Source of the DNA: Candidatus Woesebacteria bacterium RIFCSPHIGHO2_01_FULL_39_32
GTDB taxonomy: Bacteria > Patescibacteriota > Microgenomatia > UBA8517
DNA: 64,000 nucleotides
Assembly: GCA_001792345.1 (NCBI GenBank)
Contig: MGGJ01000001.1
Span: 48,486 to 112,485 of the forward strand
Direction of reading: 5' to 3'
Translations under genes and position numbers: made by a program
The notes under the pieces: generated by a model
What the model was told of the DNA's origin: nothing
The model's input: the letters and a program-made list of their open reading frames with translations, nothing else
Databases searched by the model: none
Part shown: positions 1-64,000 of the stretch, in pieces
Position numbering within the stretch: position 1 is the first letter of the stretch
Layout: every line of letters begins with the position of its first letter

Positions 1-135
1 TCCACCCGGATGTAAGCTTGTGAAGTATATTATTCCTCCAAGCCAACAACCTTCTGCACCATTTGGACTTATTGCTCCTCCACCGCCACGCTGCACTGGT
101 TGGTAATTGTAATTTTAAATTCTATTGAGTTGTTC

Positions 136-1146
136 TTATTTATATTTATTTTGAATTTCCGGGATGAGATATTCAGTGAAAGCACGCTCGATGTTGTAAT
201 CCGGCTTCCATCCCCAGTCTCTTTTTGCGGCGGAGTCGTCAATACTCGCTGGCCAGGAATCTACAATTTTTTGCCGTTTCGGATTGGGAACGTAGCTTAT
301 TGCAGAATCAGGATAAACTTTATTTACAAGCTCTGCTATCTCTAGTGCTGTTGCTGAGAATCCTGATACGTTGTATACATTTTGTGTGAGCTTTTCGGGA
401 GGTACTTCGACCAATTGAAGTAGAGATTTTACGGCATCAGGCATGACCATGAACGGTATGACAGTATCCGGTCGCACAAACGATTCGTATCCTTCCCCCT
501 TTGCCGCCGAGTGGATCATTTCAGGTGCATAGTCGCTTGTCCCTCCTGATGGAATGGTTAAGGCGCTAATTATTCCCGGAAATCGAACACAGCGAAAATC
601 AATAGGGGAAACGTTGTGGGTGGTGAGTTGTGAATAGTGAGAGGAATAATATTTGCCTAGCAGTTCACAATAAAGTTTATTTATTCCATACATAGTAATT
701 GGGGTATTATATTCTTCCTCTTTGAGCGCACGAGAACCCTTCTTTGTTTTTGCGTCTGGAATTCCGTAGACTGCAATCGTCGAAGGGAAGGTAAACTTAA
801 TCGTTCTCTTTTCTTCAGTTCCTACTCGATATGCAACACTCAGAAGATTGGCTGTTCCATTCACATTCACATCGTGCGCTCTCTCTGGATCGTTTTCGGC
901 TACGCTTGAGAGTAATGCGGCCAAATGGAAGATTATTTTTATTTGGTGTTCTTTGAGGAGATTTTCTATTACGGTTTTATCCAAAATGTCGGCTACAACG
1001 GTTTCATGAACATGCGGTTTTAAAGTATCGTCTAATTCTCGAATATCAAGTGCAACGAGATCGTATTTTTTTAATTTGGCTAGGGCTGGAATTAGGCCGT
1101 GACCTACTTCTCCGTTGGCTCCTGTCACAAGAATTACTTCCCCCAT
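136..1146 (-). CDS. NAD-dependent epimerase/dehydratase (extended SDR) family protein; probable L-threonine 3-dehydrogenase partner of Kbl
   Basis: N-terminal Rossmann motif VTGANGEVG; YxxxK (YGINK); co-oriented and 4 nt downstream of a kbl-like gene (classic tdh-kbl pair). Confidence 0.55.
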   Translation of the reverse strand: MGEVILVTGANGEVGHGLIPALAKLKKYDLVALDIRELDDTLKPHVHETVVADILDKTVIENLLKEHQIKIIFHLAALLSSVAENDPERAHDVNVNGTANLLSVAYRVGTEEKRTIKFTFPSTIAVYGIPDAKTKKGSRALKEEEYNTPITMYGINKLYCELLGKYYSSHYSQLTTHNVSPIDFRCVRFPGIISALTIPSGGTSDYAPEMIHSAAKGEGYESFVRPDTVIPFMVMPDAVKSLLQLVEVPPEKLTQNVYNVSGFSATALEIAELVNKVYPDSAISYVPNPKRQKIVDSWPASIDDSAAKRDWGWKPDYNIERAFTEYLIPEIQNKYK

Positions 1147-1150
1147 ATTT

Positions 1151-2356
1151 TCAGGATATCACACCTAATTTCTTTCCGACATTAGAAAACACTTCAAGAG
1201 CTTTGTCTAAATCATTTTTGCTATGTGCAGCACTCATCATTACTCTGATTCGAGCGGAACCTTCCGGGACTGTTGGGTAACCGATAGCCATAGCAAAAAT
1301 GCCATTTTCAAACAATCTTTTACTAAATTCTTGTGCCAGTTTCACTTCTCCCAGCATAACAGGAACAATCGGTGTTTTGCTTTTACCGATGTCAAAACCA
1401 AGCCCTTTAATCTTTTCTTTGAAATATTTTGTATTATCCCAAAGTTTTAAAACTTGCTTATCCGATTTTTGAAGAATTTTTACCGCGGATATACATGCAG
1501 CCACATCGGGTATGGTCATTGCACTTGAGAAAAGAAAGGGACGTGCGCGAAGTCTAAGCCAATCGATTATCACCTTTTCCCCAGCAACATATCCTCCTAC
1601 GACTCCTATGGCTTTACTCATTGTTCCGATCTCAATATCAACTTTTCCATGGAGGTTAAAATGATCCACTATTCCTCGTCCGTTTTTTCCAAGAACGCCT
1701 TCTCCGTGAGCATCATCGACCATAAGTATTGCATTATATTTTTCGGATAATTTCACTAATTCTGGAAGTGGAGAAATATCTCCATCCATACTAAAAACTC
1801 CATCGGTGACAATAAGGGTTTTCGATTTTAAGGGTATATTTAAGGGTAATTTTGACTTTATTTTATTTTCCAGGTCTTTGGTGTCCGTGTGGTTGTATCT
1901 CACCACTTCGACTTTGGATAGGCGGCAGGCGTCGATTATGCTTGCATGGTTAAGCTCATCTGAAAAAATTATGTCTCCCTCTCCGACTAGGGCTGGTATA
2001 GTCGCCAGATTTGCCATAAAACCTGATTGGAAAGTAATAACTGCCTCGGTTTTTTTAAACTTTGCTAGTTCTTCTTCGAGTTTTAAGTGAAGTTTTGTGG
2101 TTCCTGCGATAGTTCGTACCGCGGTCGGCCCAATTCCGTATTTATCAATTGCCTTTTTCGCTGCCTTTTTAAGTAGAGGATTATTCGCCAGACCTAAATA
2201 GTTATTGGAACAGAAGTTTAAAACCCATTTACCGTTTACTTTAATTTTCGCGCCCATTGGGGATTCAATTACACGCTTTTGTATCAAAAGACCCTTACTC
2301 CCCAATTCTTTGAGGTTTTCTGACAGCCAATTTAATTTGGTAGCTTGAGTTTTCAT
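1151..2356 (-). CDS. kbl: 2-amino-3-ketobutyrate CoA ligase / glycine C-acetyltransferase (alpha-oxoamine synthase family, PLP-dependent)
   Basis: 401 aa; PLP-lysine context GTMSKA; DDAHG and SMDG motifs typical of the Kbl/BioF family. Confidence 0.7.
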
Positions 2357-2419
2357 AGGGAATTAAAATCGGATACATTCGTAGATTAGTATTATATATA
2401 AATGTTATCATGATTAAAC

Positions 2420-4879
2420 ATGGAATTCTTAACCTGGCATTATAGTTATGGAATTGACTACTATATAAAAAGTTGGCTTGGATCTATATTATGGATTCGC
2501 CACTATTTTTCTTTATCTCTTCTTCTTAAAACTCTATTCGCTCCATGGAAACGTCTAGTTGAGACCGACACCTCCCCTGGATTTAACCTTCAAAAGAAGT
2601 TCGAAGTATTTACTTTTAATCTAATTTCTCGAGGAATAGGTGCGTTTGTACGACTAACACTTTTTGGCGCGGGTATCATTCTCGCTTTAATGACTATTTT
2701 TGGTGGAGCCGCCGGTTTTATTTTTTGGTTGACTTTGCCCTTTTTTGGACTTCCTGTCTTTGAAAAATACAAAAGGCAAAAAGAAAATTTTATGCTCGAG
2801 CTGATGTTTCGTATAAAGGAAAGCCACAAGCCTTACTTGGAAGTGATTTTTGATAACGAGGCCGGGTATTTCGTTCTTACACATATAGGTCTTACCCGAG
2901 AAGTACTTTTAGAAAATGCACGACCTGAAAAAATAAGCCTGGAAAAATTTTCCCCCAAATCATACAGAGAAATTATTGAAAAATTACTGGCGGAAAACGT
3001 TTGGAGCAACGAGTTTTTCAATAAGTATGAAGTTAGACCCGAAGACTTTTTATTAGCCGCCCAGTGGTGGGACAAAAAGACAGACGAGGAAACTCAGCTC
3101 GGGGATGGAGTACTGGGGCGACCAGGAATAGCGCTTGAACTTACCTTTGGATATACTCCCACGTTAAACCAGTACTCAGTTGACCTTTCCACACCACAAT
3201 CCTATTCCCACAGACTTATTGGGAGAGGTGACATTGTGAAACGAATGGAGAGAATCTTAAGCTCAGGTAATAATGTACTTATTATGGGACAGCCGGGAGT
3301 TGGTAAGAAAACGGTTATATTGGAGTTTGCTCGAAAAGCCGCAAGTGGTCAATTGGGAACAAAAATGGCTTTTAATAGGGTACTTGAATTTGACTATAAT
3401 TCGCTATTATCGGCAGCAACGGATCTTAACCAGAAAAAGACTAACTTAGCTTTAATTTTAGATGAGGCGGCAGCTGCAGGAAATATTATTTTAATGATTC
3501 GTGATATCCAGCGTTTGACTAATCCGGAAGTTGAAGGCTACGATTTTACTGATATTTTTGAGGAACATTTAGAGAAAAGAGAGTTAAAAATTATTGCGGT
3601 ATCATCAAACACCGAATACGAGCGATTCATTGCTCCAAACCTACGTCTTAGGAAATTTTTGGAAAAGGTGGAAGTTACACCCCCGAAGAAGAGTGAGGCG
3701 ATGGAAATTCTAATTGATGCTGCTAAACGTTGGGAGTCGTTAACTAGTCTAACCATAACCGTTCCCGCTTTAAGAAACATTTTAACCGAGTCTGATAAAT
3801 ACATTACGGAAGTACCATTTCCCGAGAAGGCAATTGAACTTTTGGACGCCGTGATTTCTTACAAAGAACAGGAGGGGGGTAATATCGTTATCGTAGAAGA
3901 TACGAATGCAGTTTTATCCGAAAAAACAGGAATTTCGTTCGCAAAACTTTCCTCAGAGGAGAAAGAACGCTTAAGTCGTCTTGAAGATATCATCCATCAG
4001 CGACTTATCGATCAAGATGCTGCAATTGAACTTATAGGTAAAACTCTTCGGGCAAAGACTGTCGGTATCGTTAAAGAGGAAAGACCACTGGGTTCATTTC
4101 TTTTTCTTGGACCAACTGGTGTTGGCAAAACTGAAACAGCAAAAGTATTAGCGCGAGTTTATTACGGAAGTATTGATGCCATGCTCCGTTTTGATATGGC
4201 GGAATACTCAGGTGTTGAGGGGCTAGAACGTCTAATTGGGTCTGTTTCCAATAACATTCCGGGTGTTTTGACAACGGCAATCAAAAATCGTCCCGCAAGC
4301 CTACTTCTTCTAGATGAAATAGAAAAAGCTTCAAAGGAAATTTCCAACTTATTTTTAGCTCTTCTAGATGAAGGAGTGATTACTGACGCGTTCGGGAAAA
4401 AAATTATGTGCCGACATCTATTTGTAATAGGGACGTCAAACGCCGGAGCCGAATACACTCGACAACTTGTAAGTCGCGAAATTAAAGGCGATGAGTTGCA
4501 GAAAGAAGTTGTAAATCACGTATTGGAAAAGGAAATCTTTTCACCCGAGTTCATCAATCGTTTTGATGGTGTTGTCGTTTACGAACCACTTGGAGAGAAA
4601 GAACTTGTTAAAATCGCACACCTAATGCTTGCGGATCTTTCTCAAAATTTAAGTTTGAAAAACATAACCTTAACAGTTACCGACGAAACGGCACAAAAAT
4701 TAGCCAAAGACGGATTTGATCCCGCATTTGGTGCAAGACCTATGAGAAGAATTGTTAACATAGTTTTGGGAGACTTGATAGGACATGCAATGCTGACTGG
4801 TGAGATAAAAGAGGGTGATAAAATAAGAGTTATTCCAGGGGAAGCAAAAGAAGAATTCAAATTCGAAAAGATTACATAA
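2420..4879 (+). CDS. Hsp100/Clp-family double AAA+ ATPase with N-terminal transmembrane region
   Basis: Two Walker A motifs (GQPGVGKKT, GPTGVGKTE); Walker B ILDE / LLLLDEIEKA; C-terminal GARPMRR D2 small-domain signature; first ~130 aa are hydrophobic helices instead of a Clp N-domain. Confidence 0.6.
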   Translation: MEFLTWHYSYGIDYYIKSWLGSILWIRHYFSLSLLLKTLFAPWKRLVETDTSPGFNLQKKFEVFTFNLISRGIGAFVRLTLFGAGIILALMTIFGGAAGFIFWLTLPFFGLPVFEKYKRQKENFMLELMFRIKESHKPYLEVIFDNEAGYFVLTHIGLTREVLLENARPEKISLEKFSPKSYREIIEKLLAENVWSNEFFNKYEVRPEDFLLAAQWWDKKTDEETQLGDGVLGRPGIALELTFGYTPTLNQYSVDLSTPQSYSHRLIGRGDIVKRMERILSSGNNVLIMGQPGVGKKTVILEFARKAASGQLGTKMAFNRVLEFDYNSLLSAATDLNQKKTNLALILDEAAAAGNIILMIRDIQRLTNPEVEGYDFTDIFEEHLEKRELKIIAVSSNTEYERFIAPNLRLRKFLEKVEVTPPKKSEAMEILIDAAKRWESLTSLTITVPALRNILTESDKYITEVPFPEKAIELLDAVISYKEQEGGNIVIVEDTNAVLSEKTGISFAKLSSEEKERLSRLEDIIHQRLIDQDAAIELIGKTLRAKTVGIVKEERPLGSFLFLGPTGVGKTETAKVLARVYYGSIDAMLRFDMAEYSGVEGLERLIGSVSNNIPGVLTTAIKNRPASLLLLDEIEKASKEISNLFLALLDEGVITDAFGKKIMCRHLFVIGTSNAGAEYTRQLVSREIKGDELQKEVVNHVLEKEIFSPEFINRFDGVVVYEPLGEKELVKIAHLMLADLSQNLSLKNITLTVTDETAQKLAKDGFDPAFGARPMRRIVNIVLGDLIGHAMLTGEIKEGDKIRVIPGEAKEEFKFEKIT

Positions 4880-4882
4880 TCT

Positions 4883-4898
4883 GTGATATTAATCACAT
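4883..4898. promoter_or_regulatory. Perfect CRP-type dyad TGTGA-N6-TCACA
   Basis: tgtgaTATTAAtcaca read directly; 4 nt after the clp stop and ~110-135 nt upstream of the glycogen-synthase-like gene. Confidence 0.35.
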
Positions 4899-5006
4899 AG
4901 GATGTACCGCTGAGATTTACCCTGAGTTTGGCGAAGGGCAAAATTGCCTCTTTTAAAGGTATTGAATCCTCTGCTAATATGGTAGTAATCGGGACAAAGA
5001 TGTTAA

Positions 5007-6215
5007 ATGTACCGCTACCCCCGAGAATTAGTAATGGCTTACAAAGTCCTCATGTTGGGTTGGGAACTGTACCCTTTTAATAGTGGTGGCCTGGGTGAGG
5101 CTTGTTTGGGACTTGCTAATGCTTTATCAAAAAAAGGAATTGATCTAACCTTCGTGCTTCCCAGAAAAGTAGATATAACAGTTGATGGTTTTAGGGTAGT
5201 TTTTGCAGATGTGGATGAAGATATATTAAAAACACTTGGTGCGTATACGACCTCGCCTCTTTGGAGTCATATAATAAACCGCGACGAACTTCCACCGGAT
5301 TTTGTTAGAGCAGCCTTTAAGTATGCCGAGAAAATGAAGAAGTTAGTAAAAAAGCAAAAGGCCGACATTATACATACGCACGATTGGATGACTTATCCTT
5401 CCGGGGTAATGGCAAAGAGCTATCTCAAAAAACCGATGGTGGCACATGTTCACTCAACTGAATATGACCGGACTGGAGGTTATTACCCGAACCCTTACGT
5501 ATATAAAATAGAGAAGGAAGGACTGTTATCTTCCGATAGAGTTTTGCCAGTGGGAGGTTTCATGAAAGAAATTTTGGTAAAAAACTATGGGGTAGACGAG
5601 CAGAAGATAAGAGTGGTATATAACGGGATAAATGAGGATTTTGGAAAGCGTCTTCCTCCAGCGCTAACGAAATTCAAGGAACTTGGGTTTAAAATTGTGC
5701 TTTTCTTGGGAAGAATTACCTTACAAAAAGGTCCTGAATATTTTGTAAGAGCAGCCAAACTGGTTTCTGCCTATAATCCCAAAACTTTGTTTGTTGTCGC
5801 AGGTTCAGGGGATATGGATGGTTATATGATGTCAGAAGCAGCAAGGCTCGGTGTTATGGATAAATTTTTATTTACAGGATTTTTGAGAGGAAATGAAAGA
5901 AATCAAATTTTTCAATCAGCTGACATATTTGTTATGCCTTCGGTTTCCGAACCTTTTGGGATTGTAGCATTAGAGGCAGCTATTTCTGGTACGCCTGTCC
6001 TTGTTTCAAAACAATCTGGAGTAGCGGAAGTAATGAAAAATATTCTTAAAGCAGACTTTTGGGATATCGAAGAAATGGCAAATAAAATTCTTGCAGTACT
6101 AAAGTTTGATGCACTACCTCAGGATTTGAAGTGGGAAAGTGGTAAAGAAGTTAGAAACTTCAGCTGGTCGCGTGCTGCTGATGAGGTAATTAATGTTTAT
6201 GATCAGTTGATTTGA
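5007..6215 (+). CDS. Glycogen/starch synthase-like glycosyltransferase (short archaeal-type GT5/GT4)
   Basis: N-terminal NSGGLGEAxxGLANAL matches the GlgA KTGGLxDVxxALPxAL motif; C-terminal GT-B E-x7-E region (PSVSEPFGIVALEA). Start may be the ATG at 5034 (MAYKVLML). Confidence 0.6.
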   Translation: MYRYPRELVMAYKVLMLGWELYPFNSGGLGEACLGLANALSKKGIDLTFVLPRKVDITVDGFRVVFADVDEDILKTLGAYTTSPLWSHIINRDELPPDFVRAAFKYAEKMKKLVKKQKADIIHTHDWMTYPSGVMAKSYLKKPMVAHVHSTEYDRTGGYYPNPYVYKIEKEGLLSSDRVLPVGGFMKEILVKNYGVDEQKIRVVYNGINEDFGKRLPPALTKFKELGFKIVLFLGRITLQKGPEYFVRAAKLVSAYNPKTLFVVAGSGDMDGYMMSEAARLGVMDKFLFTGFLRGNERNQIFQSADIFVMPSVSEPFGIVALEAAISGTPVLVSKQSGVAEVMKNILKADFWDIEEMANKILAVLKFDALPQDLKWESGKEVRNFSWSRAADEVINVYDQLI

Positions 6216-6237
6216 AAAAGAAAGTCCGAAGAAAACT

Positions 6238-7473
6238 ATGCCATCCGTATGTCTTTATTTTCAGGTTCATCAACCGCTAAGGATTAAACGTTTCCGAGTT
6301 TTTGACGTTGGTTGGGACCCAGAATATTTTAACGACCGATCCGATACAAATCTTAATAACAAAAAGGTTTTAGGTAAAGTTGCCGGTAAATCATATCTGC
6401 CAACAAATAATCTCTTTTTAAATCTATTAAAGAAGTATCCCGAATTAAAGCTTTCCTTTTCTTTTTCAGGAATTTTGCTTGAGCAGCTGGAGAAAGATTT
6501 TCCCCAAGTACTTGATTCCTTTAAAAAACTTGTTGACACGGATAGAGTTGAAATACTTTCAGAAACCTATCATCACTCACTGGCCTTTTTTTATTCCAAA
6601 AGTGAATTTGAAAAACAAGTTGACCTTCATCGTGCCAAAGTTAAAGAAATATTCGGGGTTAAGCCGCGCGTTTTTAGAAATACCGAACTTGCTTACAACA
6701 ATGAGCTTGCTACCTGGGCTGACTCTAAGGGCTATCAGGCGATTCTCGCAGAAGGCTGGGATTCATTTTTGGGTTGGCGCAGTCCCAACTTTGTTTACAG
6801 ACCCAAAAATACAAACAAAATTAAAATCTTACTCAAAAATTACAAACTTTCCGACGACATAGCCTTTCGCTTTTCCGACAAAAGCTGGCGAAGTTGGCCG
6901 CTAACTGCTGATAAGTTTGCGCATTGGGTATCGGCAATAAACGGCAATGGACATGTGGTTAATCTTTTTATGGACTACGAAACTTTCGGCGAGCATCAGT
7001 GGGAAGCTCATGGAATCTTCAATTTCCTAAGTTCGTTGCCCAGAGAAATATTAAAGCATCCGGATAATGACTTTGCGACGGTATCGGAAGTCGTGCAGAA
7101 ATATCCTGCGATGGACGAAGTTGACGTTCCTTCGATTGTCACATGGGCAGACACTGAAAGAGATCTGTCCGCATGGGTGGGAAATGCAATTCAAACATCG
7201 GCAATTAGCTTTCTTTATTCGTTAGAAGATAGGATTCTTAAAGTGGGTGATGCCAAACTCATCGACAAATGGAGAAAACTTCAAACGTCTGATCATTTTT
7301 ACTACATGTGTACGAAGTGGTTTTCCGATGGTGATGTTCACAAATACTTTAACCCTTATGAGAGCCCTTATGATGCGTTTATATCATTCATGAATGCAGC
7401 AAATGATTTGAAATTAAGATTAGAAAAAAAGAGTAAAGGAAGAATAAGAAAGTTTGATTTAAGATATGCCTAA
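6238..7473 (+). CDS. Glycoside hydrolase family 57 protein (alpha-glucan-active)
   Basis: N-terminal LYFQVHQP motif characteristic of GH57; 411 aa. Confidence 0.55.
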   Translation: MPSVCLYFQVHQPLRIKRFRVFDVGWDPEYFNDRSDTNLNNKKVLGKVAGKSYLPTNNLFLNLLKKYPELKLSFSFSGILLEQLEKDFPQVLDSFKKLVDTDRVEILSETYHHSLAFFYSKSEFEKQVDLHRAKVKEIFGVKPRVFRNTELAYNNELATWADSKGYQAILAEGWDSFLGWRSPNFVYRPKNTNKIKILLKNYKLSDDIAFRFSDKSWRSWPLTADKFAHWVSAINGNGHVVNLFMDYETFGEHQWEAHGIFNFLSSLPREILKHPDNDFATVSEVVQKYPAMDEVDVPSIVTWADTERDLSAWVGNAIQTSAISFLYSLEDRILKVGDAKLIDKWRKLQTSDHFYYMCTKWFSDGDVHKYFNPYESPYDAFISFMNAANDLKLRLEKKSKGRIRKFDLRYA

Positions 7474-9448
7474 ATCTATAAGCTTAGGAAATGGAACGGT
7501 TCTTATCGGGCTTGATCGCTTTGGACAGGTCAAAGACTTTTATTTTCACTATCCGGGACTTGAGAATCACGTCAGCGAGTATTTAACTCACAAAATCGGT
7601 ATTTTTGTTGAGGAAACCTTTTCTTGGATTGACGACGGAAGTTGGATTGTTACGGTTTTATCCGAAAAGGATACGATGGCCTCGGATATTACCGCCAAAA
7701 ACGATGGAGTTGGAATCGAGCTACATTTCAAAGATATCCTCTATAACGAAAAAAACATTTTCATAAGAGAAATTTCAATAAAAAACTTATTTGATCGAAA
7801 ACGGAAATTGAAGATTTATTTCAATCAGCAATTTAATATTAGCCAAACTCACACTGGGGAAACGGCTTACTATGATCCTAGGGGGAAGAGCATTGTTCAT
7901 TATAAAGGGAGACGAGTTTTTTTAATTAATGCTCTTTTTGAGGATAAAGAATTTGATGAATATAGTGTTGGGCTTTTGGGAATAGAGGGGAAAGACGGTA
8001 CCTATAGGGATGCGGAAGACGGATTGTTATCAGGAAATCCGATTGAACATGGCCAAGTCGATTCAGTAATAGGAAAACTAATAGAAATTCCTCCAAAGGA
8101 AGAGAAAAAAATTTATTATTGGATTTGTGTAGCAAAATCAATTGAAAAAGCAAAAAAATTGGATGAAGAGATACAAGGACGACACCCTAGTCAAATAATT
8201 GAATCGACAGTTAATTATTGGAAAGCGTGGGTCAATGTGCAGAATTTTAGTTTTTATGGATTGGGGGACGAGATAATAGAGCTTTTTAAACAGTCTCTTT
8301 TTAACATACGTGCCCACGTAAGCGGAAACGGAGCAATTATTGCTTCGGGTGACTCGGAAATGCTTCAGTTCGGGCGTGATTACTATGAATATGTTTGGCC
8401 TCGCGATGGGGCTTTTTCTTCCTTGGCGCTTGAGAAGGCTGGAGATTTCAATGCCTCGCGGCGCTTTTTTGAATTTTGTAATGATGTAATTACAAAAGAA
8501 GGGTACTTTATGCATAAGTATAGACCAGACAAAAGCTTGGGCTCTTCCTGGCACCCTTGGGTAAGCGGTGGACAAAAACACTTTCCTATACAGGAGGACG
8601 AAACTGCGTTGGTTATCTATAGTTTATGGAAACACTATGAATTATCTCGGGATATCGAGTTTATTGAAGGAGTTTACAACTCTTTGGTTAAAAAAGCGGC
8701 AGAGTTTATGGTTTCTTTCAGAGACGAAAAAACCGGTTTACCTCACGCAAGTTACGATGTTTGGGAACGAGGCTATGGGATTAGTACTTATACCGCCAGC
8801 AGTGTATATGGGGCCCTTATCACTGCAGCACGTTTTGCAAAACTTTTGGGTAAATTCGAAGGCGAGAAAAAGTACAGAGAGGTAGCAGAGGATATTAAAA
8901 AGTCGATTCTTAAATACCTTTACGACAAAGACCAAGAGATTTTTTACAAATTAATCGATACAGACAAGTCACCAGCTTTAATAGATAAAACTATTGATAT
9001 GTCTAGTATTTATGGGATTTATAAATTCGAGGTTTTACCGGTTGACGATCCGAAGGTAACAAAGGCAATGGAAAAAACCATCGAAAGACTTGAGGTGAAG
9101 ACTGAGGTCGGAGGGATAGCTAGATTTGAGGGAGACTCATACCACCACAAGGGTGGAAACTATCCTGGAAATCCTTGGGTCAATACTACAATGTGGCTGG
9201 CTCAATATTATATTGCACTTGCCAAAAAAGAATCAGACTTAGGGGAAGTTCATAAATGGATTTCTTGGGTATCAACGCATGCTTCCCCTTCCAGAACTTT
9301 GCCGGAACAGTTTGACCCTTACACGGGTGAACATTTATCTGCTTCTCCTCTGGTTTGGAGTCACGCAGAATTTGTGACGACTATTGTCAATTATCTTGAA
9401 AAGTTGGAGGAGTTGGGAGTTTGTAAAGCCTGCTATCCTATTGCCTAA
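7466..9448 (+). CDS. Glycoside hydrolase family 15 (glucoamylase/glucodextranase-like)
   Basis: 660 aa; WPRDGAFSSLAL and (alpha/alpha)6-barrel-like C-terminal region typical of prokaryotic GH15. Confidence 0.6.
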   Translation: MPKSISLGNGTVLIGLDRFGQVKDFYFHYPGLENHVSEYLTHKIGIFVEETFSWIDDGSWIVTVLSEKDTMASDITAKNDGVGIELHFKDILYNEKNIFIREISIKNLFDRKRKLKIYFNQQFNISQTHTGETAYYDPRGKSIVHYKGRRVFLINALFEDKEFDEYSVGLLGIEGKDGTYRDAEDGLLSGNPIEHGQVDSVIGKLIEIPPKEEKKIYYWICVAKSIEKAKKLDEEIQGRHPSQIIESTVNYWKAWVNVQNFSFYGLGDEIIELFKQSLFNIRAHVSGNGAIIASGDSEMLQFGRDYYEYVWPRDGAFSSLALEKAGDFNASRRFFEFCNDVITKEGYFMHKYRPDKSLGSSWHPWVSGGQKHFPIQEDETALVIYSLWKHYELSRDIEFIEGVYNSLVKKAAEFMVSFRDEKTGLPHASYDVWERGYGISTYTASSVYGALITAARFAKLLGKFEGEKKYREVAEDIKKSILKYLYDKDQEIFYKLIDTDKSPALIDKTIDMSSIYGIYKFEVLPVDDPKVTKAMEKTIERLEVKTEVGGIARFEGDSYHHKGGNYPGNPWVNTTMWLAQYYIALAKKESDLGEVHKWISWVSTHASPSRTLPEQFDPYTGEHLSASPLVWSHAEFVTTIVNYLEKLEELGVCKACYPIA

Positions 9449-9450
9449 TT

Positions 9451-10293
9451 ATGTACCTACTCTTTGATATTGGCGCAACCAAGATGCGTCTTGGGTTATC
9501 CAACGATGGAAAGACAATCGGTGAAACGAAAATTGTTGCGACTCCACAAAATTTTGAAAAAGCCATTGCCAAATTTCGAGATTTATTTAATGAAATTGTA
9601 GGGCATCAAAAAATTGATAAATCAGCAGGTGGCATAAGGGGGGTTTTAAACAAAAATAAAGACAAATTAGTGAAAGATGTGCTATTGGCTGATTGGATGG
9701 ATAAACCTTTAGGCAAAAAAATCGCCGAGATAACAAGCTCTCGAGTTTATTTAGAAAACGATACAGCAATGTGTGGGTTGGGCGAGGCAGTATATGGGGC
9801 AGGTAAGGGAAAGAGAATTGTAGCTTACATAACAATTAGCTCGGGCGTTGGGGGTGTTAGGATTGTAAATAATGAAATTGACAAAAGCACTTTCGGGTTT
9901 GAACCGGGTCACCAAATAATTGACGCTGATGCAAGCTTATTTAAAGATAGTAAAAAAGAATTTCTCGAACTCGAAGATTGCATTTCAGGAAAGTCGTTAC
10001 AAAAGCGTTTTAGGATAGATCCGAGAGACATAACCGAAGCTAAAGTCTGGCGGGAAATTGAAAAATTTACCGCGGTTGGGCTTACAAACTCGATTCTTCA
10101 TTGGTCACCAGAAGTAGTCGTTATTGGTGGTGGAATTGCGCAGGATCCTCAATTTTCCATCGTGCGAATTAATAAATATATGAGAAAATTTTTAAAGGTT
10201 TTCCCTATTTTACCGGAAATTAAAAAGGGTGAATTGGAGGATTTTGCGGGACTTTATGGTGCGCTTTATCGCCTTAGACAGTTGACAACTTAA
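9451..10293 (+). CDS. ROK/BadF-type sugar kinase (putative glucokinase)
   Basis: N-terminal LFDIGATKMRLGL ATPase motif; DTAMCGLGEA; ROK-like glycine-rich segments; adjacent to the alpha-glucan genes. Confidence 0.55.
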   Translation: MYLLFDIGATKMRLGLSNDGKTIGETKIVATPQNFEKAIAKFRDLFNEIVGHQKIDKSAGGIRGVLNKNKDKLVKDVLLADWMDKPLGKKIAEITSSRVYLENDTAMCGLGEAVYGAGKGKRIVAYITISSGVGGVRIVNNEIDKSTFGFEPGHQIIDADASLFKDSKKEFLELEDCISGKSLQKRFRIDPRDITEAKVWREIEKFTAVGLTNSILHWSPEVVVIGGGIAQDPQFSIVRINKYMRKFLKVFPILPEIKKGELEDFAGLYGALYRLRQLTT

Positions 10294-10320
10294 GTAATAT
10301 AGGTCTATACTGCCGCAAGT

Positions 10321-11001
10321 ATGGAAGAGGAAAATACACAAGGTCAGGCTGGTCAAAGTCCAGGTGATCAATCTCCAAGAACGAGAGTCGGATTTCCTCA
10401 GCAACAGGAACCTAAAAAATTTCCAACCAAGCTTATAGTAGTTATTATTGTTCTAATTCTACTAGTGGGAGGTGGCTGGTTTATTTTCGGAAGAAGCCGG
10501 GATGATGCAAATCTTGAATCGGAACTTTCACCCACCCCATTTGAAATAAAAGAATCCACTCCTACTCCAACCCCAGAGAAGATAGAGAGGGAAGAAATTA
10601 AAATTCAGGTTTTAAACGGGACAGGAATAACTGGGGGCGCAGGTAGTTTAAAAACAAAATTGGAGAAATTAGGATATTCTCAGATTGAAGTTGGTAATGC
10701 ACCAACATCGAATTTTACTGCAACTGAGCTTATTTTTAATGATGATGTTCCCAAAACTGTCCGAGATGAAATCCAGGAACTCCTTGAAGATACTTACCAG
10801 GATGTTGAAGTTGAAGAGAACTCTTTAGATAAATATGATATTAGAATTACTACCGGACTTCCAAAAGGTCAAACCGCAACTCCTACAAAAGCAAAAACTA
10901 CTCCGACTCCGACTCCGAAGGTAACTGTAAAGCCAACTGGTGGAACTGGGACCCCTACACTTACTCCAACCACCACCACTTCTCCAACACCTACTCCCTG
11001 A
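10321..11001 (+). CDS. LytR_C (cell-envelope-related attenuator C-terminal) domain protein, membrane-anchored, Pro/Thr-rich tails
   Basis: TM helix; IKIQVLNGTGITGGAGSLKTKLEKLGY matches the LytR_C pattern; PTPTPTP low-complexity linkers. Confidence 0.5.
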   Translation: MEEENTQGQAGQSPGDQSPRTRVGFPQQQEPKKFPTKLIVVIIVLILLVGGGWFIFGRSRDDANLESELSPTPFEIKESTPTPTPEKIEREEIKIQVLNGTGITGGAGSLKTKLEKLGYSQIEVGNAPTSNFTATELIFNDDVPKTVRDEIQELLEDTYQDVEVEENSLDKYDIRITTGLPKGQTATPTKAKTTPTPTPKVTVKPTGGTGTPTLTPTTTTSPTPTP

Positions 11002-11020
11002 GGTATAATCAAGATCTGTC

Positions 11021-11533
11021 ATGGAGGAACAAAATTCTCAAATAGCTTTTGACTGGAAGAATATAACTCGCGTTTTCGTAAGCGTTGCAGTAATTTTAGG
11101 TGCAATAGTTGGACTTATCTTTGTTAGTTCTATAATTGGAGGTAGAATTGGGACTGACCAAACTATGGATTTTTCGAATACTACTTCAGAATCACAAGAA
11201 CTCAAAATCGAAGATATTAGTGTCGGAGAAGGCGTTGAAGTGGGAGAAGGAGATTTCGTGACAGTTCACTATACAGGGACGCTTACGGATGGCGCGAAAT
11301 TTGACAGCTCCATTGATAGGGGTGAACCTTTTTCTTTTAAAGTAGGAGCGGGGGAGGTTATAGAAGGTTGGGATAAAGGACTCCTGGGAATGAAGGTAGG
11401 AGGAAAACGCAAATTAATAATTCCTTCTGAACTTGGTTATGGCCAAGAGGGAGCAGGAGGTGACATCCCCCCCAATTCAACCTTAATTTTTGAGATTGAA
11501 CTTCTTAAAGTCGAAAAATCAACCGGAGCTTGA
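11021..11533 (+). CDS. FKBP-type peptidyl-prolyl cis-trans isomerase, membrane-anchored
   Basis: VTVHYTGTLTDGAKFDSS...FSFKVGAGEVIEGWDKGLLGMKVGGKRKLIIPSELGYG is a canonical FKBP domain; N-terminal TM helix. Confidence 0.8.
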   Translation: MEEQNSQIAFDWKNITRVFVSVAVILGAIVGLIFVSSIIGGRIGTDQTMDFSNTTSESQELKIEDISVGEGVEVGEGDFVTVHYTGTLTDGAKFDSSIDRGEPFSFKVGAGEVIEGWDKGLLGMKVGGKRKLIIPSELGYGQEGAGGDIPPNSTLIFEIELLKVEKSTGA

Positions 11534-11571
11534 CAGTAATTAAGGATAACTCTTGTGATATCATTTAGGTA

Positions 11572-12036
11572 ATGGATCCCCTCAAATTTTTGAATAAATC
11601 ATTCGGTGTTTATAACATTAGAGGAATTTATGTTGAACCTACCTATTGGATGGCTGGAGCAATAGTACTTTTAATCTTTTTACTACTATTTACTGTCGCA
11701 CGTATACGATGGTTGTATGTTCACTGGAATTTAGGTAAATCATCGATGTCTATGCTTTTTTGGGGGTTTCTTCTGGCGTTTATTGTGGAAGGCTTTTTTA
11801 TCTTAGGCGGCAGAACTCTTTTTACCGAAATCCTAGGATGGAAAAGTGCACCCAAACCTATAAGTACTCTTTTGGATATTAGCCGTGCAAAAATGATCGG
11901 AGTTATGGGGGTAACAGACGAAATACCGGATTCATCTGCAAAAGAGCCTCCAACATATCAAAGTATAGTCGGAGATTTTGAAAGCTTATCTTCTGATGAT
12001 AAAGAAGCAGCAAAAAACTTCATTTGCGCTCCTTGA
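11572..12036 (+). CDS. Hypothetical membrane protein
   Basis: 154 aa, two predicted TM helices, no recognisable motif. Confidence 0.3.
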   Translation: MDPLKFLNKSFGVYNIRGIYVEPTYWMAGAIVLLIFLLLFTVARIRWLYVHWNLGKSSMSMLFWGFLLAFIVEGFFILGGRTLFTEILGWKSAPKPISTLLDISRAKMIGVMGVTDEIPDSSAKEPPTYQSIVGDFESLSSDDKEAAKNFICAP

Positions 12037-12056
12037 ATTGATATACTCAGTTTCTT

Positions 12057-13133
12057 ATGAACGATTTAAATCAGAAAGTAAAAGAACTTGCCGAAAGAAT
12101 AGAAAAGGTAAAGAAAAATTTTAATCTTGAAGAAAGAAAGAAGAAACTTCTTGAATTGGAAGCAGCTTCAATGGATCCGAATCTTTGGGACGATCAGGAA
12201 AAGGCAAGGAAGCTAATGCAGGATCTGGATACTTTGAAAAAAGAAATTGATGAATTGGAAAAACTGGATGGAGAAGTATCTACCTTAGTTACACTTTCTA
12301 AAGATAAAGAATTAGCTTCAGATTTTGTAAAGGATGTAAGGGAGTTGGAAAAAAGATTAGAAAAACTAGAGCTCAAGTCTTTTTTGTCAGATCCATATGA
12401 TTCCAAAAATGCTATTCTTTCAATTCACGCCGGTCAGGGGGGAACAGAGGCTATGGATTGGGCGAATATGCTTTACAGAATGTATTTGCGGTTTTGCGAA
12501 AAAAGAGGGTGGAGTACTGAGACAATTGATGTTTCCGAAGGCGAGGAAGCAGGAATTAAAAGTGTAACATTTAAAGTTGAAGGGGCATATGCTTATGGAT
12601 ATTTAAATGGTGAGGCAGGTACTCACAGACTTGTTCGTCAATCTCCGTTTAATGCGGACAATCTTCGGCAAACATCTTTTGCGCTTGTCGAAGTTTTACC
12701 TGAACTTGAGCAGGAAGATTTGCCTCATATTGAAATAAAAGAAGAGGATCTGGATTGGCAATTTTTTCGTGCATCTAGCCAAGGAGGGCAAAATGTTCAA
12801 AAAGTTTCGACTGCAGTGCGACTTAAACATAAACCAACAGAGATCGTTGTTACTGCCCAAACAGAGCGCTTTCAAGAACAAAACAGGAAAATTGCTTTGA
12901 ATTTGCTCCGCGCAAAATTATGGGCGCGTGAACAAGCGATGAAAGAAAAGAAAGTTAAAGAGTTAAAAGGCGAATATCGGCCTGCTTCTTGGGGCAATCA
13001 AATTCGCTCTTACGTTCTACACCCTTATAAAATGGTTAAAGACTTGCGAACAGAAGTCGAAGTTTCAAATCCCGATGCGGTTCTGAACGGAGAACTCGAC
13101 CCCTTCATCGAAGCCGAGATTCAACAGCTTTAA
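12057..13133 (+). CDS. prfB: Peptide chain release factor 2
   Basis: GGQ motif (SSQGGQNVQKV) and the RF2-specific SPF motif (RQSPFNADN); single uninterrupted ORF with no +1 frameshift site. Confidence 0.85.
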   Translation: MNDLNQKVKELAERIEKVKKNFNLEERKKKLLELEAASMDPNLWDDQEKARKLMQDLDTLKKEIDELEKLDGEVSTLVTLSKDKELASDFVKDVRELEKRLEKLELKSFLSDPYDSKNAILSIHAGQGGTEAMDWANMLYRMYLRFCEKRGWSTETIDVSEGEEAGIKSVTFKVEGAYAYGYLNGEAGTHRLVRQSPFNADNLRQTSFALVEVLPELEQEDLPHIEIKEEDLDWQFFRASSQGGQNVQKVSTAVRLKHKPTEIVVTAQTERFQEQNRKIALNLLRAKLWAREQAMKEKKVKELKGEYRPASWGNQIRSYVLHPYKMVKDLRTEVEVSNPDAVLNGELDPFIEAEIQQL

Positions 13134-13221
13134 GTGATTACTGGATTCTAATCTATTGTGGCACGTTTAATTAATGAGATGAATATTCAGCTCTTGTGAT
13201 TAATTTACCCTTCGTGGTATA

Positions 13222-13734
13222 TTGAATGTTATGGACAGCCCGAATGGAAGTGACTATACATCTCAAGAAAAACTTTCACAAACGGTGAAACCAAACGTTA
13301 TGAAAAATTTTCCAGGAAGGCAAAGCAAAACAAACCTCTCTTTGATTCTCGCTGCGTTTGTAGTTGTTCTTGCTGGCGTTGCTACGGGTTGGTTTCTGAC
13401 TGGTTCGAGTTTAGGTTCAACCCGAGAAGGCGCTGTAGTTGTACCTCAAGAGGAAAAAGAAAAACTTGCCGAAGGAGAATTGGGAATTCCAGTAGAGGAC
13501 TTGTCAGGCGCGGTTAAGGAAGTAGAAGGGACTTTAGTTGAGGGCGGAATAGAAGGGGAAGGAACACACCATTTGGAGCGGCCGGGTGGGCCAAGTCAAA
13601 ATGTATATTTGACTTCAACTGCGATTGATCTTCAATCACTTGTTGGTAAGAAAGTTCATGTTTGGGGGGAAACGTTATCAGGAATTAAAGCTGGTTGGTT
13701 GATGGATGTTGTTAAAGTTAAAGTATTAGATTAA
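13222..13734 (+). CDS. Hypothetical membrane-anchored/secreted protein
   Basis: TM helix then Gly/Glu-rich segment; no recognised family. Confidence 0.3.
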   Translation: MNVMDSPNGSDYTSQEKLSQTVKPNVMKNFPGRQSKTNLSLILAAFVVVLAGVATGWFLTGSSLGSTREGAVVVPQEEKEKLAEGELGIPVEDLSGAVKEVEGTLVEGGIEGEGTHHLERPGGPSQNVYLTSTAIDLQSLVGKKVHVWGETLSGIKAGWLMDVVKVKVLD

Positions 13735-13813
13735 TTTTTCCCTCAGACTTCTTTTCGAGACTAGTCATATTGAAAATCTTCTGGTAATCTTGTTAGGTAG
13801 ATAAACTTACTGT

Positions 13814-14524
13814 ATGTTGGAATTAATAAACGTTACTAAGACCTTTGGAGACATTGCAGCGCTTTCTGACATATCTTTTAAAGTCGATGACGGGGAATTT
13901 GTTTTTATAAGTGGACCCTCCGGCGCGGGTAAAACAACACTTCTTAGACTTTTACTCAGAGAAATCAAACCTAATCAAGGAGAAATTATATTGGATGGTA
14001 AAAATATTGCTAAATTGTCTTCGAAAGAAGTTCCAAGACTACGTCAACATATAGGGACAATTTTTCAGGATTTCAAGGTTATTCCTGAAAGGACAGTTGC
14101 AGAAAACGTTGAAGTCGCTTTAGCCGTTATCGGATTACCAAAAAATGAATGGCCGGCCAGGACGGAGCATGTACTTCGTTTAGTTGGATTGTCTGACCGC
14201 GCGAACCTTTTCCCCTCCCAGCTTTCTGGTGGTGAACTTCAGCGTGTCTCAATGGCAAGGGCGCTTGTCGTAAATCCTAAAATTATTCTGGCCGATGAGC
14301 CTACGGGTAATCTTGACTGGGAAACGGCAGACAAAATAATGGATCTTTTTGAAAAAATTAATCAGGAAGGAAAAACTATAATTATGGCTACTCATCACAA
14401 GTTAATCATCAATAAATTAAAAAAAAGAGTTATTGAATTGAAAGACGGTAAAGTTATAAGTAGAGGTGCAAGCCTCCCGCAAAAAAAAGAAAAAAAGGTA
14501 GATGAATCCGAAAAAGAGATGTAA
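13814..14524 (+). CDS. ftsE: Cell-division ABC ATPase FtsE
   Basis: Walker A GPSGAGKTT; ABC signature LSGGELQR; Walker B ILADEPT; precedes an FtsX-like permease. Confidence 0.8.
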   Translation: MLELINVTKTFGDIAALSDISFKVDDGEFVFISGPSGAGKTTLLRLLLREIKPNQGEIILDGKNIAKLSSKEVPRLRQHIGTIFQDFKVIPERTVAENVEVALAVIGLPKNEWPARTEHVLRLVGLSDRANLFPSQLSGGELQRVSMARALVVNPKIILADEPTGNLDWETADKIMDLFEKINQEGKTIIMATHHKLIINKLKKRVIELKDGKVISRGASLPQKKEKKVDESEKEM

Positions 14525-14529
14525 CTAAA

Positions 14530-15444
14530 ATGACAAGAATTCATATTAAAACCGCATGGGATCATATGAGACGTGCTCCATTTCAAGCGCTTTCTGCCAT
14601 ATTTGTTTTGTCGATAACCTTTTTCGTTATAACGGTTCTTTCTGCTTTGGTTTACGCATCGGGTGAAACTTTGAAATATTTTGAAACGCGTCCCCAAGTC
14701 ATTGCGTTTCTCAAAGATACAGCTACAACCGAGCAGATTTCTCAACTTCAGACGAGGTTGCAGCAGGATTCCCGTATAAATGATGTTAGTTTTATAACAA
14801 AGGAGGAAGCTCTCGAAATTTATAAAGAAGCAACTGCCGATAATCCCCTTCTTTCGGAGCTGGTAAGTCCGTCCATTTTTCCTGCCAGTTTGGAATTCTC
14901 ATTAACCGATTTAGCATTTGCTGAGGATGTTATTCAGGAAGTAAAACAAGAAGAAATCGTTGATCAAATAGGTTTTACCGCTAGTTTGGGAGGAGAAAAT
15001 ACACTTTCCGATGTGGTTAGTAGACTGCGAACTATAACTTTTTACATTAGACTAGGAGGAGGAGCTTTTGCCTTTCTACTGGCTTCGACATCTTTTTTGG
15101 TCCTTATCGTGATTATTGGAATGAGAATGACTACACGACGCGGAGAAATTGAAATACTTGATTTAATAGGGGCAACGCCGGGTTTTATTCGTAGCCCAAT
15201 TATACTTGAGGCAATTATGTATGCACTCACCGGAGTATTTGTCGGCTGGCTTTTAGCATTTTTGCTGGTTTTATACTCGACTCCTACGATAGTAGGCTAC
15301 TTTGGTGAAATTCCGGTTTTGCCTCGGGATACGCTACAACTGTTTACATTGTTTGGTATTATGCTGGGTGGGGAACTTCTTACAGGTTTCTTTCTTGCAC
15401 TTTCCGGAAGTGCCTTAGCTGTTTCCAGAGTGAAACGTAGATGA
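14530..15444 (+). CDS. ftsX: Cell-division permease FtsX
   Basis: 304 aa; TM1, large extracellular loop, then three C-terminal TM helices; follows ftsE. Confidence 0.7.
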   Translation: MTRIHIKTAWDHMRRAPFQALSAIFVLSITFFVITVLSALVYASGETLKYFETRPQVIAFLKDTATTEQISQLQTRLQQDSRINDVSFITKEEALEIYKEATADNPLLSELVSPSIFPASLEFSLTDLAFAEDVIQEVKQEEIVDQIGFTASLGGENTLSDVVSRLRTITFYIRLGGGAFAFLLASTSFLVLIVIIGMRMTTRRGEIEILDLIGATPGFIRSPIILEAIMYALTGVFVGWLLAFLLVLYSTPTIVGYFGEIPVLPRDTLQLFTLFGIMLGGELLTGFFLALSGSALAVSRVKRR

Positions 15445-16619
15445 AAAGGAAAGGAAAATTATTCTTTCTCTTATTACTTAGCATCCTAGTCTTTGCGGGA
15501 GGTATTTTTCTTAGCGGTAAGTTTACTGTTAGTGCCGAAACCGAGGCAGAGAAACTTGAAAAATTAACAAAAGAAATTCAGCAGTATGAACAAGAGATTA
15601 CAAAACTTAAATCGCAAGCTAGCACGTTATCGAACCAAATAGCTCAATATGATGCACAAATCCGTCTAACCGTACTAAAGATTAGTCAGACTGAAGAAAA
15701 AATTTTACTTCTCGGTGGCAGAATTGATCAACTTGAGACTTCTCTCCAAGCACTGACCACGGCATTTGCTTCTCGAGTCGTCCGAACATACAAAATGGCA
15801 AGATTCAACGAGCCAACGTTAATGCTGGTACTTTCCCCCGATTTGAACTCAGCCGTGTCAAGCTATCATTATATTCAAAAAATTCAGGAAGCTGATAGAG
15901 ACTTATTAGTTAGACTTGAAAAAGCTCAGGGGGAATATGAAGAAGAAAAGGTTGATCAAGAGGTTCTTCAGCAGGAGTTAGAAAAACAAAAGAACGTACT
16001 GGGATCTCAAAAAGCGGCGAAGTCAACGCTCTTGGAACAGACGAAGAATGACGAAAAAAAATATCAACAACTTCTGGCAGCCGTAAAAAGCGAATTTGAA
16101 GCTATTCAGGCAATTTTAGCTGGAAAAGGTACTGAAGAGGAAGCCGGCAAAGTATCTGCGGGGCAGAAAATTGCAACGGTTATACAAGGTGCTTCTTGCA
16201 ACTCAAGTGGATCACACGTTCATTTTATCGTTGGCCAAAATGGAAGTACACAAAACCCATTTAATTATCTGAAAAGTGGTGTGGATTTTGAGAACTGTTC
16301 GGGAAGTTCTTGTGGTTCAAGCGACGGTGATTCATTTAACCCTGGTGGTTCTTGGGATTGGCCTATAAGCCCAAAAATAAAATTTTCCCAAGGCTATGGA
16401 TCAACTTGGGCAGTAAGAAACACCTGGGTTGGAAGGATTTATCAGTTTCATAACGGTATAGATATAAATAGTAATTCTTCTTCCGAGGTTAAAGCTGTCT
16501 ACTCGGGAACTCTTTATAGAGGAAGTTATGGTGGAAGTGGTGGCTGTCGTCTGCGTTACGTTCGTATCGATCATGATGATTCCGACCTAGACACATTTTA
16601 TTTGCATATCAATTACTAA
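15441..16619 (+). CDS. Coiled-coil plus M23/LytM-domain protein (EnvC/PcsB-like FtsEX-associated murein hydrolase factor), LytM probably degenerate
   Basis: Signal/TM; long heptad coiled-coil (aa ~30-220); C-terminal LytM with HxxxD (HNGID) but the HxH motif reduced to a single His (YLHINY); start overlaps ftsX by 4 nt. Confidence 0.55.
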   Translation: MKRKGKLFFLLLLSILVFAGGIFLSGKFTVSAETEAEKLEKLTKEIQQYEQEITKLKSQASTLSNQIAQYDAQIRLTVLKISQTEEKILLLGGRIDQLETSLQALTTAFASRVVRTYKMARFNEPTLMLVLSPDLNSAVSSYHYIQKIQEADRDLLVRLEKAQGEYEEEKVDQEVLQQELEKQKNVLGSQKAAKSTLLEQTKNDEKKYQQLLAAVKSEFEAIQAILAGKGTEEEAGKVSAGQKIATVIQGASCNSSGSHVHFIVGQNGSTQNPFNYLKSGVDFENCSGSSCGSSDGDSFNPGGSWDWPISPKIKFSQGYGSTWAVRNTWVGRIYQFHNGIDINSNSSSEVKAVYSGTLYRGSYGGSGGCRLRYVRIDHDDSDLDTFYLHINY

Positions 16620-16637
16620 AATTGTTTAATAGAGTAG

Positions 16638-17498
16638 GTGAATAAACTACTTCTTTTGATTTTTATTTCCTTTTTTCTTCTTACGAACACCGCCTCAGCC
16701 CAGGTGGTTATTAATGAAGTGTTACCAAACCCATCAGGTGATGAGAGTGGAGCTGAATGGGTTGAACTCTATAACTTAAACCCCGGAATAACCCCTCTTA
16801 CGGATTGCATTTTATATCTCCATGAAACAAATAATAACCAGAAGGTAGTATTTAGTCAGGAAAACTTTATAGAAAAATTTAAAGTAATTTCTTGGGACGG
16901 AAGTTGGTTAAATAATAGTGGTGATAGGGTTAGACTTGAATGCGGTTCTTTCACTGATTCTTTGTCTTACGGTGATGCTACGGAATCTGTTGTTTCTAAA
17001 CCAAATGAAGGGGGTTCAATTGGCCGGAGTCCTGACGGAACAGGTAATTTTTATCTTTTATCTTATGTTACGATAAATGAGGCCAATGCGGTTCCGCCTA
17101 CGCTTTCTCCACGACCAACAGACTCCCCGACTTCTACGCCAAAACCAACAAATACTTCTACCCCGCCACCCACTTCGAAACCTTCAAAAACTCCTACTCC
17201 AACTGCAAAAAAGGAAACTGGTGTTCCCACTAACCCGGTTGAGGCAAAAGACGATACTACAGAAAATGAGATTGTATTAAGTGGGGATAATCAGACAGAA
17301 GTACTGGGGATTCAGGAAACTTCTCTACAGAATTTGTCTCCGACTCCAACTGAAAAAAATGATGGAAGCGGAAAGAAATTTCCCATCATGGCTGGAATAT
17401 TAATAGTTGCAGGGATCGGGCTAACAGGAGCCGCATTCTATCCTATTTTCAGAAAGAGAAGACTAAGTTACAATTTGAAGGATGAAAAAGAAAATTGA
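16638..17498 (+). CDS. Lamin-tail-domain (LTD) surface protein with Pro/Thr-rich stalk and C-terminal TM anchor
   Basis: Signal peptide; VVINEVLPNPSGDESGAEWVELYN LTD signature; PTPT linker; C-terminal hydrophobic helix plus RKRR. Confidence 0.55.
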   Translation: MNKLLLLIFISFFLLTNTASAQVVINEVLPNPSGDESGAEWVELYNLNPGITPLTDCILYLHETNNNQKVVFSQENFIEKFKVISWDGSWLNNSGDRVRLECGSFTDSLSYGDATESVVSKPNEGGSIGRSPDGTGNFYLLSYVTINEANAVPPTLSPRPTDSPTSTPKPTNTSTPPPTSKPSKTPTPTAKKETGVPTNPVEAKDDTTENEIVLSGDNQTEVLGIQETSLQNLSPTPTEKNDGSGKKFPIMAGILIVAGIGLTGAAFYPIFRKRRLSYNLKDEKEN

Positions 17499-17892
17499 TA
17501 CTTGGGCACCTCCTATTGTTTGGATGGTTCTAATTTTTTCCTTCTCGTCGCTAGCCACAAACCCAGTATCTGTTATTCACTGGAAAGATTTTATTGTGAA
17601 AAAAACAGGACACGTTTTGATATATGCAATTCTTACTATACTTATCTACCGAGCGTTTAGGGAAGGAAGAACACATAGGAAAAAGGCAGCTTTCTACTCT
17701 ATTTTCTTTGCAGTTGCCTACGGAATTTCCGATGAATATCATCAATCCTTTACTCCGGGGAGAGATCCTCAAATGCGCGATGTCATTTTTGATACAATAG
17801 GTAGCATCCTAGCAATATACATAGTATGGAAATTATTACCGAAGGTACCTCCGAAACTCAAGAGTTTGGCAGAAAGTTTGCACATTCTTTAA
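17482..17892 (+). CDS. VanZ-family membrane protein
   Basis: 136 aa; 4 TM helices; GISDEYHQSFTPGRDPQMRDV matches the VanZ DExHQ region. Confidence 0.5.
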   Translation: MKKKIDTWAPPIVWMVLIFSFSSLATNPVSVIHWKDFIVKKTGHVLIYAILTILIYRAFREGRTHRKKAAFYSIFFAVAYGISDEYHQSFTPGRDPQMRDVIFDTIGSILAIYIVWKLLPKVPPKLKSLAESLHIL

Positions 17893-18269
17893 CCGAAAAA
17901 GAGGTGACCACGGTGACAATTGCACTAGTTGGTGATTTGGGTGCAGGGAAAACGACATTCATACAAGGATTTGCTCAAGGGCTGGGTATTGATCAACGTA
18001 TAATCTCTCCGACATTTATATTAATGAGAAAATATGATGTTAAAATCCCAGGAAAGCTTCAAAATTTTTACCACGTTGATTTATATAGAATTGAGGAAAA
18101 TGTACACGAAGAAGTGACAAATTTAGGTTTACAAGATGTTTGGAAAGTAGCTGGGAATGTTGTTGCAATTGAATGGGCAGAGAAGGTAAAAGTATTAGTT
18201 CCGACAGATACAATTTGGATAAATTTTGAGAGTTTAGGAGAAAACAGAAGGAAAATAACGGTTAGTTAA
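17826..18269 (+). CDS. tsaE: tRNA threonylcarbamoyladenosine (t6A) biosynthesis protein TsaE
   Basis: P-loop VGDLGAGKTTF; SPTFIL and HVDLYRIE motifs typical of YjeE/TsaE; 5' end overlaps vanZ, so the start is uncertain. Confidence 0.7.
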   Translation: MEIITEGTSETQEFGRKFAHSLTEKEVTTVTIALVGDLGAGKTTFIQGFAQGLGIDQRIISPTFILMRKYDVKIPGKLQNFYHVDLYRIEENVHEEVTNLGLQDVWKVAGNVVAIEWAEKVKVLVPTDTIWINFESLGENRRKITVS

Positions 18270-18282
18270 CTGTTTAATTAAG

Positions 18283-19290
18283 ATGAGAAAGATTTTGGTT
18301 ACAGGAGGGGGCGGATATATAGGTTCCGTTGCAACATATCTACTTCTTAAAAAAGGCTGCGAAGTTGTTGTTATTGACAATTTTTCTACTGGTTATAGTG
18401 AACCTCTGGAATTTTTCAAACAAAAATTTGGTAAGAAAAATTTCAGGTATTACGAAGTTGATTTAAAGAAATCTCTAAACAGCACTTTAAGCAAAGAGAA
18501 AAGAATTGATGCGGTAATGCATTATGCAGCTAGCTGCAGCGTTAATGAATCTATGGAAAATCCTAAAAAGTACTTTGAGAATAACATTTGTGGATCAGAA
18601 AATTTACTCTCAAGCGCTTTGTCGCAAGGTATAAAAAACTTCATATTTTCTTCAACTTGCGCTGTCTATGGTGAAACTCAGTATGTTCCTGTTGACGAGT
18701 CACATCCCATAAATCCGTTAAATCCCTATGGAGCTTCTAAGAGAATGGTTGAAGAAATCATTGAGTGGTATGGGAAGCTAAAGGGACTAAATTACGTGAT
18801 ACTAAGATATTTTAACGTTTGCGGAGCAAGTGACGATGGAATTATGGGGGATTCAAAAAAACCATCGCTTTTACTCATGCAAAATGCTGTAAGAGGAGCC
18901 TTGGGAATAGAGTCTTTCTATTTAACTTGTCCAAAAGTTGCAACTCCTGATGGTACTCCAATAAGAGATTATATAAATGTTGTCGATTTGAACGAAGCAC
19001 ATCTTCTGGCACTCGACTATTTATTAAATGGGGCTAAAAGTGAAGTAATTAATCTAGGTACAGGTACAGGAAACTCTGTCATGGAGGTAATAGAAAAAAC
19101 GCAAAAAATTACAGGAGAAAAATTTGATGTAAAAAAAGGTACTGCTCGCCGCGGAGAATATGCAAGAATATATGCCGATATTAACAAGGCGAAGAAAATT
19201 TTAGGTTGGGAACCAAAAAGAAGCTTAGAAGATTCTGTTAAAAGCTTGGTGAAATGGTATAAAAAACATCCTCACGGATGGGATAAATAA
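18283..19290 (+). CDS. galE: UDP-glucose 4-epimerase
   Basis: VTGGGGYIGS Rossmann motif; YGASK catalytic YxxxK; 335 aa. Confidence 0.75.
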   Translation: MRKILVTGGGGYIGSVATYLLLKKGCEVVVIDNFSTGYSEPLEFFKQKFGKKNFRYYEVDLKKSLNSTLSKEKRIDAVMHYAASCSVNESMENPKKYFENNICGSENLLSSALSQGIKNFIFSSTCAVYGETQYVPVDESHPINPLNPYGASKRMVEEIIEWYGKLKGLNYVILRYFNVCGASDDGIMGDSKKPSLLLMQNAVRGALGIESFYLTCPKVATPDGTPIRDYINVVDLNEAHLLALDYLLNGAKSEVINLGTGTGNSVMEVIEKTQKITGEKFDVKKGTARRGEYARIYADINKAKKILGWEPKRSLEDSVKSLVKWYKKHPHGWDK

Positions 19291-19295
19291 CTTAA

Positions 19296-19601
19296 ATGAA
19301 ATTGTATATAGATACTTCAGATACAGACAAAATTATTTTGGGTATTAACGACAAGAAATTTGAGACAAATGCTCGTAATGAAAAATCTCAAAAACTACTC
19401 ACCTTTCTGGAAGAAGTCTTAAAAAAAGAGAACTTTGAATTAGCAGATATAAGAGAAATTAAAGTTCACACTGGACCTGGATCTTTTACCGGACTTAGAG
19501 TTGGAATATCTGTTGCAAACACATTAGGTTGGACGTTGGGAGTGCCTGTAAATGGGAAAGATTTAAGTAAAGGAGAAATGACAGACCTAAAGTACGAATA
19601 G
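19296..19601 (+). CDS. tsaB: Truncated (N-terminal-half-only) TsaB/YeaZ-like protein
   Basis: LGIDTS-like start (YIDTSDTDKIILGI); HTGPGSFTGLRVGISVANTLGW matches the TsaB N-lobe; ORF ends at 101 aa and the next ORF is unrelated. Confidence 0.5.
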   Translation: MKLYIDTSDTDKIILGINDKKFETNARNEKSQKLLTFLEEVLKKENFELADIREIKVHTGPGSFTGLRVGISVANTLGWTLGVPVNGKDLSKGEMTDLKYE

Positions 19602-19647
19602 CGATTATCTGATGAACTTGCACCTTTGTAGTAGAATGAATTAATAT

Positions 19648-20112
19648 ATGCACCTAATAATTACGGCCGCAGCGATTAGTATATTAGCTATCGGAATTTT
19701 TTTCAGCCAGCGAGATGAACCTACCGAGGTTGTACCCTCTACGGACGGAGAAAAAGTGCTTTCCGAAGACTCCGAACTATCTGAAACTTCAACCCCTTAT
19801 CCTACTAAAACTTCTGACCAGGTGTCGAATTTATTTATTGAAGATTACACGTACCCAGGAGCGACCATTACCAGTACCAGTGCAAATACTTTGACTTTAG
19901 AATCACAAGGAAATGTTGATGCGATAACCGATTGGTACAAAGACAAAATTCAAAGTACAGGTATGAATGTCAAAACATTCGTCGTAACAAAAGCCAATGA
20001 TAATGTGTTAAATAAACTTGGTGGTTCAAACTCCGATCAAGAGGTTAATGTAGAGATTGAAAAGAAATTTGGAGAATCGAAAGTGTTAATAAGAGTTACG
20101 ACTGGGTTATGA
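19648..20112 (+). CDS. Hypothetical secreted protein
   Basis: N-terminal signal/TM; Ser/Thr-rich; no known motif. Confidence 0.3.
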   Translation: MHLIITAAAISILAIGIFFSQRDEPTEVVPSTDGEKVLSEDSELSETSTPYPTKTSDQVSNLFIEDYTYPGATITSTSANTLTLESQGNVDAITDWYKDKIQSTGMNVKTFVVTKANDNVLNKLGGSNSDQEVNVEIEKKFGESKVLIRVTTGL

Positions 20113-20265
20113 TTACTTTGTTTGTTAAATTAAAGTAGCTGTCTAACTACTTCTTGACAAGTTAGCTAAGCTTGGTTAACATACTTCCACTATAACTTCT
20201 GCCCTTATGAAAGGATTTTTCTTAACTAACTACTACTTTCTTTCAGTAAACAAGAATATAGACTT

Positions 20266-21033
20266 ATGGTTTTCAAAAATATTTCATTACAATTACCGCT
20301 TCCAATACCAAGTTTCTTTCCAAAACTTGCTCATTCGTTTGAAAGACTTAATAATAGTATTCGTTCATCCACTCCAGTTCTCAAGGGATATATCTTTACA
20401 GTTTTTGCAAGCTTACGAGAGATGAGAGAAAAGCGGAGAGCATCGGTTGAGTCAAATGTCCAAGGTTTTCAGGAAGGAAAACCAAAGCTTCGAGTTAGAA
20501 AGTACATTAAGCCCCTTTTTATAATTGGGATATTAGCTATAGCATTTATTTTGGGTGTTAGAGCACTTAGTCGTAGAGGTAATGTGGCAGGGGATCAGAT
20601 CGAAATAGGCATTGCCGAGAAAACTTTGGATGTTAATAAAGAGTTTGCTTTTCCCCTGAAAGATTCTGAAGGAGAAAAAGTAGCGGAAATTAAATACATA
20701 GTAGAGAAAGCCGAGCTTAGAGACGAAATTATAGTAAAAGGGAAAAGAGCTACTGCAATCAAAGGAAGAACCTTTTTAATCTTTAATCTCAAGGTATCTA
20801 ATGAATTCACGCAATCCATAAACATTAATTCCAAAGATTACATCAGGCTATCTGTGAATGGAAACGAGGAAGTGTGGTTGGCGCCTGATATTCACAACGA
20901 TCCGGTTGAAGTTCAGGCAATCTCCACAAAATACACCCGAGTTGGTTTTCCGATAAACGATACCGATACAAATTATGTTATTAGAGTAGGAGAAATAAAG
21001 GGTGAGAAAGAAAAGATCCCGCTTTCCTTTTAG
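20266..21033 (+). CDS. Hypothetical membrane-anchored extracellular protein (beta-sandwich-like C-terminal domain)
   Basis: Probable true start at the ATG at 20422 (MREKRR..), followed by a TM helix; rest unassigned. Confidence 0.3.
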   Translation: MVFKNISLQLPLPIPSFFPKLAHSFERLNNSIRSSTPVLKGYIFTVFASLREMREKRRASVESNVQGFQEGKPKLRVRKYIKPLFIIGILAIAFILGVRALSRRGNVAGDQIEIGIAEKTLDVNKEFAFPLKDSEGEKVAEIKYIVEKAELRDEIIVKGKRATAIKGRTFLIFNLKVSNEFTQSININSKDYIRLSVNGNEEVWLAPDIHNDPVEVQAISTKYTRVGFPINDTDTNYVIRVGEIKGEKEKIPLSF

Positions 21034-21036
21034 CAA

Positions 21037-21210
21037 ATGACATCAACAAACCTCTCTAGACAAAAAATATCTCATTCAGTTGTTGAAGAGATAACCTCGG
21101 CACTGAAAAGCGTTAGGCATTTTGGTAGCGTAGAAATTTACATCCAAAAGGGAGTTGTAACTCAGATCACAGTCAGAAACATCAAAAAGACAAATAGTAA
21201 GATCAAATAG
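21037..21210 (+). CDS. Small YezD-like (DUF2292-like) protein, 57 aa; absent from the ORF track
   Basis: ATG 3 nt after the upstream stop; MTSTNLSRQKISHSVVEEITSALKSVRHFGSVEIYIQKGVVTQITVRNIKKTNSKIK; the FGSVEIxIQxGVVTQI core matches the remembered YezD pattern. Confidence 0.4.
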   Translation: MTSTNLSRQKISHSVVEEITSALKSVRHFGSVEIYIQKGVVTQITVRNIKKTNSKIK

Positions 21211-21331
21211 ATTGTATTTCTTCAAATTACACAATACCTATTTTAATACCAAAAGGGTTTAATGTTGTCTATTAGGAATAAAACTATAATTATTTGCTTA
21301 TATAGGGATTATAGTTTGATAAGAGAACCTA

Positions 21332-21360
21332 TTGACAAAGCTAAGTAAGATTGTTATATA
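21332..21360 (+). promoter_or_regulatory. Sigma-70-like promoter (TTGACA-17-TATATA with TGn extended -10)
   Basis: ttgacaAAGCTAAGTAAGATTGTtatata read directly; AT-rich UP-like region upstream. Confidence 0.5.
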
Positions 21361-21368
21361 TATTTATG

Positions 21369-21391
21369 TAGGTTAGTTAATTACTAACCTA
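21369..21391. promoter_or_regulatory. Perfect inverted repeat TAGGTTAGT-N5-ACTAACCTA (candidate operator at +9..+31)
   Basis: 9-bp perfect arms read directly, immediately downstream of the -10 element. Confidence 0.4.
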
Positions 21392-21440
21392 TAAATAAAA
21401 CGAGTGAGCTGCCCCAATAATTTACTCGATATATTTATAG

Positions 21441-21600
21441 TATTGAGAGCTGACCGCAAACGGAGGCTCTCCGGTTTGAACTTATCCGCCAGCTGGCGGA
21501 GTCGAATCGGGGCGCCTCCGTTTTCGTTTGAAAACGGGCGATTAAGGTGAAGTGCCTTTCTCGACAATAGTCGGGAGGACCATTAAAGAAAGGGGGTGAA
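21441..21600 (+). promoter_or_regulatory. GC-rich structured 5' leader (riboswitch/attenuator-like, unclassified) of the repeat-protein operon
   Basis: A 13-bp long-range helix (21455-21467 with 21514-21526) encloses a three-way junction (hairpin 21485-21500 CCGCC-AGCU-GGCGG; CUCCG/CGGGG helix). An alternative hairpin 21519-21536 (CGUUUUC-GUUU-GAAAACG) reuses the 3' strand of the long helix. SD GGGGGTG lies 10 nt before the ATG at 21609. Confidence 0.45.
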
Positions 21601-21608
21601 ATGAAAAT

Positions 21609-22859
21609 ATGACAGATTTACAGAAAAAATTTGCATCTGCTGTTGCGGCAGGGACGTTACTTCTGAACCTCGTTACCCCGGCTTTTGCTGGTTACACTTT
21701 TGAAGTATCCGGAAACGGATCCGACTCTGAAAGCGAAGTTAAATTCGAACAAAAGAATGAAGTCAAAGTTGATCAGCAAAACTGGGCTGAGGTTCTTAAC
21801 GATGTCAAAGTTAAAGCCAATACGGGCGACAACGAAGCCAATGATAATACCGGCGGCAAGGTAGAAATAGAAACTGGCGATTCTGAAACTAATGTTTCGG
21901 TTTCAAACGTTTTGAACTCTAATGTTGCAAAGGTAGACGCGTGTTGTGTCAAAAATGTCGAAGCTAAAATTTCCGGCAACGGTTCTGATTCTGAAAATGA
22001 AATCGAACTCGAACTGGAAAATGAAGTGAAACTAAATCAGTACAACAATGCTGTAGTTTTAAACTACGTTGAAACAAAGTCAGAGACTGGAGATAACGAG
22101 GCTGAAGACAACACCAACGGCGACGTATCTATCAAAACAGGCAATGCCAAAACGACCGTAGCTGTTTCAACCGCAGCTAACTCCAATTCTGCTTGGATTT
22201 CAGGTGGAAGCGGGGGCGGCGGCAGTCTTTCTGCGATAATTTCCGGCAACGGTTCTGATTCTGAAAATGAAATCGAACTCGAACTGGAAAATGAGGTTGA
22301 GCTCGATCAGCAAAACTGGGCTGCAATTCTCAATGACGTTGAGGTTGAATCCGAAACTGGAGACAACGAGGCAGAAGACAATACAGGCGGCGAGGTTGAG
22401 ATAGAGACAGGCGATGCCGAAGCCGATGTTACTGTTGACAATATGGTCAACTTTAACTGGGCAGATATTGATGCCTGTGGATGCATCGAAGATATTTTGG
22501 CCAAAATTTCAGGCAATGGTACAGACTCAGAAAATGAGATAGAGGCCGAGCTTGAAAGTGAGTTGGAAGTTGATCAGTACAACGACTTTGACTGTAAAGG
22601 CGAGTTTAAAGATGCATGTGCAGAAGTTGATGTTGAACTGGAAACTGGAGACAATGAAGCTGAGGACAACACACTTGGCGGAGATGATCCAGCCATTGAT
22701 ACTGGTGACGCCGATGCTGGAGTACATGTCAGCAATACCGGCAACTCTAACGTTTTTGGCGCAGCTCCCGAATTAGATTGGGAAATGCCATGGGGATTTG
22801 ATTTCAATTTCAACTTTTCGTTTGATTTGGAAGATCTCCTAGCAGCTCTTTTGGGCTAA
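21609..22859 (+). CDS. Secreted acidic repeat protein 1 (four ~90-aa SGNGSDSEN...TGDNEAEDNTGG..I.TGDA...CC repeats)
   Basis: Signal peptide ending AFA; 4 tandem repeats; Cys pairs; pI strongly acidic; no recognised family. Confidence 0.7.
   Translation: MTDLQKKFASAVAAGTLLLNLVTPAFAGYTFEVSGNGSDSESEVKFEQKNEVKVDQQNWAEVLNDVKVKANTGDNEANDNTGGKVEIETGDSETNVSVSNVLNSNVAKVDACCVKNVEAKISGNGSDSENEIELELENEVKLNQYNNAVVLNYVETKSETGDNEAEDNTNGDVSIKTGNAKTTVAVSTAANSNSAWISGGSGGGGSLSAIISGNGSDSENEIELELENEVELDQQNWAAILNDVEVESETGDNEAEDNTGGEVEIETGDAEADVTVDNMVNFNWADIDACGCIEDILAKISGNGTDSENEIEAELESELEVDQYNDFDCKGEFKDACAEVDVELETGDNEAEDNTLGGDDPAIDTGDADAGVHVSNTGNSNVFGAAPELDWEMPWGFDFNFNFSFDLEDLLAALLG
21968..22294 (+). repeat. 57-nt perfect intragenic direct repeat (21968-22024 and 22238-22294) inside repeat protein 1
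   Basis: Identical DNA aatttccggcaacggttctgattctgaaaatgaaatcgaactcgaactggaaaatga at both positions. Confidence 0.8.
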
Positions 22860-22949
22860 GCCAACCTAAGGGAAACGGGCTGGTCTGCTAGCACTTCGGC
22901 GGACCACCCGGAACCCAAAGGAAAAGATAAAAGTTATTACATATAAAAA

Positions 22950-25259
22950 ATGTCTGCCCTAGTAAAAGAATTTGAAGAAATCGAAATACGATTAATAAAT
23001 GAGTCAATATATAGTGGTTTTTTTGACAGAATATTAAACCAAGCAAAAACAATTCTTGAAAAGGTGAAAAATAGATTAAATATAATGAACAATAAAGTAA
23101 ATAAAGCAAAAAATTTTGTAGCAGTTTTAATGGTCGTATTGGTTTTATTTGTATATAATCAATACTCTTTCGTTTTAGCACAAACTGCTCCTGAACCACC
23201 TGCTCCACCATCTGCTCCCGAGGCACCGTCTGCACCCTCTGCTCCCGAATCCCCATCTGACAACAATTGGGAAAGTGAAAATCAGGGCGGTGGGGATGAG
23301 GAAAACCATCGTAGATATAGAGACGACGACGAGGAAGACGAAAATGAAAACACTCAGTCCGAAACCACGAACCATCCAAGTCCTACTACAGAGAGTAGTG
23401 GAAATGAAGATGGTAGCGGTAATGTTGGAGATACCCAAATAACTACTGGTGATGCAGTAAATGATGCAGGAATTACAACTTCAGCAAACGAGAATTATTC
23501 AGGAAGTTCTTTACTTCCACAAAATAGTGGAGGTGGAGCTTCGGTATCAAATAAAGATAACGGATCCGGCTCGACTAATTCTGGGTCGGTGAGTTTAACA
23601 AACGACGATACTACTCAACAAACCAATAGCACAGTTGTTGGAAATAATCTTTGGCAGGAAACTGAAACAGGGGACAATTCGGCCTCAAGGAATGTTGGAA
23701 ACTCCACGATAAATACAGGCGATGCAAATACAACAGGGACAATAATTACTTCGGTTAATACAAACATAGATGGTTTGCTAGTAAATGAATTTAATGTCGC
23801 CGATGATCATGTAGGAGACATTATTTTAGATTTCGGGAGTTGTATTTTTGGATGCGCTCCTGGTGATTTAACGGCGCAAAATTCTGGGAATGGTACGGGA
23901 TCAAATAACCAGGCAGAGATTGATTCAAACGTTGATAGTTTTACTTTTCAAAATAATGACGCGGTTGTTGAAAATAATATGACTCTTTCTTCTGATTCAG
24001 GACATAATGACGCTGATAGAAATACCGGCGGAGATTCAGAAATTGTAACTGGAGATGCAAATGTATCTGCAAACGCTTTAACATTTGCCAACAATAATAT
24101 TTCCGGCAACGTAATCTACTCGGTAGTAAATATATTTGGAAAATTAATTGGCGACATCCTACTACCGGAAGGATTTTGCTGTTTCAATACAGTTTCTGCA
24201 GAAAATTCTGGAAATGGTTCTGAATCGCTAAACATTGCAGATATTAATCTAACAAACACCGATTTAACTTACCAATTTAATGCAGCCGATATTCAGAATA
24301 ACCTTATTTTATATGCGAACACAGGAGAAAACGATACAAGTAAAAATACAGGTGGTACATCCTCTATAAAAACAGGTTCGGCGAGCGCAAAAGCACAGGT
24401 TGTTAATGTTGCCAATACCAATATTGATGGTGGGGATTGGTGGTTAGTTATTGTAAACGAAGCAGGTAATTGGGTAGGTAAAATTATCGGAGCACCGCTG
24501 GGTTCATTATTTGGCGGGTCCGAAGGTTTTGTATTTGGAGTTTCTGATTCTGGTGAAATAACAGCGACCAATTCAGGTAATGGTTCAGATTCCCAGAACA
24601 CTTCTGGAGTTAGTCAGCAGACTTCAAATACTACGATTCAAAATAACGATGCCACCATTGTTAATAACCTTGATCTTTCTGCAAATACGGGAGCAAACTC
24701 TGCTAGTAGAAATACCGGTGGGGATTCCACAATAAAAACCGGCGATGCCAATATAATCGCAAACTTAGTTAATTTTGTAAATAATAACATTGTGGGAACA
24801 GGTAAACTTTTTGTAACCGTCGTAAACGTATTCGGAAGTTGGTTAGGTGATTTTGTTGGTCCTGGTATGGTAAAAGAGAATGATAATAATAGCCAGCAAG
24901 CGTTGGGTGGTCCAGCGCCTTCTCAAGAAAGTAGTGTAGGCGGCAACGGTAATAGTCAGAGTAAAAGCAGTACGGTGGCAAATGTATCTTTAACACAAAA
25001 TCCACTGCCATCTAGTTCGACACCAGATTCATCGGAGAATTACATTCTTGGGATCTTGAATACTTCAGATGTTGGAGTTTCAGGAGGAGAGGGAGAAGGA
25101 GAAATTGCGGTGGTAGCCGGAACAAATACTCTCAGTCAGGACTCAACTCAGGGTAAAAAGGTTGTTAAAATCAATCTTGCCTGGTTATTGTTCGGAATAC
25201 CAATGGTTGCTTTATACCTAATTCGACGCAAAAGGCTTAATGCTGATCACACTGCCTAA
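22950..25259 (+). CDS. Secreted/anchored repeat protein 2 (paralogue with NSGNGS...NTGGDS.IKTGDAN... repeats, C-terminal TM anchor)
   Basis: Alternative start at 23085 (MNNKV.. then a hydrophobic signal); Pro-rich APEPPAPPSAPE stalk; ≥4 repeats; C-terminal hydrophobic helix plus RRKR. Confidence 0.65.
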   Translation: MSALVKEFEEIEIRLINESIYSGFFDRILNQAKTILEKVKNRLNIMNNKVNKAKNFVAVLMVVLVLFVYNQYSFVLAQTAPEPPAPPSAPEAPSAPSAPESPSDNNWESENQGGGDEENHRRYRDDDEEDENENTQSETTNHPSPTTESSGNEDGSGNVGDTQITTGDAVNDAGITTSANENYSGSSLLPQNSGGGASVSNKDNGSGSTNSGSVSLTNDDTTQQTNSTVVGNNLWQETETGDNSASRNVGNSTINTGDANTTGTIITSVNTNIDGLLVNEFNVADDHVGDIILDFGSCIFGCAPGDLTAQNSGNGTGSNNQAEIDSNVDSFTFQNNDAVVENNMTLSSDSGHNDADRNTGGDSEIVTGDANVSANALTFANNNISGNVIYSVVNIFGKLIGDILLPEGFCCFNTVSAENSGNGSESLNIADINLTNTDLTYQFNAADIQNNLILYANTGENDTSKNTGGTSSIKTGSASAKAQVVNVANTNIDGGDWWLVIVNEAGNWVGKIIGAPLGSLFGGSEGFVFGVSDSGEITATNSGNGSDSQNTSGVSQQTSNTTIQNNDATIVNNLDLSANTGANSASRNTGGDSTIKTGDANIIANLVNFVNNNIVGTGKLFVTVVNVFGSWLGDFVGPGMVKENDNNSQQALGGPAPSQESSVGGNGNSQSKSSTVANVSLTQNPLPSSSTPDSSENYILGILNTSDVGVSGGEGEGEIAVVAGTNTLSQDSTQGKKVVKINLAWLLFGIPMVALYLIRRKRLNADHTA

Positions 25260-25267
25260 ATTGATGA

Positions 25268-26452
25268 ATGACCAAGTTTAAGGCAGAAATTAAAAACAGA
25301 TTCTTCTTTTTAATAAGCTTGCTGTCTATTTTGACCTATCTTTTTTTACCGACAGTACAAGCTGATGAATTAGTGATTACAGATAATGGTTCCGGTTCTA
25401 CTAACGAAGTTCAAGTTCAATCCGAAAGTCAAACAAATATTAACCAAAACAATGAGAGCAATGTTACAAATGAAGTCAATACCTCTGTAAATACCGGCGA
25501 TAATTCTGCGTCTGGCAATACAAATGGGGATGTTGCTATTACAACTGGTGATAGTAACACTCAGATTACTATAGAAAATACCGCAAACACATCTACAGTT
25601 GAGACTCGATGTTGTACTTCTGGGACCACTGCACAAATTTCTGGCAATGGCGCTAATTCAACCAATCAGATTAATACTTCTTCTACTTCAACAACAAATA
25701 TCATAGTTTATCAGAATGCTACCATTACTAATAATATTACTGGATACGTAAATACTGGTAATAATAGCGCCGATGACAATGCTGGTGGGAATGTAGAAAT
25801 AACAACAGGGAACATAAAGGTTCAAGGAAATATTATAAACGGCCCAATAAACTATTCTAATATTGAAACCGCTTTCGGCCTTGCTAGTTTTGTGTCTAAG
25901 ATTTCAGATAATGGTACGAATTCTGAAAACAAAATAAATGTAAATTTTGATTACCAAAGAAACATTAACACCAATTTTAACGCGGATTTAGATAATTACG
26001 TTACATGGGACCTAAATACCGGAGGTAATTCTGCAGATGGAAATACTGAGGGTGATGTGACTATAAATACGGGAGATATATCGCTTGACTTCTTTATTAA
26101 AAATTTTGTAAATCTTGGAAAAGTAGAAGTATCTTGTTGTCCTACTAAAAAAGAGAAAGAGGAGGAAAAACCACCCCCCGGAGTACCACCATATGAAGAA
26201 GAAAAGGAAAATGGTGGGGTGAGTGGTGGAGTTGGTGGAGGCGGTGGCGGTGGTGGTGGCGGGGGAGGAGGTCAAATACTACCAGAAGCTGCAGCGGTAG
26301 AAGCGGGAGGACCAGGAATCGATGGATTATCTGTTACTTCCGGTAGTGGATTTCAATCTCTATTATTCTTCATCGGTCTTGCTATGGTCACATTTGGTGG
26401 TAAAATTGCTACCAATGAACTTTTCCAAAATACTTCAGAAAGGAAAAAGTAA
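25268..26452 (+). CDS. Secreted repeat protein 3 (paralogue; poly-Gly tract; LPEAA/LSVTSG segment, TM and basic tail at C-terminus)
   Basis: Signal peptide ..TVQA; repeats ISGNGANS...NTGNNSADDNAGGNVEITTGN; CC pairs; a 20-residue Gly tract; C-terminal hydrophobic helix plus ERKK. Confidence 0.65.
   Translation: MTKFKAEIKNRFFFLISLLSILTYLFLPTVQADELVITDNGSGSTNEVQVQSESQTNINQNNESNVTNEVNTSVNTGDNSASGNTNGDVAITTGDSNTQITIENTANTSTVETRCCTSGTTAQISGNGANSTNQINTSSTSTTNIIVYQNATITNNITGYVNTGNNSADDNAGGNVEITTGNIKVQGNIINGPINYSNIETAFGLASFVSKISDNGTNSENKINVNFDYQRNINTNFNADLDNYVTWDLNTGGNSADGNTEGDVTINTGDISLDFFIKNFVNLGKVEVSCCPTKKEKEEEKPPPGVPPYEEEKENGGVSGGVGGGGGGGGGGGGGQILPEAAAVEAGGPGIDGLSVTSGSGFQSLLFFIGLAMVTFGGKIATNELFQNTSERKK
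26211..26272 (+). repeat. GGN-codon homopolymeric Gly tract (low-complexity DNA, slippage-prone)
   Basis: ggtggaggcggtggcggtggtggtggcgggggaggagg encodes GGGGGGGGGGGGGG. Confidence 0.7.
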
Positions 26453-27011
26453 GTCTAAAAAGGATAAAACATCTCCATTAAGACTCGCACTTGGATTAAC
26501 CTTGGTTTTGATCGGTCTAGTTATTATTTTAGGAAGAGACAATCTTCCTACTATATATAGTACAAGTTTTGAGAGCGAACCGGTTAAAATAGAAGGTTTA
26601 TCGTTTAGTGAATTAAAAGAAGAGAAAATACCAAAACGGATAGTGATTCCTCAAATTTTTACCGATCTGGAAGTAAAAAAGTCAAATATAGTTGGAGGTT
26701 ACTGGGAAGTTTTTGAGGACACGGCGGGATGGGGAATTGGATCTGGTATACCTGGGGAAAAAGGCAATCAAGTAATATTTGCACACGCGAAAGAGGGTCT
26801 TTTTTTACCACTTCGATCAATTAAAGTAGGCAGTCAAATTTATGTCCTTACCGATTCTGACTGGTATAAATATGAAATTAAAGAAATAAAAGAAGTTTAT
26901 CCTAATCAGGTAGAGGTAATTGCTCCGACAGAAGACGAGACTTTGACGCTGTACACCTGCTCTGGTTTTGCCGATACAAAACGCCTTATAGTCGTTGCAA
27001 AACCTTCTTGA
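26415..27011 (+). CDS. Sortase-family transpeptidase
   Basis: TM anchor; VIFAHAKEG (catalytic His region); TLYTCSGF (TLxTC catalytic Cys motif); ORF-track start at 26322 overlaps the upstream gene, so the ATG at 26415 is preferred. Confidence 0.65.
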   Translation: MNFSKILQKGKSKSKKDKTSPLRLALGLTLVLIGLVIILGRDNLPTIYSTSFESEPVKIEGLSFSELKEEKIPKRIVIPQIFTDLEVKKSNIVGGYWEVFEDTAGWGIGSGIPGEKGNQVIFAHAKEGLFLPLRSIKVGSQIYVLTDSDWYKYEIKEIKEVYPNQVEVIAPTEDETLTLYTCSGFADTKRLIVVAKPS

Positions 27012-27055
27012 ACTTCGATATTGAAAGGTAGATCAGTAAGCGATAAGATGAAAGC

Positions 27056-28036
27056 ATGGATTTTGCTTTTGAGCTGCGTCATTATTTTTTTCCAGGACAT
27101 TCGAATAATCATAAAGCTAAGATTCTTCATTCGACCAGCCTTTTATTAATTGCATTGTTTCTAATTACATATCAGGTAATTTTAGGGGTTTTCCCCCTAA
27201 CTGGAGTAAAAATCTTGGGTTATGCGGCAAACATACCACCAGACACGATTATTTCTTTAACAAATCAAAAACGCGTAGAAGCTGGAGTGCCGGCCTTAAT
27301 TAACAGTGCCCAACTTTCTCAAGCTGCACAATTAAAGGGACAACATATGATAGCACTAGACTATTGGGCGCATGTTGCTCCGGATGGAACCGAACCTTGG
27401 AAGTTTTTCAGCGACGTTGGTTATAAATATCGCTACGCTGGTGAAAATTTGGCTCGAGATTTTTCTAACCCGCAAGATGCTATAAACGCCTGGATATCTT
27501 CGCCCTCTCATAAAGATAATATGCTCTCTACTAAATATAAAGAAATCGGTGTAGCTGTAGTGGAAGGAGATTTGGGTGGTGTTGACACAACAATAATTGT
27601 TCAACTTTTTGGAACACAGTTAACAGATACTGCTCCAGAGCTTCCTATTGCTGAAGCAAAACCTGTAGTTACTGTGGTTCCTTCTCCGACCCAAGCACAA
27701 AAACCTACTTTAACTCCAACCCTTACATTAACACCAACATTAATACCGGTAATTGTTCAAACTTCCCCGGCGCTTCAACCCGGAAATATAAATCCGGAAG
27801 GTGTTCCAGCACGGCAGAGTGCAAATACCTTTCAAATTTTGATATCCCCATTTGAAAGTACTCGGGGGGTTGCTATTACTACGACTTTACTACTATTAAT
27901 AGTAATGACAGTTGATGGGTTAATTGTTGCAAGAAGGAAAATTCCAAGACTTTCCGGAAGAACATTCGCTCATATAGCGTTTTTGGGAATGATATTAGCA
28001 ATACTTTTAATAGCAAAAGCTGGAAAGATACTATAA
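27056..28036 (+). CDS. CAP/SCP (PR-1-like, YkwD-type) domain protein with Pro/Thr linker and C-terminal TM anchor
   Basis: GENLARDF..AWISSPSHKDNML..YKEIGVAVV matches the CAP domain; PTLTPTLTLTP linker; C-terminal TM. Confidence 0.6.
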   Translation: MDFAFELRHYFFPGHSNNHKAKILHSTSLLLIALFLITYQVILGVFPLTGVKILGYAANIPPDTIISLTNQKRVEAGVPALINSAQLSQAAQLKGQHMIALDYWAHVAPDGTEPWKFFSDVGYKYRYAGENLARDFSNPQDAINAWISSPSHKDNMLSTKYKEIGVAVVEGDLGGVDTTIIVQLFGTQLTDTAPELPIAEAKPVVTVVPSPTQAQKPTLTPTLTLTPTLIPVIVQTSPALQPGNINPEGVPARQSANTFQILISPFESTRGVAITTTLLLLIVMTVDGLIVARRKIPRLSGRTFAHIAFLGMILAILLIAKAGKIL

Positions 28037-28078
28037 TTTAGTAGTTAGTTATGAGTAGTGAGTAGTTAGTAAAAAGAT

Positions 28079-28339
28079 ATGAGAAGAATTACAAGACATT
28101 TACAACACTATTTACCTTTATTGGGGATACTTGGTGCCGGCTTGGTTGGATTTACCGTATTTTCTTATGATACTAATTTCCAGATGGCACTACTTTTCGC
28201 AACAGCCTTGGGTTACGTTTCTTGGGGAATCGTTCATCACTACATTCATGGAGATTTACACACGTCTATCATTTTGGAGTATATAGTTATTGCTCTTTTG
28301 GGTGTCGTAATCGTATCTTCAATTCTTCTCAGAGTTTGA
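28079..28339 (+). CDS. Small membrane protein (3 TM), hypothetical
   Basis: 86 aa, hydrophobic. Confidence 0.3.
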   Translation: MRRITRHLQHYLPLLGILGAGLVGFTVFSYDTNFQMALLFATALGYVSWGIVHHYIHGDLHTSIILEYIVIALLGVVIVSSILLRV

Positions 28340-29228
28340 GATTTTTCAGAAATTCTGCAAAATCGTGTCCTAAATCTTCTCGCTGAAGTGCAAAACGGAC
28401 CTGTGTCTTCATGTATCGAAGAGGGTCCCCCGTTGTTAGCCATTCACCAATAATTGGTTGCGCAATTACCTTTTTGCCTTTTTTAGCTAAATTATTCAAG
28501 ACATCTGCTACCCAAAGTTCGTTATCCTTTCCGGTCGGTGTTTTTTTGACCTCCTTTATAACATCATAACTAAAAACAAATCTGCCAAACTGAGCCATAT
28601 TGGATGGATTTTTTCCCAAAGGCATTTTTTCTAGAAGAGCTTTTATCTCATATTTGTATTTACCATCACTCTTGTATTCAACGGTTGCGTATCGTTCAAC
28701 CTCGCTGTCCGGAACTTTCTGCACAGCCAAGATCGCAGAGGGTTTTTCTTGGTAATAAACATCAATGAGTTGTTTTGTGACCGGTGCTTTCGAAATTGTT
28801 AGATCATCCCCGAACATGTATACGAATGCCTCATCATCGTCAATTAAAGGTGCTGCTACTAAAAGGGGAGTACCGTTTCCATAAGGAAGATTTTTCTTTT
28901 GCCTAACATAAACAAAGTTTGCAAGTTGTGGAATCTCTCGGACGGTTTTTAAAAGAGCTTCTTTGCCGTTTACATCAAGCATATACTCAAGTTCAAGGTG
29001 GCTGTCAAAGTAGTCTTCCATTATCCCCTGCCCACTACGGGTTACTATAATGATGTCTGTAATTCCAGAGGCAACACATTCCTCTACCAGGTGATGAATT
29101 ATGGGTTTATCAATAATTGGTAGCATTTCTTTGGGCTGATTTTTCGTAGCCGGTAGAAATCGGGTACCGTATCCCGCTGCGGCGATTATTGCCTTTTTAA
29201 TTTTTTGAAATTTTATTTTCACAAGCAT
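28329..29228 (-). CDS. galU: UTP--glucose-1-phosphate uridylyltransferase
   Basis: KAIIAAAGYGTRFLPATKNQPKEMLPIIDKP is a canonical GalU N-terminus; the ATG at 29228 with a GAGGTG SD is preferred over the track's TTG at 29246. Confidence 0.8.
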   Translation of the reverse strand: MLVKIKFQKIKKAIIAAAGYGTRFLPATKNQPKEMLPIIDKPIIHHLVEECVASGITDIIIVTRSGQGIMEDYFDSHLELEYMLDVNGKEALLKTVREIPQLANFVYVRQKKNLPYGNGTPLLVAAPLIDDDEAFVYMFGDDLTISKAPVTKQLIDVYYQEKPSAILAVQKVPDSEVERYATVEYKSDGKYKYEIKALLEKMPLGKNPSNMAQFGRFVFSYDVIKEVKKTPTGKDNELWVADVLNNLAKKGKKVIAQPIIGEWLTTGDPLRYMKTQVRFALQREDLGHDFAEFLKNLKL

Positions 29229-29287
29229 CAAAATTATACACCTCAAAGGAATTGTTTCCCAAATGCGTTCGAGGTATAATTTGGGCT

Positions 29288-29794
29288 ATGATTGCAAAAC
29301 CAAACGGACATTTTTATAGCCCTACAAAGGGTTTAATGACTAACTCGGACATGATTTCCGAGATATCTTCATTTGTTGACGAAGATCCTGGTAAGTTTTA
29401 TAGACTTGTCATTGGAACAGATAGTCAAACAAGAAAGACCAATGGAGAATCAGAGGTGGATTTTGTCACCGCAATTATCGTTCACAGAATCGGACGTGGA
29501 GCCCGATATTTCTGGAGGAAGGAAAAAAGAAACGGTCACCCACCTGTTTTAAGGGATAAGATTTATACAGAAACTCTGATGAGTCTTGAAACCGCACAAA
29601 AACTTGTGCCCGAAATCAGAAAAGCAATTTCCCCTGCAAAATATGATCTTGAGATTCACATCGACGTTGGTCCTCTTGGCCCAACTCGGGAAATGATCCG
29701 CGAAGTAGTAGGGATGGTAAACGGGAATGGGTTTGTTGCCAAAACCAAACCAGATTCCTGGGGTGCTTCTTCTGTTGCCGACAAACACACGTAA
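29288..29794 (+). CDS. YkuK/DUF458-like (RNase-H-fold) protein
   Basis: VIGTDSQ...VDFVTAIIVHR..ARYFW pattern; ATG at 29288 preceded by GAGGTA and a TATAAT-like box; the track start at 29252 is less likely. Confidence 0.4.
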   Translation: MIAKPNGHFYSPTKGLMTNSDMISEISSFVDEDPGKFYRLVIGTDSQTRKTNGESEVDFVTAIIVHRIGRGARYFWRKEKRNGHPPVLRDKIYTETLMSLETAQKLVPEIRKAISPAKYDLEIHIDVGPLGPTREMIREVVGMVNGNGFVAKTKPDSWGASSVADKHT

Positions 29795-29811
29795 ATAGCT
29801 GAAAGTTTAAA

Positions 29812-30276
29812 GTGCAAAATGCAAAGTTAAGAAATAAGTTTAAATTTCTTCCTGACATAGCTACTGCTGATCTTGCTTTTGAGGCTTTTGGAAAAGATGC
29901 TTCTGAATTATTTGAAAATGCTGGACTTGCACTTGAATCTGCTATGGTTGAATCGGATAGTTTGAAAACTCGGGAAGTAAAAGAAATTAATCTTAAAAAT
30001 GAAAACTTAGAGAATCTTTTGTCTTCATTTTTGGAGGAGCTTGTGTTTTTGAAAGATTCAGAACAACTTTTATTTAATAGTATAACCTGCGAGATAAGAA
30101 GTGAGAGTAATAGTAGGAAAAACTCGTATGAGTTGGAAAGTAAACTTGGTGGTGAAAAGATCAACCACAAGAAACATAAACTGGGGGTAGATGTTAAAGC
30201 CGTCACAAAACATCTATTTAAGATCGAACAGCTTGGCGATAAAACTTACCATTGCTTGGTAGTTTTAGATGTTTAA
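29812..30276 (+). CDS. Archease (RtcB activator)
   Basis: N-terminal FKFLPDIATADLAFEAFG matches the archease YxYLxHTADxxxxAYG motif; directly precedes rtcB. Confidence 0.6.
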   Translation: MQNAKLRNKFKFLPDIATADLAFEAFGKDASELFENAGLALESAMVESDSLKTREVKEINLKNENLENLLSSFLEELVFLKDSEQLLFNSITCEIRSESNSRKNSYELESKLGGEKINHKKHKLGVDVKAVTKHLFKIEQLGDKTYHCLVVLDV

Positions 30277-30300
30277 CTTTCGCAAAAACCTTATATTTTG

Positions 30301-30324
30301 TTCTATTGTTCTAGAACAGTAGAA
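30301..30324. promoter_or_regulatory. Near-perfect 24-bp palindrome TTCTATTGTTCTAGAACAGTAGAA upstream of rtcB
   Basis: Perfect 12-bp core TGTTCTAGAACA with symmetric flanks; 46 nt before the rtcB ATG. Confidence 0.35.
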
Positions 30325-30369
30325 CATTGTACGTTAGGTCTAGGATATCGGTGCTAAAATAAGTTTATC

Positions 30370-31824
30370 ATGGATGCAAATCTTCTTTCTGAGTTCAAGG
30401 AGATAGAAAAGGGTATTTGGGAACTTCAGAAAAGTTTTAAAAAGAAGATGCGCGCTCCACTCCGTATTGTTGCAACAGAGAAATTACTTTCCGATATGGA
30501 TGACGGAGCCGTTGAACAGGGCATAAATGTTGCGAGTTTGCCGGGAATAGTAGGATCTTCCTGGATGATGCCCGATGCCCATTGGGGTTATGGCTTTCCC
30601 ATTGGCGGAGTTGCAGCGTTTGATCTTAAAGAAGGCATAATATCGCCCGGCGGAATTGGTTTTGACATCAATTGCGGAATGAGACTCCTAACGACAAATC
30701 TTACTGAGAAGGAAGTAAGACCGAGAATTGAGCAAATTATTAATGATCTTTTTGATGTAATTCCGGTGGGCGTCGGAGGAGCGGGAAGTGTAAGGCTTTC
30801 TAAAAAGGAATTCAAAGAAGTTATAGTCAAAGGCGCAGCTTGGGCGGTTGAGAATGGTCTAGGTCGGCAGGAAGACTTAAGGCAGATTGAGGAGGGAGGT
30901 TTTATAAAGGATGCAGACCCGTCTGCAGTAAGTGATCGTGCAATTACCCGTGGTATTAATCAACTGGGTACATTGGGGTCGGGCAACCACTATCTTGAAG
31001 TCCAGAAAGTTGAAACTATATTTGATGAAAAAATTTCTCAAGAGTTGGGAATTTTAGAGTCCGGACAAATTGCAGTAATGATTCATTGCGGTAGTCGTGG
31101 TTTTGGACACCAGATTGGTACAGATTACCTAAATTCTTTTGAGCCTGCGATGAAAAAATATAAAATTGAAGTACCCGATAGACAACTTGCGTGTATGCCA
31201 ATTAGTTCTCCCGAAGGGAAAAAGTATTTTTCTGCAATGGCCTGTGCTGCAAATAACGCATTCGCAAATCGACAAATCATTGCTCATAAAGTGAGAGAAG
31301 TTTTCGCTCACATTTTCGGCAGATCTTCCGAGGATTTAGAAATGGATTTGGTTTACGACGTTGCCCACAATATAGCTAAGATAGAGAAACACTCAATAAA
31401 CAATAAGCGGAGCTTGGCCGACGAAGTCGGTAAACAAAAAACAATAAAGGAAGTAATGGTGCATAGAAAGGGGGCGACGAGGGCATTCCCTGGCCAACCC
31501 GTTATTTTGGGTGGATCTATGGAAACTGGCTCGTATCTTTTGATGGGAACAGAAGGGGCAATGCAAAAAACTTTTGGTTCCACCGCTCATGGGTCGGGTA
31601 GGACGATGAGTAGAACTAGGGCAAAACAAATAGTCCGAGGTGAGGAACTTCAGAAAAAAATGAAGAAACGCGGAATTTACGTAAAAACTGCATCATTTTC
31701 AGGATTAGCAGAAGAAGCGGGATTTGCATACAAAGATATCAATGAAGTGGTAACAGCTCTCTCAACTGCCGACATTTCTCAATCAATAGCTTCTTTTAAA
31801 CCTCTGGGAAATATAAAAGGTTAA
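30370..31824 (+). CDS. rtcB: RNA-splicing ligase RtcB
   Basis: 484 aa; GSGNHY, HCGSRGFGHQ and TAHGSGR motifs of the RtcB family. Confidence 0.85.
   Translation: MDANLLSEFKEIEKGIWELQKSFKKKMRAPLRIVATEKLLSDMDDGAVEQGINVASLPGIVGSSWMMPDAHWGYGFPIGGVAAFDLKEGIISPGGIGFDINCGMRLLTTNLTEKEVRPRIEQIINDLFDVIPVGVGGAGSVRLSKKEFKEVIVKGAAWAVENGLGRQEDLRQIEEGGFIKDADPSAVSDRAITRGINQLGTLGSGNHYLEVQKVETIFDEKISQELGILESGQIAVMIHCGSRGFGHQIGTDYLNSFEPAMKKYKIEVPDRQLACMPISSPEGKKYFSAMACAANNAFANRQIIAHKVREVFAHIFGRSSEDLEMDLVYDVAHNIAKIEKHSINNKRSLADEVGKQKTIKEVMVHRKGATRAFPGQPVILGGSMETGSYLLMGTEGAMQKTFGSTAHGSGRTMSRTRAKQIVRGEELQKKMKKRGIYVKTASFSGLAEEAGFAYKDINEVVTALSTADISQSIASFKPLGNIKG
31784..31820 (+). repeat. 37-bp direct repeat copy 1 (last 12 codons of rtcB)
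   Basis: caatagcttcttttaaacctctgggaaatataaaagg; matches 32580-32616 at 36 of 37 positions. Confidence 0.85.
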
Positions 31825-31844
31825 TTTACAAAGGTTAACAAATC

Positions 31845-31872
31845 TTGACAACTTGACAAGAAAATGTAGAAT
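31845..31872 (+). promoter_or_regulatory. Sigma-70-like promoter TTGACA-16-TAGAAT (tandem TTGACA) for the TA pair
   Basis: cttgacaacttgacaagaaaatgtagaat read directly; ATG 13 nt downstream. Confidence 0.4.
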
Positions 31873-31884
31873 TAGAATTAAATT

Positions 31885-32136
31885 ATGAAAGTATTAACTG
31901 TTGGCGAATTTAAATCTAAGTTTTCTGAAGTAATAAATCAGCTTCTAATAGGTAAGGAAGTTGGAGTTACCTATGGCAAGAGTAAAAAACCTATTGGAGT
32001 TTTTGTACCTTATAAATCATATAAAAAGAAAAATAAAATAAAATTGGGATTACTGAAGGGTAAAGCTTCTTTTAAGATAAAAAAAGGGTTTAAAATGACT
32101 ATAGATGAGTTCTTGAATTTGAAAGACACAACTTAA
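31885..32136 (+). CDS. Type II antitoxin (Phd/YefM-like)
   Basis: 83 aa; N-terminal MKVLTVGEFKSKFSEVINQL resembles Phd/YefM; precedes a PIN toxin. Confidence 0.5.
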   Translation: MKVLTVGEFKSKFSEVINQLLIGKEVGVTYGKSKKPIGVFVPYKSYKKKNKIKLGLLKGKASFKIKKGFKMTIDEFLNLKDTT

Positions 32137-32161
32137 AGTTCTTAAATACTCTTAAAGCTGA

Positions 32162-32560
32162 ATGAATTATCTCCTTGATACCCATGTTTTATTGTGGAGT
32201 GTTATTAGCCCAACTAAACTTTCAGAGAGGGTGAGAGAAATTCTCTTTAGTGCGGAGGGAACTAAATTTGTAAGCGCTTTGTCTTTATGGGAAATTTCTT
32301 TGAAGTATTCAATTGGTAAGTTAGAGTTAAAACCAGTAAGCCCGTTAGAGTTTTTGGGTTATATTAAGAAATCTGGATTTAAAACACTATCATTAACTTC
32401 TGAAACAGCCTCCTCTTTTTATAATTTACAAATACTGAAAAATAGAGACCCTTTTGATTTAATGTTAGCGTGGCAAGTAATTCGTGGAGGTTATATTCTC
32501 TTGTCAAAAGATAAGGGATTTGATGATTATCAAAAAGACGGCTTGAAAAGAATTTGGTAA
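32162..32560 (+). CDS. vapC: PIN-domain toxin (VapC-like)
   Basis: LLDTHVLLW start (first acidic Asp); later acidic residues consistent with PIN; 132 aa. Confidence 0.6.
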   Translation: MNYLLDTHVLLWSVISPTKLSERVREILFSAEGTKFVSALSLWEISLKYSIGKLELKPVSPLEFLGYIKKSGFKTLSLTSETASSFYNLQILKNRDPFDLMLAWQVIRGGYILLSKDKGFDDYQKDGLKRIW

Positions 32561-32579
32561 GAAACCGAAATCTTCCAGC

Positions 32580-32616
32580 CAATTGCTTCTTTTAAACCTC
32601 TGGGAAATATAAAAGG
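32580..32616 (+). repeat. 37-bp direct repeat copy 2
   Basis: caattgcttcttttaaacctctgggaaatataaaagg followed by tga; encodes the same ..SFKPLGNIKG* as the rtcB end. Confidence 0.85.
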
Positions 32617-32622
32617 ATGAAT

Positions 32623-32847
32623 TTATCGTCCGTATATATCATCGTCTTCATCACCAAATCTTGGGGGCCATATGGAGCCCGGGAGATATTTAACAAGACC
32701 TTCAGGAGTTAATACGGTAGTTTCTTTCAGGCTAGGATCATTTGGATCACCGGGCAGCTTTAATTCTTTAAACATCTTCTCTCTCGTTGTAAACGGAAGA
32801 AGAATTGGCTTCGAATCAACTTCTTGCACAGGATTATATTTTACCAC
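32623..32847 (-). CDS. Hypothetical small protein (74 aa)
   Basis: ORF with non-repetitive composition, divergent from the rml genes; no motif. Confidence 0.25.
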   Translation of the reverse strand: MVKYNPVQEVDSKPILLPFTTREKMFKELKLPGDPNDPSLKETTVLTPEGLVKYLPGSIWPPRFGDEDDDIYGR

Positions 32848-32888
32848 TTATTGACTATAGTTTGGGGAATTTGGTATTATGCGGGTAT

Positions 32889-33618
32889 TGTGAAAGGTGT
32901 TGTACTTGCTGGAGGACTCGGAACCCGTCTTTATCCTCTTACTTACACCACGAATAAGCATTTACTTCCTATTTATGATCAGCCAATGATTTTTTACCCC
33001 ATTCGGACATTAGTAAAAGCAGGTATAAAGAGTGTCATGGTGGTGGTTAGTGGTCCCCATTCTGGTCAGTTCATACAAATTTTAAAAAATGGAAAAGAGT
33101 TGGGTTTAGAACATTTAGAATATGGTTATCAAGAAAATCCTATGGGCGGCTTGGCAGATGCTTTAAAAGTAGCGGAAGATTTCGCAGATGATGAATCGGT
33201 GACACTGATTCTCGGGGACAATACGACAGACGCTGATGTTTCAAAGGAAATTGCCTCATTTGAAAAAGGTTCAATAATGTTTCTCAAAAAAGTTTCCGAT
33301 CCGGAGCGTTTCGGAGTTCCGATATTCGACAGGAAAGAAAAGCAGAAGATTGTGGGCATCGTCGAAAAACCAAAAAAACCACCATCACAATATGTATCTA
33401 CCGGTTTATATGTTTTTGATAGTAGATGTTTTAACATCGCCAAAGGATTAAAACCATCAAAAAGAGGACAACTTGAAATTGTAGATGTCCAGGATTATTA
33501 CATTAAAGAAGGGACGATGAAGTGGTATGAATTAAAGGGCTATTGGCACGACGTTGGAACTTTTGATAGTCTTTTAGAAGCAAACAAATATTGGGCAAGT
33601 AAGTCGTTAAACCATTAA
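32889..33618 (+). CDS. rmlA: Glucose-1-phosphate thymidylyltransferase-like sugar nucleotidyltransferase (short form)
   Basis: KGVVLAGGLGTRLYPLT...LLPIYDQPMIFYPI; probable GTG start at 32889 (track start 32824 adds an implausible hydrophobic leader). Confidence 0.65.
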
Positions 33619-34625
33619 TGAAACTTCTAGTTACAGGTGGTGCAGGATTCATTGGATCGAATTTTATTCGTTACTGGTTGAAAAAATATCCTAACGATAA
33701 AATTGTTAATCTCGACAAGCTAACATACGCCGGACATCTGTCTTCAACCAAAGACTTTTCGGATAATCCCAAGTGTACATTTATAAAGGGCGATATTTGT
33801 AGCAGTGAACTGGTCCATGAAATCATGAAAGCTATCGATATCGTTGTCCACTTTGCAGCGGAGTCACACGTCGACCGTTCAATAGTAGGACCTGCAACCT
33901 TTGTAAAAACTAATATTTTAGGCACACAAGTCTTATTGGACGCAGCGGTTAAGAATAAAGTAAAAAGATTTCATCATGTCTCAACAGATGAAGTATTTGG
34001 GTCACTTCCATTAAATAGTAAAGCAAAGTTTTCTGAAAAGACAATTTATGATCCAAAGAGTCCGTATTCTGCTTCAAAAGCAGCATCCGATCATCTGGTT
34101 CGTGCTTATCACAATACTTATGGTTTGGATATTACGATAACTAACACCTCAAATAACTACGGTCCTTATCAAGACCCTGAAAAATTTCTGCCCCGAATGA
34201 TTACTAATTTAATTGACGATAAAGAAATTCCTATTTACGGTGACGGTAAATACGTTAGGGATTGGATTTATGTTGAAGATCACTGTAGAGCAATTGACAT
34301 TGTATTACAGAAAGCTAAGGTGGGTGAAACATATCTTGTGGGTGGGTTGACTAAGGATGTTAATAATTTGCAAATCGCTAAAAAGCTTCTGAAGATTTTT
34401 CGATATGATGAATCATATTTGAAGTTTGTAAAAGATAGGCCAGGACATGATAGAAGGTATGCTGTTAATTGGAGTAAAATAAAGCTAGAATTGGGGTGGA
34501 AACCAAAATACGATTTTGATACGTGGCTTGAAAGAACAGTAGAATGGTATAAATATAATGAGTGGTGGTGGAGACCGATTAAAAAGGAAGCGGAGAAATT
34601 ATATGCAAAAACTGGACAAAAATAA
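33618..34625 (+). CDS. rmlB: dTDP-glucose 4,6-dehydratase
   Basis: VTGGAGFIGSNF; YSASKAASD (YxxxK); 335 aa. Confidence 0.8.
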   Translation: MKLLVTGGAGFIGSNFIRYWLKKYPNDKIVNLDKLTYAGHLSSTKDFSDNPKCTFIKGDICSSELVHEIMKAIDIVVHFAAESHVDRSIVGPATFVKTNILGTQVLLDAAVKNKVKRFHHVSTDEVFGSLPLNSKAKFSEKTIYDPKSPYSASKAASDHLVRAYHNTYGLDITITNTSNNYGPYQDPEKFLPRMITNLIDDKEIPIYGDGKYVRDWIYVEDHCRAIDIVLQKAKVGETYLVGGLTKDVNNLQIAKKLLKIFRYDESYLKFVKDRPGHDRRYAVNWSKIKLELGWKPKYDFDTWLERTVEWYKYNEWWWRPIKKEAEKLYAKTGQK

Positions 34626-34627
34626 CT

Positions 34628-35170
34628 ATGGACCCTGATAAAATAACAGTTGAATGGTTACAAAATCAAGAAACAGTAGGTAAGTTTCAGGTACAAAATA
34701 TTTATAAACCTCCGACTATTGAAGGTGTAATTTTAAAAGAGTTAAATCCGTTAGTTGATGGTAGGGGTGATGTGATCGAACTTTGGAGTAAGCCTTGGGT
34801 TGAAAAGGAGGGTTTTGTAGTTCCAACACATTGTTATCAAAGCGCAACGGACTTCGGTGTTGTCAAATGTTGGCATCTTCATAAAATTCACACAGATCAA
34901 TTTACTGTTACTCGGGGTAAGTTACAAGTTTCATTAGTCGATATAAGAAAGGATTCAAAGACTTTTGGGCATGTAAATTTAGTTTTTTTGGGAGTTCAGC
35001 GACCCAGGCTTCTTAAAATTCCTCCAGGAATTATGCATGGATGGAAAGCTCTGACTAAACCCGAGGTTATTGTTGTTAATTTTCAGTCGCATGTTTATGA
35101 TGCAATGGATGAATATAAATTTCCCTGGAATTGTGTATTAGAAAATATTTGGGAACCGAAAAATGGATAA
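34628..35170 (+). CDS. rmlC: dTDP-4-dehydrorhamnose 3,5-epimerase (cupin)
   Basis: 180 aa; RmlC-like cupin; positioned between rmlB and rmlD. Confidence 0.6.
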   Translation: MDPDKITVEWLQNQETVGKFQVQNIYKPPTIEGVILKELNPLVDGRGDVIELWSKPWVEKEGFVVPTHCYQSATDFGVVKCWHLHKIHTDQFTVTRGKLQVSLVDIRKDSKTFGHVNLVFLGVQRPRLLKIPPGIMHGWKALTKPEVIVVNFQSHVYDAMDEYKFPWNCVLENIWEPKNG

Positions 35171-35173
35171 ACT

Positions 35174-36088
35174 ATGAAAGGATTAATTTTAGTTACCGGT
35201 TCTGAGGGCTTGGTTGGCTCCAGGTTTGTGGAGCTGTCCGAACTAAAAGATTCACTTCATTTGCCAAAAGAAGTTGAACTCGACATAACCGATAAGTCAG
35301 AACTGAAAGCAGTCTTTAGAAGTTTTGATTTCCGTGCTGTTGTTCATTTTGCGGCTTTTACTGATGTTGCTAAGGCCGAAGAGGAAAGAGGGGATAAATA
35401 TGGAGATTGCTGGCAGGTCAATGTGGAAGGGACAAGAAATCTAGTAGAAGCTGTTAAACCTCATAAGGCTAGAATTCATTTTATCCAGATTTCGACAGAC
35501 ATGGTCTTTTCGGGTAGTACCTGGGATCCTGGGGCGTATAAAGAGGATCATTCTCCTGAGAAAGATTCGAACAAAGTTTCATGGTATGGTTTTACAAAAG
35601 CAGAAGCTGAGCGGATAGTTCAAAGCACTTTAGGTGCATCCGCAACAGTTTTAAGAATTATTTACCCCGTACGTGCTAAGTTTGATAAAAAATTGGACTA
35701 TATTAGAAAGCCTTTACAACTATACGACGAAGGTAAACTATATCCAATGTTTACAGATCAACAAATATCAATAAGTTTTGTTGACGAAGTCAGTTTAGCG
35801 CTAGATAAAATTATAATAGAAGGATATAGGGGAATCTTCCATGCTGCTTCCCGCGATACTACAACTCCACATAAACTCCTAAGCTTTTGTTTAGAAAAGA
35901 CCCGCGGTATTAAAAATGCTGTAAAGCCAACCACCTTAAAGGAGTTTTTACAAAAAACCGAAGCATCAGCCCAACGTTACCCTAAATTTGGTGGTTTGAG
36001 AGTGGAAGAGACGGAGCAAAAACTAGGCATGAGGTTTAGTACTTGGAAACAGATAGTTGAAAAATTAGTAAATCAAGGTTTGGGGTGA
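35174..36088 (+). CDS. rmlD: dTDP-4-dehydrorhamnose reductase
   Basis: ILVTGSEGLVGS Rossmann motif; 304 aa; operon context. Confidence 0.65.
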   Translation: MKGLILVTGSEGLVGSRFVELSELKDSLHLPKEVELDITDKSELKAVFRSFDFRAVVHFAAFTDVAKAEEERGDKYGDCWQVNVEGTRNLVEAVKPHKARIHFIQISTDMVFSGSTWDPGAYKEDHSPEKDSNKVSWYGFTKAEAERIVQSTLGASATVLRIIYPVRAKFDKKLDYIRKPLQLYDEGKLYPMFTDQQISISFVDEVSLALDKIIIEGYRGIFHAASRDTTTPHKLLSFCLEKTRGIKNAVKPTTLKEFLQKTEASAQRYPKFGGLRVEETEQKLGMRFSTWKQIVEKLVNQGLG

Positions 36089-36128
36089 CAACAGAAAACC
36101 TATAACAATTCATTATTATCCTCTATAG

Positions 36129-36157
36129 TTGAAATACTAAATATCCTCTAGTATAAT
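36129..36157 (+). promoter_or_regulatory. Sigma-70-like promoter TTGAAA-17-TATAAT
   Basis: ttgaaaTACTAAATATCCTCTAGtataat read directly; ~65 nt before the megaprotein ATG. Confidence 0.5.
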
Positions 36158-36224
36158 ACCTTACCTTCGAATGTGCCTGATTTAAACTGCCTTGGCTTTT
36201 CGTGGGTAAATAATTATTGTTATA

Positions 36225-39200
36225 ATGCCCAAACTAGATGTAGTTATACCTGCTCATAACGAATCCGATAATATTATTGAATTATTGGTAAGGCTCGAAA
36301 GAGCGCTATTTAATGCTGGAATAAAATACAACATTTTTGTTGTTGATAATCGCTCTTCTGACGGAACTGATGAAAGGGTAAAAGAATACATAAATAGTTC
36401 GAATTCTTCGTCGATAAAACTCTTGTACAAAAAAGATAAACAGGGAAAGGCATATGCAATTCTGGAAGGTACACATTACGGTAAAGCGCCCTATATAGCC
36501 ATGATTGATGGAGATCTTCAGTATCCCCCGGAAGTGTTACCTGAGATGTTTAAACTTGTTAAAAAATTTGGGGTCGTTGTGGCAAACAGAAAAAAGAATG
36601 GTGCTGGATTTTTAAGAAAAATAGGCACCAGGCTTAACAGATACATCTTCGAGAAAAAACTTTTGGGTTTGAATTGTGATACGCAATCAGGCCTGAAGGT
36701 TTTTAAGCGAGAGATTATACGTTATTTACATGAGGCTGATGTAAAACCATGGTCTATAGATATGCCTCTCTTGGTTACCGCTAGGCGCCTTGGCTACAAA
36801 ATTGCAACCGTCGATATCGAATTTGCCAAGAGAAAATCAGGTTTATCAAAGGTTAGTTTTCTAAAAACAGGTTTTCAGATAGCGACAACTGCAATCTCAC
36901 TAAAACTTTCAGAAAAAAAACCATTTAAAGTATTACCCAAAAACGAACGTTCACCAATCGGAGCTGGGGTAGTTTACAAAGGTCGAAGGTTTACTACCCA
37001 CACAAACCTTCCATTCTCGGAGACTGCTTTGAAGACCCTTAATATTCGTCAGAAATTATTACTGGGTGCAGTAGTTTTACTACTAACTGCTGGTCTTTTT
37101 ATAAACGCGAAGGGTACCGTGATTATACTCATAGCACTTCTATCCGCACTGTATTTTTTGGATTTTATTTTTACAACTTTTATTCTTCTTAGGAGTTTGT
37201 CTAAGAATATCGAAATTAAATTTTCGAAAAAGTCATTGGGACAGTTAAATGACAAAAGTCTTCCCAAATACAGCATTTTGTGTCCGCTTTACAAAGAGGC
37301 TAACGTATTACCTGACTTTGTAAAAGCAATAAATAATTTAGACTGGCCAAAGGATAAGCTTGACGTTATTTTGCTCCTTGAAGAAAACGATAAAGAAACA
37401 CAAAAGGCTGCGGAAAACCTTTCCGATCAGAGTCATTTTAGAGTACTCGTGGTACCCCATTCTCTTCCTAAGACTAAACCTAAAGCTTGCAATTACGGTT
37501 TAGCGTTTGCAAAGGGAGAATATGTAGTTGTCTATGATGCAGAGGATAGACCCGATCCGATGCAACTGAAAAAAGCATACATTGGTTTTAAAAGATCCGC
37601 CTCAAAAGTCGTTTGTCTACAATCAAAACTGAATTACTACAATCCGGATCAAAATTTTTTAACAAAGCTTTTTACAGCAGAATATTCATTATGGTTTGAT
37701 TTGATCTTACCTGGACTTCAGTCGGTGAAAACCATAATCCCGCTTGGTGGGACAAGCAATCATTTTAAACTTTTCGTTTTAAGAGATTTAGGAGGTTGGG
37801 ACGCTTTTAATGTTACAGAGGATTGTGAATTGGGGACGCGCCTTTTTAGAAAGGGTTTTACAACGGCAATAATTGATTCTACGACTTATGAAGAAGCAAA
37901 TAGCAAGGTCAAAAGTTGGTTAAAACAACGTTCACGTTGGATTAAAGGGTATCTGCAAACTTATTTCGTTCACACAAGACATCCTCTTAGTTTTGTTGTT
38001 GATCATGGGGTCCAGGCATTTATATTCCAACTAGTTATTGGAATGCGGATGATCTTCATCATGATAAACCCCATTCTTTGGCTAGTTACTATTTCTTATT
38101 TTATGTTTAGGCCGACTCTTGGGTTAACAATTGAATCTTTATATCCAACACCAATTTTTTATATGGCGGTTTTTCCTATGATCTTTGGGAATTTTCTTTA
38201 CCTTTATAACTACATGATAGCCTTAGCAAAAAGAGAAAAGTGGTACCTAATAAAATACGTTTATTTAGTTCCTTTTTACTGGGTAATGGTGAGTTTTGCG
38301 TCATTTATCGCACTCTATCAGTTGATTGTTAAACCTCACTATTGGGAAAAGACAGAACATGGGTTTCATCTTGCACCAAAGAAAAAAGAATCTAAGTCAC
38401 CAGGGCTTGCTATTTCCTTATCTATTCCTTCCCTGCAAGAATCTTTTTTTGATTCGGTAAGAAATTTACTGAAGAAGGAAAACTTTGCTTTGGGAGCAAT
38501 TTTACTAATTATTTCTTCCGGTTTAGTAAATTTTATTGACTTTCTTTATAACGCGTATCTGGGAAGAAAATTAGAAATTGTGGAGTTTGGAAACGTAGCA
38601 CTCCTTGGAAATTTCATAACAATTGCTGGAATTTTAACAAGCGCCCTAATGAGAGTTACAACCCATAAGGCAAGTTACTTCTTTGGGAAACATAACGCTC
38701 CGGCCAAGGAATTTTGGAGAAGAATTAAGAAGTGGGTTTGGTTCGGATCTTTGGCAGCAACGTTTGTCTGGGTTATTTCTATCCCGTCATTAGGAAATTA
38801 TTTTAATATCGGTGGCTTAATGCAGTTTGTTCTCTTCACTCCGTTTTGGACAGTTGGTTTTCTGGCCGGACTAAATATAGGCTTTTTAGGAGGAAACTTT
38901 AAATTTAGTGTGATTGCATTAATTTCATTTGTTGAAGTACTTACAAAATTACTTATTGCTGTAGTTACAGTAGAAATGGGATATCCCTCACTCGTTTATA
39001 TTTCTTTACCAATCTCAGTAGTTATTGCGTTTTTCATTAGTTACATCGTCATTTCCAGGATGCAGGATGCGAAGGATTACAAAGATAAAGAAAGCGACCT
39101 AACTTTCCCGCGCGGATTTTTCCTTGCATCCTTACTAACCAATGTGTCGATAGTTGCCTTTTTATCAATCGATGTTGTACTTGCAAAACATTATCTTTCT

Positions 39201-40931
39201 CCCGTCGAGGCCGGGAATTATGCGCTTTTATCTTTGTCAGGGAAAATCATTTATTTTTTGGGCGGTCTTTTTATTCAGTTTGTAAATCCTCTTATTAGTA
39301 GACAGGAAGGTCAAGGAAGAGTATCCCGTAGAACTTTTTACCTTTTATTTATCAGTTCTTCGACTGTTAGCTTAATGGGTTATGTGGGAATTGGACTATT
39401 CGGTAAGGTAACGATGCCTCTACTTTTTGGAGATAAAGCTAATGCAATTCTTCCTATTCTGCCGTTATATGGACTTGGTATTGCCGCATATTCTATAGCT
39501 AGCTTTTTTACCATCTACCATCAAGTCAGAAAACACTATATTTTCTCGGTACTTGCAATTCTAGTTTCGGCTGCACAGATATTTTATATCGCTCTATTCC
39601 ATTCTTCTACCGAAATGATTGCTATGGTTACAACATTGACGGGAATAGGATTTCTAATCTACTCAATTATTCTTCACCTGTCATATAAGCAGTTAACTAG
39701 CATCTCGAATAACATTTTGGACTTCTTTGATCTCTTCGGTCCATCAGCTCCTATATCTTCGGATAAAATTAAAATCCTCATTTTCAACTGGAGGGACGTA
39801 AAACATGTTTGGGCCGGAGGGTCAGAAATTTATATTCACGAGATTGCAAAGCGTTGGGTCAGAAAAGGTCATCAGGTAACTCTATTTTGTGGAAATGACG
39901 GTAAAAACAAAAGAGAAGAAAAAGTTGCGGGAGTTAAAGTAATTAGAAGGGGTGGATTTTATACAGTCTATTTATGGGCTTTTTTATACTATATTTTTCG
40001 GTTTAGAAAAAAGTTTGGTGTAGTAATCGATTGTGAGAATGGGATACCCTTTTTCACTCCTTTATATGTGAAGGAACCGCATGTTTTATTAATGCATCAT
40101 GTACACAAAGATATTATTTTGAAGGAAATGAAACTTCCAAAATTGCTTCTTCCGGTCGCTTTTGTGACAAAGAAGCTTGAGGAAGTACTGATGCCAGTAT
40201 TGTATAGAAAGTCAAGGATTATAGCTGTTTCTAAATCTACGAAAGATGACTTAGAAAAAATTGGTTTGGGAACAAAGGAAAAAATATCCGTCGTAAACCC
40301 TGGTGTCGAATTGGAGAAATTCAAAGTTGGGAAGAAAACTGCCTACCCCTCAATCCTTTATTTGGGAAGATTAAAGCAATACAAGTCTATCGACACTATT
40401 ATTAAGGCAATGCCTACGGTTTTAGCCAAACATCCAAGTGCAATTCTACATATTGCAGGTTTTGGCGAAGCGTATAGATACTTAGAAAAGTTGGCACGAA
40501 AACTATTACCCGATAAAAGTTTCATGTTTTGGGGAAAAGTAAGCGATGGAGTTAGGGCAAAACTTATGAGTTCTTCCTGGGTATTTGTTTACCCTTCGAC
40601 AATGGAAGGTTGGGGAATTTCTGTAATTGAAGCAAATGCTTGCGGGACTCCTGTTGTGGCCTCAAATGTTCCGGGATTGCGTGACTCTGTAAAAAATCCA
40701 TCAAGCGGGTTTCTAGTTGCTCCGAAAAATAGCGACGAATTTGCAGAAAAAATAAATCTGATTCTCTCGGATATAAGGTTAAGGACTACTTTATCAAAAG
40801 AAAGTCTTAAATGGGCAACTGGATTCACTTGGGACAAAAGCGCCGAGGAATTTATGAAAGTTTTAATTGATACCATAGCTATTGGAGAGGGTTATTCGTT
40901 GATGCCGAATGCCAGTTTATCAAAACAGTGA
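36225..40931 (+). CDS. 1568-aa multidomain glycan-synthesis protein: GT2 (DPM1-like) - TM - GT2 (processive, QxxRW) - MOP/Wzx-like flippase - GT4
   Basis: aa 1-230: VVIPAHNESDNI, DGD (DxD); aa 340-600: DAEDRPD, TED, QRSRW (nt ~37926) flanked by TM helices; aa ~730-1130: >10 TM helices with AGNYALLSLSGK (Wzx G.Y motif); aa ~1150-1568: GT4 with EGWGISVIEANACGTPVVAS; continuous ORF, no internal stop. Confidence 0.7.
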   Translation: MPKLDVVIPAHNESDNIIELLVRLERALFNAGIKYNIFVVDNRSSDGTDERVKEYINSSNSSSIKLLYKKDKQGKAYAILEGTHYGKAPYIAMIDGDLQYPPEVLPEMFKLVKKFGVVVANRKKNGAGFLRKIGTRLNRYIFEKKLLGLNCDTQSGLKVFKREIIRYLHEADVKPWSIDMPLLVTARRLGYKIATVDIEFAKRKSGLSKVSFLKTGFQIATTAISLKLSEKKPFKVLPKNERSPIGAGVVYKGRRFTTHTNLPFSETALKTLNIRQKLLLGAVVLLLTAGLFINAKGTVIILIALLSALYFLDFIFTTFILLRSLSKNIEIKFSKKSLGQLNDKSLPKYSILCPLYKEANVLPDFVKAINNLDWPKDKLDVILLLEENDKETQKAAENLSDQSHFRVLVVPHSLPKTKPKACNYGLAFAKGEYVVVYDAEDRPDPMQLKKAYIGFKRSASKVVCLQSKLNYYNPDQNFLTKLFTAEYSLWFDLILPGLQSVKTIIPLGGTSNHFKLFVLRDLGGWDAFNVTEDCELGTRLFRKGFTTAIIDSTTYEEANSKVKSWLKQRSRWIKGYLQTYFVHTRHPLSFVVDHGVQAFIFQLVIGMRMIFIMINPILWLVTISYFMFRPTLGLTIESLYPTPIFYMAVFPMIFGNFLYLYNYMIALAKREKWYLIKYVYLVPFYWVMVSFASFIALYQLIVKPHYWEKTEHGFHLAPKKKESKSPGLAISLSIPSLQESFFDSVRNLLKKENFALGAILLIISSGLVNFIDFLYNAYLGRKLEIVEFGNVALLGNFITIAGILTSALMRVTTHKASYFFGKHNAPAKEFWRRIKKWVWFGSLAATFVWVISIPSLGNYFNIGGLMQFVLFTPFWTVGFLAGLNIGFLGGNFKFSVIALISFVEVLTKLLIAVVTVEMGYPSLVYISLPISVVIAFFISYIVISRMQDAKDYKDKESDLTFPRGFFLASLLTNVSIVAFLSIDVVLAKHYLSPVEAGNYALLSLSGKIIYFLGGLFIQFVNPLISRQEGQGRVSRRTFYLLFISSSTVSLMGYVGIGLFGKVTMPLLFGDKANAILPILPLYGLGIAAYSIASFFTIYHQVRKHYIFSVLAILVSAAQIFYIALFHSSTEMIAMVTTLTGIGFLIYSIILHLSYKQLTSISNNILDFFDLFGPSAPISSDKIKILIFNWRDVKHVWAGGSEIYIHEIAKRWVRKGHQVTLFCGNDGKNKREEKVAGVKVIRRGGFYTVYLWAFLYYIFRFRKKFGVVIDCENGIPFFTPLYVKEPHVLLMHHVHKDIILKEMKLPKLLLPVAFVTKKLEEVLMPVLYRKSRIIAVSKSTKDDLEKIGLGTKEKISVVNPGVELEKFKVGKKTAYPSILYLGRLKQYKSIDTIIKAMPTVLAKHPSAILHIAGFGEAYRYLEKLARKLLPDKSFMFWGKVSDGVRAKLMSSSWVFVYPSTMEGWGISVIEANACGTPVVASNVPGLRDSVKNPSSGFLVAPKNSDEFAEKINLILSDIRLRTTLSKESLKWATGFTWDKSAEEFMKVLIDTIAIGEGYSLMPNASLSKQ

Positions 40932-42048
40932 GAGTAAAAATATGAGAATTAAACCAAAGATTGTCATAAGCTCATACGACGATTTGAAAAACCCCTACTA
41001 TGCGGGAGGTGGAGCGCGTGCAATTCACTCGATAGCCAAAAGATTAATTAAAAAATATCGAGTTGTGATTGTAACTTCTAAATATCCAAGATCTAAGGAT
41101 GAAATTATTGACAATGTTAGATACAAAAGAATTGGAGTTTCCTGGGCAGGTCCTAAATTGGGACAATTAGTTTATCATCTCTTTTTGGTAAAAACGGTTC
41201 TTACTGAAGAATTTGATCTGTGGGCTGAAAGTTTTACTCCTCCCTTCTCGACAACTTTCCTGCCGTTATTCACAAAAAAACCTGTTGTTGGTCTTGTCCA
41301 TATGCTTTCTTCGGAGGATATGATAAGAAAGTATAAACTTCCTTTTAGCATTGTAGAAAACTTTGGACTTAGTTTTTATAAATATTTTATTGTTCTAAGT
41401 CGGGTTACTAGAAGAAAGATTTCAGATTCAAATCCAAAGGCACATTTTTTTGTAATACCTAATGGAGTTGATTTACCTAATCAGATTAAAGTTAAAAAAA
41501 GCAAAAGAGTACACATATTATTTATTGGTAGAATTGAGATAAATCAAAAGGGTTTGGATCTTCTGCTTAAATCTTTTAAGTTGATTTCAAGTAAGGTTAA
41601 GAAAAAGTTGGTTATAGCCGGAACTGGAACTACTAAGGAAATTCATGAGTTACGTGAATTGGTAAGTTCTCTTGATTTAACAAAAGATGTTGAGCTGGTT
41701 GGTCGTGTGCAAGGTAGAGAATGGGAAAAAGTATTGAAAGCTGCCTGGGTTGTTGTAATCCCATCTCGTTTTGAAACATTTCCGCTTGTTGCGCTTGAGG
41801 CCTTAGCGTACCAATCTCCGGTTGTATGTTTTGATATCGAAGGTTTAAAATGGTTGCCGAACACAGTTAGTTTAAAGGCAAAAAAGTTTAATACTAATCA
41901 ACTTGCAGAGTCAATTTTGAAGTTGTCTTCAAATTCAGCAGCCAGGAGGCGGTTATTGAAAGATACTTCGGAGTTTATTGCCCAACATTCGTGGAAAAAT
42001 GTTGCGACCAAGTACGACAATGCATTTCGATCAATCCTTTCAAGTTAA
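40909..42048 (+). CDS. Glycosyltransferase family 4 (GT-B)
   Basis: ETFPLVALEALAYQSPVVCFD (E-x7-E region); 379 aa. Confidence 0.65.
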   Translation: MPVYQNSESKNMRIKPKIVISSYDDLKNPYYAGGGARAIHSIAKRLIKKYRVVIVTSKYPRSKDEIIDNVRYKRIGVSWAGPKLGQLVYHLFLVKTVLTEEFDLWAESFTPPFSTTFLPLFTKKPVVGLVHMLSSEDMIRKYKLPFSIVENFGLSFYKYFIVLSRVTRRKISDSNPKAHFFVIPNGVDLPNQIKVKKSKRVHILFIGRIEINQKGLDLLLKSFKLISSKVKKKLVIAGTGTTKEIHELRELVSSLDLTKDVELVGRVQGREWEKVLKAAWVVVIPSRFETFPLVALEALAYQSPVVCFDIEGLKWLPNTVSLKAKKFNTNQLAESILKLSSNSAARRRLLKDTSEFIAQHSWKNVATKYDNAFRSILSS

Positions 42049-42052
42049 TATT

Positions 42053-42844
42053 ATGGAAAGAAAAAACTACAAGTTGTTAGAACAAATCGTCAGGAATAAA
42101 ATTCCTTGCTTATTTATCTCTCCTCATTTTGATGATGCGGCTTTAAGCTGCGGAGGGCTGATTTCGTATCTTTCAGATAAAACAAAGGTCGTAGTTGTTA
42201 ATGTTTTTACCGAGGCAAATGAGCCTCCTTATACACTTTCTACAAAAGTGTTTTTGGGAAGATGTGGTTATAAGAATGCTAAGAAACTGTTCGAGCAAAG
42301 AAAGTTAGAGGACTCACTAAGTTTTAAGAATTTAAAAGTTCAGATAATCAATCTAGGATTTGTCGACGCTTTATGGAGAAAAGATGCTAACGTTGGTTTA
42401 CTAATTAAATTTTTGGGGAGGTTTATCCCCGAAATAATCCATGTTTATAAAACAGGAAGACTGCATGTTTTAAAGGGAAAAGTATCGGAAAAGGACGATC
42501 AAATTATGTTGCAGATCAAGAAAAGAATATCAGACATAGTTAGGGGGGAAAACGCGGTCCTTTTTTTACCGCTTTCGATCGGTAATCATGTAGACCATGT
42601 CATTGTTAAAGATGTTTGTAGCCAATTAAATTTAACTAAAGTTTTCTGGTTAGATTACCCATACAGTCTGAAGTCTAAGGTGACAAATGGTTTTTGGGAT
42701 AAATATAAATTTAATACTCTAAGTTTTAACGAAAATCAGGACGATAGAATGAAACTTATTAAAGGATATAAAACTCAAATTTCCGGTTTATTTCCAGGTG
42801 GAAATATAAAGTTAGTTCCGGAAAAATATTTTTGGAAAGTTTAA
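42053..42844 (+). CDS. PIG-L/LmbE-family N-acetylglucosaminyl deacetylase
   Basis: CLFISPHFDDAALSCGG is the PIG-L signature; ATG at 42053 chosen (the track start at 41978 overlaps the preceding GT4). Confidence 0.65.
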   Translation: MERKNYKLLEQIVRNKIPCLFISPHFDDAALSCGGLISYLSDKTKVVVVNVFTEANEPPYTLSTKVFLGRCGYKNAKKLFEQRKLEDSLSFKNLKVQIINLGFVDALWRKDANVGLLIKFLGRFIPEIIHVYKTGRLHVLKGKVSEKDDQIMLQIKKRISDIVRGENAVLFLPLSIGNHVDHVIVKDVCSQLNLTKVFWLDYPYSLKSKVTNGFWDKYKFNTLSFNENQDDRMKLIKGYKTQISGLFPGGNIKLVPEKYFWKV

Positions 42845-43749
42845 TTAGTATGAATAAATCAAACAAACTATCAGTTATTGTAGCCATTCCGGCTTTTAAC
42901 GAGGAAGCTAACATTGTAAAACTCATTAAGTCGATAAGAATGCAGGATAGGAAATACTATGATTTGAGTGAATTCTGGATCTATTCCGACGGCAGTACCG
43001 ATAATACAGTTAGTTTAGTTCGAAAACATTTTAAAGACGTAAAAGTTTTTGATTTCAAAAAGAATATGGGGAAAAACAAAAGAGTAAACCAGATTTTAAG
43101 ATCATTTAAAGGTGATGTATTAATCCAAGTTGACGCAGATATAAAAATAATCCACAAAAATGTCATTGATAACTTAGTCAAACCCTTTTACGAAAACAGA
43201 AATCCAGGAATAGTATGTGCTTACCACTTAGCAAGTTTTCCTAACTCATTTGTTGAAAAGGTGGCTTACTTTGGTTTTTCCGTTTGGAACAGATCAAGAA
43301 ATTCCTTGGGAGAAAAAGGAATTAGATATTTCTGCGAAGGAGGCTTGCGAGCTTTTTCTAAAGATTTTACTAAAATCTTTAGATTACCTGAGGGAAAAGC
43401 TGCAGGAGAAGATTCGTACAGTTTCTATTTCGCGGCAACAAAAGGGTTTAATGTTGAGATTTCCAAAAATTCAAAAGTATATATCGACCTAGCTGGAAAT
43501 TTTCGGGATTACGTAAGGCAGATGAAACGTTTTCTGATACATCATGGTATGATGTTGGAATATTTTGACGCCAGAGTTATTAGAAAGTATGAGATCCTAA
43601 GTTTCTATCCAAAATTTACAGCACTCGTAGTCGAGCTTATCAAAACTCCCTTAATAGGGATTTTTTATCTTTTGCTCCAAGCTTTTGTTAAAGTTCAAAT
43701 GCCGTTTTATAAACCAAATATAAGTTGGGTGCCTGTAAAACGTAAATAA
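42832..43749 (+). CDS. Glycosyltransferase family 2
   Basis: LSVIVAIPAFNEEANI; DGSTDNT; DAD. Confidence 0.65.
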   Translation: MESLISMNKSNKLSVIVAIPAFNEEANIVKLIKSIRMQDRKYYDLSEFWIYSDGSTDNTVSLVRKHFKDVKVFDFKKNMGKNKRVNQILRSFKGDVLIQVDADIKIIHKNVIDNLVKPFYENRNPGIVCAYHLASFPNSFVEKVAYFGFSVWNRSRNSLGEKGIRYFCEGGLRAFSKDFTKIFRLPEGKAAGEDSYSFYFAATKGFNVEISKNSKVYIDLAGNFRDYVRQMKRFLIHHGMMLEYFDARVIRKYEILSFYPKFTALVVELIKTPLIGIFYLLLQAFVKVQMPFYKPNISWVPVKRK

Positions 43750-43751
43750 AC

Positions 43752-45107
43752 ATGATAAAACCTTTGTCGGTAAAAATTTTAATGTACTTACTTAATCAAG
43801 TATCCAAGGTGAAACTATTGAATAAAATTTCGCCCGAGCAATCGCATGACTTGGTGCTTTGTTATCATGATGTAGGGAATTCAAATTGGGAATTTATAGT
43901 GACAAAAAATAATTTTAAAAAGCAAATTAACTTTTTAGTTAAAAAGTTTAATGTTGTTGGTTTGAGAGAAATATTAAAGTCTAATAACTTGGGTAGAAAA
44001 CCTAGAGTTGCAATAACTTTTGACGATGGTTTATCGGGGGTTTATAAAAATGCGTTTCCGATTTTAGAAAAACTTGGAGTTCCTGCTACCGTATTTTTAA
44101 TTAGAGGAAATCTTGGGACTACTGGTTATATGCATATTACCCAAATAAAAAAACTTATTAAAAGCGGGTGGGAGATAGGTTATCATACTGCCTCTCATAA
44201 AGATCTCACTAAATTGACGGGGAATGCTTTAATAAAAGAAATCGGCGGTAAAAATATTTTAGAGAAAGAACTTGGAGTACAAATATCTTATTTCGCATAT
44301 CCTCACGGTAAATATAAAAATGAGACTGTTTCGATCGTTTCTAAATCTAACTTTTTGTTTGCTTTTACGACTAGTGGCAGGAAGGTTAGCCACCTAAAGA
44401 AATATAAATTTATACTAGGAAGAATAACAATTAGCAACTTTTTTAGTCAAGATAACTTTGAATCTTTGTTTACCACAACAGGTTTTATAATCAATCTAAT
44501 TTTTACTTATTTTTGGAGTTTGAAAGATAATTTCAACGATTTTACTCGTTATAATTTGAGAAATATTAAGAGAGATTTAATCTTAATTTATAAAGCTCCC
44601 ACTGGGTACTTTTTTAGCTTCTTGGAATCGACAACGGAGAAAGTTGGAATAGAAAACTATGATCCGAGATCAACACTAGTTGGAAGGAAAATTGTTCGTG
44701 ATATTAAAAAACATATACCAAATCTTAAGGTACATTTTCATGGATCTTCCGCTTTACAAATTCAAGGACAAAACGACATAGATTTACTGCTTGAAGGCAA
44801 GCTTGAGGAATTCGACAAGTTTTTACCAGAATTAACACAGCTATTTGGCAAACCAATAAAACGGGGAAAGAAATATATTGAATGGCATTTTAGAAGAGAG
44901 AAATATAAAGTTGAATTATTACTTATTGATCCGAAAAGTCGAATGTTCAAGGAGTTAATTACAGTCTATCTAGTTCTCAGATCTGATAAGAAATTATTGA
45001 AAGAATACGAACAGATAAAACTTAATTCGAACGGTTTGTCTCCAAGGGAATATCAAAAAAATAGGCTTGAATTTTATAACAAGTTATTGTCCGTAAAACT
45101 TTCCTAG
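43752..45107 (+). CDS. Fusion: CE4 polysaccharide deacetylase (NodB homology) plus C-terminal GrpB (UPF0157 nucleotidyltransferase-fold) domain
   Basis: VAITFDDGLSG and YHTASH (NodB motifs 1 and 3); C-terminal HFHGSSALQIQGQNDIDLLL matches the GrpB HxGSTAV..IDI pattern. Confidence 0.55.
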   Translation: MIKPLSVKILMYLLNQVSKVKLLNKISPEQSHDLVLCYHDVGNSNWEFIVTKNNFKKQINFLVKKFNVVGLREILKSNNLGRKPRVAITFDDGLSGVYKNAFPILEKLGVPATVFLIRGNLGTTGYMHITQIKKLIKSGWEIGYHTASHKDLTKLTGNALIKEIGGKNILEKELGVQISYFAYPHGKYKNETVSIVSKSNFLFAFTTSGRKVSHLKKYKFILGRITISNFFSQDNFESLFTTTGFIINLIFTYFWSLKDNFNDFTRYNLRNIKRDLILIYKAPTGYFFSFLESTTEKVGIENYDPRSTLVGRKIVRDIKKHIPNLKVHFHGSSALQIQGQNDIDLLLEGKLEEFDKFLPELTQLFGKPIKRGKKYIEWHFRREKYKVELLLIDPKSRMFKELITVYLVLRSDKKLLKEYEQIKLNSNGLSPREYQKNRLEFYNKLLSVKLS

Positions 45108-45115
45108 GTAATAAA

Positions 45116-46645
45116 ATGAAAAATTTTTTATTAATATTAACAGTTTTTATTTCTGCAATATTCCTTGTTGCTGCTATTCGTGGAATATCTGGGAGTCCGT
45201 CGGTGGATGATCTTAATAGTATCACTTGGAAAGAAAACGGTCCTTTTGAGCTTTCACCGGAGCGAGGAAGATTTGCGTTAACATATTCTTTAGTAGAAGA
45301 AAGATCTTTGAATTTCTCGACAGCTCTTGCCCGATTTGTAACACCTGATTTAGGGTATTGGGACGGTAAGTACGTTTCTCTTTTTGCGCCCGCAGTATCA
45401 TTTTTGGTAATTCCTGGTTATTTACTAGGAAAGTTTATTGGTATATCTCAAGTTGGATCTTTTTTCATAATTTCTTTGTTTGCCATTGCTAACTTTATTT
45501 TAATTGTAAAAATATCTGAAACATTAGGTGCAAATAACAGGGCTTCGGTGTTGGCTGGGCTAATTTTTCTTTTTGCAACACCATCCTTTGCTTACGCAAT
45601 AAATCTTTATCAACATCATATTTCTACTTTTCTTATACTTCTTTGTAGCTTTCTTTTAATCAAGAAAGACAAAAGTTGGTTACAACTTCTTATTGTATGG
45701 TTTCTAATTACTTTCTCCTTGGTTGTAGACTATCCTAACTTTTTCTTAATGTTTCCCTTAGGTTTAGCGGCTTTAATTAAAGTCTTAAAATTCAGACAAA
45801 CCACTAAGATCTATAAAATTTCCTTTAAATTTTCTTCTTTATTAAGCCTATCGAGTGCTTTCCTGCCATTAATTCTATTTGGCATATTTAACTTTTACTC
45901 ATACGGGAGCCCGTACAGATTGTCGGGAACTATAGCAAGCGTTTCTTCGATAGATTCAGGGGGAGAACCTATTTTTCCACTAGATATAAAAGAGACATTC
46001 GGTAACGACTTTCAAGGTAAAGGGGAATCAGCCTTGGGTTTTTTTAGGACAAGAAATATTGTGAACGGTCTATATGTACATTTATTAAGTCCGGATAGAG
46101 GAGTCGCTATCTTTTCCCCCGTTATTTTGTTTGGGATACTTGGAATATATTTTCTACATAAAAATAAATTTACTGTTTTATTTCTTAGTATTGTAGTTAT
46201 GAATATAATTCTCTATTCAATGTGGGGTGATCCATGGGGTGGATGGGCTTTTGGCTCTAGATATCTAATTCCAGGTTATGCGATTATGTCGATATTTATT
46301 TCAATTGCTCTTACTAAATTATCTAAGAACAAGACCCTTTTAATTTTTTTCAGTTTACTGCTTACCTACTCTATAGCAGTTAATACTCTGGGGGCGATCA
46401 CAACAAGCACCAACCCTCCGAAAATTCAAGCAATTCCGCTTCAAGATGTTACTGGAAAAATTGAAAGATACTCTTACGACAGAAATTGGGAGTATCTCAA
46501 TACATTTGGCTCTAAATCCTATGTCTTTCGAGAGTATGTTTCTTCCTATATTAATGCAAGGTCATATTATTTTGTATTAACAACACTTATCTCGGGGTTA
46601 TCGTTGGGGATAATACCTTTACTGTATTTGAGTAAAACAAAATAG
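45116..46645 (+). CDS. Polytopic membrane protein, putative glycan polymerase/GT-C-like
   Basis: 509 aa, ≥12 TM helices, glycan-locus context; family not assignable. Confidence 0.3.
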   Translation: MKNFLLILTVFISAIFLVAAIRGISGSPSVDDLNSITWKENGPFELSPERGRFALTYSLVEERSLNFSTALARFVTPDLGYWDGKYVSLFAPAVSFLVIPGYLLGKFIGISQVGSFFIISLFAIANFILIVKISETLGANNRASVLAGLIFLFATPSFAYAINLYQHHISTFLILLCSFLLIKKDKSWLQLLIVWFLITFSLVVDYPNFFLMFPLGLAALIKVLKFRQTTKIYKISFKFSSLLSLSSAFLPLILFGIFNFYSYGSPYRLSGTIASVSSIDSGGEPIFPLDIKETFGNDFQGKGESALGFFRTRNIVNGLYVHLLSPDRGVAIFSPVILFGILGIYFLHKNKFTVLFLSIVVMNIILYSMWGDPWGGWAFGSRYLIPGYAIMSIFISIALTKLSKNKTLLIFFSLLLTYSIAVNTLGAITTSTNPPKIQAIPLQDVTGKIERYSYDRNWEYLNTFGSKSYVFREYVSSYINARSYYFVLTTLISGLSLGIIPLLYLSKTK

Positions 46646-46647
46646 TT

Positions 46648-48252
46648 ATGGAAATTTCATTTTCAAAAAACAAAATAAGTAAACTTGCTTTACAATTAGA
46701 AAAAAAAGCCACCATTTTTATCTTTTGTTTTCTATCGTCCATTTCGATTATCTTCTTTTATGCTTACTATATAAACGGTTTGGGTTTAGCTTATAACGAT
46801 GCAAGATCCCACCTCGATATTGGAAGACGTGTTGTAGAGGGTTTAAAACCGGGCTTAGCTCAATTGGGTTCTGTATGGCTACCATTAAACCATGCTCTGA
46901 TGATTCCCACTATTTGGAATAACTGGATGTGGCATTCAGGCCTTGCCGGTGCGGTACAATCTATGATTTCCTTTGTAATAACAGGAGTAGTTGTATATAA
47001 ATTCTTAGAGAAACTTAATGTAGGTTTACTGGCTAGAGTTTTTGGAGTCTTGGTATTTATATTAAATTTAAACGTTTTATATCTTCAGTCGACTGCAATG
47101 ACTGAGCTACTTCTTTTATCAACAATGACTGCTGGGTGTTATTATTTGGTTCTCTGGGCAAAAAACGATGATCTGCTTTCTTTGATAAAATCTGCCCTTT
47201 TTATCATGCTTTCTACATTGGTACGCTACGATGGTTGGTTTTTACTTTTTGTTACAACGGCAATTGTAGCCTTTAATGTATTCAGAAAAAAAGGATACAA
47301 ACAGATGGAGGGTAAAGTGATTTTGTTTGTAACCCTAGGAGTTTTTGGAGTCGCTCTATGGTTTCTGTGGAATCTATTGATTTTCAACGACCCTTTATAT
47401 TTTGCACTAGGACCTTTTTCTGCCCACGCCCAGCAGTCGCAATTAAGTGAGGCAGGCGATTTACCGACAAAATTCAACTTACTACTATCCTTGAAGATTT
47501 ATGTTTATGCTTTACTTTACAATTCATATACTATTCCAGCCATACTTGGTGTAAGTGGGATGGTTTTATTCCTTTTAGATAAAAAAATTAAAAGGGAGAT
47601 TAGAATAGCCAGTCTTTCCTTGATAGCCCCTTTTGGATTTAATGTTCTTGCACTTTTTCTAGGTTTTTCTGTTCTCTTTGTGCAAGGTATATCAGGGAAT
47701 TCTTTGTTCAACGTTCGCTACGGTGTAATGCTCGCTCCATCAATTGCGATTTTTATCGGATATCTGGTAGATAAAGTAAAAAGCCTTAGAATTCCCCTTA
47801 TCGGATTAGCTTCCTTTATAATATTTTTTGCATTTGTGAATCAAGATGCGGTAACAATTGACGATGCCAGGGTTGGTTCAAGCCAAAAAAACGTTAGTGA
47901 AGTTTCGGGTTGGCTTAGTCAAAATACAAGCGATAAAGATGGTTTCGTTTTGATTTCCGCCGCAAGTCACGACGCTATAATTTTTTCTTCTGGTCTTCCA
48001 ATGAAAAAATTTATTCACGAAGGAACGGGTTTGTATTGGGAGAGCGCAACAACAGCTCCAGACAAGTGGGCTCGCTGGATAGTTTTACGTACATACGACG
48101 ACAATGATTTAACGTTTAGACTTATTAAAGATGCCCCCGGTTTCAAACGATTTGAATTAGTTGATAGCTATCCGTTTGCTGATATTTATCAATTGAAAGA
48201 AGAATACTTAGGCAATTTGAATACAAAACCTGTATTTTCTAATCAAAAGTAA
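46648..48252 (+). CDS. Polytopic membrane protein, putative GT-C (ArnT/PMT superfamily-like) glycosyltransferase
   Basis: 534 aa; first loop DARSHLDIGRRVV resembles the GT-C DExRY-type loop; many TM helices. Confidence 0.35.
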   Translation: MEISFSKNKISKLALQLEKKATIFIFCFLSSISIIFFYAYYINGLGLAYNDARSHLDIGRRVVEGLKPGLAQLGSVWLPLNHALMIPTIWNNWMWHSGLAGAVQSMISFVITGVVVYKFLEKLNVGLLARVFGVLVFILNLNVLYLQSTAMTELLLLSTMTAGCYYLVLWAKNDDLLSLIKSALFIMLSTLVRYDGWFLLFVTTAIVAFNVFRKKGYKQMEGKVILFVTLGVFGVALWFLWNLLIFNDPLYFALGPFSAHAQQSQLSEAGDLPTKFNLLLSLKIYVYALLYNSYTIPAILGVSGMVLFLLDKKIKREIRIASLSLIAPFGFNVLALFLGFSVLFVQGISGNSLFNVRYGVMLAPSIAIFIGYLVDKVKSLRIPLIGLASFIIFFAFVNQDAVTIDDARVGSSQKNVSEVSGWLSQNTSDKDGFVLISAASHDAIIFSSGLPMKKFIHEGTGLYWESATTAPDKWARWIVLRTYDDNDLTFRLIKDAPGFKRFELVDSYPFADIYQLKEEYLGNLNTKPVFSNQK

Positions 48253-48258
48253 TCTACT

Positions 48259-49560
48259 ATGTTACCAACACAAAGTTTGGGTAATCGTTTAGATATTAGT
48301 CGTAGTCGCTTGATGTTTGCCGAGTTTTTTATATCAATTCTTATTATCGTGGTGTGTATTTATATAATTTTGAATATATTCACTCGAGGAAAAACGATCG
48401 CAGAAGAAAAATTCACTTTGTGGAAAGTACAGGCCATCGATACGGTCAAATACTCTCGTGACCTTGCTCGGGAGAAGCAAAGCGACACTTCATTTGATGG
48501 AGTTATTGAAAGCCAAGTGCACTCGATTGCTGAGCTGGGAGCTACGCATGTTTCCATTGGCACACCATATGATGAGGAGTTTATACCCTACTTGCGGCGC
48601 TGGGTTTATGCTTCAAGGAAAAATAACCTTAAGGTGTGGTTTAGAGGAAACTTATCAGGCTGGGAGGGATGGTTTGATTACGGTCCGATTACAAGGCAAG
48701 AGCATAAAGATAAGATTAAGAACTTTATTCTTAGAAACCCAGATTTATTTGAAGACGGAGATATATTCACGACATGTACTGAGTGCGAAAACGGTGTCGT
48801 AGGTGATCCAAGACAAACAAAAGATGTTTACGGATTTCGTCGATTTCTTATAGAAGAATATATGCTTGCAAAAGAAAGCTTTAGGATTATTGATAAAGAA
48901 GTTTCCGCAAACTATTTTTCCATGAATGCTGATGTTGCAAGGATTGTAATGGATAAAGAAACAACAAAAAAACTTGATGGTATTGTCGTAATAGATCATT
49001 ATGTCGCAAGTCCTGAAAAATTAGATAATGACATCCGAGAAATTTCTCAAAAAAGCGGAGGTAAAGTAGTTTTAGGTGAGTTTGGGGCGCCTATTCCTGA
49101 CATTCATGGAAAAATGTCAGAGGATGAACAAGTAGAATGGATTTCTGATGTAATGCTACGAATCTCCGAAAATAAAAATTTATTAGGAGTAAATTATTGG
49201 ACAAGCTTTGGTGCTTCTACTCAAATTTGGGACGAGAATGGTAACGTGCGCAAATTCGGGGACGTCTTAAAAAAGTATTACCAACCCAAGATTTTTAAAG
49301 GTATTATTAAAAACGAGATAGGCTATCCGCTAAAGGGAGTTGCAATATCAACGGACGAGCGAAGCACGCATACAAATGAGGAAGGCACTTTTTCCTTACC
49401 TTATATTGAAGATGACCTTCTGGTAAAAATATGGGTTAGTGGATATAAGGAAGATAAATACCTTATAGTGGATAAACAAGATGTTGTAATTTTATTGAAA
49501 AAAGAAAAAGAAGATGCTCTTTTTAAGATCATAAAGAATATCTACAAAGCCTTTAATTAA
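48259..49560 (+). CDS. Membrane-anchored putative glycoside hydrolase (clan GH-A/GH5-like TIM barrel) with C-terminal carboxypeptidase-regulatory-like beta-sandwich
   Basis: TM; VVLGEFGAP resembles the GH5 nucleophile xEFG motif; C-terminal IKNEIGYPLKGVAIST...EGTFSL prealbumin-like domain. Confidence 0.35.
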   Translation: MLPTQSLGNRLDISRSRLMFAEFFISILIIVVCIYIILNIFTRGKTIAEEKFTLWKVQAIDTVKYSRDLAREKQSDTSFDGVIESQVHSIAELGATHVSIGTPYDEEFIPYLRRWVYASRKNNLKVWFRGNLSGWEGWFDYGPITRQEHKDKIKNFILRNPDLFEDGDIFTTCTECENGVVGDPRQTKDVYGFRRFLIEEYMLAKESFRIIDKEVSANYFSMNADVARIVMDKETTKKLDGIVVIDHYVASPEKLDNDIREISQKSGGKVVLGEFGAPIPDIHGKMSEDEQVEWISDVMLRISENKNLLGVNYWTSFGASTQIWDENGNVRKFGDVLKKYYQPKIFKGIIKNEIGYPLKGVAISTDERSTHTNEEGTFSLPYIEDDLLVKIWVSGYKEDKYLIVDKQDVVILLKKEKEDALFKIIKNIYKAFN

Positions 49561-49566
49561 TAAAAT

Positions 49567-49595
49567 TTGCATCCCTAATTATGTTTTGTTATAAT
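49567..49595 (+). promoter_or_regulatory. Sigma-70-like promoter TTGCAT-17-TATAAT (near-leaderless)
   Basis: ttgcatCCCTAATTATGTTTTGTtataat; ATG at 49612. Confidence 0.45.
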
Positions 49596-49611
49596 CCTAT
49601 ATCTAACTACT

Positions 49612-50253
49612 ATGAACAGACAATTTGTTTTGTCGCAGATACTTATAATTCCGTTATTACTCTTTCTTTATATTTCTTTATTTGCCCCAAATACTGTTTA
49701 CGCAACGGAATTACCGTCTTTTCCTTTCTGTTCTAATCCGCAGGGAGAAATAAAAGTGTCTTATGATTCAGGGACGCACGGCGTCGTGGGAAGTCAAACA
49801 CAATATCAAGGAAAAGACACAGTCTACTTTGTGGGCGAAAATAACTATCTTCAGTGTCTTTGTACAGATCAAGGTGAGGGAATTCAAACTGGTTGGTTGA
49901 AGTTAGGAAATTTATCAAATAATGAAATTGATGAACTTCGTAATGAAGGGTGGCAATACGTTCCCGACGGAACTCTTTGGGGACTTGCGGGCGGTGATTA
50001 TCTTGCGAAAAATAGCCCATATTCCTGCAATGGCGAGGGCGGGAACACTACACCCACACTAACCCCCACTCCCACAAGTTCAACGATCTCTTCAACTTCA
50101 GGCGATCCGGGTATCGGTGGGAGTGTTATTGCAGCCTCCGCGCCGTTACTTGCCGCTACAGGCACTTCTACACTTTTTTATTCGCTTTTAGCATTTGGTT
50201 TAGCCTCTTTTGGTTTGGGGCTTGTTCTTCGTAAGAAAGATAAAATAAACTAA
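49612..50253 (+). CDS. Sortase substrate: secreted Cys-containing protein with C-terminal LAATG sorting signal
   Basis: Signal peptide; C-terminus PLLAATG (nt 50149-50163) followed by a hydrophobic helix and an RKKDK tail. Confidence 0.6.
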   Translation: MNRQFVLSQILIIPLLLFLYISLFAPNTVYATELPSFPFCSNPQGEIKVSYDSGTHGVVGSQTQYQGKDTVYFVGENNYLQCLCTDQGEGIQTGWLKLGNLSNNEIDELRNEGWQYVPDGTLWGLAGGDYLAKNSPYSCNGEGGNTTPTLTPTPTSSTISSTSGDPGIGGSVIAASAPLLAATGTSTLFYSLLAFGLASFGLGLVLRKKDKIN

Positions 50254-50264
50254 TAACTTTTCTC

Positions 50265-50834
50265 ATGAGAAGAGCATTAGGCAATATATTAGTAATTCTA
50301 GGTATAATTTCACTCGGACTTAGCCTGTTTTTTTATTGGCAAAGGGTAACTCCTCGGAGGCTTAGTTTTAATATCGACAATTTGGGTGAAAGTGAAGTAG
50401 TCGGAGAGAGTAGTAAGCCGACGGCACTACTAATCTCAGATTTGGGAATTTCTCTTCCTATTTTTCCCGCTAAAATTCAAAATGGCAAATGGGAAGCGAC
50501 AAGTAAGGGTGTTTCTTACTTAAGCACGTCTTCTATTCCGGGAGAGCTCGGAAATAGTGTCATTTACGGCCACAACTGGAAGAGTCTTTTAGGAAACCTA
50601 ACTAAAGCGAAGCCCGGCCAGGAGATTATGATTTATTATTCAAACGGAACCAAAAAAACTTTTAAAATTACCCATACGCAGGTTGTAACACCTAATCAGA
50701 CAAAGATATTAGATCGAACAGATGACAGAAGAATTACTCTCTACACCTGCACTGGGTTTTTAGATACGAAGAGGTTTGTTGTTACGGCTATCTACGAAGA
50801 AGATCGGGGCGCGACTTCTTTGTCCTCTCAATAG
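50265..50834 (+). CDS. Sortase-family transpeptidase
   Basis: TM anchor; VIYGHNW (His); TLYTCTGF (TLxTC); immediately downstream of the LAATG substrate. Confidence 0.65.
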   Translation: MRRALGNILVILGIISLGLSLFFYWQRVTPRRLSFNIDNLGESEVVGESSKPTALLISDLGISLPIFPAKIQNGKWEATSKGVSYLSTSSIPGELGNSVIYGHNWKSLLGNLTKAKPGQEIMIYYSNGTKKTFKITHTQVVTPNQTKILDRTDDRRITLYTCTGFLDTKRFVVTAIYEEDRGATSLSSQ

Positions 50835-51501
50835 ATTGCTCTTTTCTCCACTTTTCAATTTCTTTGTGATTTCCGGAAAGAAGGACTTTGGGGACTTCCC
50901 AGCCACGGTATTCTTTGGGGCGAGTGTATTGGGGATACTCTAAGAGTGTAGCTGGTAGCTTGTAGTTAGTAGCTTGGGAAAAACTTTCAAATTCTGTAGC
51001 TTCGGATTTTTCTAAAACACCAGGAATAAGTCGAACAATTGCATCGGTAATAACCATTGCTGGGAGTTCACCTCCTGTTAGAACGTAATCTCCTATTGAA
51101 ATTACCTCGTCAGCTAATTTTTCATGAACTCTGTAGTCTACTCCTTCGTAGCGACCTGCAATTAAGATTAAATGATCAAGCATTGATAATCTTTTCGCAT
51201 ACTTTTGAGTAAAATTTTTTCCTCCTGCATCCAAAAGAACAATTTTAGTGTTCGGTGTTCGGTGATCTGTGGTTAGTGATGAAATTGCTCTATCAATAAC
51301 GTCAAGCTTTAAAATCATGCCAATCCCGCCACCAAAGGGCCTATCATCAACTGTTTTATGTTTATCTTTAGCCCAATCACGAAGATTGTGAATATTTATT
51401 TCAACCAACCCCTTTTCTTGAGCTCTTTTAAGTATTGATTCGTCAAAAGGTCCTTTAAACATATCAGGAAAAAGTGTCAAGATATCAACTTTCATATTCA
51501 T
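50788..51501 (-). CDS. trmD: tRNA (guanine37-N1)-methyltransferase
   Basis: MKVDILTLFPDMF; RPFGGGIGM; SPOUT-fold TrmD motifs. Confidence 0.85.
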   Translation of the reverse strand: MNMKVDILTLFPDMFKGPFDESILKRAQEKGLVEINIHNLRDWAKDKHKTVDDRPFGGGIGMILKLDVIDRAISSLTTDHRTPNTKIVLLDAGGKNFTQKYAKRLSMLDHLILIAGRYEGVDYRVHEKLADEVISIGDYVLTGGELPAMVITDAIVRLIPGVLEKSEATEFESFSQATNYKLPATLLEYPQYTRPKEYRGWEVPKVLLSGNHKEIEKWRKEQSIERTKKSRPDLLRR

Positions 51502-51548
51502 ATTGTAGCATTTAACAGTTTTACAAGAGGGAGTAGAATAAAGTTAGT

Positions 51549-51965
51549 ATGAATAATAATTCCAGACTAAATAGAAAGTATTTAACACTATCCGCATTTT
51601 TTCTTACCGCTGTTGCACTTTCTCTATTTTCGTCACTTATAGTTATTAACGTCGGTTGCGGCTCTGTAAGGATACTTGATTGCGGCTATTATGCAGGTTT
51701 TCCCGTTCCTTACGCAAAATTTGACGATAAAGCCTTCCAACTTAAAGGAAATAAACTTATTGTTAGTCCTACTTTGTATTATAAATATAAGTTTTCTCCG
51801 ATCAAAAACGATCAGGAATTTGCTAAAAAATTTTTGTCTGATGGGATACTAATGCCATTTTTTCTTTTCGATTTATCTTTATATAGCGTAAATATATTTT
51901 CTTTTATTCTTAATATTATTATTTGGCTTCTGCCCGCTGGATTCTTAATCGGAGTTTTTTTCTGA
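51549..51965 (+). CDS. Hypothetical membrane protein
   Basis: 138 aa; N- and C-terminal TM helices. Confidence 0.3.
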   Translation: MNNNSRLNRKYLTLSAFFLTAVALSLFSSLIVINVGCGSVRILDCGYYAGFPVPYAKFDDKAFQLKGNKLIVSPTLYYKYKFSPIKNDQEFAKKFLSDGILMPFFLFDLSLYSVNIFSFILNIIIWLLPAGFLIGVFF

Positions 51966-51969
51966 TTCA

Positions 51970-52716
51970 ATGTATCAAATTCCCGAACTTCTTAAGTTCC
52001 CAAAACTTTTCCATGCTTTTTCGACAAAAGATGATGGTGATTTGTCGGCTAATTTTGATTTGGAAAGTAAAACTGTTCAAAGACGAGGGAAGTTTTTGGG
52101 GAAGTTAAAACTAAAATTAGATGATTGTATAAAAATGCAGGTTGCTCATGATGACGAGATTGTTGAAGCGAATGAAGAGTTAAAAGGAATAAGTCTTCGT
52201 GATTGGAAAAAATCAGTTAATGTCGATGGTTTGGTAACCAATAGAAATGGTATTTTCCTCTTTCTCTTAATCGCAGATTGTTTACCGATAATTTTTTATG
52301 ATCCACTTAACAAAGCGGTGGGGTTAATCCACGCTGGTTGGAAAGGCGCTGATTTAAATATAGTTGGAAAAGCTATCAAGAAATTAAATACTCTATACGC
52401 AACAAATCCCAAAGATTTAATTGTCGGAATAGGTCCGGCTGCGAGAAAAGACTCCTTCGTTAAAGAAAATCCTTCTCAAAAAGATGATACCAAGTGGAAT
52501 GGGTTTATCGAAAACGTTGGCAATAATAAGTATAAAGTTGATTTTGTAGAATTGTGTAAAAAACAGTTAATTGATGTAGGGGTTCCTATAGAAAATATTT
52601 TTGATTCCAGAATCGACACAGTTAAAGACGAAAGATTTTTCTCGCATGTTAGGGAAGGAAAATTAACCCCAAGTCTACAAGGTCGGTTCGCTTGTGTTGT
52701 CGGACTGAGGGGTTAA
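51970..52716 (+). CDS. pgeF: YfiH/PgeF (DUF152) purine-nucleoside phosphorylase / peptidoglycan editing factor family
   Basis: LIADCLPIIFYD and GLIHAGWKG motifs of DUF152. Confidence 0.65.
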   Translation: MYQIPELLKFPKLFHAFSTKDDGDLSANFDLESKTVQRRGKFLGKLKLKLDDCIKMQVAHDDEIVEANEELKGISLRDWKKSVNVDGLVTNRNGIFLFLLIADCLPIIFYDPLNKAVGLIHAGWKGADLNIVGKAIKKLNTLYATNPKDLIVGIGPAARKDSFVKENPSQKDDTKWNGFIENVGNNKYKVDFVELCKKQLIDVGVPIENIFDSRIDTVKDERFFSHVREGKLTPSLQGRFACVVGLRG

Positions 52717-53373
52717 TATCTTTAAGTTTTGACAGTTTTCTTGCTCGAAGTACCCTTTGTTTTTATTAAACTCATACCTTTTTGTAAATGGCGGATTTAT
52801 ACTAGGGTAAATTTTGACTGTATCTAACAAACTTATAGACTTATTTGCAGCTTCAAGGAAAGTTTCAACTGCGTAGTAAAAACAGTCTCTAGTAACCCAG
52901 CTTGCTCCTTGATCAGACGATTCGATAAGTTTTGCAACTCCTTCGCCGCTACCCGCCCCGTTTGTATCAACAATAAGAATATAAATCAGTCCGTTTTCAA
53001 TTGCTACGTAGTAAGGATTGTTTTTGTTTCGTGGTTGGTCTTCTATTTCGAGTAGGATTTTCCAATTTGTATCGCCTTCGTTAGCAACCAAAACTCCAGA
53101 CCTTTGAACATCGCTACTTACGGGAAAGTTAAGATTGCTCTTCTGAAAAATGGCAAAATATTGATCCCTAAATTTGTATGTGTCTGAAATTTGCTGTTTC
53201 TCTAATCCAGGAGGCAACTCTAAATTTAATGGCTCGACTTTGTTTTTAGTAATCCACCCCGCCTTTAGACTTTCATTGGATTGTGGCGTTTCATCACTAT
53301 TTCCTTTTCTCGTTATCGCTAGGAAAAGTAATGCAAAACTAATTGCTAGCAAAAAGATAAGTATTTTTTTCAT
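52675..53373 (-). CDS. Hypothetical secreted protein
   Basis: Signal peptide MKKILIFLLAISFALLFLA; no motif. Confidence 0.35.
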   Translation of the reverse strand: MKKILIFLLAISFALLFLAITRKGNSDETPQSNESLKAGWITKNKVEPLNLELPPGLEKQQISDTYKFRDQYFAIFQKSNLNFPVSSDVQRSGVLVANEGDTNWKILLEIEDQPRNKNNPYYVAIENGLIYILIVDTNGAGSGEGVAKLIESSDQGASWVTRDCFYYAVETFLEAANKSISLLDTVKIYPSINPPFTKRYEFNKNKGYFEQENCQNLKILTPQSDNTSEPTL

Positions 53374-53446
53374 AAGCCTCTTTCTACACTTTATTATACC
53401 TCTTATAGAGAGTAAAATAGCTTGGCGCTAAACCAATAGCGTTTTT

Positions 53447-54481
53447 TTGTGCAAGTTTATGGGATTAATAAAAAGATTTTTTAAAACAAGAAGACGCGTA
53501 GTGATTTTCTTGATAATTACCACAGCGGTGATTTTAGGATGGAGATATTTTGCTTCAAAAAGAAACGGTGAAGTTGAAACAGCAAGAGTATATAAGGGTA
53601 CTGTACGTGAGGAATTAATTTTATCCGGCGAGATTAAGGCTGAGATGCATGCAAGTCTTAATTTCCTTTCATCTGGGGAGCTGGACTATATTGGTGTAAG
53701 TGAGGGGGAACAGGTTAAAAAAGGACAGGTTTTGGCAAGACTTGATACGACAGCTGCCAATCAAACCTACCTTCAGGCAGAGGCAGATTTAAGGAGATAC
53801 GAAGCCTCTCTTGATAAGACCTATGATGATGTTCGGGGGCACGAGAAAGATGAAAGTTTTGCACAGCGTGAGACCAGAACTATTGCCGAAACAAATAGAG
53901 ACAAAGCCTACAGATCCTACTTGATAGCTCAAAAAAATTTGGGGAATTCTTCACTGAAAGCACCTTTCGATGGGATAGTCGCAAGTATTACCCATCCTTT
54001 TAGTGGAATAAATACCACCCTTACGGAATCGCAGATCGAGATAGTTAATCCCCAAACAATTTATTTTGAAGTGAGTGCGGATCAAACTGAAGTGAACCAA
54101 ATTTCTAATGGCCAGAGGGTTACGATGATTTTGGATTCATTTCCAGACCAAGAGTATGAGGGAAGTGTGGAATTCGTGGGATTAACTCCCAAACAAGGCG
54201 AGACTGGGGATATTTATAAGGTAAAGGTGAAAATGTCTTCAGAGAATTTCGAAGTAACTAAATTTAAAATTGGAATGACCGGAGATGCCAAATTTGTTTT
54301 ATCGCAGAAAGAGAATGTGCTTTTTATCCCGCCTGAATTTGTAAATTCTGATACTACCGGGAAATATCTAAAAGTGGGTAATGTAAAGAACAAAACCTTC
54401 ATCGAAATTGGATTAGAAGGCGAAGAAGCTACAGAAATAATAAGCGACAAAATTAAAGAAGGCGACATAGTGTATGATTAA
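53447..54481 (+). CDS. HlyD/MacA-like periplasmic adaptor (membrane fusion protein)
   Basis: TM anchor; coiled-coil hairpin; beta-barrel segments; precedes the ABC ATPase and permease. Confidence 0.55.
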   Translation: MCKFMGLIKRFFKTRRRVVIFLIITTAVILGWRYFASKRNGEVETARVYKGTVREELILSGEIKAEMHASLNFLSSGELDYIGVSEGEQVKKGQVLARLDTTAANQTYLQAEADLRRYEASLDKTYDDVRGHEKDESFAQRETRTIAETNRDKAYRSYLIAQKNLGNSSLKAPFDGIVASITHPFSGINTTLTESQIEIVNPQTIYFEVSADQTEVNQISNGQRVTMILDSFPDQEYEGSVEFVGLTPKQGETGDIYKVKVKMSSENFEVTKFKIGMTGDAKFVLSQKENVLFIPPEFVNSDTTGKYLKVGNVKNKTFIEIGLEGEEATEIISDKIKEGDIVYD

Positions 54482-55151
54482 GCTTCAAAATGTTTCCAAA
54501 TCGTTTCTTTTCGGCGAGGAAGAGGTTAAGGCAGTTGATAATATTAGTCTTACGATAAAAGAAAAAGAGTTCATAGGAATCCTCGGATCTTCAGGTAGCG
54601 GTAAGTCAACTTTGATGCATATAATTGGGCTTCTTGAACAACCTACATCTGGGAAAGTAATACTGGAAGGCAAAGACGTCTCAAAACTAAGCGATGCAGA
54701 GTTGTCAAAAATTAGAAATAAAACAGTGGGTTTTGTTTTTCAGTCATTCAATCTAATAAATCGGTTCACTGTTTTGGAAAATATTTTATTACCGACTAAA
54801 TATGCAAAAGATAGTTTAGATTTCGACCCCATAAAGAGATCGGAGGACCTTTTAAAGAGGTTTGGGATATTTGAGCGAAGAAACTTTTTCCCAAATAAAA
54901 TTTCTGGCGGGCAGCAGCAAAGAGTTGCAATTGCACGAAGCTTAATTATGCAACCTAAAATAATTTTAGCAGATGAACCAACTGGAAACTTAGATAGTAA
55001 GACGGGTGATGAAATTATAGATATTCTTAAAAACCTAAATAAAGAATTTGGTGTAACAATGATTATAGTTACGCACGAGAAGGATATTGCAGCTCAAACA
55101 AAAAGGCAGATTTACATTAAAGACGGGAAAATAGTTGATAAATATTTGTAA
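54474..55151 (+). CDS. ABC transporter ATP-binding protein (MacB/LolD-type)
   Basis: GSSGSGKST; LSGGQQQRVAIARS; ILADEPT. Confidence 0.85.
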   Translation: MIKLQNVSKSFLFGEEEVKAVDNISLTIKEKEFIGILGSSGSGKSTLMHIIGLLEQPTSGKVILEGKDVSKLSDAELSKIRNKTVGFVFQSFNLINRFTVLENILLPTKYAKDSLDFDPIKRSEDLLKRFGIFERRNFFPNKISGGQQQRVAIARSLIMQPKIILADEPTGNLDSKTGDEIIDILKNLNKEFGVTMIIVTHEKDIAAQTKRQIYIKDGKIVDKYL

Positions 55152-55153
55152 AT

Positions 55154-56371
55154 ATGAAAGTACAAAACGGTTGGACTCATTTACTAAAAGCCGCACTAGA
55201 AGACTTCAGAAGAAATAAAGTTCGTACTGCGCTGACTTCTTTGGGGATAATGATTGGAGTACTATCAGTTGTTCTACTTATTGCCTTGGGACTTGGACTG
55301 AAAAACTATTTGAAGCAACAATTTGAAAGTTTGGGTGCCAACCTGATCATTATTTTTCCCGGTAATATTTCTTCGAGCGAAGAAGGAGGAGGTTTAGCAA
55401 ATTTTGGAGTCGGCTTTGCGGGAGGCGCAACTTTTGACGAAAAAGATTTGAACAGTTTGTCGAGAATTAGCGAAGCTGAATATACTGTCCCGATGTTTAT
55501 GAAGTCTATGGTAATTGAGACAAACGGACAAAGAAAACTGGGTTATATAATAGGCACTAATGAAGAGTCTTTTAAAATCCTCAACTTACAATTGCTTACT
55601 GGAGAATTTTTTAAAAAGGGGGATATAACAGCTAGTTCAAAAAATGCGGTATTGGGTTTTAGTTTGGCAGATGGATTATTTGATAAACCAGAGGATGCTT
55701 TGGGAAGAACGATTCGAGCGGGGGATCAGAGGCTCAAAGTAATTGGGGTTGTAAAGAAAAAGGGTGATCGGGAGCAAGACAATTCGGCAGTAATTCCGTA
55801 TACAACAACTTTTGGAAAGTTAAACCCGGACAAATCTTTCTTTACAATATATCTGGGTACTACTAACGAAGATGAAGTTGATATTATTAAAAAGAGGGCC
55901 AAGGAGGTACTTTTAAAAAGGTATGAAGAAAACGATTTTACCGTAACAGAGCAAACAGAAATTCTCTCAACTGTAAATCAGATATTTAATATCGTAAACG
56001 GAGTACTCATTGCAATAGGTTCCATTTCGTTAATTGTTGGCGGAATCGGAATCATGAATATTATGTATGCAACGGTTGTTGAGCGAACCAAGGAGATTGG
56101 AATAAGACGTGCGGTTGGAGCAACAGAAAACGATATCTTAAGACAGTTTTTAACTGAATCGGTTCTTCTTTCTCTATTTGGAGGTATTTTGGGATTACTT
56201 TTGGCAACAGGAATAGTTGCCATTGTACGCATATTTTTCCCAGCTTCAATTAACGTCTTTGCAGTGTTAATTTCCTTAATTGTTTCTTCTGCTATAGGAA
56301 TTTTCTTTGGAGTTTTCCCCGCCCGCCGTGCTGCCAAACTCCCACCCATAGAAGCAATCAGGTACGAATAG
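55154..56371 (+). CDS. ABC transporter permease, MacB/FtsX-like
   Basis: 405 aa; N-terminal TM, large periplasmic domain, three C-terminal TM helices; conserved MYATVVERTKEIGIRRAVGA. Confidence 0.75.
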   Translation: MKVQNGWTHLLKAALEDFRRNKVRTALTSLGIMIGVLSVVLLIALGLGLKNYLKQQFESLGANLIIIFPGNISSSEEGGGLANFGVGFAGGATFDEKDLNSLSRISEAEYTVPMFMKSMVIETNGQRKLGYIIGTNEESFKILNLQLLTGEFFKKGDITASSKNAVLGFSLADGLFDKPEDALGRTIRAGDQRLKVIGVVKKKGDREQDNSAVIPYTTTFGKLNPDKSFFTIYLGTTNEDEVDIIKKRAKEVLLKRYEENDFTVTEQTEILSTVNQIFNIVNGVLIAIGSISLIVGGIGIMNIMYATVVERTKEIGIRRAVGATENDILRQFLTESVLLSLFGGILGLLLATGIVAIVRIFFPASINVFAVLISLIVSSAIGIFFGVFPARRAAKLPPIEAIRYE

Positions 56372-56397
56372 TAGTATACGTTGGGCGTTTGCTTAAA

Positions 56398-56421
56398 CTT
56401 AATTAATATATAGTAATTAAG
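56398..56421. promoter_or_regulatory. Imperfect palindrome CTTAATTA-N8-TAATTAAG downstream of the TrpR-like gene
   Basis: Shares the TATATAGTA core with the site at 56876-56899. Confidence 0.3.
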
Positions 56422-56424
56422 TAT

Positions 56425-56874
56425 TTAGAATTCGCTTTTAAGCTGTGCTATCTTTTGTTCTCTTGAAATTCTTCTTTTGAAACTTTCGGGTGATCTTAGC
56501 GAGCCTTTAGTGGGTATATCAAATAAACTCTCAATCTCTTTCCAGATTATTCGTGCTGCTTCTTTTTTGAAAATACCTTCTATTACTGGATGTAAACCCT
56601 TTCCTTCGTATTTGACTTTTAAGCTCATTTTGGCAATAGTGGGAGGGCTAATTCTAAGTATTTGTCTAATGCTTTGATAATCATGACTTTTTGCAAGTAA
56701 AACAGTTAATGCCAGACGCTTAGCAAACATAATTTTTTCTGTCGGGGAGAAGAAATCGTCGACAAAAGCCGCAAATTTCTGCTTGTCTTTTAGATCTGCC
56801 AATGTTTCTATGAATAAATCAAATATTCTTTCCCAAACATCTGTCCTTAAAGGAATTCTAGAAATCTTTGTCAT
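56425..56874 (-). CDS. TrpR/YerC-like small HTH DNA-binding protein
   Basis: 149 aa; SHDYQSIRQILRISPPTIAKMS helix-turn-helix; overall resemblance to Trp-repressor-related YerC/YecD proteins (recollection-based). Confidence 0.4.
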   Translation of the reverse strand: MTKISRIPLRTDVWERIFDLFIETLADLKDKQKFAAFVDDFFSPTEKIMFAKRLALTVLLAKSHDYQSIRQILRISPPTIAKMSLKVKYEGKGLHPVIEGIFKKEAARIIWKEIESLFDIPTKGSLRSPESFKRRISREQKIAQLKSEF

Positions 56875-56875
56875 A

Positions 56876-56899
56876 CTTAAATACTATATAGTATTTAAG
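56876..56899. promoter_or_regulatory. Perfect 24-bp palindrome CTTAAATACTAT|ATAGTATTTAAG
   Basis: Read directly; begins 2 nt upstream of the TrpR-like start codon. Confidence 0.45.
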
Positions 56900-57029
56900 T
56901 ATTTTGCAATATAGATATAGCCATTAACTCTTCTTAATTGAAGTTGCGACTTTACTAACTTTTTTGTCAACTGCTGTTTGAATATTTTCCCCTTGTTTTG
57001 GCTCAAACATTTCTGTTACGATTTAATAT

Positions 57030-58184
57030 ATGGAACGAGTTGTGATTGTAATGGCTGCTTGGAACGAAGCAGAAAATATCAAGCGGATGATTGATACCTT
57101 ATTTGACGAGGTATTCCCCAAAATTAACGCAGAAATGCACCTTCTTGTCGCCGATAATAATTCAACCGATGGGATGACCCAGATTGTGGAAGGGGAAATG
57201 AAGAAAAGGAAAAATCTTCACATTGTTCAGCAGGGTGAGAAAAAAGGATTAGGAAACGCGTATGTCACGGGATTTAAATATGCGATTTACAAACTTGGTG
57301 CCGATGCTGTCATGGAAATGGATGCAGATGGACAACATCCGCCGCAATTCGTCAAACCGATGGTTGATGCATATCTGTCGGGTGCAGATTATATTATTGG
57401 TTCGAGATATATCCCTGGGGGTTCGGTTCCAAAAGAATGGGCATTTTTCAGAAAATTTATCAGCTTTGCAGGCAATTTATTTATCCGTTTAGTTTTTCTT
57501 AAGCCTTCAATTCACGACTTAACGACGGGATTCAGATTAACAAGAATCAGAGGAGTATTAGATAAAATCGACCTTGATAACTTAATGGAAAAAGAAAGAT
57601 TTGCATATAAAGTTGATCTTTTATACCAGTCTATTAAAAACGCAAAAAAGACGGTTGAAGTTCCATTAGAATTTAGACCAAGGACAACTGATAAATCAAA
57701 GTTTAATACAAAGGAGATGATTGCAACCTTCAAAATTGCGATCATTTTGGGAATCAAGGATAAGGCTAAGTTTATTAAGTTCGGAACAGTTGGTTTTGCG
57801 GGGTATTTGGTCAATGCAATTGGTTTGTGGCTTTTTACGAAATGGCAATGGCCAGGACCGTTAGTTTGGGGAGCTTCAACTGAGCTCGCGATAATAAATA
57901 ATTTTATTTTTAACAATATTTGGACATTCAAAACTGAAAAAATAACCGGATTAACAAATTTAGTCAAGAAATTCTTTCAGTTTAATCTGACTAGCGCTGG
58001 AGCACTTATCATTCAGGTTGTTTTCGGGAGCCTATCTGATATTATTTTTGGTCCGCAATATAGACAACTTGCTCTCCCCATTATAATTGTGTTTCTTGTA
58101 CTTCCTTACAACTACTTCATGTACAACGTAGTTATCTGGAAAAGCTGGAATCTTGCAAAGATTTTTAAGAAAAATAGATCCTAA
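57030..58184 (+). CDS. GT2 dolichyl/undecaprenyl-phosphate sugar synthase (DPM1-like) fused to a C-terminal GtrA-like 4-TM domain
   Basis: VVIVMAAWNEAENI; DNNSTDGM; EMDADGQH; C-terminal KFGTVGFAGYLVNAIGLWLF (GtrA motif). Confidence 0.65.
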   Translation: MERVVIVMAAWNEAENIKRMIDTLFDEVFPKINAEMHLLVADNNSTDGMTQIVEGEMKKRKNLHIVQQGEKKGLGNAYVTGFKYAIYKLGADAVMEMDADGQHPPQFVKPMVDAYLSGADYIIGSRYIPGGSVPKEWAFFRKFISFAGNLFIRLVFLKPSIHDLTTGFRLTRIRGVLDKIDLDNLMEKERFAYKVDLLYQSIKNAKKTVEVPLEFRPRTTDKSKFNTKEMIATFKIAIILGIKDKAKFIKFGTVGFAGYLVNAIGLWLFTKWQWPGPLVWGASTELAIINNFIFNNIWTFKTEKITGLTNLVKKFFQFNLTSAGALIIQVVFGSLSDIIFGPQYRQLALPIIIVFLVLPYNYFMYNVVIWKSWNLAKIFKKNRS

Positions 58185-58255
58185 TCCATTTCTCCTTTTA
58201 CGTGGGTTTACTCCATATTTAACCGACTAATAATTAGTTTCGAAGAAATGAGAGT

Positions 58256-59203
58256 ATGACTCTGGAATACGAAGATACTACTCAAGAAACAAAAGGTTCT
58301 TCCTATTATGATCCTTTTGTTTGGGCTTATTTCAAGTTAGGATCTGTAGATACGGTAATCAGATTACACCCTCAACATGGGGTGTCATTTGCAGAGTTGC
58401 ACAGAGAACTAGATAAGAGAGGAATAATTAAACTGAAAGGTTACAATTCCGGTATGAAGCATGCCTTCTATTTCTTTCAGGAAATTGTAAGTAGCAAACT
58501 GCCTATTGAGAGATTGTATAAATCTATGCCTCCAAGCTTGAAAGAAAAAGTATCATTTCCAACTCTACATAGAATTTGGCAAAATCTAGCCTTCACCGAT
58601 ACTCCGGAGGAGGAAATCAGGAGATTTGGAACAATGTTAGTTATACAACCAGAAGGAAACGAAGATGTTGTACTTGTCGGAAGAGACGTATCACCTCCAA
58701 ACGATAAATACGGGAAGAAATTTGGTGCATGGACCTTCCCAATGGGTTTTAGTTCAAAAGGAATACCTAGAGAAGGGGCTTTGAGGATTTTCCAGCAGGA
58801 AGTAGCTACACCTTGGGCGGTAAATGGATTTCTCTCAGCTCGTGGTAGTCTTATGGGATTAATTCTGCCTGAGGATAGATTACCTTTTATGAGACTTAAT
58901 ATAGCGGATGTTGGGGTTAATGCATTTCAAATTACCTTACCGCGAGAATTGTGTGATCTTGATAATTTAGACAGCTTCAAGCTTACAGACTACAGATGGA
59001 CAGAGGTCTCGGAATTAGCTTTACAGTCTCCCGAAGATCCTATCTACAGGAGTGGCGTCGTAGACGTTGCACGCAAGTATTTGAATCTTTTGAGTTATAG
59101 AGAAGAAAGACTTCCTATTTGTCAAAATTCAACTCTCAATTCCAGACTTCGCGAACTTTTTGTTCTGCCAGTTTTCAAGCAAACAGTATGGGCTAGAACT
59201 TAG
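58256..59203 (+). CDS. Hypothetical protein (weak Nudix-like segment)
   Basis: GFSSKGIPREGALRIFQQEV only loosely matches the Nudix box; otherwise unassigned. Confidence 0.25.
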   Translation: MTLEYEDTTQETKGSSYYDPFVWAYFKLGSVDTVIRLHPQHGVSFAELHRELDKRGIIKLKGYNSGMKHAFYFFQEIVSSKLPIERLYKSMPPSLKEKVSFPTLHRIWQNLAFTDTPEEEIRRFGTMLVIQPEGNEDVVLVGRDVSPPNDKYGKKFGAWTFPMGFSSKGIPREGALRIFQQEVATPWAVNGFLSARGSLMGLILPEDRLPFMRLNIADVGVNAFQITLPRELCDLDNLDSFKLTDYRWTEVSELALQSPEDPIYRSGVVDVARKYLNLLSYREERLPICQNSTLNSRLRELFVLPVFKQTVWART

Positions 59204-59280
59204 AAGAATAAATCATCCATGTTCCTTTTCTAAAACCAGTTCGGCCGAAGTATCGCAATTGTATAATACCAATTAATTAT

Positions 59281-60477
59281 TTACAAAAGCGGGGCCCAGT
59301 CGGAGATAGGCATAACATTTTGGGAAATGTAGGATAGGGAAAAAAGATATATTGGAATTAGTAAGATGGCCATAACCAGTTTAAATTCTTTTTTAACTAG
59401 GGTATCCGAAAATGCTGCAAATAAAAACGGAACAATGGGTAGCGAGTAACGGATGAGATCTCGGTGAGATACAAAAAGTATAGAGAAAAAGAAGATTCCC
59501 ACAAACCACGCGATCTGAGTTTCCTTCATTTTTATTAATTTAAGAAGACCTAAGATGCCAAAAAGATAGACAAAAATTACTTCTTCCAACCAAAAAGTTC
59601 CTACCCAAGGAGCCGAGTAATTAAAAATTTGAAATGGGGGAAAGAAAAGATGAATGTTGTCCCCCGAATGAAAGTATGCCAGAAAGTCATTTAATTGTAT
59701 TTTATAAAAAATAAAAACAGAGAGAAGTGCTATTGGAATTAAACATATTGAGAAAATCTTTTTGAAATCGACTGTTGTAGCCAACTTGGAGGCAGTGATA
59801 GTAGCTAATGTTTTAAGTTTGGGTAATGTTAAGTAAAGGAAATAAGCAATAAAAAGTAAAATTGCAGGAGACTTTGTAATTTGTGCAATTGCGCCCCAAA
59901 ACCCTGCTAATAGATACCTTTCTTTTCTGAAATAATGTAGCGAAGCGATAATTGAGGCTAAAAATAAGGGTTCTACTGATCCAACTGAGCGGACGACTAA
60001 CCACCGAGCTGGGAATAAGGCAAATATAAAAGTAACCCAAAGTGCGTTTTCTTTTTTAACAAATTCCTGAATAAAGACATAAAAAAAGTATGTTGCAATG
60101 ATGGAGCTGAGTAAGGTGACGAAGAGCATTGAATAGGGAAATCCGGAAATAGGCGCAAATGTTCTTACAAGTAAAGGGTAAAGAGGGAAGTGGGCCGCAT
60201 AGTATTGGCTTGGAAGTCCGAATTCGTAGTTGCCAACTAATTCCGGATTATAAAGAGTCTTTGCGACTACTAAATATAGCGGTCCATCGTAGTTGGCTAC
60301 GATTGTTCCCATTCCATTTGGTGGTATCGGGATTCCCCAAACGCTTTGTAATCTAACAAAAAATGGAATCCACAACAAAATTGTGGGGAGAAGTGAAATA
60401 AATACAATGCTTAAAATTTTTTTTAATTTCACGGTTACCTTAGTCAAAATGATATAACGTTTTCGTCTATTTAACAA
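59281..60477 (-). CDS. Polytopic membrane protein, putative glycosyltransferase (GT-C-like)
   Basis: 398 aa, ~10 TM helices; no firm motif. Confidence 0.3.
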   Translation of the reverse strand: MLNRRKRYIILTKVTVKLKKILSIVFISLLPTILLWIPFFVRLQSVWGIPIPPNGMGTIVANYDGPLYLVVAKTLYNPELVGNYEFGLPSQYYAAHFPLYPLLVRTFAPISGFPYSMLFVTLLSSIIATYFFYVFIQEFVKKENALWVTFIFALFPARWLVVRSVGSVEPLFLASIIASLHYFRKERYLLAGFWGAIAQITKSPAILLFIAYFLYLTLPKLKTLATITASKLATTVDFKKIFSICLIPIALLSVFIFYKIQLNDFLAYFHSGDNIHLFFPPFQIFNYSAPWVGTFWLEEVIFVYLFGILGLLKLIKMKETQIAWFVGIFFFSILFVSHRDLIRYSLPIVPFLFAAFSDTLVKKEFKLVMAILLIPIYLFSLSYISQNVMPISDWAPLL

Positions 60478-60500
60478 ATAGACCTAAGTTTTGAAGTTTT

Positions 60501-61469
60501 TCAGTAATTTTTTGCTCCCGATTTTAAGCGGAATCTAAAACCCGCTTTTTTTGCCCAATCATCAGTATTTGTTGTAAGAAGAAGCATTACGAGGTGTTTC
60601 CATTTCCCCCATTTTTTATCAGCAAAATTCCTGAGTTTTTCATCTGGGAGGACCTTGCCTTTGAAGTAAAATTGGTAAAGTGCTTCACGGCTAAATAAAT
60701 CCAGATGAAAAGTTGGAAGGCGAAATCCTATTCCAATAGTTAAATCGGCTGTATATGGACCAACACCAGGCAACTCTATAAGTTTTTCTCTGATTTTTTC
60801 AATGTCTTTAATTTTACGAAGATCATCGAGGTTTATTTTCTCTTTAACAATCTTTTCGGCAACACCTTTTATGTATTTATCTCTATATCCTACTTTACAA
60901 GCACGTATATCAGAAATATCAACCTTTGCGAGCGTTTCAAGTGAGGGAAATGTGTAATAGACTTTGCCTTTAAATTTTTGTTTTTCTCCAAATCGTTCAC
61001 AAAGAAGTCTTTGCATCTCGTAAATTCTTTTGAATAAAACATTCTGAGCAACAATTACTCCCAGCACAGACTCAAAAACGTAAGGGTCTGTCCGCAAGTG
61101 TGCACCGTAAATTTCTTCGGAAGCGGCTTTTAAAACTGGATCTTCCTGACAAATAACTTCATAAAAGTATTTAACTTCTTCATTCACATCAAAAATCCAC
61201 GTTAATAATTCAATAAGACGTTTTTGTTCGTCATTGATTAGCATATTTTTAGAGTAAAGTGTAATTATAAGAGAAGGCTTAGGCTTTTCTTTAAAACCAG
61301 TTCTGGTCAGTACAAATTTCCCTGAGTCGAGTTTAAACAATCGAACAAGTTCGTTTCCTTCAACAACCCAGGGCGCAAAAACGTAGTGGGTCAGAAAGAA
61401 ATTAAAATTATACGGCTGTGATTTTTCGGGAACTGGAACAAAAAATTTTTTACTTATTACCTTTTTCAT
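60501..61469 (-). CDS. HhH-GPD superfamily DNA glycosylase (AlkA/Ogg-like)
   Basis: LIELPGVGPYTADL helix-hairpin-helix followed by a catalytic Asp (FHLDLFS). Confidence 0.55.
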   Translation of the reverse strand: MKKVISKKFFVPVPEKSQPYNFNFFLTHYVFAPWVVEGNELVRLFKLDSGKFVLTRTGFKEKPKPSLIITLYSKNMLINDEQKRLIELLTWIFDVNEEVKYFYEVICQEDPVLKAASEEIYGAHLRTDPYVFESVLGVIVAQNVLFKRIYEMQRLLCERFGEKQKFKGKVYYTFPSLETLAKVDISDIRACKVGYRDKYIKGVAEKIVKEKINLDDLRKIKDIEKIREKLIELPGVGPYTADLTIGIGFRLPTFHLDLFSREALYQFYFKGKVLPDEKLRNFADKKWGKWKHLVMLLLTTNTDDWAKKAGFRFRLKSGAKNY

Positions 61470-61878
61470 CGGGCCAAGGATAAGGCATTAATTCGGAAAT
61501 TGGAATTTGTTTGATTTTTCCTTTTTCCTTGAGAATAACTAGTGTATCAATACCGCTTCTTAAACTGCTTTCCCAAATAAGTTGTTTGCAAATATGACAA
61601 TTCGGTCCGGTTATCGCAATGATTTCTGTTTCCCCGTGGTTAGCGGCGTGGGCTAAAGCAGAAGCTTCCGAGTGCATAGTTAATGTGGCAGTGTCCGATC
61701 CGTATGAAGCCCCGGTATAAATATTTCCGGATTTAGTCAAAAGAGCTACAGAGAATCCAACACCCTTTTCCGGATAAGTATTCTGGATTGCTTTTGTTCC
61801 AGCTTTAAAGAGTTTTTCACACTCAATTAATGAAAGTGTATAAACTTCTTTTCTGTTGATTATTTTCTTCTGCATCAT
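61450..61878 (-). CDS. cdd: Cytidine/deoxycytidylate deaminase family protein
   Basis: Zinc-binding HSEASAL (H-x-E) and PNCHICKQ (PCxxC) motifs. Confidence 0.55.
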   Translation of the reverse strand: MMQKKIINRKEVYTLSLIECEKLFKAGTKAIQNTYPEKGVGFSVALLTKSGNIYTGASYGSDTATLTMHSEASALAHAANHGETEIIAITGPNCHICKQLIWESSLRSGIDTLVILKEKGKIKQIPISELMPYPWPDEKGNK

Positions 61879-61921
61879 TTAGATTTTCGTCTTTTATTTG
61901 GCCTGTGTCAATATGGAACTT

Positions 61922-61947
61922 GTATCCGTGGACTAGTCTACGGATAC
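61922..61947. promoter_or_regulatory. 26-bp near-perfect palindrome GTATCCGTGGACTAGTCTACGGATAC in a divergent intergenic region
   Basis: 8-bp perfect outer arms plus a palindromic GACTAGTC core; 13 nt before the ATG at 61961. Confidence 0.4.
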
Positions 61948-61960
61948 AAACAAACTATTT

Positions 61961-62710
61961 ATGGAATCTTCCGTGGTCAATATGCTAGACTTTGAGCGTA
62001 TGGCGAAATTAATTAAAGAAATTTCGGTGTTTTTTCCTGCTTACAATTTAGAATCTAAAATTGAAAAAACTGTAAAAGACGCCTTTGAGGCAATTCCTAA
62101 GTTAGCAGACAAATACGAAATAATTGTTATTAATGATGGAAGTAAGGACAAAACAGGAAATAAACTCGCTGATTTAAGAGCTAAGTTCAATAATTTAAGA
62201 ATAATTACACATAAAGTAAATAAGGGTTATGGTGGGGCATTAAAGTCCGGATTTTATAATTCTAAATATTCTTGGATCGCTTTTACTGATGCTGACGGGC
62301 AGTTTGATATTTCTGAACTGCCGCAACTTATAAGAAAACAAAAGCAAACGAATGCAGATTTAGTTGCGGGTTTTTATTTAAAAAGAGCAGTTCCATGGTG
62401 GCGTAAATTAAATACCTGGTTATGGCAGTTATTTGTTAGATTACTTTTCGGCTTAAATGTAAGAGACGTAGATTGTGGATTTAAGTTAATTAGTAAGAAG
62501 GTTATAGATACTATTCCTAAACTGGAATCCGAAAGAGGTGCATTCATATCAAGCGAGTTTTTAATTAAGGCTCAGAAATACGGTTTTAAAATCGCTGAAG
62601 CCGGTGTGCATCATTACCCAAGAACAGAAGGAAAAGGAACAGGAGCCGATTTGAACGTAATAGTTAAAAGCTTTGTAGATCTTTTTAAATTATGGCGGAA
62701 ATTAAAATAG
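61961..62710 (+). CDS. GT2 glycosyltransferase (DPM1-like polyprenyl-phosphate sugar synthase)
   Basis: SVFFPAYNLES; VINDGSKDKT; TDADGQ. Confidence 0.65.
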   Translation: MESSVVNMLDFERMAKLIKEISVFFPAYNLESKIEKTVKDAFEAIPKLADKYEIIVINDGSKDKTGNKLADLRAKFNNLRIITHKVNKGYGGALKSGFYNSKYSWIAFTDADGQFDISELPQLIRKQKQTNADLVAGFYLKRAVPWWRKLNTWLWQLFVRLLFGLNVRDVDCGFKLISKKVIDTIPKLESERGAFISSEFLIKAQKYGFKIAEAGVHHYPRTEGKGTGADLNVIVKSFVDLFKLWRKLK

Positions 62711-64000
62711 CAATAAACAATAAACAAGAAGCGATAAGAAACTGGGTTAAGAAAAACCGCTTGGAGGCAATACTTATTGCAATCATAATTCTTGTTGGAG
62801 CGTACTTACGACTTTACCGCATTGATGAGTACATGACCTTTTTGGGAGATGAGGGGAGAGATGTAATTGTTGTCAGAAAACTTTTAGTAGATTTTGATCC
62901 AATACTGGTCGGTCCAGGAACCTCAATCGGAGATATGTACTTGGGGCCTTTGTACTACTACATGATGGCCCCAGCACTTTTATTGGCAAACTTTTCTCCG
63001 GTAGGACCCGCCGTGATGATTGCACTTTTAGGTATATTGACGATATTTCTTGTTTGGAAAATTACAAGGGAATGGTTTGGTCCCGCAGCTGCGGGATTAT
63101 CCGCACTTCTTTATGCGACTGCACCAATAGTCATTATTTATTCCCGATCTTCGTGGAATCCAAATATTATGCCCTTTTTTGCGCTTCTATGTATTTACGC
63201 TACTTGGGAAATATGGCAAAAACATGAGTGGAAGTGGTTAATTGTTTTGGGAATTTCTTACGCCTTCGTTCTCCAGTCGCATTATCTAGGATTATTGCTA
63301 GCGCCGGTAATCGGATTTTTTTGGTTATTAACATACTTAAAGATTAAAGGTAAAACTCATGTTGTGAAAGAATTTTTAAGAAAATCTTTTTTTGGTTTTG
63401 GAATATTTGCGATATTAATGTCACCATTATTAATATTTGATGCTCGCCACGGATGGAGGAATTTTTCGGCAATAAGAAGATTTTTCTTTGAACGACAAAC
63501 AACCGTATCCGCAAGACCCTGGACAGCATTACCAAAACTTTGGTCAATCATTGAAAAGATAACCACAAGACTACTTAGCGGAACATATTTTTTGGTCGGA
63601 AAGTTTATTTCCATCTTCTTTGTTCTTGGTTTTCTACTGGCAGTTGTTAGACAAGTTTCATTACGTTTAACGAATTCTACATCTCAACATAGAACTGTAG
63701 AAAAATTAACAAAAGATAAGTTTAGTTCAGCAGCATTTTTAGTGCTCTTTGTTTGGATTGGAGTAGCTTTAATAGGCTTAGGTGTTTATAAGCAAGAAAT
63801 TTATGATCATTATTACGGCTTTTTCTTTCCTGCTCCTTTCATTCTTTTTGGAGGCATAATAGCAACTTTAACAGAAACCGTAAAAGAAAAAATATTTATA
63901 TTGAGGTGGTTAACATATTTGATAATTTTTCTAGCGATATTCTTTTTGGTATTACTAAATATTCGTTATTCTCCTTTACGGTATCCTCCGAATAGACAAC
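62692..64000 (+). CDS. GT-C membrane glycosyltransferase, ArnT/PMT (GT83/GT39)-like, 3'-truncated by the window end
   Basis: Open frame from the ATG at 62692 to the window end (not in the ORF track); first loop FLGDEGRDVIVVRKLL parallels the ArnT DExRYxxxxRxM motif; many TM helices. Confidence 0.5.
   Translation, partial: MAEIKIAINNKQEAIRNWVKKNRLEAILIAIIILVGAYLRLYRIDEYMTFLGDEGRDVIVVRKLLVDFDPILVGPGTSIGDMYLGPLYYYMMAPALLLANFSPVGPAVMIALLGILTIFLVWKITREWFGPAAAGLSALLYATAPIVIIYSRSSWNPNIMPFFALLCIYATWEIWQKHEWKWLIVLGISYAFVLQSHYLGLLLAPVIGFFWLLTYLKIKGKTHVVKEFLRKSFFGFGIFAILMSPLLIFDARHGWRNFSAIRRFFFERQTTVSARPWTALPKLWSIIEKITTRLLSGTYFLVGKFISIFFVLGFLLAVVRQVSLRLTNSTSQHRTVEKLTKDKFSSAAFLVLFVWIGVALIGLGVYKQEIYDHYYGFFFPAPFILFGGIIATLTETVKEKIFILRWLTYLIIFLAIFFLVLLNIRYSPLRYPPNRQ

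Follow-up and report, generated by a model that had tools for sequence, protein, structure and literature searches.

A toxin-antitoxin cassette inserted directly behind rtcB in a Woesebacteria genome

Related systems

Restriction-modification (RM) systems - the closest described precedent. Small addiction-type RM units are found inserted with no mobility gene, flanked by direct repeats that are single-copy at the empty site of a related genome (2000, Gene 259:99; Furuta, Abe & Kobayashi 2010, NAR, PMC2853133). The criteria used were a duplication of >30 bp, an insert of <20 kb and the absence of mobility genes; repeat length varies between events, and some repeats overlap the 3' end of a gene. 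The locus described here fits these criteria, with a repeat of 37 nt (36/37) extending to 59 nt, a spacing of 796 bp, only a toxin-antitoxin (TA) pair between the repeats, and a single-copy repeat without insert at the homologous site of relatives, although these are other species. It differs in that the cargo is a type II TA pair, for which reason we treat it as a variant and not as a member in the strict sense, and the reviews that we consulted cite the phenomenon only for RM. The hosts are CPR bacteria and a DPANN archaeon, the repeats are mosaic (83% with a perfect core) and not near-identical to each other as in that paper, and one cassette lineage keeps the same target fragment attached across hosts and builds arrays. 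Literature searches found no prior description of TA cassettes with long target duplications or of TA insertions in CPR.

Integrative elements and genomic islands that target the 3' end of tRNA or protein genes by means of a tyrosine integrase (attL/attR). Here too the insertion is at a gene's 3' end, the end is regenerated by element-borne sequence, direct repeats bound the insert, and tandem accretion at one site is possible. However no integrase was found in or near our insert, the duplicated length is not fixed across cases, and the element is only about 0.8 kb.

pdif modules of Acinetobacter plasmids. These are small recombinase-less cassettes, frequently TA systems, bounded by short conserved XerC/XerD sites. 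pdif sites are 28-bp Xer sites in alternating orientation on plasmids, whereas here the boundaries are direct repeats of the coding sequence of the chromosomal target gene, and no Xer-like site is evident.

VapBC-type type II TA systems with Phd/YefM-class antitoxins. The locus shares with these a PIN toxin gene with all four acidic residues, preceded by a small antitoxin gene, and a near-palindromic operator overlapping a strong promoter. The antitoxin assignment is weak, and no NCBIfam model matches either protein.

The locus

The locus is in a groundwater Woesebacteria genome, in a stretch of 64 kb which we refer to as the window. The features, with positions in the window, are as follows.

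29812..30276 (+), archease gene (RtcB cofactor); PF01951 E=1.6e-33; native context, in the same position in all syntenic relatives (L015, L100, L181, L183, L184 and L194).
30370..31824 (+), rtcB, RNA 3'-phosphate/5'-OH ligase gene, intact, 484 aa, the insertion target; full-length match to Pfam RtcB (PF01139), E=3.5e-164; ends in ADISQSIASFKPLGNIKG and stop, where relatives have ADISQP[VI]ASFKPLGNIKG and stop.
31769..31827 (+), direct repeat copy 1, the functional last 19 codons plus the stop of rtcB; exact core 31789-31820.
31825..31843 (+), 19-nt filler between the rtcB stop and the conserved left end of the cassette (the left junction zone); in an alignment of five cassette loci conservation begins at CTTGACAA (31844), and sequence to the left is locus-specific.
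31844..31872 (+), cassette promoter and operator, with CTTGACAACTTGACAAG as a near-palindrome at 31844-31860, -35 TTGACA, a 16-nt spacer and -10 TAGAAT; the motif is unique in the window and is conserved upstream of the antitoxin gene in L095, L186, L188 and L191.
31885..32136 (+), antitoxin gene, 83 aa, with a tentatively Phd/YefM-like N-terminal domain.
32162..32560 (+), VapC-type PIN-domain toxin gene, 132 aa.
32564..32623 (+), direct repeat copy 2, a non-coding rtcB 3' pseudo-fragment reading (E)TEIFQPIASFKPLGNIKG followed by TGA; exact core 32585-32616.
32623..32847 (-), convergent 74-aa ORF, the first native gene downstream, marking the right edge of the insertion; it has no NCBIfam match.

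A repeat search gave one direct-repeat family, 31769-31827 against 32565-32623, of 59 nt at 83% identity (49/59) with a spacing of 796. The 32-mer GCTTCTTTTAAACCTCTGGGAAATATAAAAGG occurs exactly twice, at 31789-31820 and 32585-32616, and none of 100 dinucleotide shuffles gave a match. The left 24 nt has 8 mismatches and the 32-nt core none (P=5e-4). This is the only non-intragenic direct repeat of at least 28 nt in the window. Copy 1 is the true end of rtcB (SIASFKPLGNIKG-TAA), and copy 2 reads ETEIFQPIASFKPLGNIKG-TGA.

An earlier note on this sequence had reported that the last 37 nt of rtcB recur, 36 of 37 identical, about 760 bp downstream, right after the vapC stop, with a TTGACA promoter and an antitoxin-toxin pair in between. 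The observation is confirmed. The two 37-mers (31784-31820 and 32580-32616) are 36/37 identical and 759 nt apart, but the homology begins at about 32564, 3-4 nt after the vapC stop (32558-32560), which is earlier than had been noticed. The promoter, TTGACA-16-TAGAAT at 31845-31872, matches at 11 of 12 sigma-70 positions.

The toxin matches PIN (PF01850, E=2.1e-12, 48.2 bits against a cut-off of 23.6), and D6, E44, D99 and D117 are invariant in an alignment of 27 homologues. There are more than 300 homologues, mostly Microgenomates. The antitoxin gene lies 25 nt before vapC, and the pair is conserved at five other loci. The antitoxin match to Phd/YefM is weak (PF02604, E=2.7e-4, 21.1 bits, below the curated cut-off of 29.8), with 5 of 7 aligned family members matching PF02604, best 1.9e-6, and a profile search found no PDB hit.

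Evidence for insertion

Five syntenic relatives (L015, L181/182, L183, L184/185 and L194; RtcB 74-81% identical) have a single rtcB end followed directly by the native downstream genes, with no cassette; this is the empty-site test that the earlier note had proposed. A convergent small ORF follows rtcB directly at the same position in L015 (72 aa), L181 (85 aa) and L183 (69 aa), its homology being judged from position and from reading the translations, not by alignment. The earlier note had named conditions that would count against an insertion, and neither was found: no relative has the duplication without an insert, and copy 2 lies in the 62-nt gap between vapC and the convergent ORF, not inside a conserved gene. 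Cassette GC is 30.4%, against 42.4% for rtcB and 37.6% for the window. In the RtcB tree the occupied sites (window and L100) fall in different clades, each with empty-site sisters, and L100+L184 has 94% bootstrap support.

The cassette belongs to a Microgenomates family with a conserved operator, and the same promoter-antitoxin-toxin unit sits at unrelated loci (glycan, hydrolase and T4SS-like regions). In L099, a related cassette locus whose contig lacks its upstream part, so that adjacency to rtcB is unproven there, vapC is about 94% identical to that of the window at the nucleotide level. Identity drops to 63-73% across the rtcB fragment and vanishes after its stop. The L099 fragment is closest (48/52) to the L015-type rtcB allele, and the downstream gene differs.

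The joint between the vapC stop and the rtcB fragment is at the same rtcB codon in three cassette lineages, the window, L099 and both fragments of L095, although VapC is only 54% identical between the window and L095. The relative L100/L095 carries four rtcB ends in series, separating a 4.6-kb glycan block, Phd-VapC, and RHH-PIN_3 with a vapC remnant. L095 has a 32/32 core inside a repeat that is 86% identical. An archaeon (L052) independently has an MNT-HEPN pair between 83-nt rtcB-end repeats; no syntenic relative of L052 was found to serve as an archaeal empty site. Repeat length is 37-59 nt here, 83 nt in L052, 169 nt in L095, and 41-104 nt around related VapC cassettes (L105, L109 and L139), with flank-control scores never exceeding 13.

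We found no integrase or transposase in the insert, among Pfam hits within 6 kb, or in 10 otherwise unassigned ORFs between 40.9 and 61.5 kb of the window, the inspection being confined to these 64 kb of the genome and only in part by Pfam. The repeat has no terminal inverted repeats of the kind that a transposon, IS or MITE would have, the only inverted repeat being a chance pairing of the operator with vapC coding sequence, and the duplication of 37-59 nt is not a short one of fixed length. There is also no hairpin of the kind expected for an integron attC site, as both strands of both repeats fold no better than shuffles (z +0.6 to +0.9).

Origin of the insertion

We suggest that a 717-bp self-contained type II TA cassette (31844-32560) was acquired horizontally and integrated at the extreme 3' end of rtcB without a recombinase of its own, with about 57 nt of the rtcB end now standing on both sides. 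We would put the probability of this reading at about one half. The most likely mechanism is that the cassette travels with an rtcB-end fragment joined to the vapC stop codon, that the fragment pairs with the conserved 3' end of a resident rtcB, and that host homologous recombination then integrates the DNA, either by a Campbell-type single crossover of a circular form or by an equivalent two-arm exchange of linear DNA. In this view copy 1 keeps rtcB intact and copy 2 is a displaced hybrid fragment; recombination between the repeats could release a circle again or restore the empty site, and the addictive TA pair would counter-select such loss. The mosaic identity of the repeats fits crossover or conversion in a block of perfect identity, not a uniform fill-in duplication. 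The insertion, its boundaries, the absence of nearby mobility genes, the recurrence of the rtcB fragment and the mosaic identity rest directly on the sequences, whereas the circle, RecA dependence, the direction of transfer, and the toxin and antitoxin activities themselves are inferred.

However there are difficulties. No circular form or excision product has been seen, and all contigs found carrying this species' RtcB, VapC or both carry the cassette. The L099 fragment is "fresh" over its whole length, which the homology model explains only with a crossover at the far left or with later gene conversion. A homology arm of 32-57 nt is near the lower limit for RecA-type recombination. Most family members at other loci show no flanking repeats, so this cannot be the only way in which the family moves.

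The earlier note had read the locus as a site-specific insertion, either a target duplication or an attL/attR-like pair, of a mobile module targeting an RNA-repair gene. Its core interpretation, an inserted TA module whose flanking duplication regenerates the rtcB end, is supported, as is mobility. Targeting of rtcB holds for one sublineage only (the window, L099 and L095/L100), and a cognate integrase or attL/attR system is not supported.

A recombinase encoded elsewhere and acting in trans, with the conserved rtcB 3' end as attB, an attP-like copy on the cassette, the repeats as attL/attR and arrays formed by serial integration as at tRNA genes, is not excluded, but we consider it unlikely. 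The shared joint in three lineages is what an enzyme with a fixed cut would give, both ends share an identical core, the L100 array shows tandem accretion, and the gene end is regenerated as with elements that target gene 3' ends. However common descent of the joint explains its position equally well, and no integrase lies in the 796-bp insert, within 6 kb, or in the 4.6-kb block or other units of the L100 array. The boundaries are not fixed, as the second L095 unit duplicates 169 nt including vapC coding sequence and the archaeal case duplicates 83 nt from a different rtcB position. The core has no significant structure, its small inverted symmetry following from the F-K / I-K-G codons, and other cassettes of the family carry no such site.

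It is also possible, but more doubtful still, that there was a single ancient insertion in the common ancestor of these Woesebacteria-like genomes, then lost precisely several times by recombination between the repeats, with gene conversion from rtcB keeping the fragment young in appearance. Identities between the window and L100 (VapC 54%, antitoxin 66%) are within the range of flanking proteins (54-87%), descent would explain the shared joint, and direct repeats make precise loss easy. Against this, the L099 cassette is about 94% identical to that of the window at the nucleotide level and yet its fragment matches a different rtcB allele and its downstream DNA is unrelated, the tree needs at least three losses against two gains, and there is an independent archaeal case with a different TA family. 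Much the same doubt applies to the locus being the remnant of a larger integrase-bearing island at the rtcB end. TA modules are common cargo of integrative elements and are expected to be the last genes lost, being addictive, and L100 shows that larger blocks can occupy the site. However the unit is minimal with the same tight boundaries in several lineages, where random decay should leave variable debris. The operator starts 4-19 nt after the left repeat (19 nt in the window, 4-11 nt in L100 depending on where the fragment frag0 is taken to end), the right repeat starts 0-13 nt after the toxin stop in the window, L099, L095, L052, L139 and L105, and the same bare unit occurs at other loci. 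An assembly artefact or chance repeat can be all but dismissed, as the structure occurs in more than 20 independent contigs from different samples and assemblers, including two NCBI MAGs, and no shuffle gave a match to the 32-mer. One scaffold (L014) does contain a third rtcB end, but this is a chimera following a run of 10 Ns, and the "missing" rtcB of L012 is just a 40-N gap.

How chromosomal TA loci move between genomes and sites without visible mobility genes is an old open question, and this locus offers a clean, compact case, with defined boundaries, empty sites, a family of related cassettes, a serial array and an independent archaeal parallel. It points to a recombinase-less, homology-based route previously documented only for RM systems, and shows that such traffic operates in the tiny genomes of CPR bacteria and DPANN archaea. 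It also raises the idea that RNase toxins and the RtcB repair ligase are linked functionally; RtcB is known to reverse MazF cleavage of 16S rRNA (Temmel et al. 2016, as cited in PMC5408214). A more speculative reading, which we think unlikely although not excluded, is that the fragment is a portable homing arm. A recombinase-free cassette would then permanently carry about 57 nt of the highly conserved rtcB 3' end and use host homologous recombination to home into rtcB of new hosts, where it could excise as a circle and stack into arrays. The pairing of RNase toxins (PIN in bacteria, HEPN in archaea) with the ligase would then be selected for and not accidental, because RtcB can reverse toxin damage.

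Other observations

Plasmid (DNA) and phage (protein) searches for the cassette found nothing, and there is no rtcB fragment in 80 metagenome loci of VapC relatives or in L186-L193, which excludes a fragment common to all of them. Nor is rtcB a general hotspot: of 82 rtcB loci scanned within 4 kb downstream only L052 has a second rtcB end, the L100 copies lying beyond that range, and the site is recurrent, not universal.

A weak in-register similarity upstream of the repeat (31709-31726 against 32505-32522; 43% over 31700-31768 against 27% background) suggested that the vapC 3' end might derive from rtcB. We rejected this, as the motif SKDKGFDDY..GLKRxW is conserved in VapC homologues at loci that have nothing to do with rtcB. 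Copy 2 is in frame with vapC, and a read-through fusion seemed possible, but this was rejected because the L099 fragment is out of frame by 1 nt.

The duplication at the end of rtcB

The window is from a groundwater Microgenomates bacterium, Candidatus Woesebacteria RIFCSPHIGHO2_01_FULL_39_32, and the same locus is present in GCA_001793105.1 and GCA_001791885.1. The rtcB gene (Pfam RtcB, E=3.5e-164) follows an archease gene, and the features relevant here are:

30370..31824, rtcB
31769-31827, the last 59 nt of rtcB (copy 1)
31825-31843, 19-nt filler after the rtcB stop
31844-32560, conserved unit with promoter, antitoxin and toxin genes
32565-32623, second copy of the rtcB end (copy 2)

The two copies are 83% identical with a spacing of 796 nt, and include an exact 32-nt core that did not occur in any of 100 shuffles. 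The 37-nt duplication claimed in the earlier note is 36/37. Copy 2 reads ETEIFQPIASFKPLGNIKG-TGA, and it starts 3-4 nt after the vapC stop and ends 2 nt before the stop of a convergent 74-aa ORF. Between the copies there is a promoter, TTGACA-16-TAGAAT, that matches at 11 of 12 positions, then a gene for an 83-aa antitoxin with a weak Phd/YefM match, and a gene for a 132-aa PIN toxin with all catalytic acidic residues. More than 20 contigs from several assemblies carry exactly this structure, and the observation made in the earlier note is confirmed.

Comparison with loci lacking the cassette

Relatives with 74-81% RtcB identity keep the same upstream gene order of RNaseH-like, archease and rtcB genes, plus sortase, CAP and NTP-transferase genes where the contig extends that far, and downstream they have the rml sugar genes. 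These relatives (L015, L181/182, L183, L184/185 and L194) have a single rtcB end, followed directly by the small convergent ORF or by rmlA. Deletion of one repeat plus the cassette from the window reproduces that arrangement, and the segment is an insertion. The cassette is also AT-richer, with 30.4% GC against 42.4% for rtcB.

The 19-nt filler after the rtcB stop (TTTACAAAGGTTAAC..) resembles the sequence after the rtcB stop in L015 (5462-5495; ATTTAAGGTTAAC), which there covers the end of the convergent small ORF. It may be a relic of donor flanking DNA, or the resemblance may be due to chance. Scaffold L014 has at 1859-1990, after a 10-N gap, an rtcB 3' end of a different allele (..AVSLADISQPVVSFKPLGNIKG*) joined directly to a sequence that, as judged by eye and not by alignment, reads the same as the rmlA promoter region of the window (32851 onward). 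This is probably a scaffolding chimera, but it hints at a co-existing strain with rtcB directly upstream of rmlA, with neither the cassette nor the small ORF.

The cassette family

VapC homologues at 45-60% identity are common in Microgenomates. In Gottesmanbacteria, Levybacteria and other contigs the same antitoxin-toxin pair is in unrelated neighbourhoods, with the same operator and promoter, CTTGACAA[C/G]TTG[A/T]CAAGAAAAT..TAnAAT, and these copies have no rtcB fragment and no flanking repeats. The conserved unit in the window is therefore 31844-32560, and the cassette belongs to a mobile family.

Cassettes associated with the rtcB end

One sublineage is tied to the rtcB end. L099 is a 1.3-kb Hainich groundwater contig whose VapC is 95% identical to that of the window. 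Its vapC stop is followed at once by IVDISQPAASFKPLGNIKG*, and then by a PEP-utilizer gene instead of the neighbours found in the window. Nucleotide identity to the window is about 94% across vapC, 63-73% across the fragment and nil beyond it, and the fragment is closest (48/52) to the L015-type rtcB allele. This shows that the cassette moved horizontally.

The contig L100/L095 (L100 6001-13413 / L095 4660-6380; ERZ27254843 k141_2461807) is another syntenic relative, and has an array of four rtcB-end copies. The intact rtcB is followed in series by a 4.6-kb minus-strand block of glycan genes (GH18, GT2, deacetylase, PMT_2), then a degenerate rtcB end plus the conserved promoter and Phd-VapC (54% identity to the VapC of the window), then a second rtcB-end fragment plus an RHH-PIN_3 pair and a 128-nt vapC 3' remnant, and finally a third fragment. 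In all four cassette-linked fragments the rtcB homology begins at the same codon (A of ADISQP), directly after the vapC stop.

In an RtcB tree L100 pairs with L184, which lacks the cassette, with 94% bootstrap. The window groups with L015, L194 and L183, all without the cassette, though that grouping has weak support. The pattern therefore needs at least two gains or many losses.

Parallels at other loci

We scanned 82 rtcB loci for a second rtcB end. An Aenigmatarchaeota contig, L052 (JACPNN010000015.1, 5398-6615), has an 83-nt repeat of its rtcB 3' end at 94% identity, 1135 nt downstream, and the repeats bracket an MNT (NTP_transf_2) plus HEPN toxin-antitoxin pair, in what is an independent archaeal case. 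There too the toxin stop is at the repeat boundary, and a 19-nt tandem repeat lies just upstream of the MNT start codon. The rtcB gene of L052 is also interrupted near its 5' end, at 3183-4286, by a LAGLIDADG_3 homing-endonuclease ORF (E=8.6e-23), probably an intein or similar selfish insert in the same gene. A Woesearchaeota locus, L045 (RIFOXYD1_FULL_40_14, 5724-6664), has an MNT-like plus HEPN-like gene pair immediately downstream of rtcB, with no detectable repeat of the rtcB end.

Among about 50 metagenomic loci of related VapC cassettes, in unrelated contigs, four have direct repeats across the cassette: L139 (about 100 nt; 184-287 / 965-1068), L109 (about 85 nt; 661-745 / 1498-1582), L105 (41 nt; 2099-2139 / 3312-3352) and L126 (18 nt). 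In L109 the repeat is part of the downstream flavoprotein gene, and a decayed 5' fragment of that gene lies upstream of the cassette. Control comparisons never exceeded a score of 13.

Mechanism of insertion

No integrase or transposase is present in the insert, in the other units of the L100/L095 array, or within 6 kb, and none was found among the unassigned ORFs that we tested further out. The repeat does not fold and there are no terminal inverted repeats. Repeat lengths differ between events, from 37 to 169 nt. The identity of the repeats is mosaic, as in the window 8 of the left 24 nt differ but none of the 32-nt core does (P=5e-4), and in L095 a 32/32 core lies inside a repeat that is 86% identical. 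A staggered-cut duplication would give uniformly identical copies, whereas a mosaic with a block of perfect identity is what recombination or conversion between two diverged homologous segments leaves behind.

The best-supported model, to which we give a probability of about 0.5, is that the cassette carries an rtcB-end fragment joined to the vapC stop and recombines with the conserved end of a resident rtcB, either as a circle by a single crossover or as linear DNA whose two arms both match rtcB. In this view copy 2 would be cassette-derived left of the crossover and free to decay, giving ETEIF in the window and TDLK and RILK in L095, and right of the crossover it would be the host's own displaced rtcB end. 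At 31778-31786 the live rtcB encodes Q-S-I, where 57 of the 60 closest RtcB sequences have Q-P-[VI], and the displaced copy 2 keeps Q-P-I. The insertion, its boundaries, the horizontal movement, the recurrence and the mosaic pattern are shown by the sequences, but the circle, the dependence on RecA and the direction of exchange are our inference. A site-specific recombinase acting in trans remains possible, as the joint is at the same position in three lineages, but we think it unlikely.

Comparison with known systems

With regard to what is already known, the comparison is with restriction-modification (RM) units inserted with long target duplication. Those are compact addiction modules with no mobility genes, with repeats of more than 30 bp that are single-copy in the empty site and sometimes overlap gene 3' ends (PMC2853133). 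The two TA/RM reviews that cite this phenomenon cite it for RM systems only, and we found no report of it for TA cassettes or for CPR/DPANN genomes. The rtcB locus fits the structural criteria of repeat length, insert size, lack of mobility genes and a repeat that is single-copy at the empty site of related genomes, though its two repeats are identical only in the core, but its cargo is a TA pair and not an RM system, and it adds two features, a target fragment that stays attached to the cassette lineage and the presence of serial arrays. It works like an integrative element at the 3' end of a gene but has no integrase in the regions examined, and it is not a transposon, MITE or integron cassette. 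The interpretation in the earlier note, that a mobile TA module inserted at rtcB with regeneration of the gene end, is essentially right apart from the implied integrase.

Possible function and genomic setting

Judged from sequence, the TA pair looks intact and autoregulated, with a near-palindromic operator over the promoter. The presence of RNase toxins next to an RNA ligase plus archease in two domains of life is suggestive. RtcB reverses MazF cleavage of 16S rRNA (cited in PMC5408214). HEPN RNases leave RtcB-type ends, and this VapC may or may not do so. However with only three or four cases the association may simply reflect a well-conserved landing sequence at the edge of a variable glycan-gene region.

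Downstream of the insertion, at 32881-48252, there is a long cell-surface glycan region, with rmlABCD-like genes, a gene for a 1568-aa multi-domain glycosyltransferase, and GT4, PIG-L, GT2 and polysaccharide deacetylase genes. Its content differs between relatives, so rtcB marks the edge of a variable island. Elsewhere in the window, at 21609-22859, there is a gene for a 416-aa acidic repeat protein with internal repeats of 264-288 nt (60-75% identical), next to genes for other large repeat-rich, probably surface, proteins (22950-26452).

What the first reader, a model, noticed from the sequence alone, without database searches (positions are those of the whole stretch)
32889..50834. Rhamnose-based surface-glycan island followed by sortase and substrate
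Co-directional genes read rmlA-B-C-D, the megaprotein, GT4, a PIG-L deacetylase, GT2, a CE4 deacetylase-GrpB fusion, two polytopic membrane proteins that may be GT-C-like (45116 has no diagnostic motif; 46648 only a weak DExRY-like loop), and a membrane-anchored GH-A-like hydrolase. These are followed by a LAATG protein and its sortase. Further along are a DPM-synthase-GtrA fusion (57030), another DPM-like GT2 (61961) and a clearer ArnT-like GT-C (62692). Pairing DPM1-type polyprenyl-P-sugar synthases with GT-C transferases implies lipid-linked monosaccharide donors used outside the membrane, i.e. glycosylation of surface proteins or cell-wall polymers. The repeat and LAATG proteins are plausible targets.
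Basis: inference. Interest (0 to 1): 0.6.

Follow-up and report, generated by a model that had tools for sequence, protein, structure and literature searches.

The report
Conserved Microgenomates surface-glycan assembly locus
This 18-kb block of a Woesebacteria (candidate phyla radiation) genome looks like a surface-sugar assembly line with its own wall-anchored protein and sortase; the same gene framework recurs across related uncultured species, and most of its core proteins have never been characterised.

Summary
From 32890 to 50834, fourteen co-directional, tightly packed genes encode RmlA-D, a 1568-aa enzyme, GT4, PIG-L, GT2, CE4, two polytopic membrane proteins, a membrane-anchored extracytoplasmic protein, an LAATG protein and a sortase.

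- The "megaprotein" is not a target. It fuses a polyprenyl-phosphate-sugar synthase-type GT2, a cellulose-synthase-like GT2, a probable Wzx-like flippase domain and a GT4.
- Rhamnose is strain-specific: at least two rml genes occur in only 7 of 82 related loci.
- The sortase and its LAxTG substrate belong to a conserved frame: MEGA, variable GTs and deacetylases, GT-C 509, GT-C 534, H433, S213, sortase. Relatives of the anchor gene occur in 263 GTDB species genomes. The frame itself was seen in the best 80 loci fetched, mostly Microgenomates.

GT-C 534 is 61-71% identical across these lineages. Its distant relatives are fused to synthase-like GT2, to H433-like domains or to GH5 domains.

Best reading: a lipid-linked glycan is built, flipped and transferred outside the membrane. 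The acceptor, S213 or a wall polymer, is unresolved. I rate it a new variant of a known kind.

The parts
32890..33618 (+). RmlA-like glucose-1-phosphate thymidylyltransferase (GTG start)
   Evidence: Pfam NTP_transferase E 3.6e-54. Best NCBIfam hit is rmlA at 223 bits, below the equivalog cut-off of 361. Start fixed. A promoter-like site lies at 32851-32880.
33618..34625 (+). RmlB dTDP-glucose 4,6-dehydratase
   Evidence: TIGR01181 at 467 bits, above the cut-off of 365.
34628..35170 (+). RmlC-like 3,5-epimerase (divergent)
   Evidence: Pfam dTDP_sugar_isom E 2e-18. TIGR01221 scores 47 bits, below the cut-off of 156.
35174..36088 (+). RmlD-like 4-ketoreductase (divergent)
   Evidence: RmlD_sub_bind E 1.6e-35. 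TIGR01214 scores 108 bits, below the cut-off of 224.
36129..36157 (+). Best sigma-70-like promoter match in the block (TTGAAA-17-TATAAT), in the only sizeable gap
   Evidence: 11 of 12 matches. The total count of such sites is not above shuffles, so this is suggestive only.
36225..36914 (+). MEGA module 1: polyprenyl-phosphate-sugar synthase-type GT2 (aa 1-230), followed by 2 TM helices (aa 277-316)
   Evidence: Best PDB matches are ArnC 9hwj (E 2.6e-16), Dol-P-Man synthase 5mlz (3.8e-15) and GtrB 5ekp (2e-11). NCBIfam hits ArnC, PgfS and AglJ. TM helices.
37257..38324 (+). MEGA module 2: membrane-embedded processive-synthase-like GT2 (aa 345-700)
   Evidence: Best PDB match is BcsA cellulose synthase, E 3e-18. 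PgaC/IcaA E 3e-27. The motifs DAED, TED (NVTEDCELG) and QRSRW are readable in the translation.
38412..39734 (+). MEGA module 3: polytopic Wzx/MOP-flippase-like domain (aa 730-1170)
   Evidence: About 10-12 hydrophobic segments. The window copy itself matches Polysacc_synt only at E 6.6. Orthologous segments match Polysacc_synt in 9/36 (best 2.8e-12), Polysacc_synt_3 in 3/36 (9e-12) and MatE in 1/36.
39792..40865 (+). MEGA module 4: GT4 (GT-B) glycosyltransferase (aa 1190-1547)
   Evidence: Glycos_transf_1 E 8e-42 and Glyco_transf_4 E 9e-17.
40909..42048 (+). GT4 glycosyltransferase (variable module; travels with PIG-L)
   Evidence: Pfam. Weak MshA/BshA-like hits. The GT4+PIG-L pair recurs in many loci.
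41978..42844 (+). PIG-L/LmbE-type de-N-acetylase; no TM helix, so presumed cytoplasmic
   Evidence: PF02585 E 2e-12. No TM helix.
42832..43749 (+). GT2 glycosyltransferase (variable module)
   Evidence: PF00535 E 2.4e-21.
43752..45107 (+). CE4 polysaccharide deacetylase with a C-terminal GrpB-like region (below threshold)
   Evidence: Polysacc_deac_1 E 6e-25. GrpB E 7e-5, below the cut-off. Nearest NCBIfam family is IcaB.
45116..46645 (+). M509: GT-C-fold glycosyltransferase, no Pfam family; the variable partner
46648..48252 (+). M534: GT-C-fold glycosyltransferase with a C-terminal extracytoplasmic domain; the most conserved gene of the locus
48259..49560 (+). H433: N-terminal TM anchor, a ~300-aa extracytoplasmic catalytic-like domain (invariant E175, E177, N178, E274) and a C-terminal CarboxypepD_reg beta-sandwich
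   Evidence: It occurs fused to M534-like GT-C in four representative proteins (E 1e-109 to 1e-128). One of these fusions passes the Glyco_hydro_cc cut-off (26.2 bits against 21).
49566..49595 (+). Promoter-like site (TTTGCA-18-TATAAT with TG) in the 51-bp gap before the LAATG gene
   Evidence: suggestive only.
49612..50253 (+). S213: secreted sortase substrate. Signal peptide, conserved ~110-aa four-cysteine domain, Thr/Ser/Pro-rich linker, then LAATG (nt 50149-50163), a hydrophobic helix and RKKDK
   Evidence: The family consensus is VLGLAxTG[N/D]. There is no Pfam or PDB relative. It is the only such sorting signal found in the window.
50265..50834 (+). Sortase paired with S213
   Evidence: PF04203 E 3.9e-22. 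H103, C162 (TLYTC) and R170 are invariant in 32 orthologues.
57030..58184 (+). Satellite: Dol-P-Man-synthase-like GT2 with GtrA-type TM domain (separate transcription unit)
   Evidence: 5mlz E 3e-37. Pfam GT2 plus GtrA_DPMS_TM.
59281..60477 (-).
   Evidence: PMT_2 E 0.0019. NF046093 E 6.7e-11. About 10 TM helices.
61961..62710 (+). Satellite: ArnC/GtrB-like GT2, overlapping the next gene by 19 nt
   Evidence: 9hwj E 3.5e-16.
62692..64000 (+). Satellite: PMT_2-type GT-C, cut by the window end
   Evidence: PF13231 E 3.7e-13, 50 bits against a cut-off of 26.

Best explanation
This is the local copy of a conserved envelope-glycoconjugate assembly locus of Microgenomates-type CPR bacteria.

Shown:
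- A fixed frame of six genes (MEGA, GT-C M509, GT-C M534, H433, S213, sortase) brackets a strain-variable cassette of glycosyltransferases, deacetylases and sugar-nucleotide genes. Here the cassette is dTDP-6-deoxyhexose (most likely L-rhamnose) genes, GT4+PIG-L, GT2 and CE4.

Inferred mechanism:
1. On the cytoplasmic face, MEGA starts and extends a polyprenyl-phosphate-linked glycan. It uses its GtrB/DPMS-like GT2 module, its cellulose-synthase-like GT2 module and its GT4 module.
2. The cassette enzymes add strain-specific sugars (rhamnose, GlcNAc) and remove N-acetyl groups.
3. The Wzx-like module of MEGA flips the lipid-linked product.
4. Outside the membrane the two GT-C enzymes use the lipid-linked donors. 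The very conserved M534 does the common transfer step onto a conserved acceptor. The variable M509 does a glycan-type-specific step.
5. H433, physically coupled to M534, trims or transglycosylates the product.
6. The dedicated sortase cleaves S213 at LAxT|G and anchors it to the cell wall.

I think the most likely acceptor is S213's linker or stalk. That would give a wall-anchored glycoprotein, as with Pgf/Cnm in Streptococcus mutans or GspA in Actinomyces oris. This last step is the weakest link.
For: - Domain identities.
- GT-C folds for both unknown membrane proteins. Distant M534 relatives match PMT_2 in 36/60.
- Wzx-like module: orthologous segments match Polysacc_synt or Polysacc_synt_3 at 1e-12.
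- Topology: N termini are basic and the conserved loops lie after TM1. H433 has a single N-terminal anchor; PIG-L and CE4 have none.
- Conserved frame with variable middle in the fetched loci. Minimal loci L032, L035 and L062 contain only the six frame genes.
- GC drops to 0.33 over the variable genes and M509, as in O-antigen or capsule loci.
- Fusion proteins link a synthase-like GT2, an M534-like GT-C and an H433-like or GH5 domain in other organisms, including Thermosporothrix.
- S213 orthologues nearly all carry LAxTG plus a TM helix and a basic tail, usually after a Ser/Thr/Gly/Asn-rich linker or an fn3/PKD stalk.
- The sortase catalytic triad is invariant.
- A second sortase paralogue elsewhere in the window fits a dedicated sortase-substrate pair.
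- Experimental precedents: GT-A plus GT-C glycosylation of sortase-anchored adhesins (10.1101/2024.05.05.592596) and a glycosylated sortase-anchored protein, GspA (PMC6381275).
Against: - Nothing shows what the acceptor is.
- Some S213 orthologues have almost no Ser/Thr in the linker (L017, L018), and no conserved sequon was found.
- Some loci (L010, L014, L015) keep MEGA, M509, M534 and H433 but show no adjacent S213 or sortase. The glycan machinery can therefore exist without them nearby.
- The window's own Wzx-like module matches the Pfam model only at E 6.6.
- No initiating phosphoglycosyl transferase, Wzy, chain-length regulator or LCP ligase is in the window. They could lie elsewhere in the genome.
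- MEGA module 2 has all the synthase motifs, so the polymer might instead be exported by the synthase itself.
- The donor, acceptor and sugar specificities of the GT-C enzymes cannot be read from the fold.
Confidence: 0.6

Rival explanations
1. It makes a cell-wall polysaccharide rather than a glycoprotein. The lipid-linked glycan is transferred to peptidoglycan or another wall polymer, like the rhamnose-containing wall polysaccharides of streptococci and lactococci. There, GtrB-like enzymes plus GT-C enzymes add side chains outside the membrane. S213 and its sortase are co-located only because they share an envelope function, for example as a glycan-binding or organising protein.
For: - rmlABCD plus GT2/GT4 content.
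- The frame persists without adjacent S213 or sortase in L010, L014 and L015.
- The aromatic-rich four-Cys domain of S213 sits on a stalk (fn3/PKD in some), like a binding module rather than a mere acceptor.
- H433 could be a transglycosylase.
Against: - No LCP ligase, TagO/GacO-type initiator or RgpCD-type ABC exporter lies in or near the cluster.
- rml genes are absent from most related loci.
- S213 and the sortase follow H433 in about 80% of loci with enough flank.
Confidence: 0.25
2. It is a synthase-dependent exopolysaccharide system. MEGA module 2 (BcsA/PgaC-like) polymerises and exports a beta-glycan. H433 is the usual synthase-associated hydrolase, as PslG, BcsZ or PgaB are. The GT-C enzymes only decorate the polymer outside, using polyprenyl-P-sugars made by MEGA module 1.
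For: - D, DxD, TED and QxxRW motifs, and BcsA as best PDB match.
- The CE4 enzyme is closest to IcaB/PgaB.
- H433 has a PslG-like layout: TM anchor, catalytic domain, beta-sandwich.
- Synthase-like GT2 is fused to M534-like GT-C in other taxa.
Against: - Few TM helices flank module 2.
- A Wzx-like module and a GT4 are fused in the same protein, which a simple synthase system does not need.
- The CE4 and PIG-L enzymes lack export signals.
- M534 is far more conserved than a mere decorating enzyme is expected to be.
Confidence: 0.12
3. The neighbours are a chance juxtaposition of unrelated envelope genes in a compact genome.
For: CPR genomes are gene-dense and co-directional. The count of promoter-like sites does not exceed shuffles.
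Against: The same order and strand recur in the loci fetched from many related species genomes, and independent gene fusions link three of the components.
Confidence: 0.02

Closest known systems
Streptococcus mutans Pgf system (PgfS GT-A, PgfM1/PgfM2 GT-C, PgfE) and streptococcal GtrB/PgtC2
   Same: A polyprenyl-P-sugar-synthase-type GT2 plus two GT-C membrane enzymes act outside the membrane. Their targets include sortase-anchored adhesins and Ser/Thr-rich disordered linkers (10.1101/2024.05.05.592596). MEGA module 1 and 57030 both hit the PgfS model at about 1e-17.
   Different: - All hits are far below the PgfS equivalog cut-off.
- This locus adds a synthase-like GT2, a Wzx-like module, a GT4, a variable GT cassette and a hydrolase-like partner. 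That implies an oligo- or polysaccharide rather than a single sugar.
- Substrate and sortase are encoded in the locus.
- M509 and M534 have no Pfam family.
Actinomyces oris GspA-LcpA-SrtA
   Same: A small glycosylated cell-wall protein is anchored by a sortase, and its gene is linked to its glycosylation enzyme (PMC6381275).
   Different: There the glycan is attached by an LCP phosphotransferase. No LCP is present here; GT-C enzymes take that position.
Haloarchaeal Agl N-glycosylation (AglJ, cytoplasmic GTs, AglR flippase, AglB and AglS GT-C enzymes) (from my own knowledge)
   Different: - No WWDYG-type oligosaccharyltransferase motif is seen in M534.
- All family scores are far below cut-off.
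- This is a bacterial sortase context.
O-antigen, capsule and S-layer-glycan loci with conserved flanks and variable middles, and exosortase/PEP-CTERM-EPS loci (from my own knowledge)
   Same: A variable glycosyltransferase and sugar-nucleotide cassette with lower GC sits between conserved machinery genes. A protein-sorting enzyme and its substrate are embedded in a polysaccharide locus. XrtG- and XrtY-associated GT models are hit weakly.
   Different: The sorting enzyme is a classical sortase with an LAxTG signal, not an exosortase. No Wzy, Wzz, WaaL or ABC exporter was recognised.

Membership tests
dTDP-L-rhamnose pathway (RmlABCD) | Four enzymes, each matching its equivalog model above cut-off | tested here: inconclusive
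   RmlB passes (467 bits against 365). RmlA (223 against 361), RmlC (47 against 156) and RmlD (108 against 224) each have the right family as best hit but fall below cut-off. A dTDP-6-deoxyhexose is certain; L-rhamnose is probable.
GT-C glycosyltransferase superfamily (ArnT/PMT/STT3/ALG type) | GT-C membrane fold | tested here: met
GT-C glycosyltransferase superfamily (ArnT/PMT/STT3/ALG type) | Conserved acidic residue(s) in the first extracytoplasmic loop after TM1 | tested here: met
   M534 has invariant D51 and E64 and near-invariant D57 in YNDARSHLDIGRRVVEG, just after TM1. M509 has invariant E45, E61 and D78 and near-invariant E49 in loop 1. Their position in the active site was not checked in 3D.
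GT-C glycosyltransferase superfamily (ArnT/PMT/STT3/ALG type) | Sequence membership of a curated GT-C family (e.g. Pfam PMT_2) | tested here: not met
   Neither protein has a Pfam hit or a PDB profile hit. There is only a sub-threshold NF047440 hit. Relatives of M534 at 30-45% identity do hit PMT_2 in 36/60.
GT-C glycosyltransferase superfamily (ArnT/PMT/STT3/ALG type) | Use of a polyprenyl-phosphate-linked donor | not testable with these tools
   Inferred only from co-encoded ArnC/DPMS/GtrB-like GT2 modules.
Sortase / cell-wall sorting signal system | Sortase domain with catalytic His-Cys-Arg | tested here: met
   PF04203 E 3.9e-22. H103, C162 (TLYTC) and R170 are invariant in 32 orthologues.
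Sortase / cell-wall sorting signal system | Substrate with a signal peptide and a C-terminal pentapeptide, hydrophobic helix and basic tail | tested here: met
   LAATG, then 22 hydrophobic residues, then RKKDK. LAxTG is conserved in the family.
Class E sortase (LAxTG-specific, actinobacterial) | Match to the class E model above cut-off | tested here: not met
   Class E scores 27.6 bits against a cut-off of 160. Class C is the best class-specific model (45.7 bits), and all class-specific models are below cut-off. The generic sortase model TIGR01076 passes (43 bits against 39.35). The motif resembles that of class E, but the enzyme is not a member by sequence.
Wzx/Wzy-dependent glycan assembly | Wzx (MOP) flippase | tested here: inconclusive
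   The window copy scores E 6.6. Orthologous segments of the same MEGA module reach 2.8e-12 in 9/36.
Wzx/Wzy-dependent glycan assembly | Initiating phosphoglycosyl transferase, Wzy polymerase and chain-length regulator | tested here: not met
   None was recognised among the window ORFs scanned. The rest of the genome was not available.
Synthase-dependent beta-glycan systems (BcsA/PgaC/NodC type) | GT2 with D, DxD, TED and QxxRW motifs | tested here: met
   DAED, NVTEDCELG and QRSRW are in MEGA aa 430-575. BcsA E 3e-18.
Streptococcal Rgp/Gac-type rhamnopolysaccharide loci | RgpCD-type ABC exporter, TagO/GacO-type initiator and LCP ligase, together with rml genes | tested here: not met
   None is in the cluster or window. 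The only ABC system is MacB/FtsX-type at 53447-56371.
Clan GH-A glycoside hydrolase (for H433) | Significant match to a GH-A family, and two catalytic Glu about 90-110 residues apart | tested here: inconclusive
   The window protein has no family hit and the family profile has no PDB hit. Two of 51 orthologues hit Glyco_hydro_cc at 0.015. One fused orthologue passes that model's cut-off (26.2 bits against 21). Invariant E177 and E274 lie 97 residues apart. hhalign against the GH5 domains fused to M534 relatives is negative.

The most novel reading that the evidence does not exclude
Probability: 0.05. Interest if true: 0.9.

Novelty: new variant of a known kind. Interest (0 to 1): 0.55.

Why it matters
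Microgenomates are abundant and uncultured, and they are thought to live attached to other cells. Their surface chemistry is essentially unknown. This locus is a candidate for their main surface glycoconjugate.

- It has a strain-variable cassette that could explain surface diversity and host or phage specificity.
- Its GT-C enzyme M534 is about as conserved as the essential TrmD, making it a good marker and functional target.
- The locus gives four uncharacterised protein families (M509, M534, H433, S213) a testable role.
- It shows a recurrent coupling, by neighbourhood and by fusion, of synthase-like GT2, GT-C and hydrolase-like domains.
- My literature searches found no description of this coupling or of the locus.

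Tried and rejected
- Profile searches of PDB sequences with M509, M534, H433, the MEGA membrane module and the S213 domain found nothing significant.
- hhalign of the H433 family against the GH5 domains fused to M534 relatives was negative (probability 0.8%). The GH-A call stays indirect.
- Tandem-repeat search found no repeats in the megaprotein. Together with its enzyme domains, this rejects the 'repeat/target protein' reading.
- The promoter/terminator scan is no better than shuffles overall. It cannot define transcription units, although the three best + strand sites fall at the three gaps.
- I looked for a link between M509 subtype (30-38% or 42-54% identity) and cassette content (PIG-L, GT4, CE4, number of GT2). 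No clear association appeared.
- A deacetylase is present in only 37 of 56 complete loci. That weakens any model needing a free amine.
- Literature searches for CPR or Microgenomates with sortase, GT-C or glycosylation, and for LA_3751, found no description of the locus.
- Both structure-prediction jobs went to the two GT-C candidates, so H433 and S213 could not be modelled.

Full report
**Source and observation.** The window comes from Candidatus Woesebacteria bacterium RIFCSPHIGHO2_01_FULL_39_32 (Microgenomates, CPR); the 46648 product is 100% identical to its protein A2715_04525. From 32890 to 50834 there are fourteen + strand genes with gaps of -71 to +136 bp, ending against convergent trmD.
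- RmlA-D. Only RmlB passes its equivalog cut-off; the other three have the right best hit below cut-off.
- GT4, PIG-L, GT2 and CE4. The GrpB part of the CE4 protein is below threshold.
- A sortase.
- A 213-aa protein with a signal peptide, LAATG, a hydrophobic helix and RKKDK.

RmlA starts at GTG 32890, not 32889.

- M534: ALG12 20.9, AglB 20.7, Pmt4 20.5, ArnT 19.8.

Both have invariant acidic residues in the first loop after TM1. Relatives of M534 at 30-45% identity do match Pfam PMT_2 in 36 of 60 cases.

**The megaprotein.** It has no repeats and is not a plausible substrate. It has four modules:
1. A GT2 whose best solved relatives are ArnC, Dol-P-Man synthase and GtrB, followed by two TM helices.
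2. A GT2 closest to BcsA and PgaC, with DxD, TED and QRSRW motifs.
3. A polytopic domain. The window copy itself matches Polysacc_synt only at E 6.6, but orthologous segments match the Wzx/MOP families Polysacc_synt and Polysacc_synt_3 at about 1e-12.
4. A GT4.

**Comparative genomics.** Relatives of M534 occur in 263 GTDB species genomes. The best 80 loci were fetched: Woese-, Ames-, Levy-, Gottesman-, Curtiss-, Shapiro- and Daviesbacteria, Dojkabacteria and WWE3. BLASTP of the window proteins against their ORFs shows one frame, all on one strand: MEGA, then a variable cassette, then M509, M534, H433, S213 and sortase. Counting only loci with enough flank:

| Gene | Present |
|---|---|
| M509 | 75/75 |
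| H433 | 67/76 |
| S213 | 54/68 |
| sortase | 51/65 |
| MEGA | 37/43 |

- The cassette holds one to six GT2 genes, GT4+PIG-L pairs, CE4 and assorted sugar-nucleotide genes. At least two rml genes occur in only 7 of 82 loci, often after the sortase.
- Minimal loci (L032, L035, L062) have only the six frame genes.
- GC falls to 0.33 over the variable genes and M509.
- M534 is 61-71% identical everywhere, comparable to TrmD in the same loci (53-75%).
- M509 is bimodal, at 30-38% or 42-54% identity.

**H433.** It has an N-terminal anchor, a ~300-aa domain with invariant E175, E177, N178 and E274, and a CarboxypepD_reg beta-sandwich. Direct evidence for a GH-A fold is weak. Fusions provide indirect evidence:
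- Four representative proteins fuse an M534-like GT-C to an H433-like domain, at E 1e-109 to 1e-128. One of them passes the Glyco_hydro_cc cut-off.
- Other M534 relatives carry a true GH5 or GH113 domain at the same position.
- Others are fused to cellulose-synthase-like GT2, for example in Thermosporothrix hazakensis.

These fusions tie MEGA module 2, M534 and H433 into one functional unit.

**S213 and the sortase.**
- Orthologues share a ~110-aa domain with four invariant Cys and several invariant aromatic residues. It has no Pfam or PDB relative.
- A Ser/Thr/Gly/Asn-rich linker or an fn3/PKD stalk follows the domain, and then VLGLAxTG[N/D], a TM helix and a basic tail.
- The sortase keeps His, Cys and Arg.
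- A second sortase paralogue (33% identity) lies at 26322-27011, behind three repeat-rich secreted proteins. The 50265 enzyme is therefore probably dedicated to S213.

**Mechanism.** Identities, folds, topology, synteny and fusions are shown. The following steps are inferred:
1. A polyprenyl-phosphate-linked glycan is assembled by MEGA and the cassette enzymes.
2. It is flipped by the Wzx-like module.
3. The GT-C pair uses it outside the membrane.
4. H433 processes the product.
5. S213 is wall-anchored by its sortase.

Whether S213 is the acceptor is unresolved. Published precedents exist: Pfm-type GT-A plus GT-C glycosylation of sortase-anchored adhesins in S. mutans (10.1101/2024.05.05.592596) and the glycosylated, sortase-anchored GspA of A. 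oris (PMC6381275). Against it, some orthologues lack Ser/Thr-rich linkers, and some loci lack adjacent S213 and sortase.

**Downstream genes.** The DPMS-GtrA fusion (57030), the GT2/GT-C pair (61961 and 62692) and a further weak GT-C (59281, - strand) are real. They lie beyond convergent trmD, a MacAB-like exporter and oppositely oriented genes, so they are separate transcription units. They do recur downstream of the frame in several relatives: L005, L021, L024, L031, L033 and L049.

**Novelty.** Méheust et al. noted that a sortase is nearly ubiquitous in Microgenomates and that many Microgenomates-enriched families are hypothetical membrane proteins (PMC6744442). My searches found no description of this locus. 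It is a new variant of known extracytoplasmic glycosylation and glycan-assembly systems, built largely from uncharacterised families.

Noticed in passing
window 21609-27011: Three secreted, repeat-rich proteins (416, 769 and 394 aa) carry recurring 'SGNGSDSEN...TGDN.A.DNT.G' units and have no Pfam match. A second sortase paralogue follows them at 26322-27011 (TLYTC motif, 33% identical to the 50265 sortase). Their C termini have hydrophobic helices with basic tails but no clear LPXTG or LAxTG motif.
   Followed up: partly
window 46648-48252 and relatives P0241-P0390: The M534 family is large: 2153 clusters at E<=1e-3 and 632 at E<=1e-30. Its Microgenomates orthologues are unusually conserved. 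Outside them the GT-C domain is fused to GT2, GH5, GH113, LysM, GtrA or CarboxypepD_reg domains. P0242 (1065 aa) matches M534 over its C-terminal half (residues 533-1056) and has no Pfam hit; its N-terminal half was not examined.
   Followed up: partly
window 42001-46000: GC content drops to 0.326-0.329, against 0.36-0.40 elsewhere. The dip covers GT2, CE4 and M509, that is, the variable part of the locus.
   Followed up: partly
window 50788-50834: The 3' ends of the sortase gene and of convergent trmD overlap by 47 bp. trmD follows the sortase in the same orientation in many related loci.
   Followed up: partly
window 59281-60477 (-): A further polytopic protein has a weak PMT_2 hit and a hit to the AZOBR_p60025 'cell surface glycopolymer formation' family. 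It is conserved next to the 61961/62692 pair in L031 and L033.
   Followed up: partly
window 58256-59203: A 315-aa protein with no family match and no TM helix is conserved directly after the DPMS-GtrA gene in L005, L033 and L049.
   Followed up: no
window 5007-10293: A storage-glucan-type block: a GT4/GT5 glycogen-synthase-like gene, GH57, GH15 and a ROK kinase.
   Followed up: no
window 136-1146 (-), 18283-19290, 28329-29246 (-): Extra sugar-nucleotide genes (two NAD-dependent epimerase/dehydratases and a nucleotidyltransferase) lie outside the cluster.
   Followed up: no
window 53447-56371: A MacAB-like HlyD/ABC/FtsX-MacB exporter lies between the glycan block and the downstream DPMS and GT-C genes.
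   Followed up: no
window 14530-16619: An FtsX gene with an extracellular domain is followed by an M23 peptidase, like an FtsEX-EnvC cell-division hydrolase module.
   Followed up: no
window 27056-28036: A CAP (cysteine-rich secretory protein) family protein lies directly after the second sortase.
   Followed up: no

Follow-up and report, generated by a model that had tools for sequence, protein, structure and literature searches.

The gene at positions 36225..40931 (+ strand) of the window, the 64,000-nucleotide stretch of DNA analysed here, encodes, as judged from its sequence, a single polytopic membrane protein whose four modules are all catalytically intact. It belongs to an uncultivated Woesebacteria (CPR) bacterium and probably marks out a route by which these bacteria build a surface glycan. 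From the amino terminus the modules are a GT2 of the polyprenyl-phosphate-sugar synthase type (GT2a), a membrane-embedded GT2 of the processive-synthase type (GT2b), a MOP-superfamily domain and a GT4. The component domains are of known kinds and it is their combination in one chain that is uncharacterised; the literature on glycan-assembly enzymes of Microgenomates, Patescibacteria or CPR yielded no published description of the four-domain fusion. The CPR/Patescibacteria are mostly uncultivated and the composition of their envelope is largely unknown. Four glycan-assembly steps are joined here in one chain, which offers a concrete model of a major surface polymer in these bacteria that can be put to the test, and a single-polypeptide target for studying how synthase and flippase cooperate.

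Integrity of the fusion gene

The ORF has an ATG start and codes for 1568 amino acids followed by a stop codon, with no internal stop, as claimed in an earlier note on this DNA. The exact protein sequence is deposited under three NCBI accessions from three MAGs (OGM25276.1, OGM37776.1 and OGM64807.1) and is found on 13 contigs, the longest of 488 kb. OGM25276.1, identical to UniRef100_A0A1F8BL59, is named 'hypothetical protein', and the UniRef entry 'Glycosyltransferase 2-like domain-containing protein'. KKR30457.1, from another MAG, is a 1568-aa copy with at least 90% identity to the fusion, while an independent ENA contig encodes aa 1-1269 with 100% identity and covers all three junctions. 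The four domains are present in all of the best 120 database matches, whose named organisms are Microgenomates/CPR; 119 of them are full-length (1513-1620 aa, 47-56% identity) and P0001 is a fragment 100% identical to the fusion. The linkers between modules are variable in sequence and keep the frame, and the catalytic motifs are invariant in an alignment of 34 homologues. The modules are separate genes in some lineages, but the identical deposits and contigs, the independent contig spanning the junctions and the four-domain matches with variable in-frame linkers leave practically no chance that the long ORF was created from ordinary, separate genes by an overlooked stop codon, a frameshift or chimeric assembly, and an assembly artefact was rejected. 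The four modules and their order agree with those proposed before, the GT2, GT2 and GT4 by Pfam and the MOP domain by fold.

The three glycosyltransferase modules

Module 1 (GT2a; 36225..36929, +; aa 1-235) has a GT-A fold of the ArnC/DPMS/GtrB-like type and was correctly described as a Dol-P/Und-P-sugar-synthase-like GT2. It matches Pfam PF00535 (GT2) at aa 6-165, and its DxD motif, D95-G-D97, is invariant in the 34 aligned homologues. Its closest relatives are the polyprenyl-phosphate glycosyltransferases ArnC, DPMS and GtrB, to which it aligns over aa 2-214 (PDB 9hwj ArnC, 1e-15; 5mlz P. furiosus DPMS, 1e-14; 5ekp GtrB, 6e-11) and with which it shares the DxD motif and a following amphipathic C-terminal helix at about aa 210-235. 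NCBIfam gives hits to the ArnC-type model PRK10714 (1.5e-20) and to AglJ (1.2e-15), both far under the curated equivalog cutoffs (73.5 bits vs 529 and 57.7 vs 325), as is the score for PgfS (64 vs 500). Unlike these enzymes, GT2a has no GtrA-like or C-terminal TM domain of its own and runs straight into the TM hairpin of the synthase; a Clostridium GT2 relative has a GtrA-type TM domain (PF04138) that is missing from GT2a of the fusion.

A conserved segment, GAGVxYKxxRFxTHT...SAL.T...Q (36930..37052, +; aa 236-276, 44% conserved), connects GT2a to the synthase and is regarded as the amino terminus of the latter because stand-alone synthase homologues start aligning at about aa 253-265. Module 2 (GT2b; 37053..38369, +; aa 277-715) is composed of a TM hairpin (aa 277-322), a catalytic domain (aa 343-590) and hydrophobic/interface helices (aa 596-702), and has a Pfam PF13641/PF13632 GT2 match at aa 347-621. 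Its motifs are D389, KPKACN (418-423), D438-A-E-D441, T531-E-D533 and Q568-R-S-R-W572, of which D389, D438/D441, TED and QRSRW are invariant in the 34 homologues; KPKACN (K-x-K-A-x-N) presumably occupies the position of HAKAGN in BcsA. PDB searches give strong hits to BcsA (7lby, 8e-18, aa 343-637; 4hg6, 3e-7, aa 341-682), with an alignment that covers residues 134-481 of RsBcsA, and the match to the PgaC_IcaA model takes in positions 27-393 of its 407, TM parts included. The earlier description as a processive membrane GT2 with D,D,D, TED and QRSRW motifs is borne out by the motifs, by the BcsA match and by this match over the whole length of PgaC_IcaA. Like BcsA, PgaC and IcaA, GT2b has the GT-A core with D, DxD, TED and QxxRW and, according to hydropathy, a catalytic domain flanked by TM helices, the homology reaching into the membrane part.

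The helices of GT2b are followed by an invariant loop, PHYWEKTEHG (aa 704-713), whose WEKTEH (aa 707-712) lies, from alignment offsets, where the FxVTxK gating loop is expected; this cytoplasmic loop may be the counterpart of the gating loop of BcsA. GT2b differs from BcsA in having no more than about 4 TM helices in addition to its interface helices, vs 8 TM helices in BcsA, and no PilZ domain, and from both BcsA and PgaC in being fused on both sides to other enzymes and in the absence of a BcsB/PgaD-like partner among the window ORFs scanned. Its scores are far below equivalog cutoffs (PgaC 95 bits vs 422, CelA 73 vs 699), and a weak match to PF13506 (GT21) is found at aa 407-573 (3.7e-5). 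GT2b is the most conserved module, with 62% identity. The linker that separates it from module 3 (38370..38480, +; aa 716-752) is variable, with 16% identity, and this junction is a true gene boundary in some lineages; in locus L017 it reads TAA, two codons, ATG.

Module 4 (39771..40859, +; aa 1183-1545) is the C-terminal GT4 that had been predicted. It has a GT-B fold and matches PF13439 (9e-17) and PF00534 (8e-42) at aa 1198-1528. Its residues include an N-terminal GG (aa 1198-1199), R1382/K1387 and the EX7E motif (E1461-x7-E1469), which is invariant in the 34 aligned homologues.

The MOP domain and the topology of the protein

Module 3 (38481..39731, +; aa 753-1169) is a 12-TM domain of the MOP superfamily, PST/Wzx-like by sequence profile. 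The window copy displays 12 hydrophobic helices at aa ~753-1169 and no significant Pfam domain: taken alone, the segment reaches E=2.5 with PF01943 (7.9 bits vs a cutoff of 28.2) and has no significant match in NCBIfam. Among orthologous segments 10 of 19 match PF01943/PF13440 at E<=1 (best 1.1e-10), and precomputed matches to PF01943 or PF13440 exist on some full-length homologues of the fusion. A profile of the MOP segments found 0 matches among PDB sequences; only fold comparison succeeded, revealing the MOP fold with its 12 TM helices in two six-helix lobes. In this comparison MATE proteins (25-29) and WzxE (26.9) score about equally and both higher than MurJ (16.6-18.6), whereas the sequence profiles point only to PST. 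The SpoVB/YtgP-type lipid II flippases of B. subtilis are PST members as well. The earlier proposal of a MOP/Wzx-type flippase domain thus stands for the fold, the 12 TM helices and the PST profiles of orthologues, but the window copy itself remains under the Pfam threshold. The 'G.Y motif' reported with it corresponds to the invariant A996-G997-x-Y999 in TM8. Polar residues of the helices are also invariant: R781 (TM1), D983 and K988 (TM7), Y999 and K1007 (TM8), and H1151 (TM12). Unlike Wzx flippases of the PST family such as WzxE (PDB 9g95), module 3 is fused to a C-terminal GT4 and an N-terminal synthase.

The topology of the chain is self-consistent. Two TM helices lie between GT2a and GT2b, and the 12-TM MOP domain separates the invariant loop (aa 704-713) from GT4; all soluble domains can face the cytoplasm, with the N- and C-termini of the MOP domain inside.

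Distribution and architectural variants

The four-domain architecture, described earlier as highly unusual, is so only by comparison with characterised systems; in Microgenomates it is the common state, and a search of related genomes found it in all of the best 120 clusters and, among species-representative genomes, in 15 of the best 80. Its conservation extends over Woese-, Gottesman-, Davies-, Roizman-, Ames- and Dojkabacteria. Cluster representatives display a series of forms (MOP alone, MOP-GT4, GT2b-MOP-GT4 and full fusion) of which the four-module protein is the largest, and loci L017, L041, L047, L048 and L061 have a two-gene form in which GT2a-GT2b and MOP-GT4 are adjacent. The co-existence of fused and split forms argues, as a Rosetta-stone series, for one shared pathway. 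Fused, split and partial forms together tie a GT-C family that lacks annotation to the GT4, the putative Wzx-type flippase, the polyprenyl-sugar synthase and the cellulose-synthase-like polymerase.

The MOP domain is fused most often, and most tightly, to GT4 (30 MOP-GT4 vs 9 full-fusion representatives), and therefore its substrate may be the product of GT4 rather than that of GT2a. Six of the 80 loci encode a MOP-less GT2a-GT2b-GT4 protein and keep the GT-C gene, from which it follows that physical coupling to the flippase is dispensable. A role of the MOP domain as obligatory part of the synthase channel was rejected, since MOP-less and two-gene forms exist. No replacement flippase (GtrA or MOP) was seen in the MOP-less locus L050, which neither supports nor refutes the flippase role.

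Gene neighbourhood

Four dTDP-L-rhamnose genes identified by Pfam (32824..36088, +) precede the fusion gene and encode RmlA-like (32824-33618), RmlB-like (33618-34625), RmlC-like (34628-35170) and RmlD-like (35174-36088) proteins. In locus L001 dTDP-rhamnose genes likewise flank the fusion homologue. A set of packed genes on the same strand follows (40909..45107, +), to which Pfam assigns a GT4 paralogue (40909-42048), a PIG-L/LmbE-type de-N-acetylase (41978-42844), a GT2 (42832-43749) and a CE4 polysaccharide deacetylase with GrpB (43752-45107). A GT4 paralogue and a short GT2 are again found downstream at most of the related loci.

The next ORF (45116..46645, +), 4.2 kb downstream of the fusion gene, encodes a 509-aa polytopic membrane protein that has no Pfam match and bears the UniProt name 'RgtA/B/C/D-like'. 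Its predicted structure (AF2; pLDDT 90.2, pTM 0.92) has a GT-C fold of the ArnT/Emb/PMT/OST-like type: the top 23 Foldseek hits are all GT-C proteins (ArnT 5ezm, 7e-5), with TM-scores of 0.41-0.47. The first outside loop carries the invariant residues E45, E49, R50, R52 and D78. Of the 15 full-fusion loci, 13 have the GT-C gene downstream, and the same holds for most of the other Patescibacteria loci. On the strength of the modelled fold, the 509-aa protein is likely the extracytoplasmic user of a flipped lipid-linked sugar. It is followed by two conserved cluster genes, coding for a 534-aa polytopic membrane protein (46648-48252, +) and a 433-aa protein whose soluble domain is held by a single TM anchor (48259-49560, +); at the P0017 and P0023 loci, size-matched proteins are encoded in the same order. 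Searching PDB sequences with the 509-, 534- and 433-aa proteins gave nothing meaningful. The 534-aa protein is not counted as GT-C because hhalign shows no relationship with the 509-aa family (probability 0.4%). Functional hypotheses are now attached to these two large unannotated membrane families, which have 1294 (509-aa) and 1930 (534-aa) database matches at E<=0.001.

The 40 window ORFs scanned include no phosphoglycosyl transferase (PGT) of the Bac_transf (PF02397) or MraY/WecA (PF00953) type and no match to Wzy_C or Wzz (Wzy polymerase/PCP), a difference from the Wzx pathway. The scanned window ORFs likewise included no LtaS-like gene.

Proposed function

The explanation that we privilege, giving it an even chance of being right, is by analogy with known systems a two-track envelope-glycan machine in which a synthase-made polymer would be combined with flipped lipid-linked sugars used by GT-C enzymes. 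In the first track GT2b would polymerise a beta-linked backbone from UDP-sugar and thread it through the membrane like other synthase-type GT2s. [quoted passage not shown] In so small a genome the fusion would hold the partners at constant stoichiometry and close to one another. The absence of a PGT among the window ORFs scanned fits initiation by GT2a on a monophosphate carrier, although such an enzyme may be encoded elsewhere in the genome. The suggestion of the earlier note that the protein couples initiation, elongation and export of one glycan appears too simple, for the context points to two cooperating tracks. The two-track model is weakened by the low number of TM helices in GT2b, only about 4, and by the lack of BcsB/PgaD among the window ORFs scanned. 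Further points against it are the preference of the MOP domain for GT4 as fusion partner, the MOP-less forms and the sub-threshold Pfam score of the MOP segment in the window copy.

Models for such a machine are GacI/J-GacK-GacL of Streptococcus pyogenes and WpsA/B-WpsC..F-WpsG-WpsI/J of Lactococcus. [quoted passage not shown] This association of GtrB-like GT2, flippase and GT-C is found at the fusion locus and its co-location is conserved. Precedents for Wzx-family flippases acting on C55-P-linked sugars and for GT-C acceptor-side transferases have been reviewed (PMC9574508), CflA of L. lactis belonging to the GtrA family (PMC9574508). The fusion differs from the Gtr, Gac and Wps systems in that GT2 and flippase are one polypeptide with a synthase and a GT4, and in that the backbone would be synthase-made, not produced via an ABC-transporter-dependent rhamnan pathway.

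A single-track lipid-linked pathway, Wzx/Wzy- or Lactococcus Wps-like, is possible but rather unlikely. The three glycosyltransferases would act sequentially on one polyprenyl-linked oligosaccharide that the MOP domain flips and that the GT-C and other membrane proteins polymerise and ligate, GT2b being non-exporting despite its motifs. MOP-GT4 is indeed the commonest fusion, GT2a could prime with C55-P-sugar as WpsA does, two or three polytopic proteins encoded downstream are possible polymerases or ligases, and the few TM helices of GT2b and the missing BcsB/PgaD among the window ORFs scanned also speak for it. However, the signature motifs D, DxD, TED and QxxRW are all present in GT2b, flanked by TM and interface helices; its alignment with BcsA and PgaC takes in the membrane part, and it is with 62% identity the most conserved module. 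A GT2b homologue (43-47% identity) of the cultured Clostridium drakei also adjoins a gene for a BcsB-like protein, in the order NTP-transferase, GT-C (weak PMT_2 match), GT2 fused to a GtrA/DPMS TM domain, synthase, BcsB-like protein. From this order, which speaks for the two-track model, a BcsB-partnered synthase travels with a GT2, flippase-type and GT-C set outside CPR too.

A hybrid of the synthase- and flippase-dependent routes, in which the MOP domain would pack against the TM helices of GT2b to form a composite translocation site, is unlikely. If true, backbone extrusion would be coupled to delivery of lipid-linked side chains and the GT-C would decorate the polymer as it emerges, a mode of assembly that has been described in no cultivated bacterium and that may be the principal wall-glycan pathway of Microgenomates.

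Protein glycosylation appears quite improbable. GT2a, flippase and GT-C would operate as in archaeal Agl (AglJ/AglR/AglS) or PMT-type systems on a surface protein (S-layer protein, pilin or sortase substrate) and not on a polysaccharide. The AglJ match of module 1 (1.2e-15), the resemblance of the GT-C model to Pmt4, AglB and OST as well as to ArnT, and a secreted stalk protein with a LAATG-type signal encoded with a sortase 50 nt past the array at this locus speak in its favour. It leaves unexplained, however, the synthase-type GT2b, the two deacetylases and the rhamnose genes; the AglJ match is far below cutoff (57.7 bits vs 325) and the type of acceptor is not readable from GT-C fold matches.

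Very little credit is given to a glycolipid route, whereby GT2b and/or GT4 would glycosylate a membrane lipid such as diacylglycerol and the MOP domain would flip this glycolipid, the anchor of an LTA-like polymer. GT21-type and GT4 glycolipid synthases are precedents, GT2b has the weak PF13506 (GT21) match (3.7e-5), and in Firmicutes glycolipid synthase and flippase genes are paired (YpfP-LtaA). Yet the match to GT21 is far weaker than those to BcsA and PgaC, LtaS is missing from the window ORFs scanned, and LtaA belongs to the MFS transporters and not to the MOP superfamily.

Other elements of the locus

No tRNA or Rfam element was detected within the window. The 136-nt gap before the fusion gene contains a sigma-70-like match, TTGAAA-17-TATAAT (11/12; 36129..36157, +), which is the best of the 32-51 kb region, where the total number of matches equals chance; as a sequence match, its assignment as promoter of the fusion gene is suggestive only. 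The protein encoded 50 nt past the array, beside a sortase, is secreted and carries a Ser/Thr/Pro-rich stalk and a LAATG-type sorting signal.

The fusion gene and its copies

The ORF at 36225-40931 (+) starts with ATG and runs for 1568 codons with 0 internal stops. Pfam gives three highly significant domains in its product, two GT2 (PF00535, aa 6-165; PF13641/PF13632, aa 347-621) and one GT4 (PF13439 and PF00534, aa 1198-1528), and the stretch from the second GT2 to the GT4 contains about 12 hydrophobic helices. The coordinates and the order GT2-GT2-Wzx-like flippase-GT4, proposed in an earlier note from the sequence alone, are thus correct. The identical 1568-aa sequence was deposited three times (OGM25276.1, OGM37776.1 and OGM64807.1; UniRef100_A0A1F8BL59), named only "hypothetical protein" or "Glycosyltransferase 2-like domain-containing protein", and is found on 13 contigs, the longest of 488 kb. 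A second Woesebacteria MAG has a full-length copy at least 90% identical. No missed stop or frameshift was found at the module junctions, all three of which are covered by an independent ENA contig with 100% identity across aa 1-1269. The fusion ORF is not an artefact, nor is it a one-off oddity: the four modules occur in one order in all 120 best database clusters, 119 of them full length (1513-1620 aa, 47-56% identity) and the remaining one (homologue P0001) a 100%-identical fragment. No published description of the fusion or its locus was found in a literature search. The protein is an uncharacterised, lineage-wide multi-enzyme chain uniting synthase-type and flippase-type machinery of known kinds, less surprising because it is lineage-wide. 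It offers a handle on Microgenomates envelope chemistry and is well suited as a structural target.

Assignment of the modules to families

Each of the four modules falls into a known superfamily, and none scores as a characterised orthologue. Module 1 (aa 1-235; D95-x-D97 invariant) most resembles three polyprenyl-phosphate glycosyltransferases, ArnC (1e-15), the Dol-P-Man synthase of P. furiosus (1e-14) and GtrB (6e-11). Its scores are far under all NCBIfam equivalog cutoffs, so that it counts as related to these enzymes but as an orthologue of no named one. Module 2 (aa 277-715), the most conserved (mean identity 62%), opens with a two-helix hairpin and carries the motifs D389, DAED 438-441, TED 531-533 and QRSRW 568-572, followed by hydrophobic and interface helices and an invariant PHYWEKTEHG loop. 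It matches BcsA of E. coli (8e-18) and Rhodobacter (3e-7) and its alignment with the PgaC_IcaA model is almost full length and takes in the membrane part. Module 4 (aa 1183-1545) is a GT4 whose EX7E motif (E1461...E1469) is invariant. Conservation is poor in the two linkers, aa 716-752 and 1170-1182 (16-21%), as would be expected of inter-domain tethers. The topology is coherent, with an even number of TM helices between each pair of cytoplasmic domains.

Module 3 (aa 753-1169) of the window copy alone gives an insignificant, co-linear match to PF01943 (Polysacc_synt, PST/Wzx family; E=2.5) and, even as a profile, no match to PDB sequences. PF01943 is matched by 10 of 19 orthologous segments (best 1.1e-10), and an AlphaFold model built on these 19 sequences is confident (pLDDT 87.8, pTM 0.86), with two six-helix lobes totalling 12 TM helices. 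Among other evidence, these matches and the model settle the predicted fold as MOP, upholding the earlier reading of the middle region. The sequence profile places module 3 as Wzx-like; structure does not separate it from MATE. The Pfam evidence taken alone would also be compatible with the cell's lipid II flippase, but the fusion partners speak against this role, which is unlikely.

Distribution and fusion series

The module-3 profile found 5424 relatives, 485 at E<=1e-30, among 1.84 billion cluster representatives. Sorting the best 121 with one HMM per module gave MOP alone (53), MOP-GT4 of about 800-840 aa (30), MOP fused to a generic GT2 (12), GT2b-MOP-GT4 (11) and the full four-module fusion (9). 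Module-2 relatives occur in at least 596 genomes, scanned at one genome per species. In the best 80, the module-2-bearing ORF is GT2b alone in 31 (Chloroflexota, Actinomycetota, Bacillota and others among named records), the full fusion in 15, GT2a-GT2b in 13, GT2b-MOP-GT4 in 10 and GT2a-GT2b-GT4, with MOP missing, in six. Several genomes have GT2a-GT2b and MOP-GT4 as neighbouring separate genes; in one (locus L017) the MOP-GT4 gene starts with an ATG two codons after a TAA stop. The four-module protein thus stands at the end of a series of fusions. This series provides Rosetta-stone evidence that the four activities act in one pathway and also shows that physical coupling is not obligatory.

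Loci L025, L033, L034, L050 and L051 (e.g. L050, 9974-13435) encode GT2a-GT2b-GT4 orthologues of about 1150-1200 aa from which MOP is cleanly absent while the GT-C gene is retained; L050 shows no substitute flippase. Named records of the full fusion are from Woese-, Gottesman-, Davies-, Roizman- and Dojkabacteria and "Patescibacteria group" MAGs. Several TPA MAGs labelled "uncultured Gammaproteobacteria", "Bdellovibrionales" or "Pseudomonadales" (L007, L008, L010, L011, L014 and others) have loci syntenic with those of Patescibacteria, and these are probably wrong bin labels.

Gene neighbourhood and downstream membrane proteins

Homologues of RmlA, RmlB, RmlC and RmlD lie 5' of the fusion gene, separated from it by a 136-nt gap that contains the region's best promoter-like match, only suggestive of a promoter. 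Genes between 36225 and 49560 are packed or overlap. The fusion gene comes first, followed by genes for a GT4 paralogue, a de-N-acetylase of the PIG-L/LmbE type, a GT2, a CE4 deacetylase-GrpB protein, and proteins of 509, 534 (polytopic) and 433 aa (anchored). The CE4 polysaccharide deacetylase and GrpB domains (43752-45107, +) are an odd pairing in one protein, with no clear signal peptide; at the locus of homologue P0017 the CE4 domain stands without GrpB (263 aa). Among 40 window ORFs scanned there is no phosphoglycosyl transferase, Wzy/Wzz protein or LCP catalytic domain, the only related domain being LytR_C in a protein at 10321. Four ORFs in series at 20266-26452 (+; 255, 416, 769 and 394 aa) have no Pfam match at 1e-5.

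The 509-aa protein (45116-46645, +) has no Pfam match. The top 23 Foldseek matches of its AlphaFold model (pLDDT 90.2) are GT-C glycosyltransferases only, including ArnT, EmbA/B/C, Pmt4, AglB/OST, AftA/B/D, ALG3/9 and DPY19, with modest TM-scores (0.41-0.47), and UniProt independently labels it "RgtA/B/C/D-like". The family is predicted to fold as a GT-C glycosyltransferase. Of the 15 full-fusion loci, 13 have a member 3' of the fusion gene, and the MOP-less loci carry one too. The family has 1294 matches at E<=0.001, with one stray Pfam domain among those listed, and invariant E45, E49, R50, R52 and D78 in the first outside loop; it may be an unmodelled GT-C family.

The 534-aa protein (46648-48252, +; 100% identical to A2715_04525) has no match in Pfam or PDB sequences. 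Its 1930 matches at E<=0.001 are always annotated "hypothetical", and its identity across Microgenomates (64-77%) far exceeds that of the fusion protein (47-56%) or the GT-C protein (about 50%). The 433-aa protein (48259-49560, +) has a single N-terminal TM helix, a soluble domain without known family and a weak CarboxypepD_reg-like C-terminus, and could serve the cluster as its hydrolase or processing enzyme; a 423-aa protein holds the equivalent position at the P0017 locus. At 49612-50834 (+) lie two genes: one for a secreted protein of 213 aa, which has a stalk rich in Ser/Thr/Pro (TTPTLTPTPTSSTISSTS) and ends in a sorting signal (LAATG, hydrophobic segment, RKKDK), and directly 3' of it one for a sortase (PF04203).

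Model for the locus

We favour a two-track model as the best-supported interpretation. Module 2 would make and extrude a backbone polymer. Module 1 would load a sugar onto polyprenyl phosphate and this lipid-linked sugar, perhaps lengthened by module 4 and the separate GT4 and GT2 enzymes with dTDP-Rha, would be flipped by module 3 and attached outside the membrane by GT-C protein(s). The second track mirrors the S. pyogenes route GacI/J-GacK(Wzx)-GacL(GT-C); its closest parallel is WpsA/B to WpsC-F to WpsG(Wzx) to WpsI/J(GT-C) of L. lactis, which begins on C55-P, not C55-PP (PMC9574508). The two deacetylases hint at GlcNAc-derived residues. Against this model, the TM helices of module 2 are few and no partner subunit for it was found among the window ORFs scanned, the favoured fusion partner of the MOP domain is GT4 rather than GT2a, and the MOP-less variants occur with no visible substitute flippase.

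A module-2 homologue (43-47% identity) is encoded in cultured Clostridium drakei (L080 7287-15675, NZ_JIBU02000009.1), in an operon ordered ManC-like nucleotidyltransferase, GT-C (weak PMT_2 match), GT2-GtrA/DPMS TM fusion, synthase and BcsB-like protein. The BcsB-like partner indicates that the module-2 family behaves as a synthase-dependent polymerase. A single lipid-linked track in place of two is unlikely, though the strongest of the alternatives. Protein glycosylation, for which the 213-aa secreted protein is a possible surface-protein acceptor, is more doubtful still, and a glycolipid route is quite improbable. That the fusion is an artefact has practically no chance of being true.

The C. 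drakei operon also indicates that a polyprenyl-sugar GT2, a flippase-type domain and a GT-C accompany the module-2 family outside the CPR, and in Microgenomates the MOP domain appears to stand in place of the GtrA-type part. The organism can be cultivated, and its operon, which may represent a decorated-glucan or cellulose-like system, could be used as an experimental proxy.
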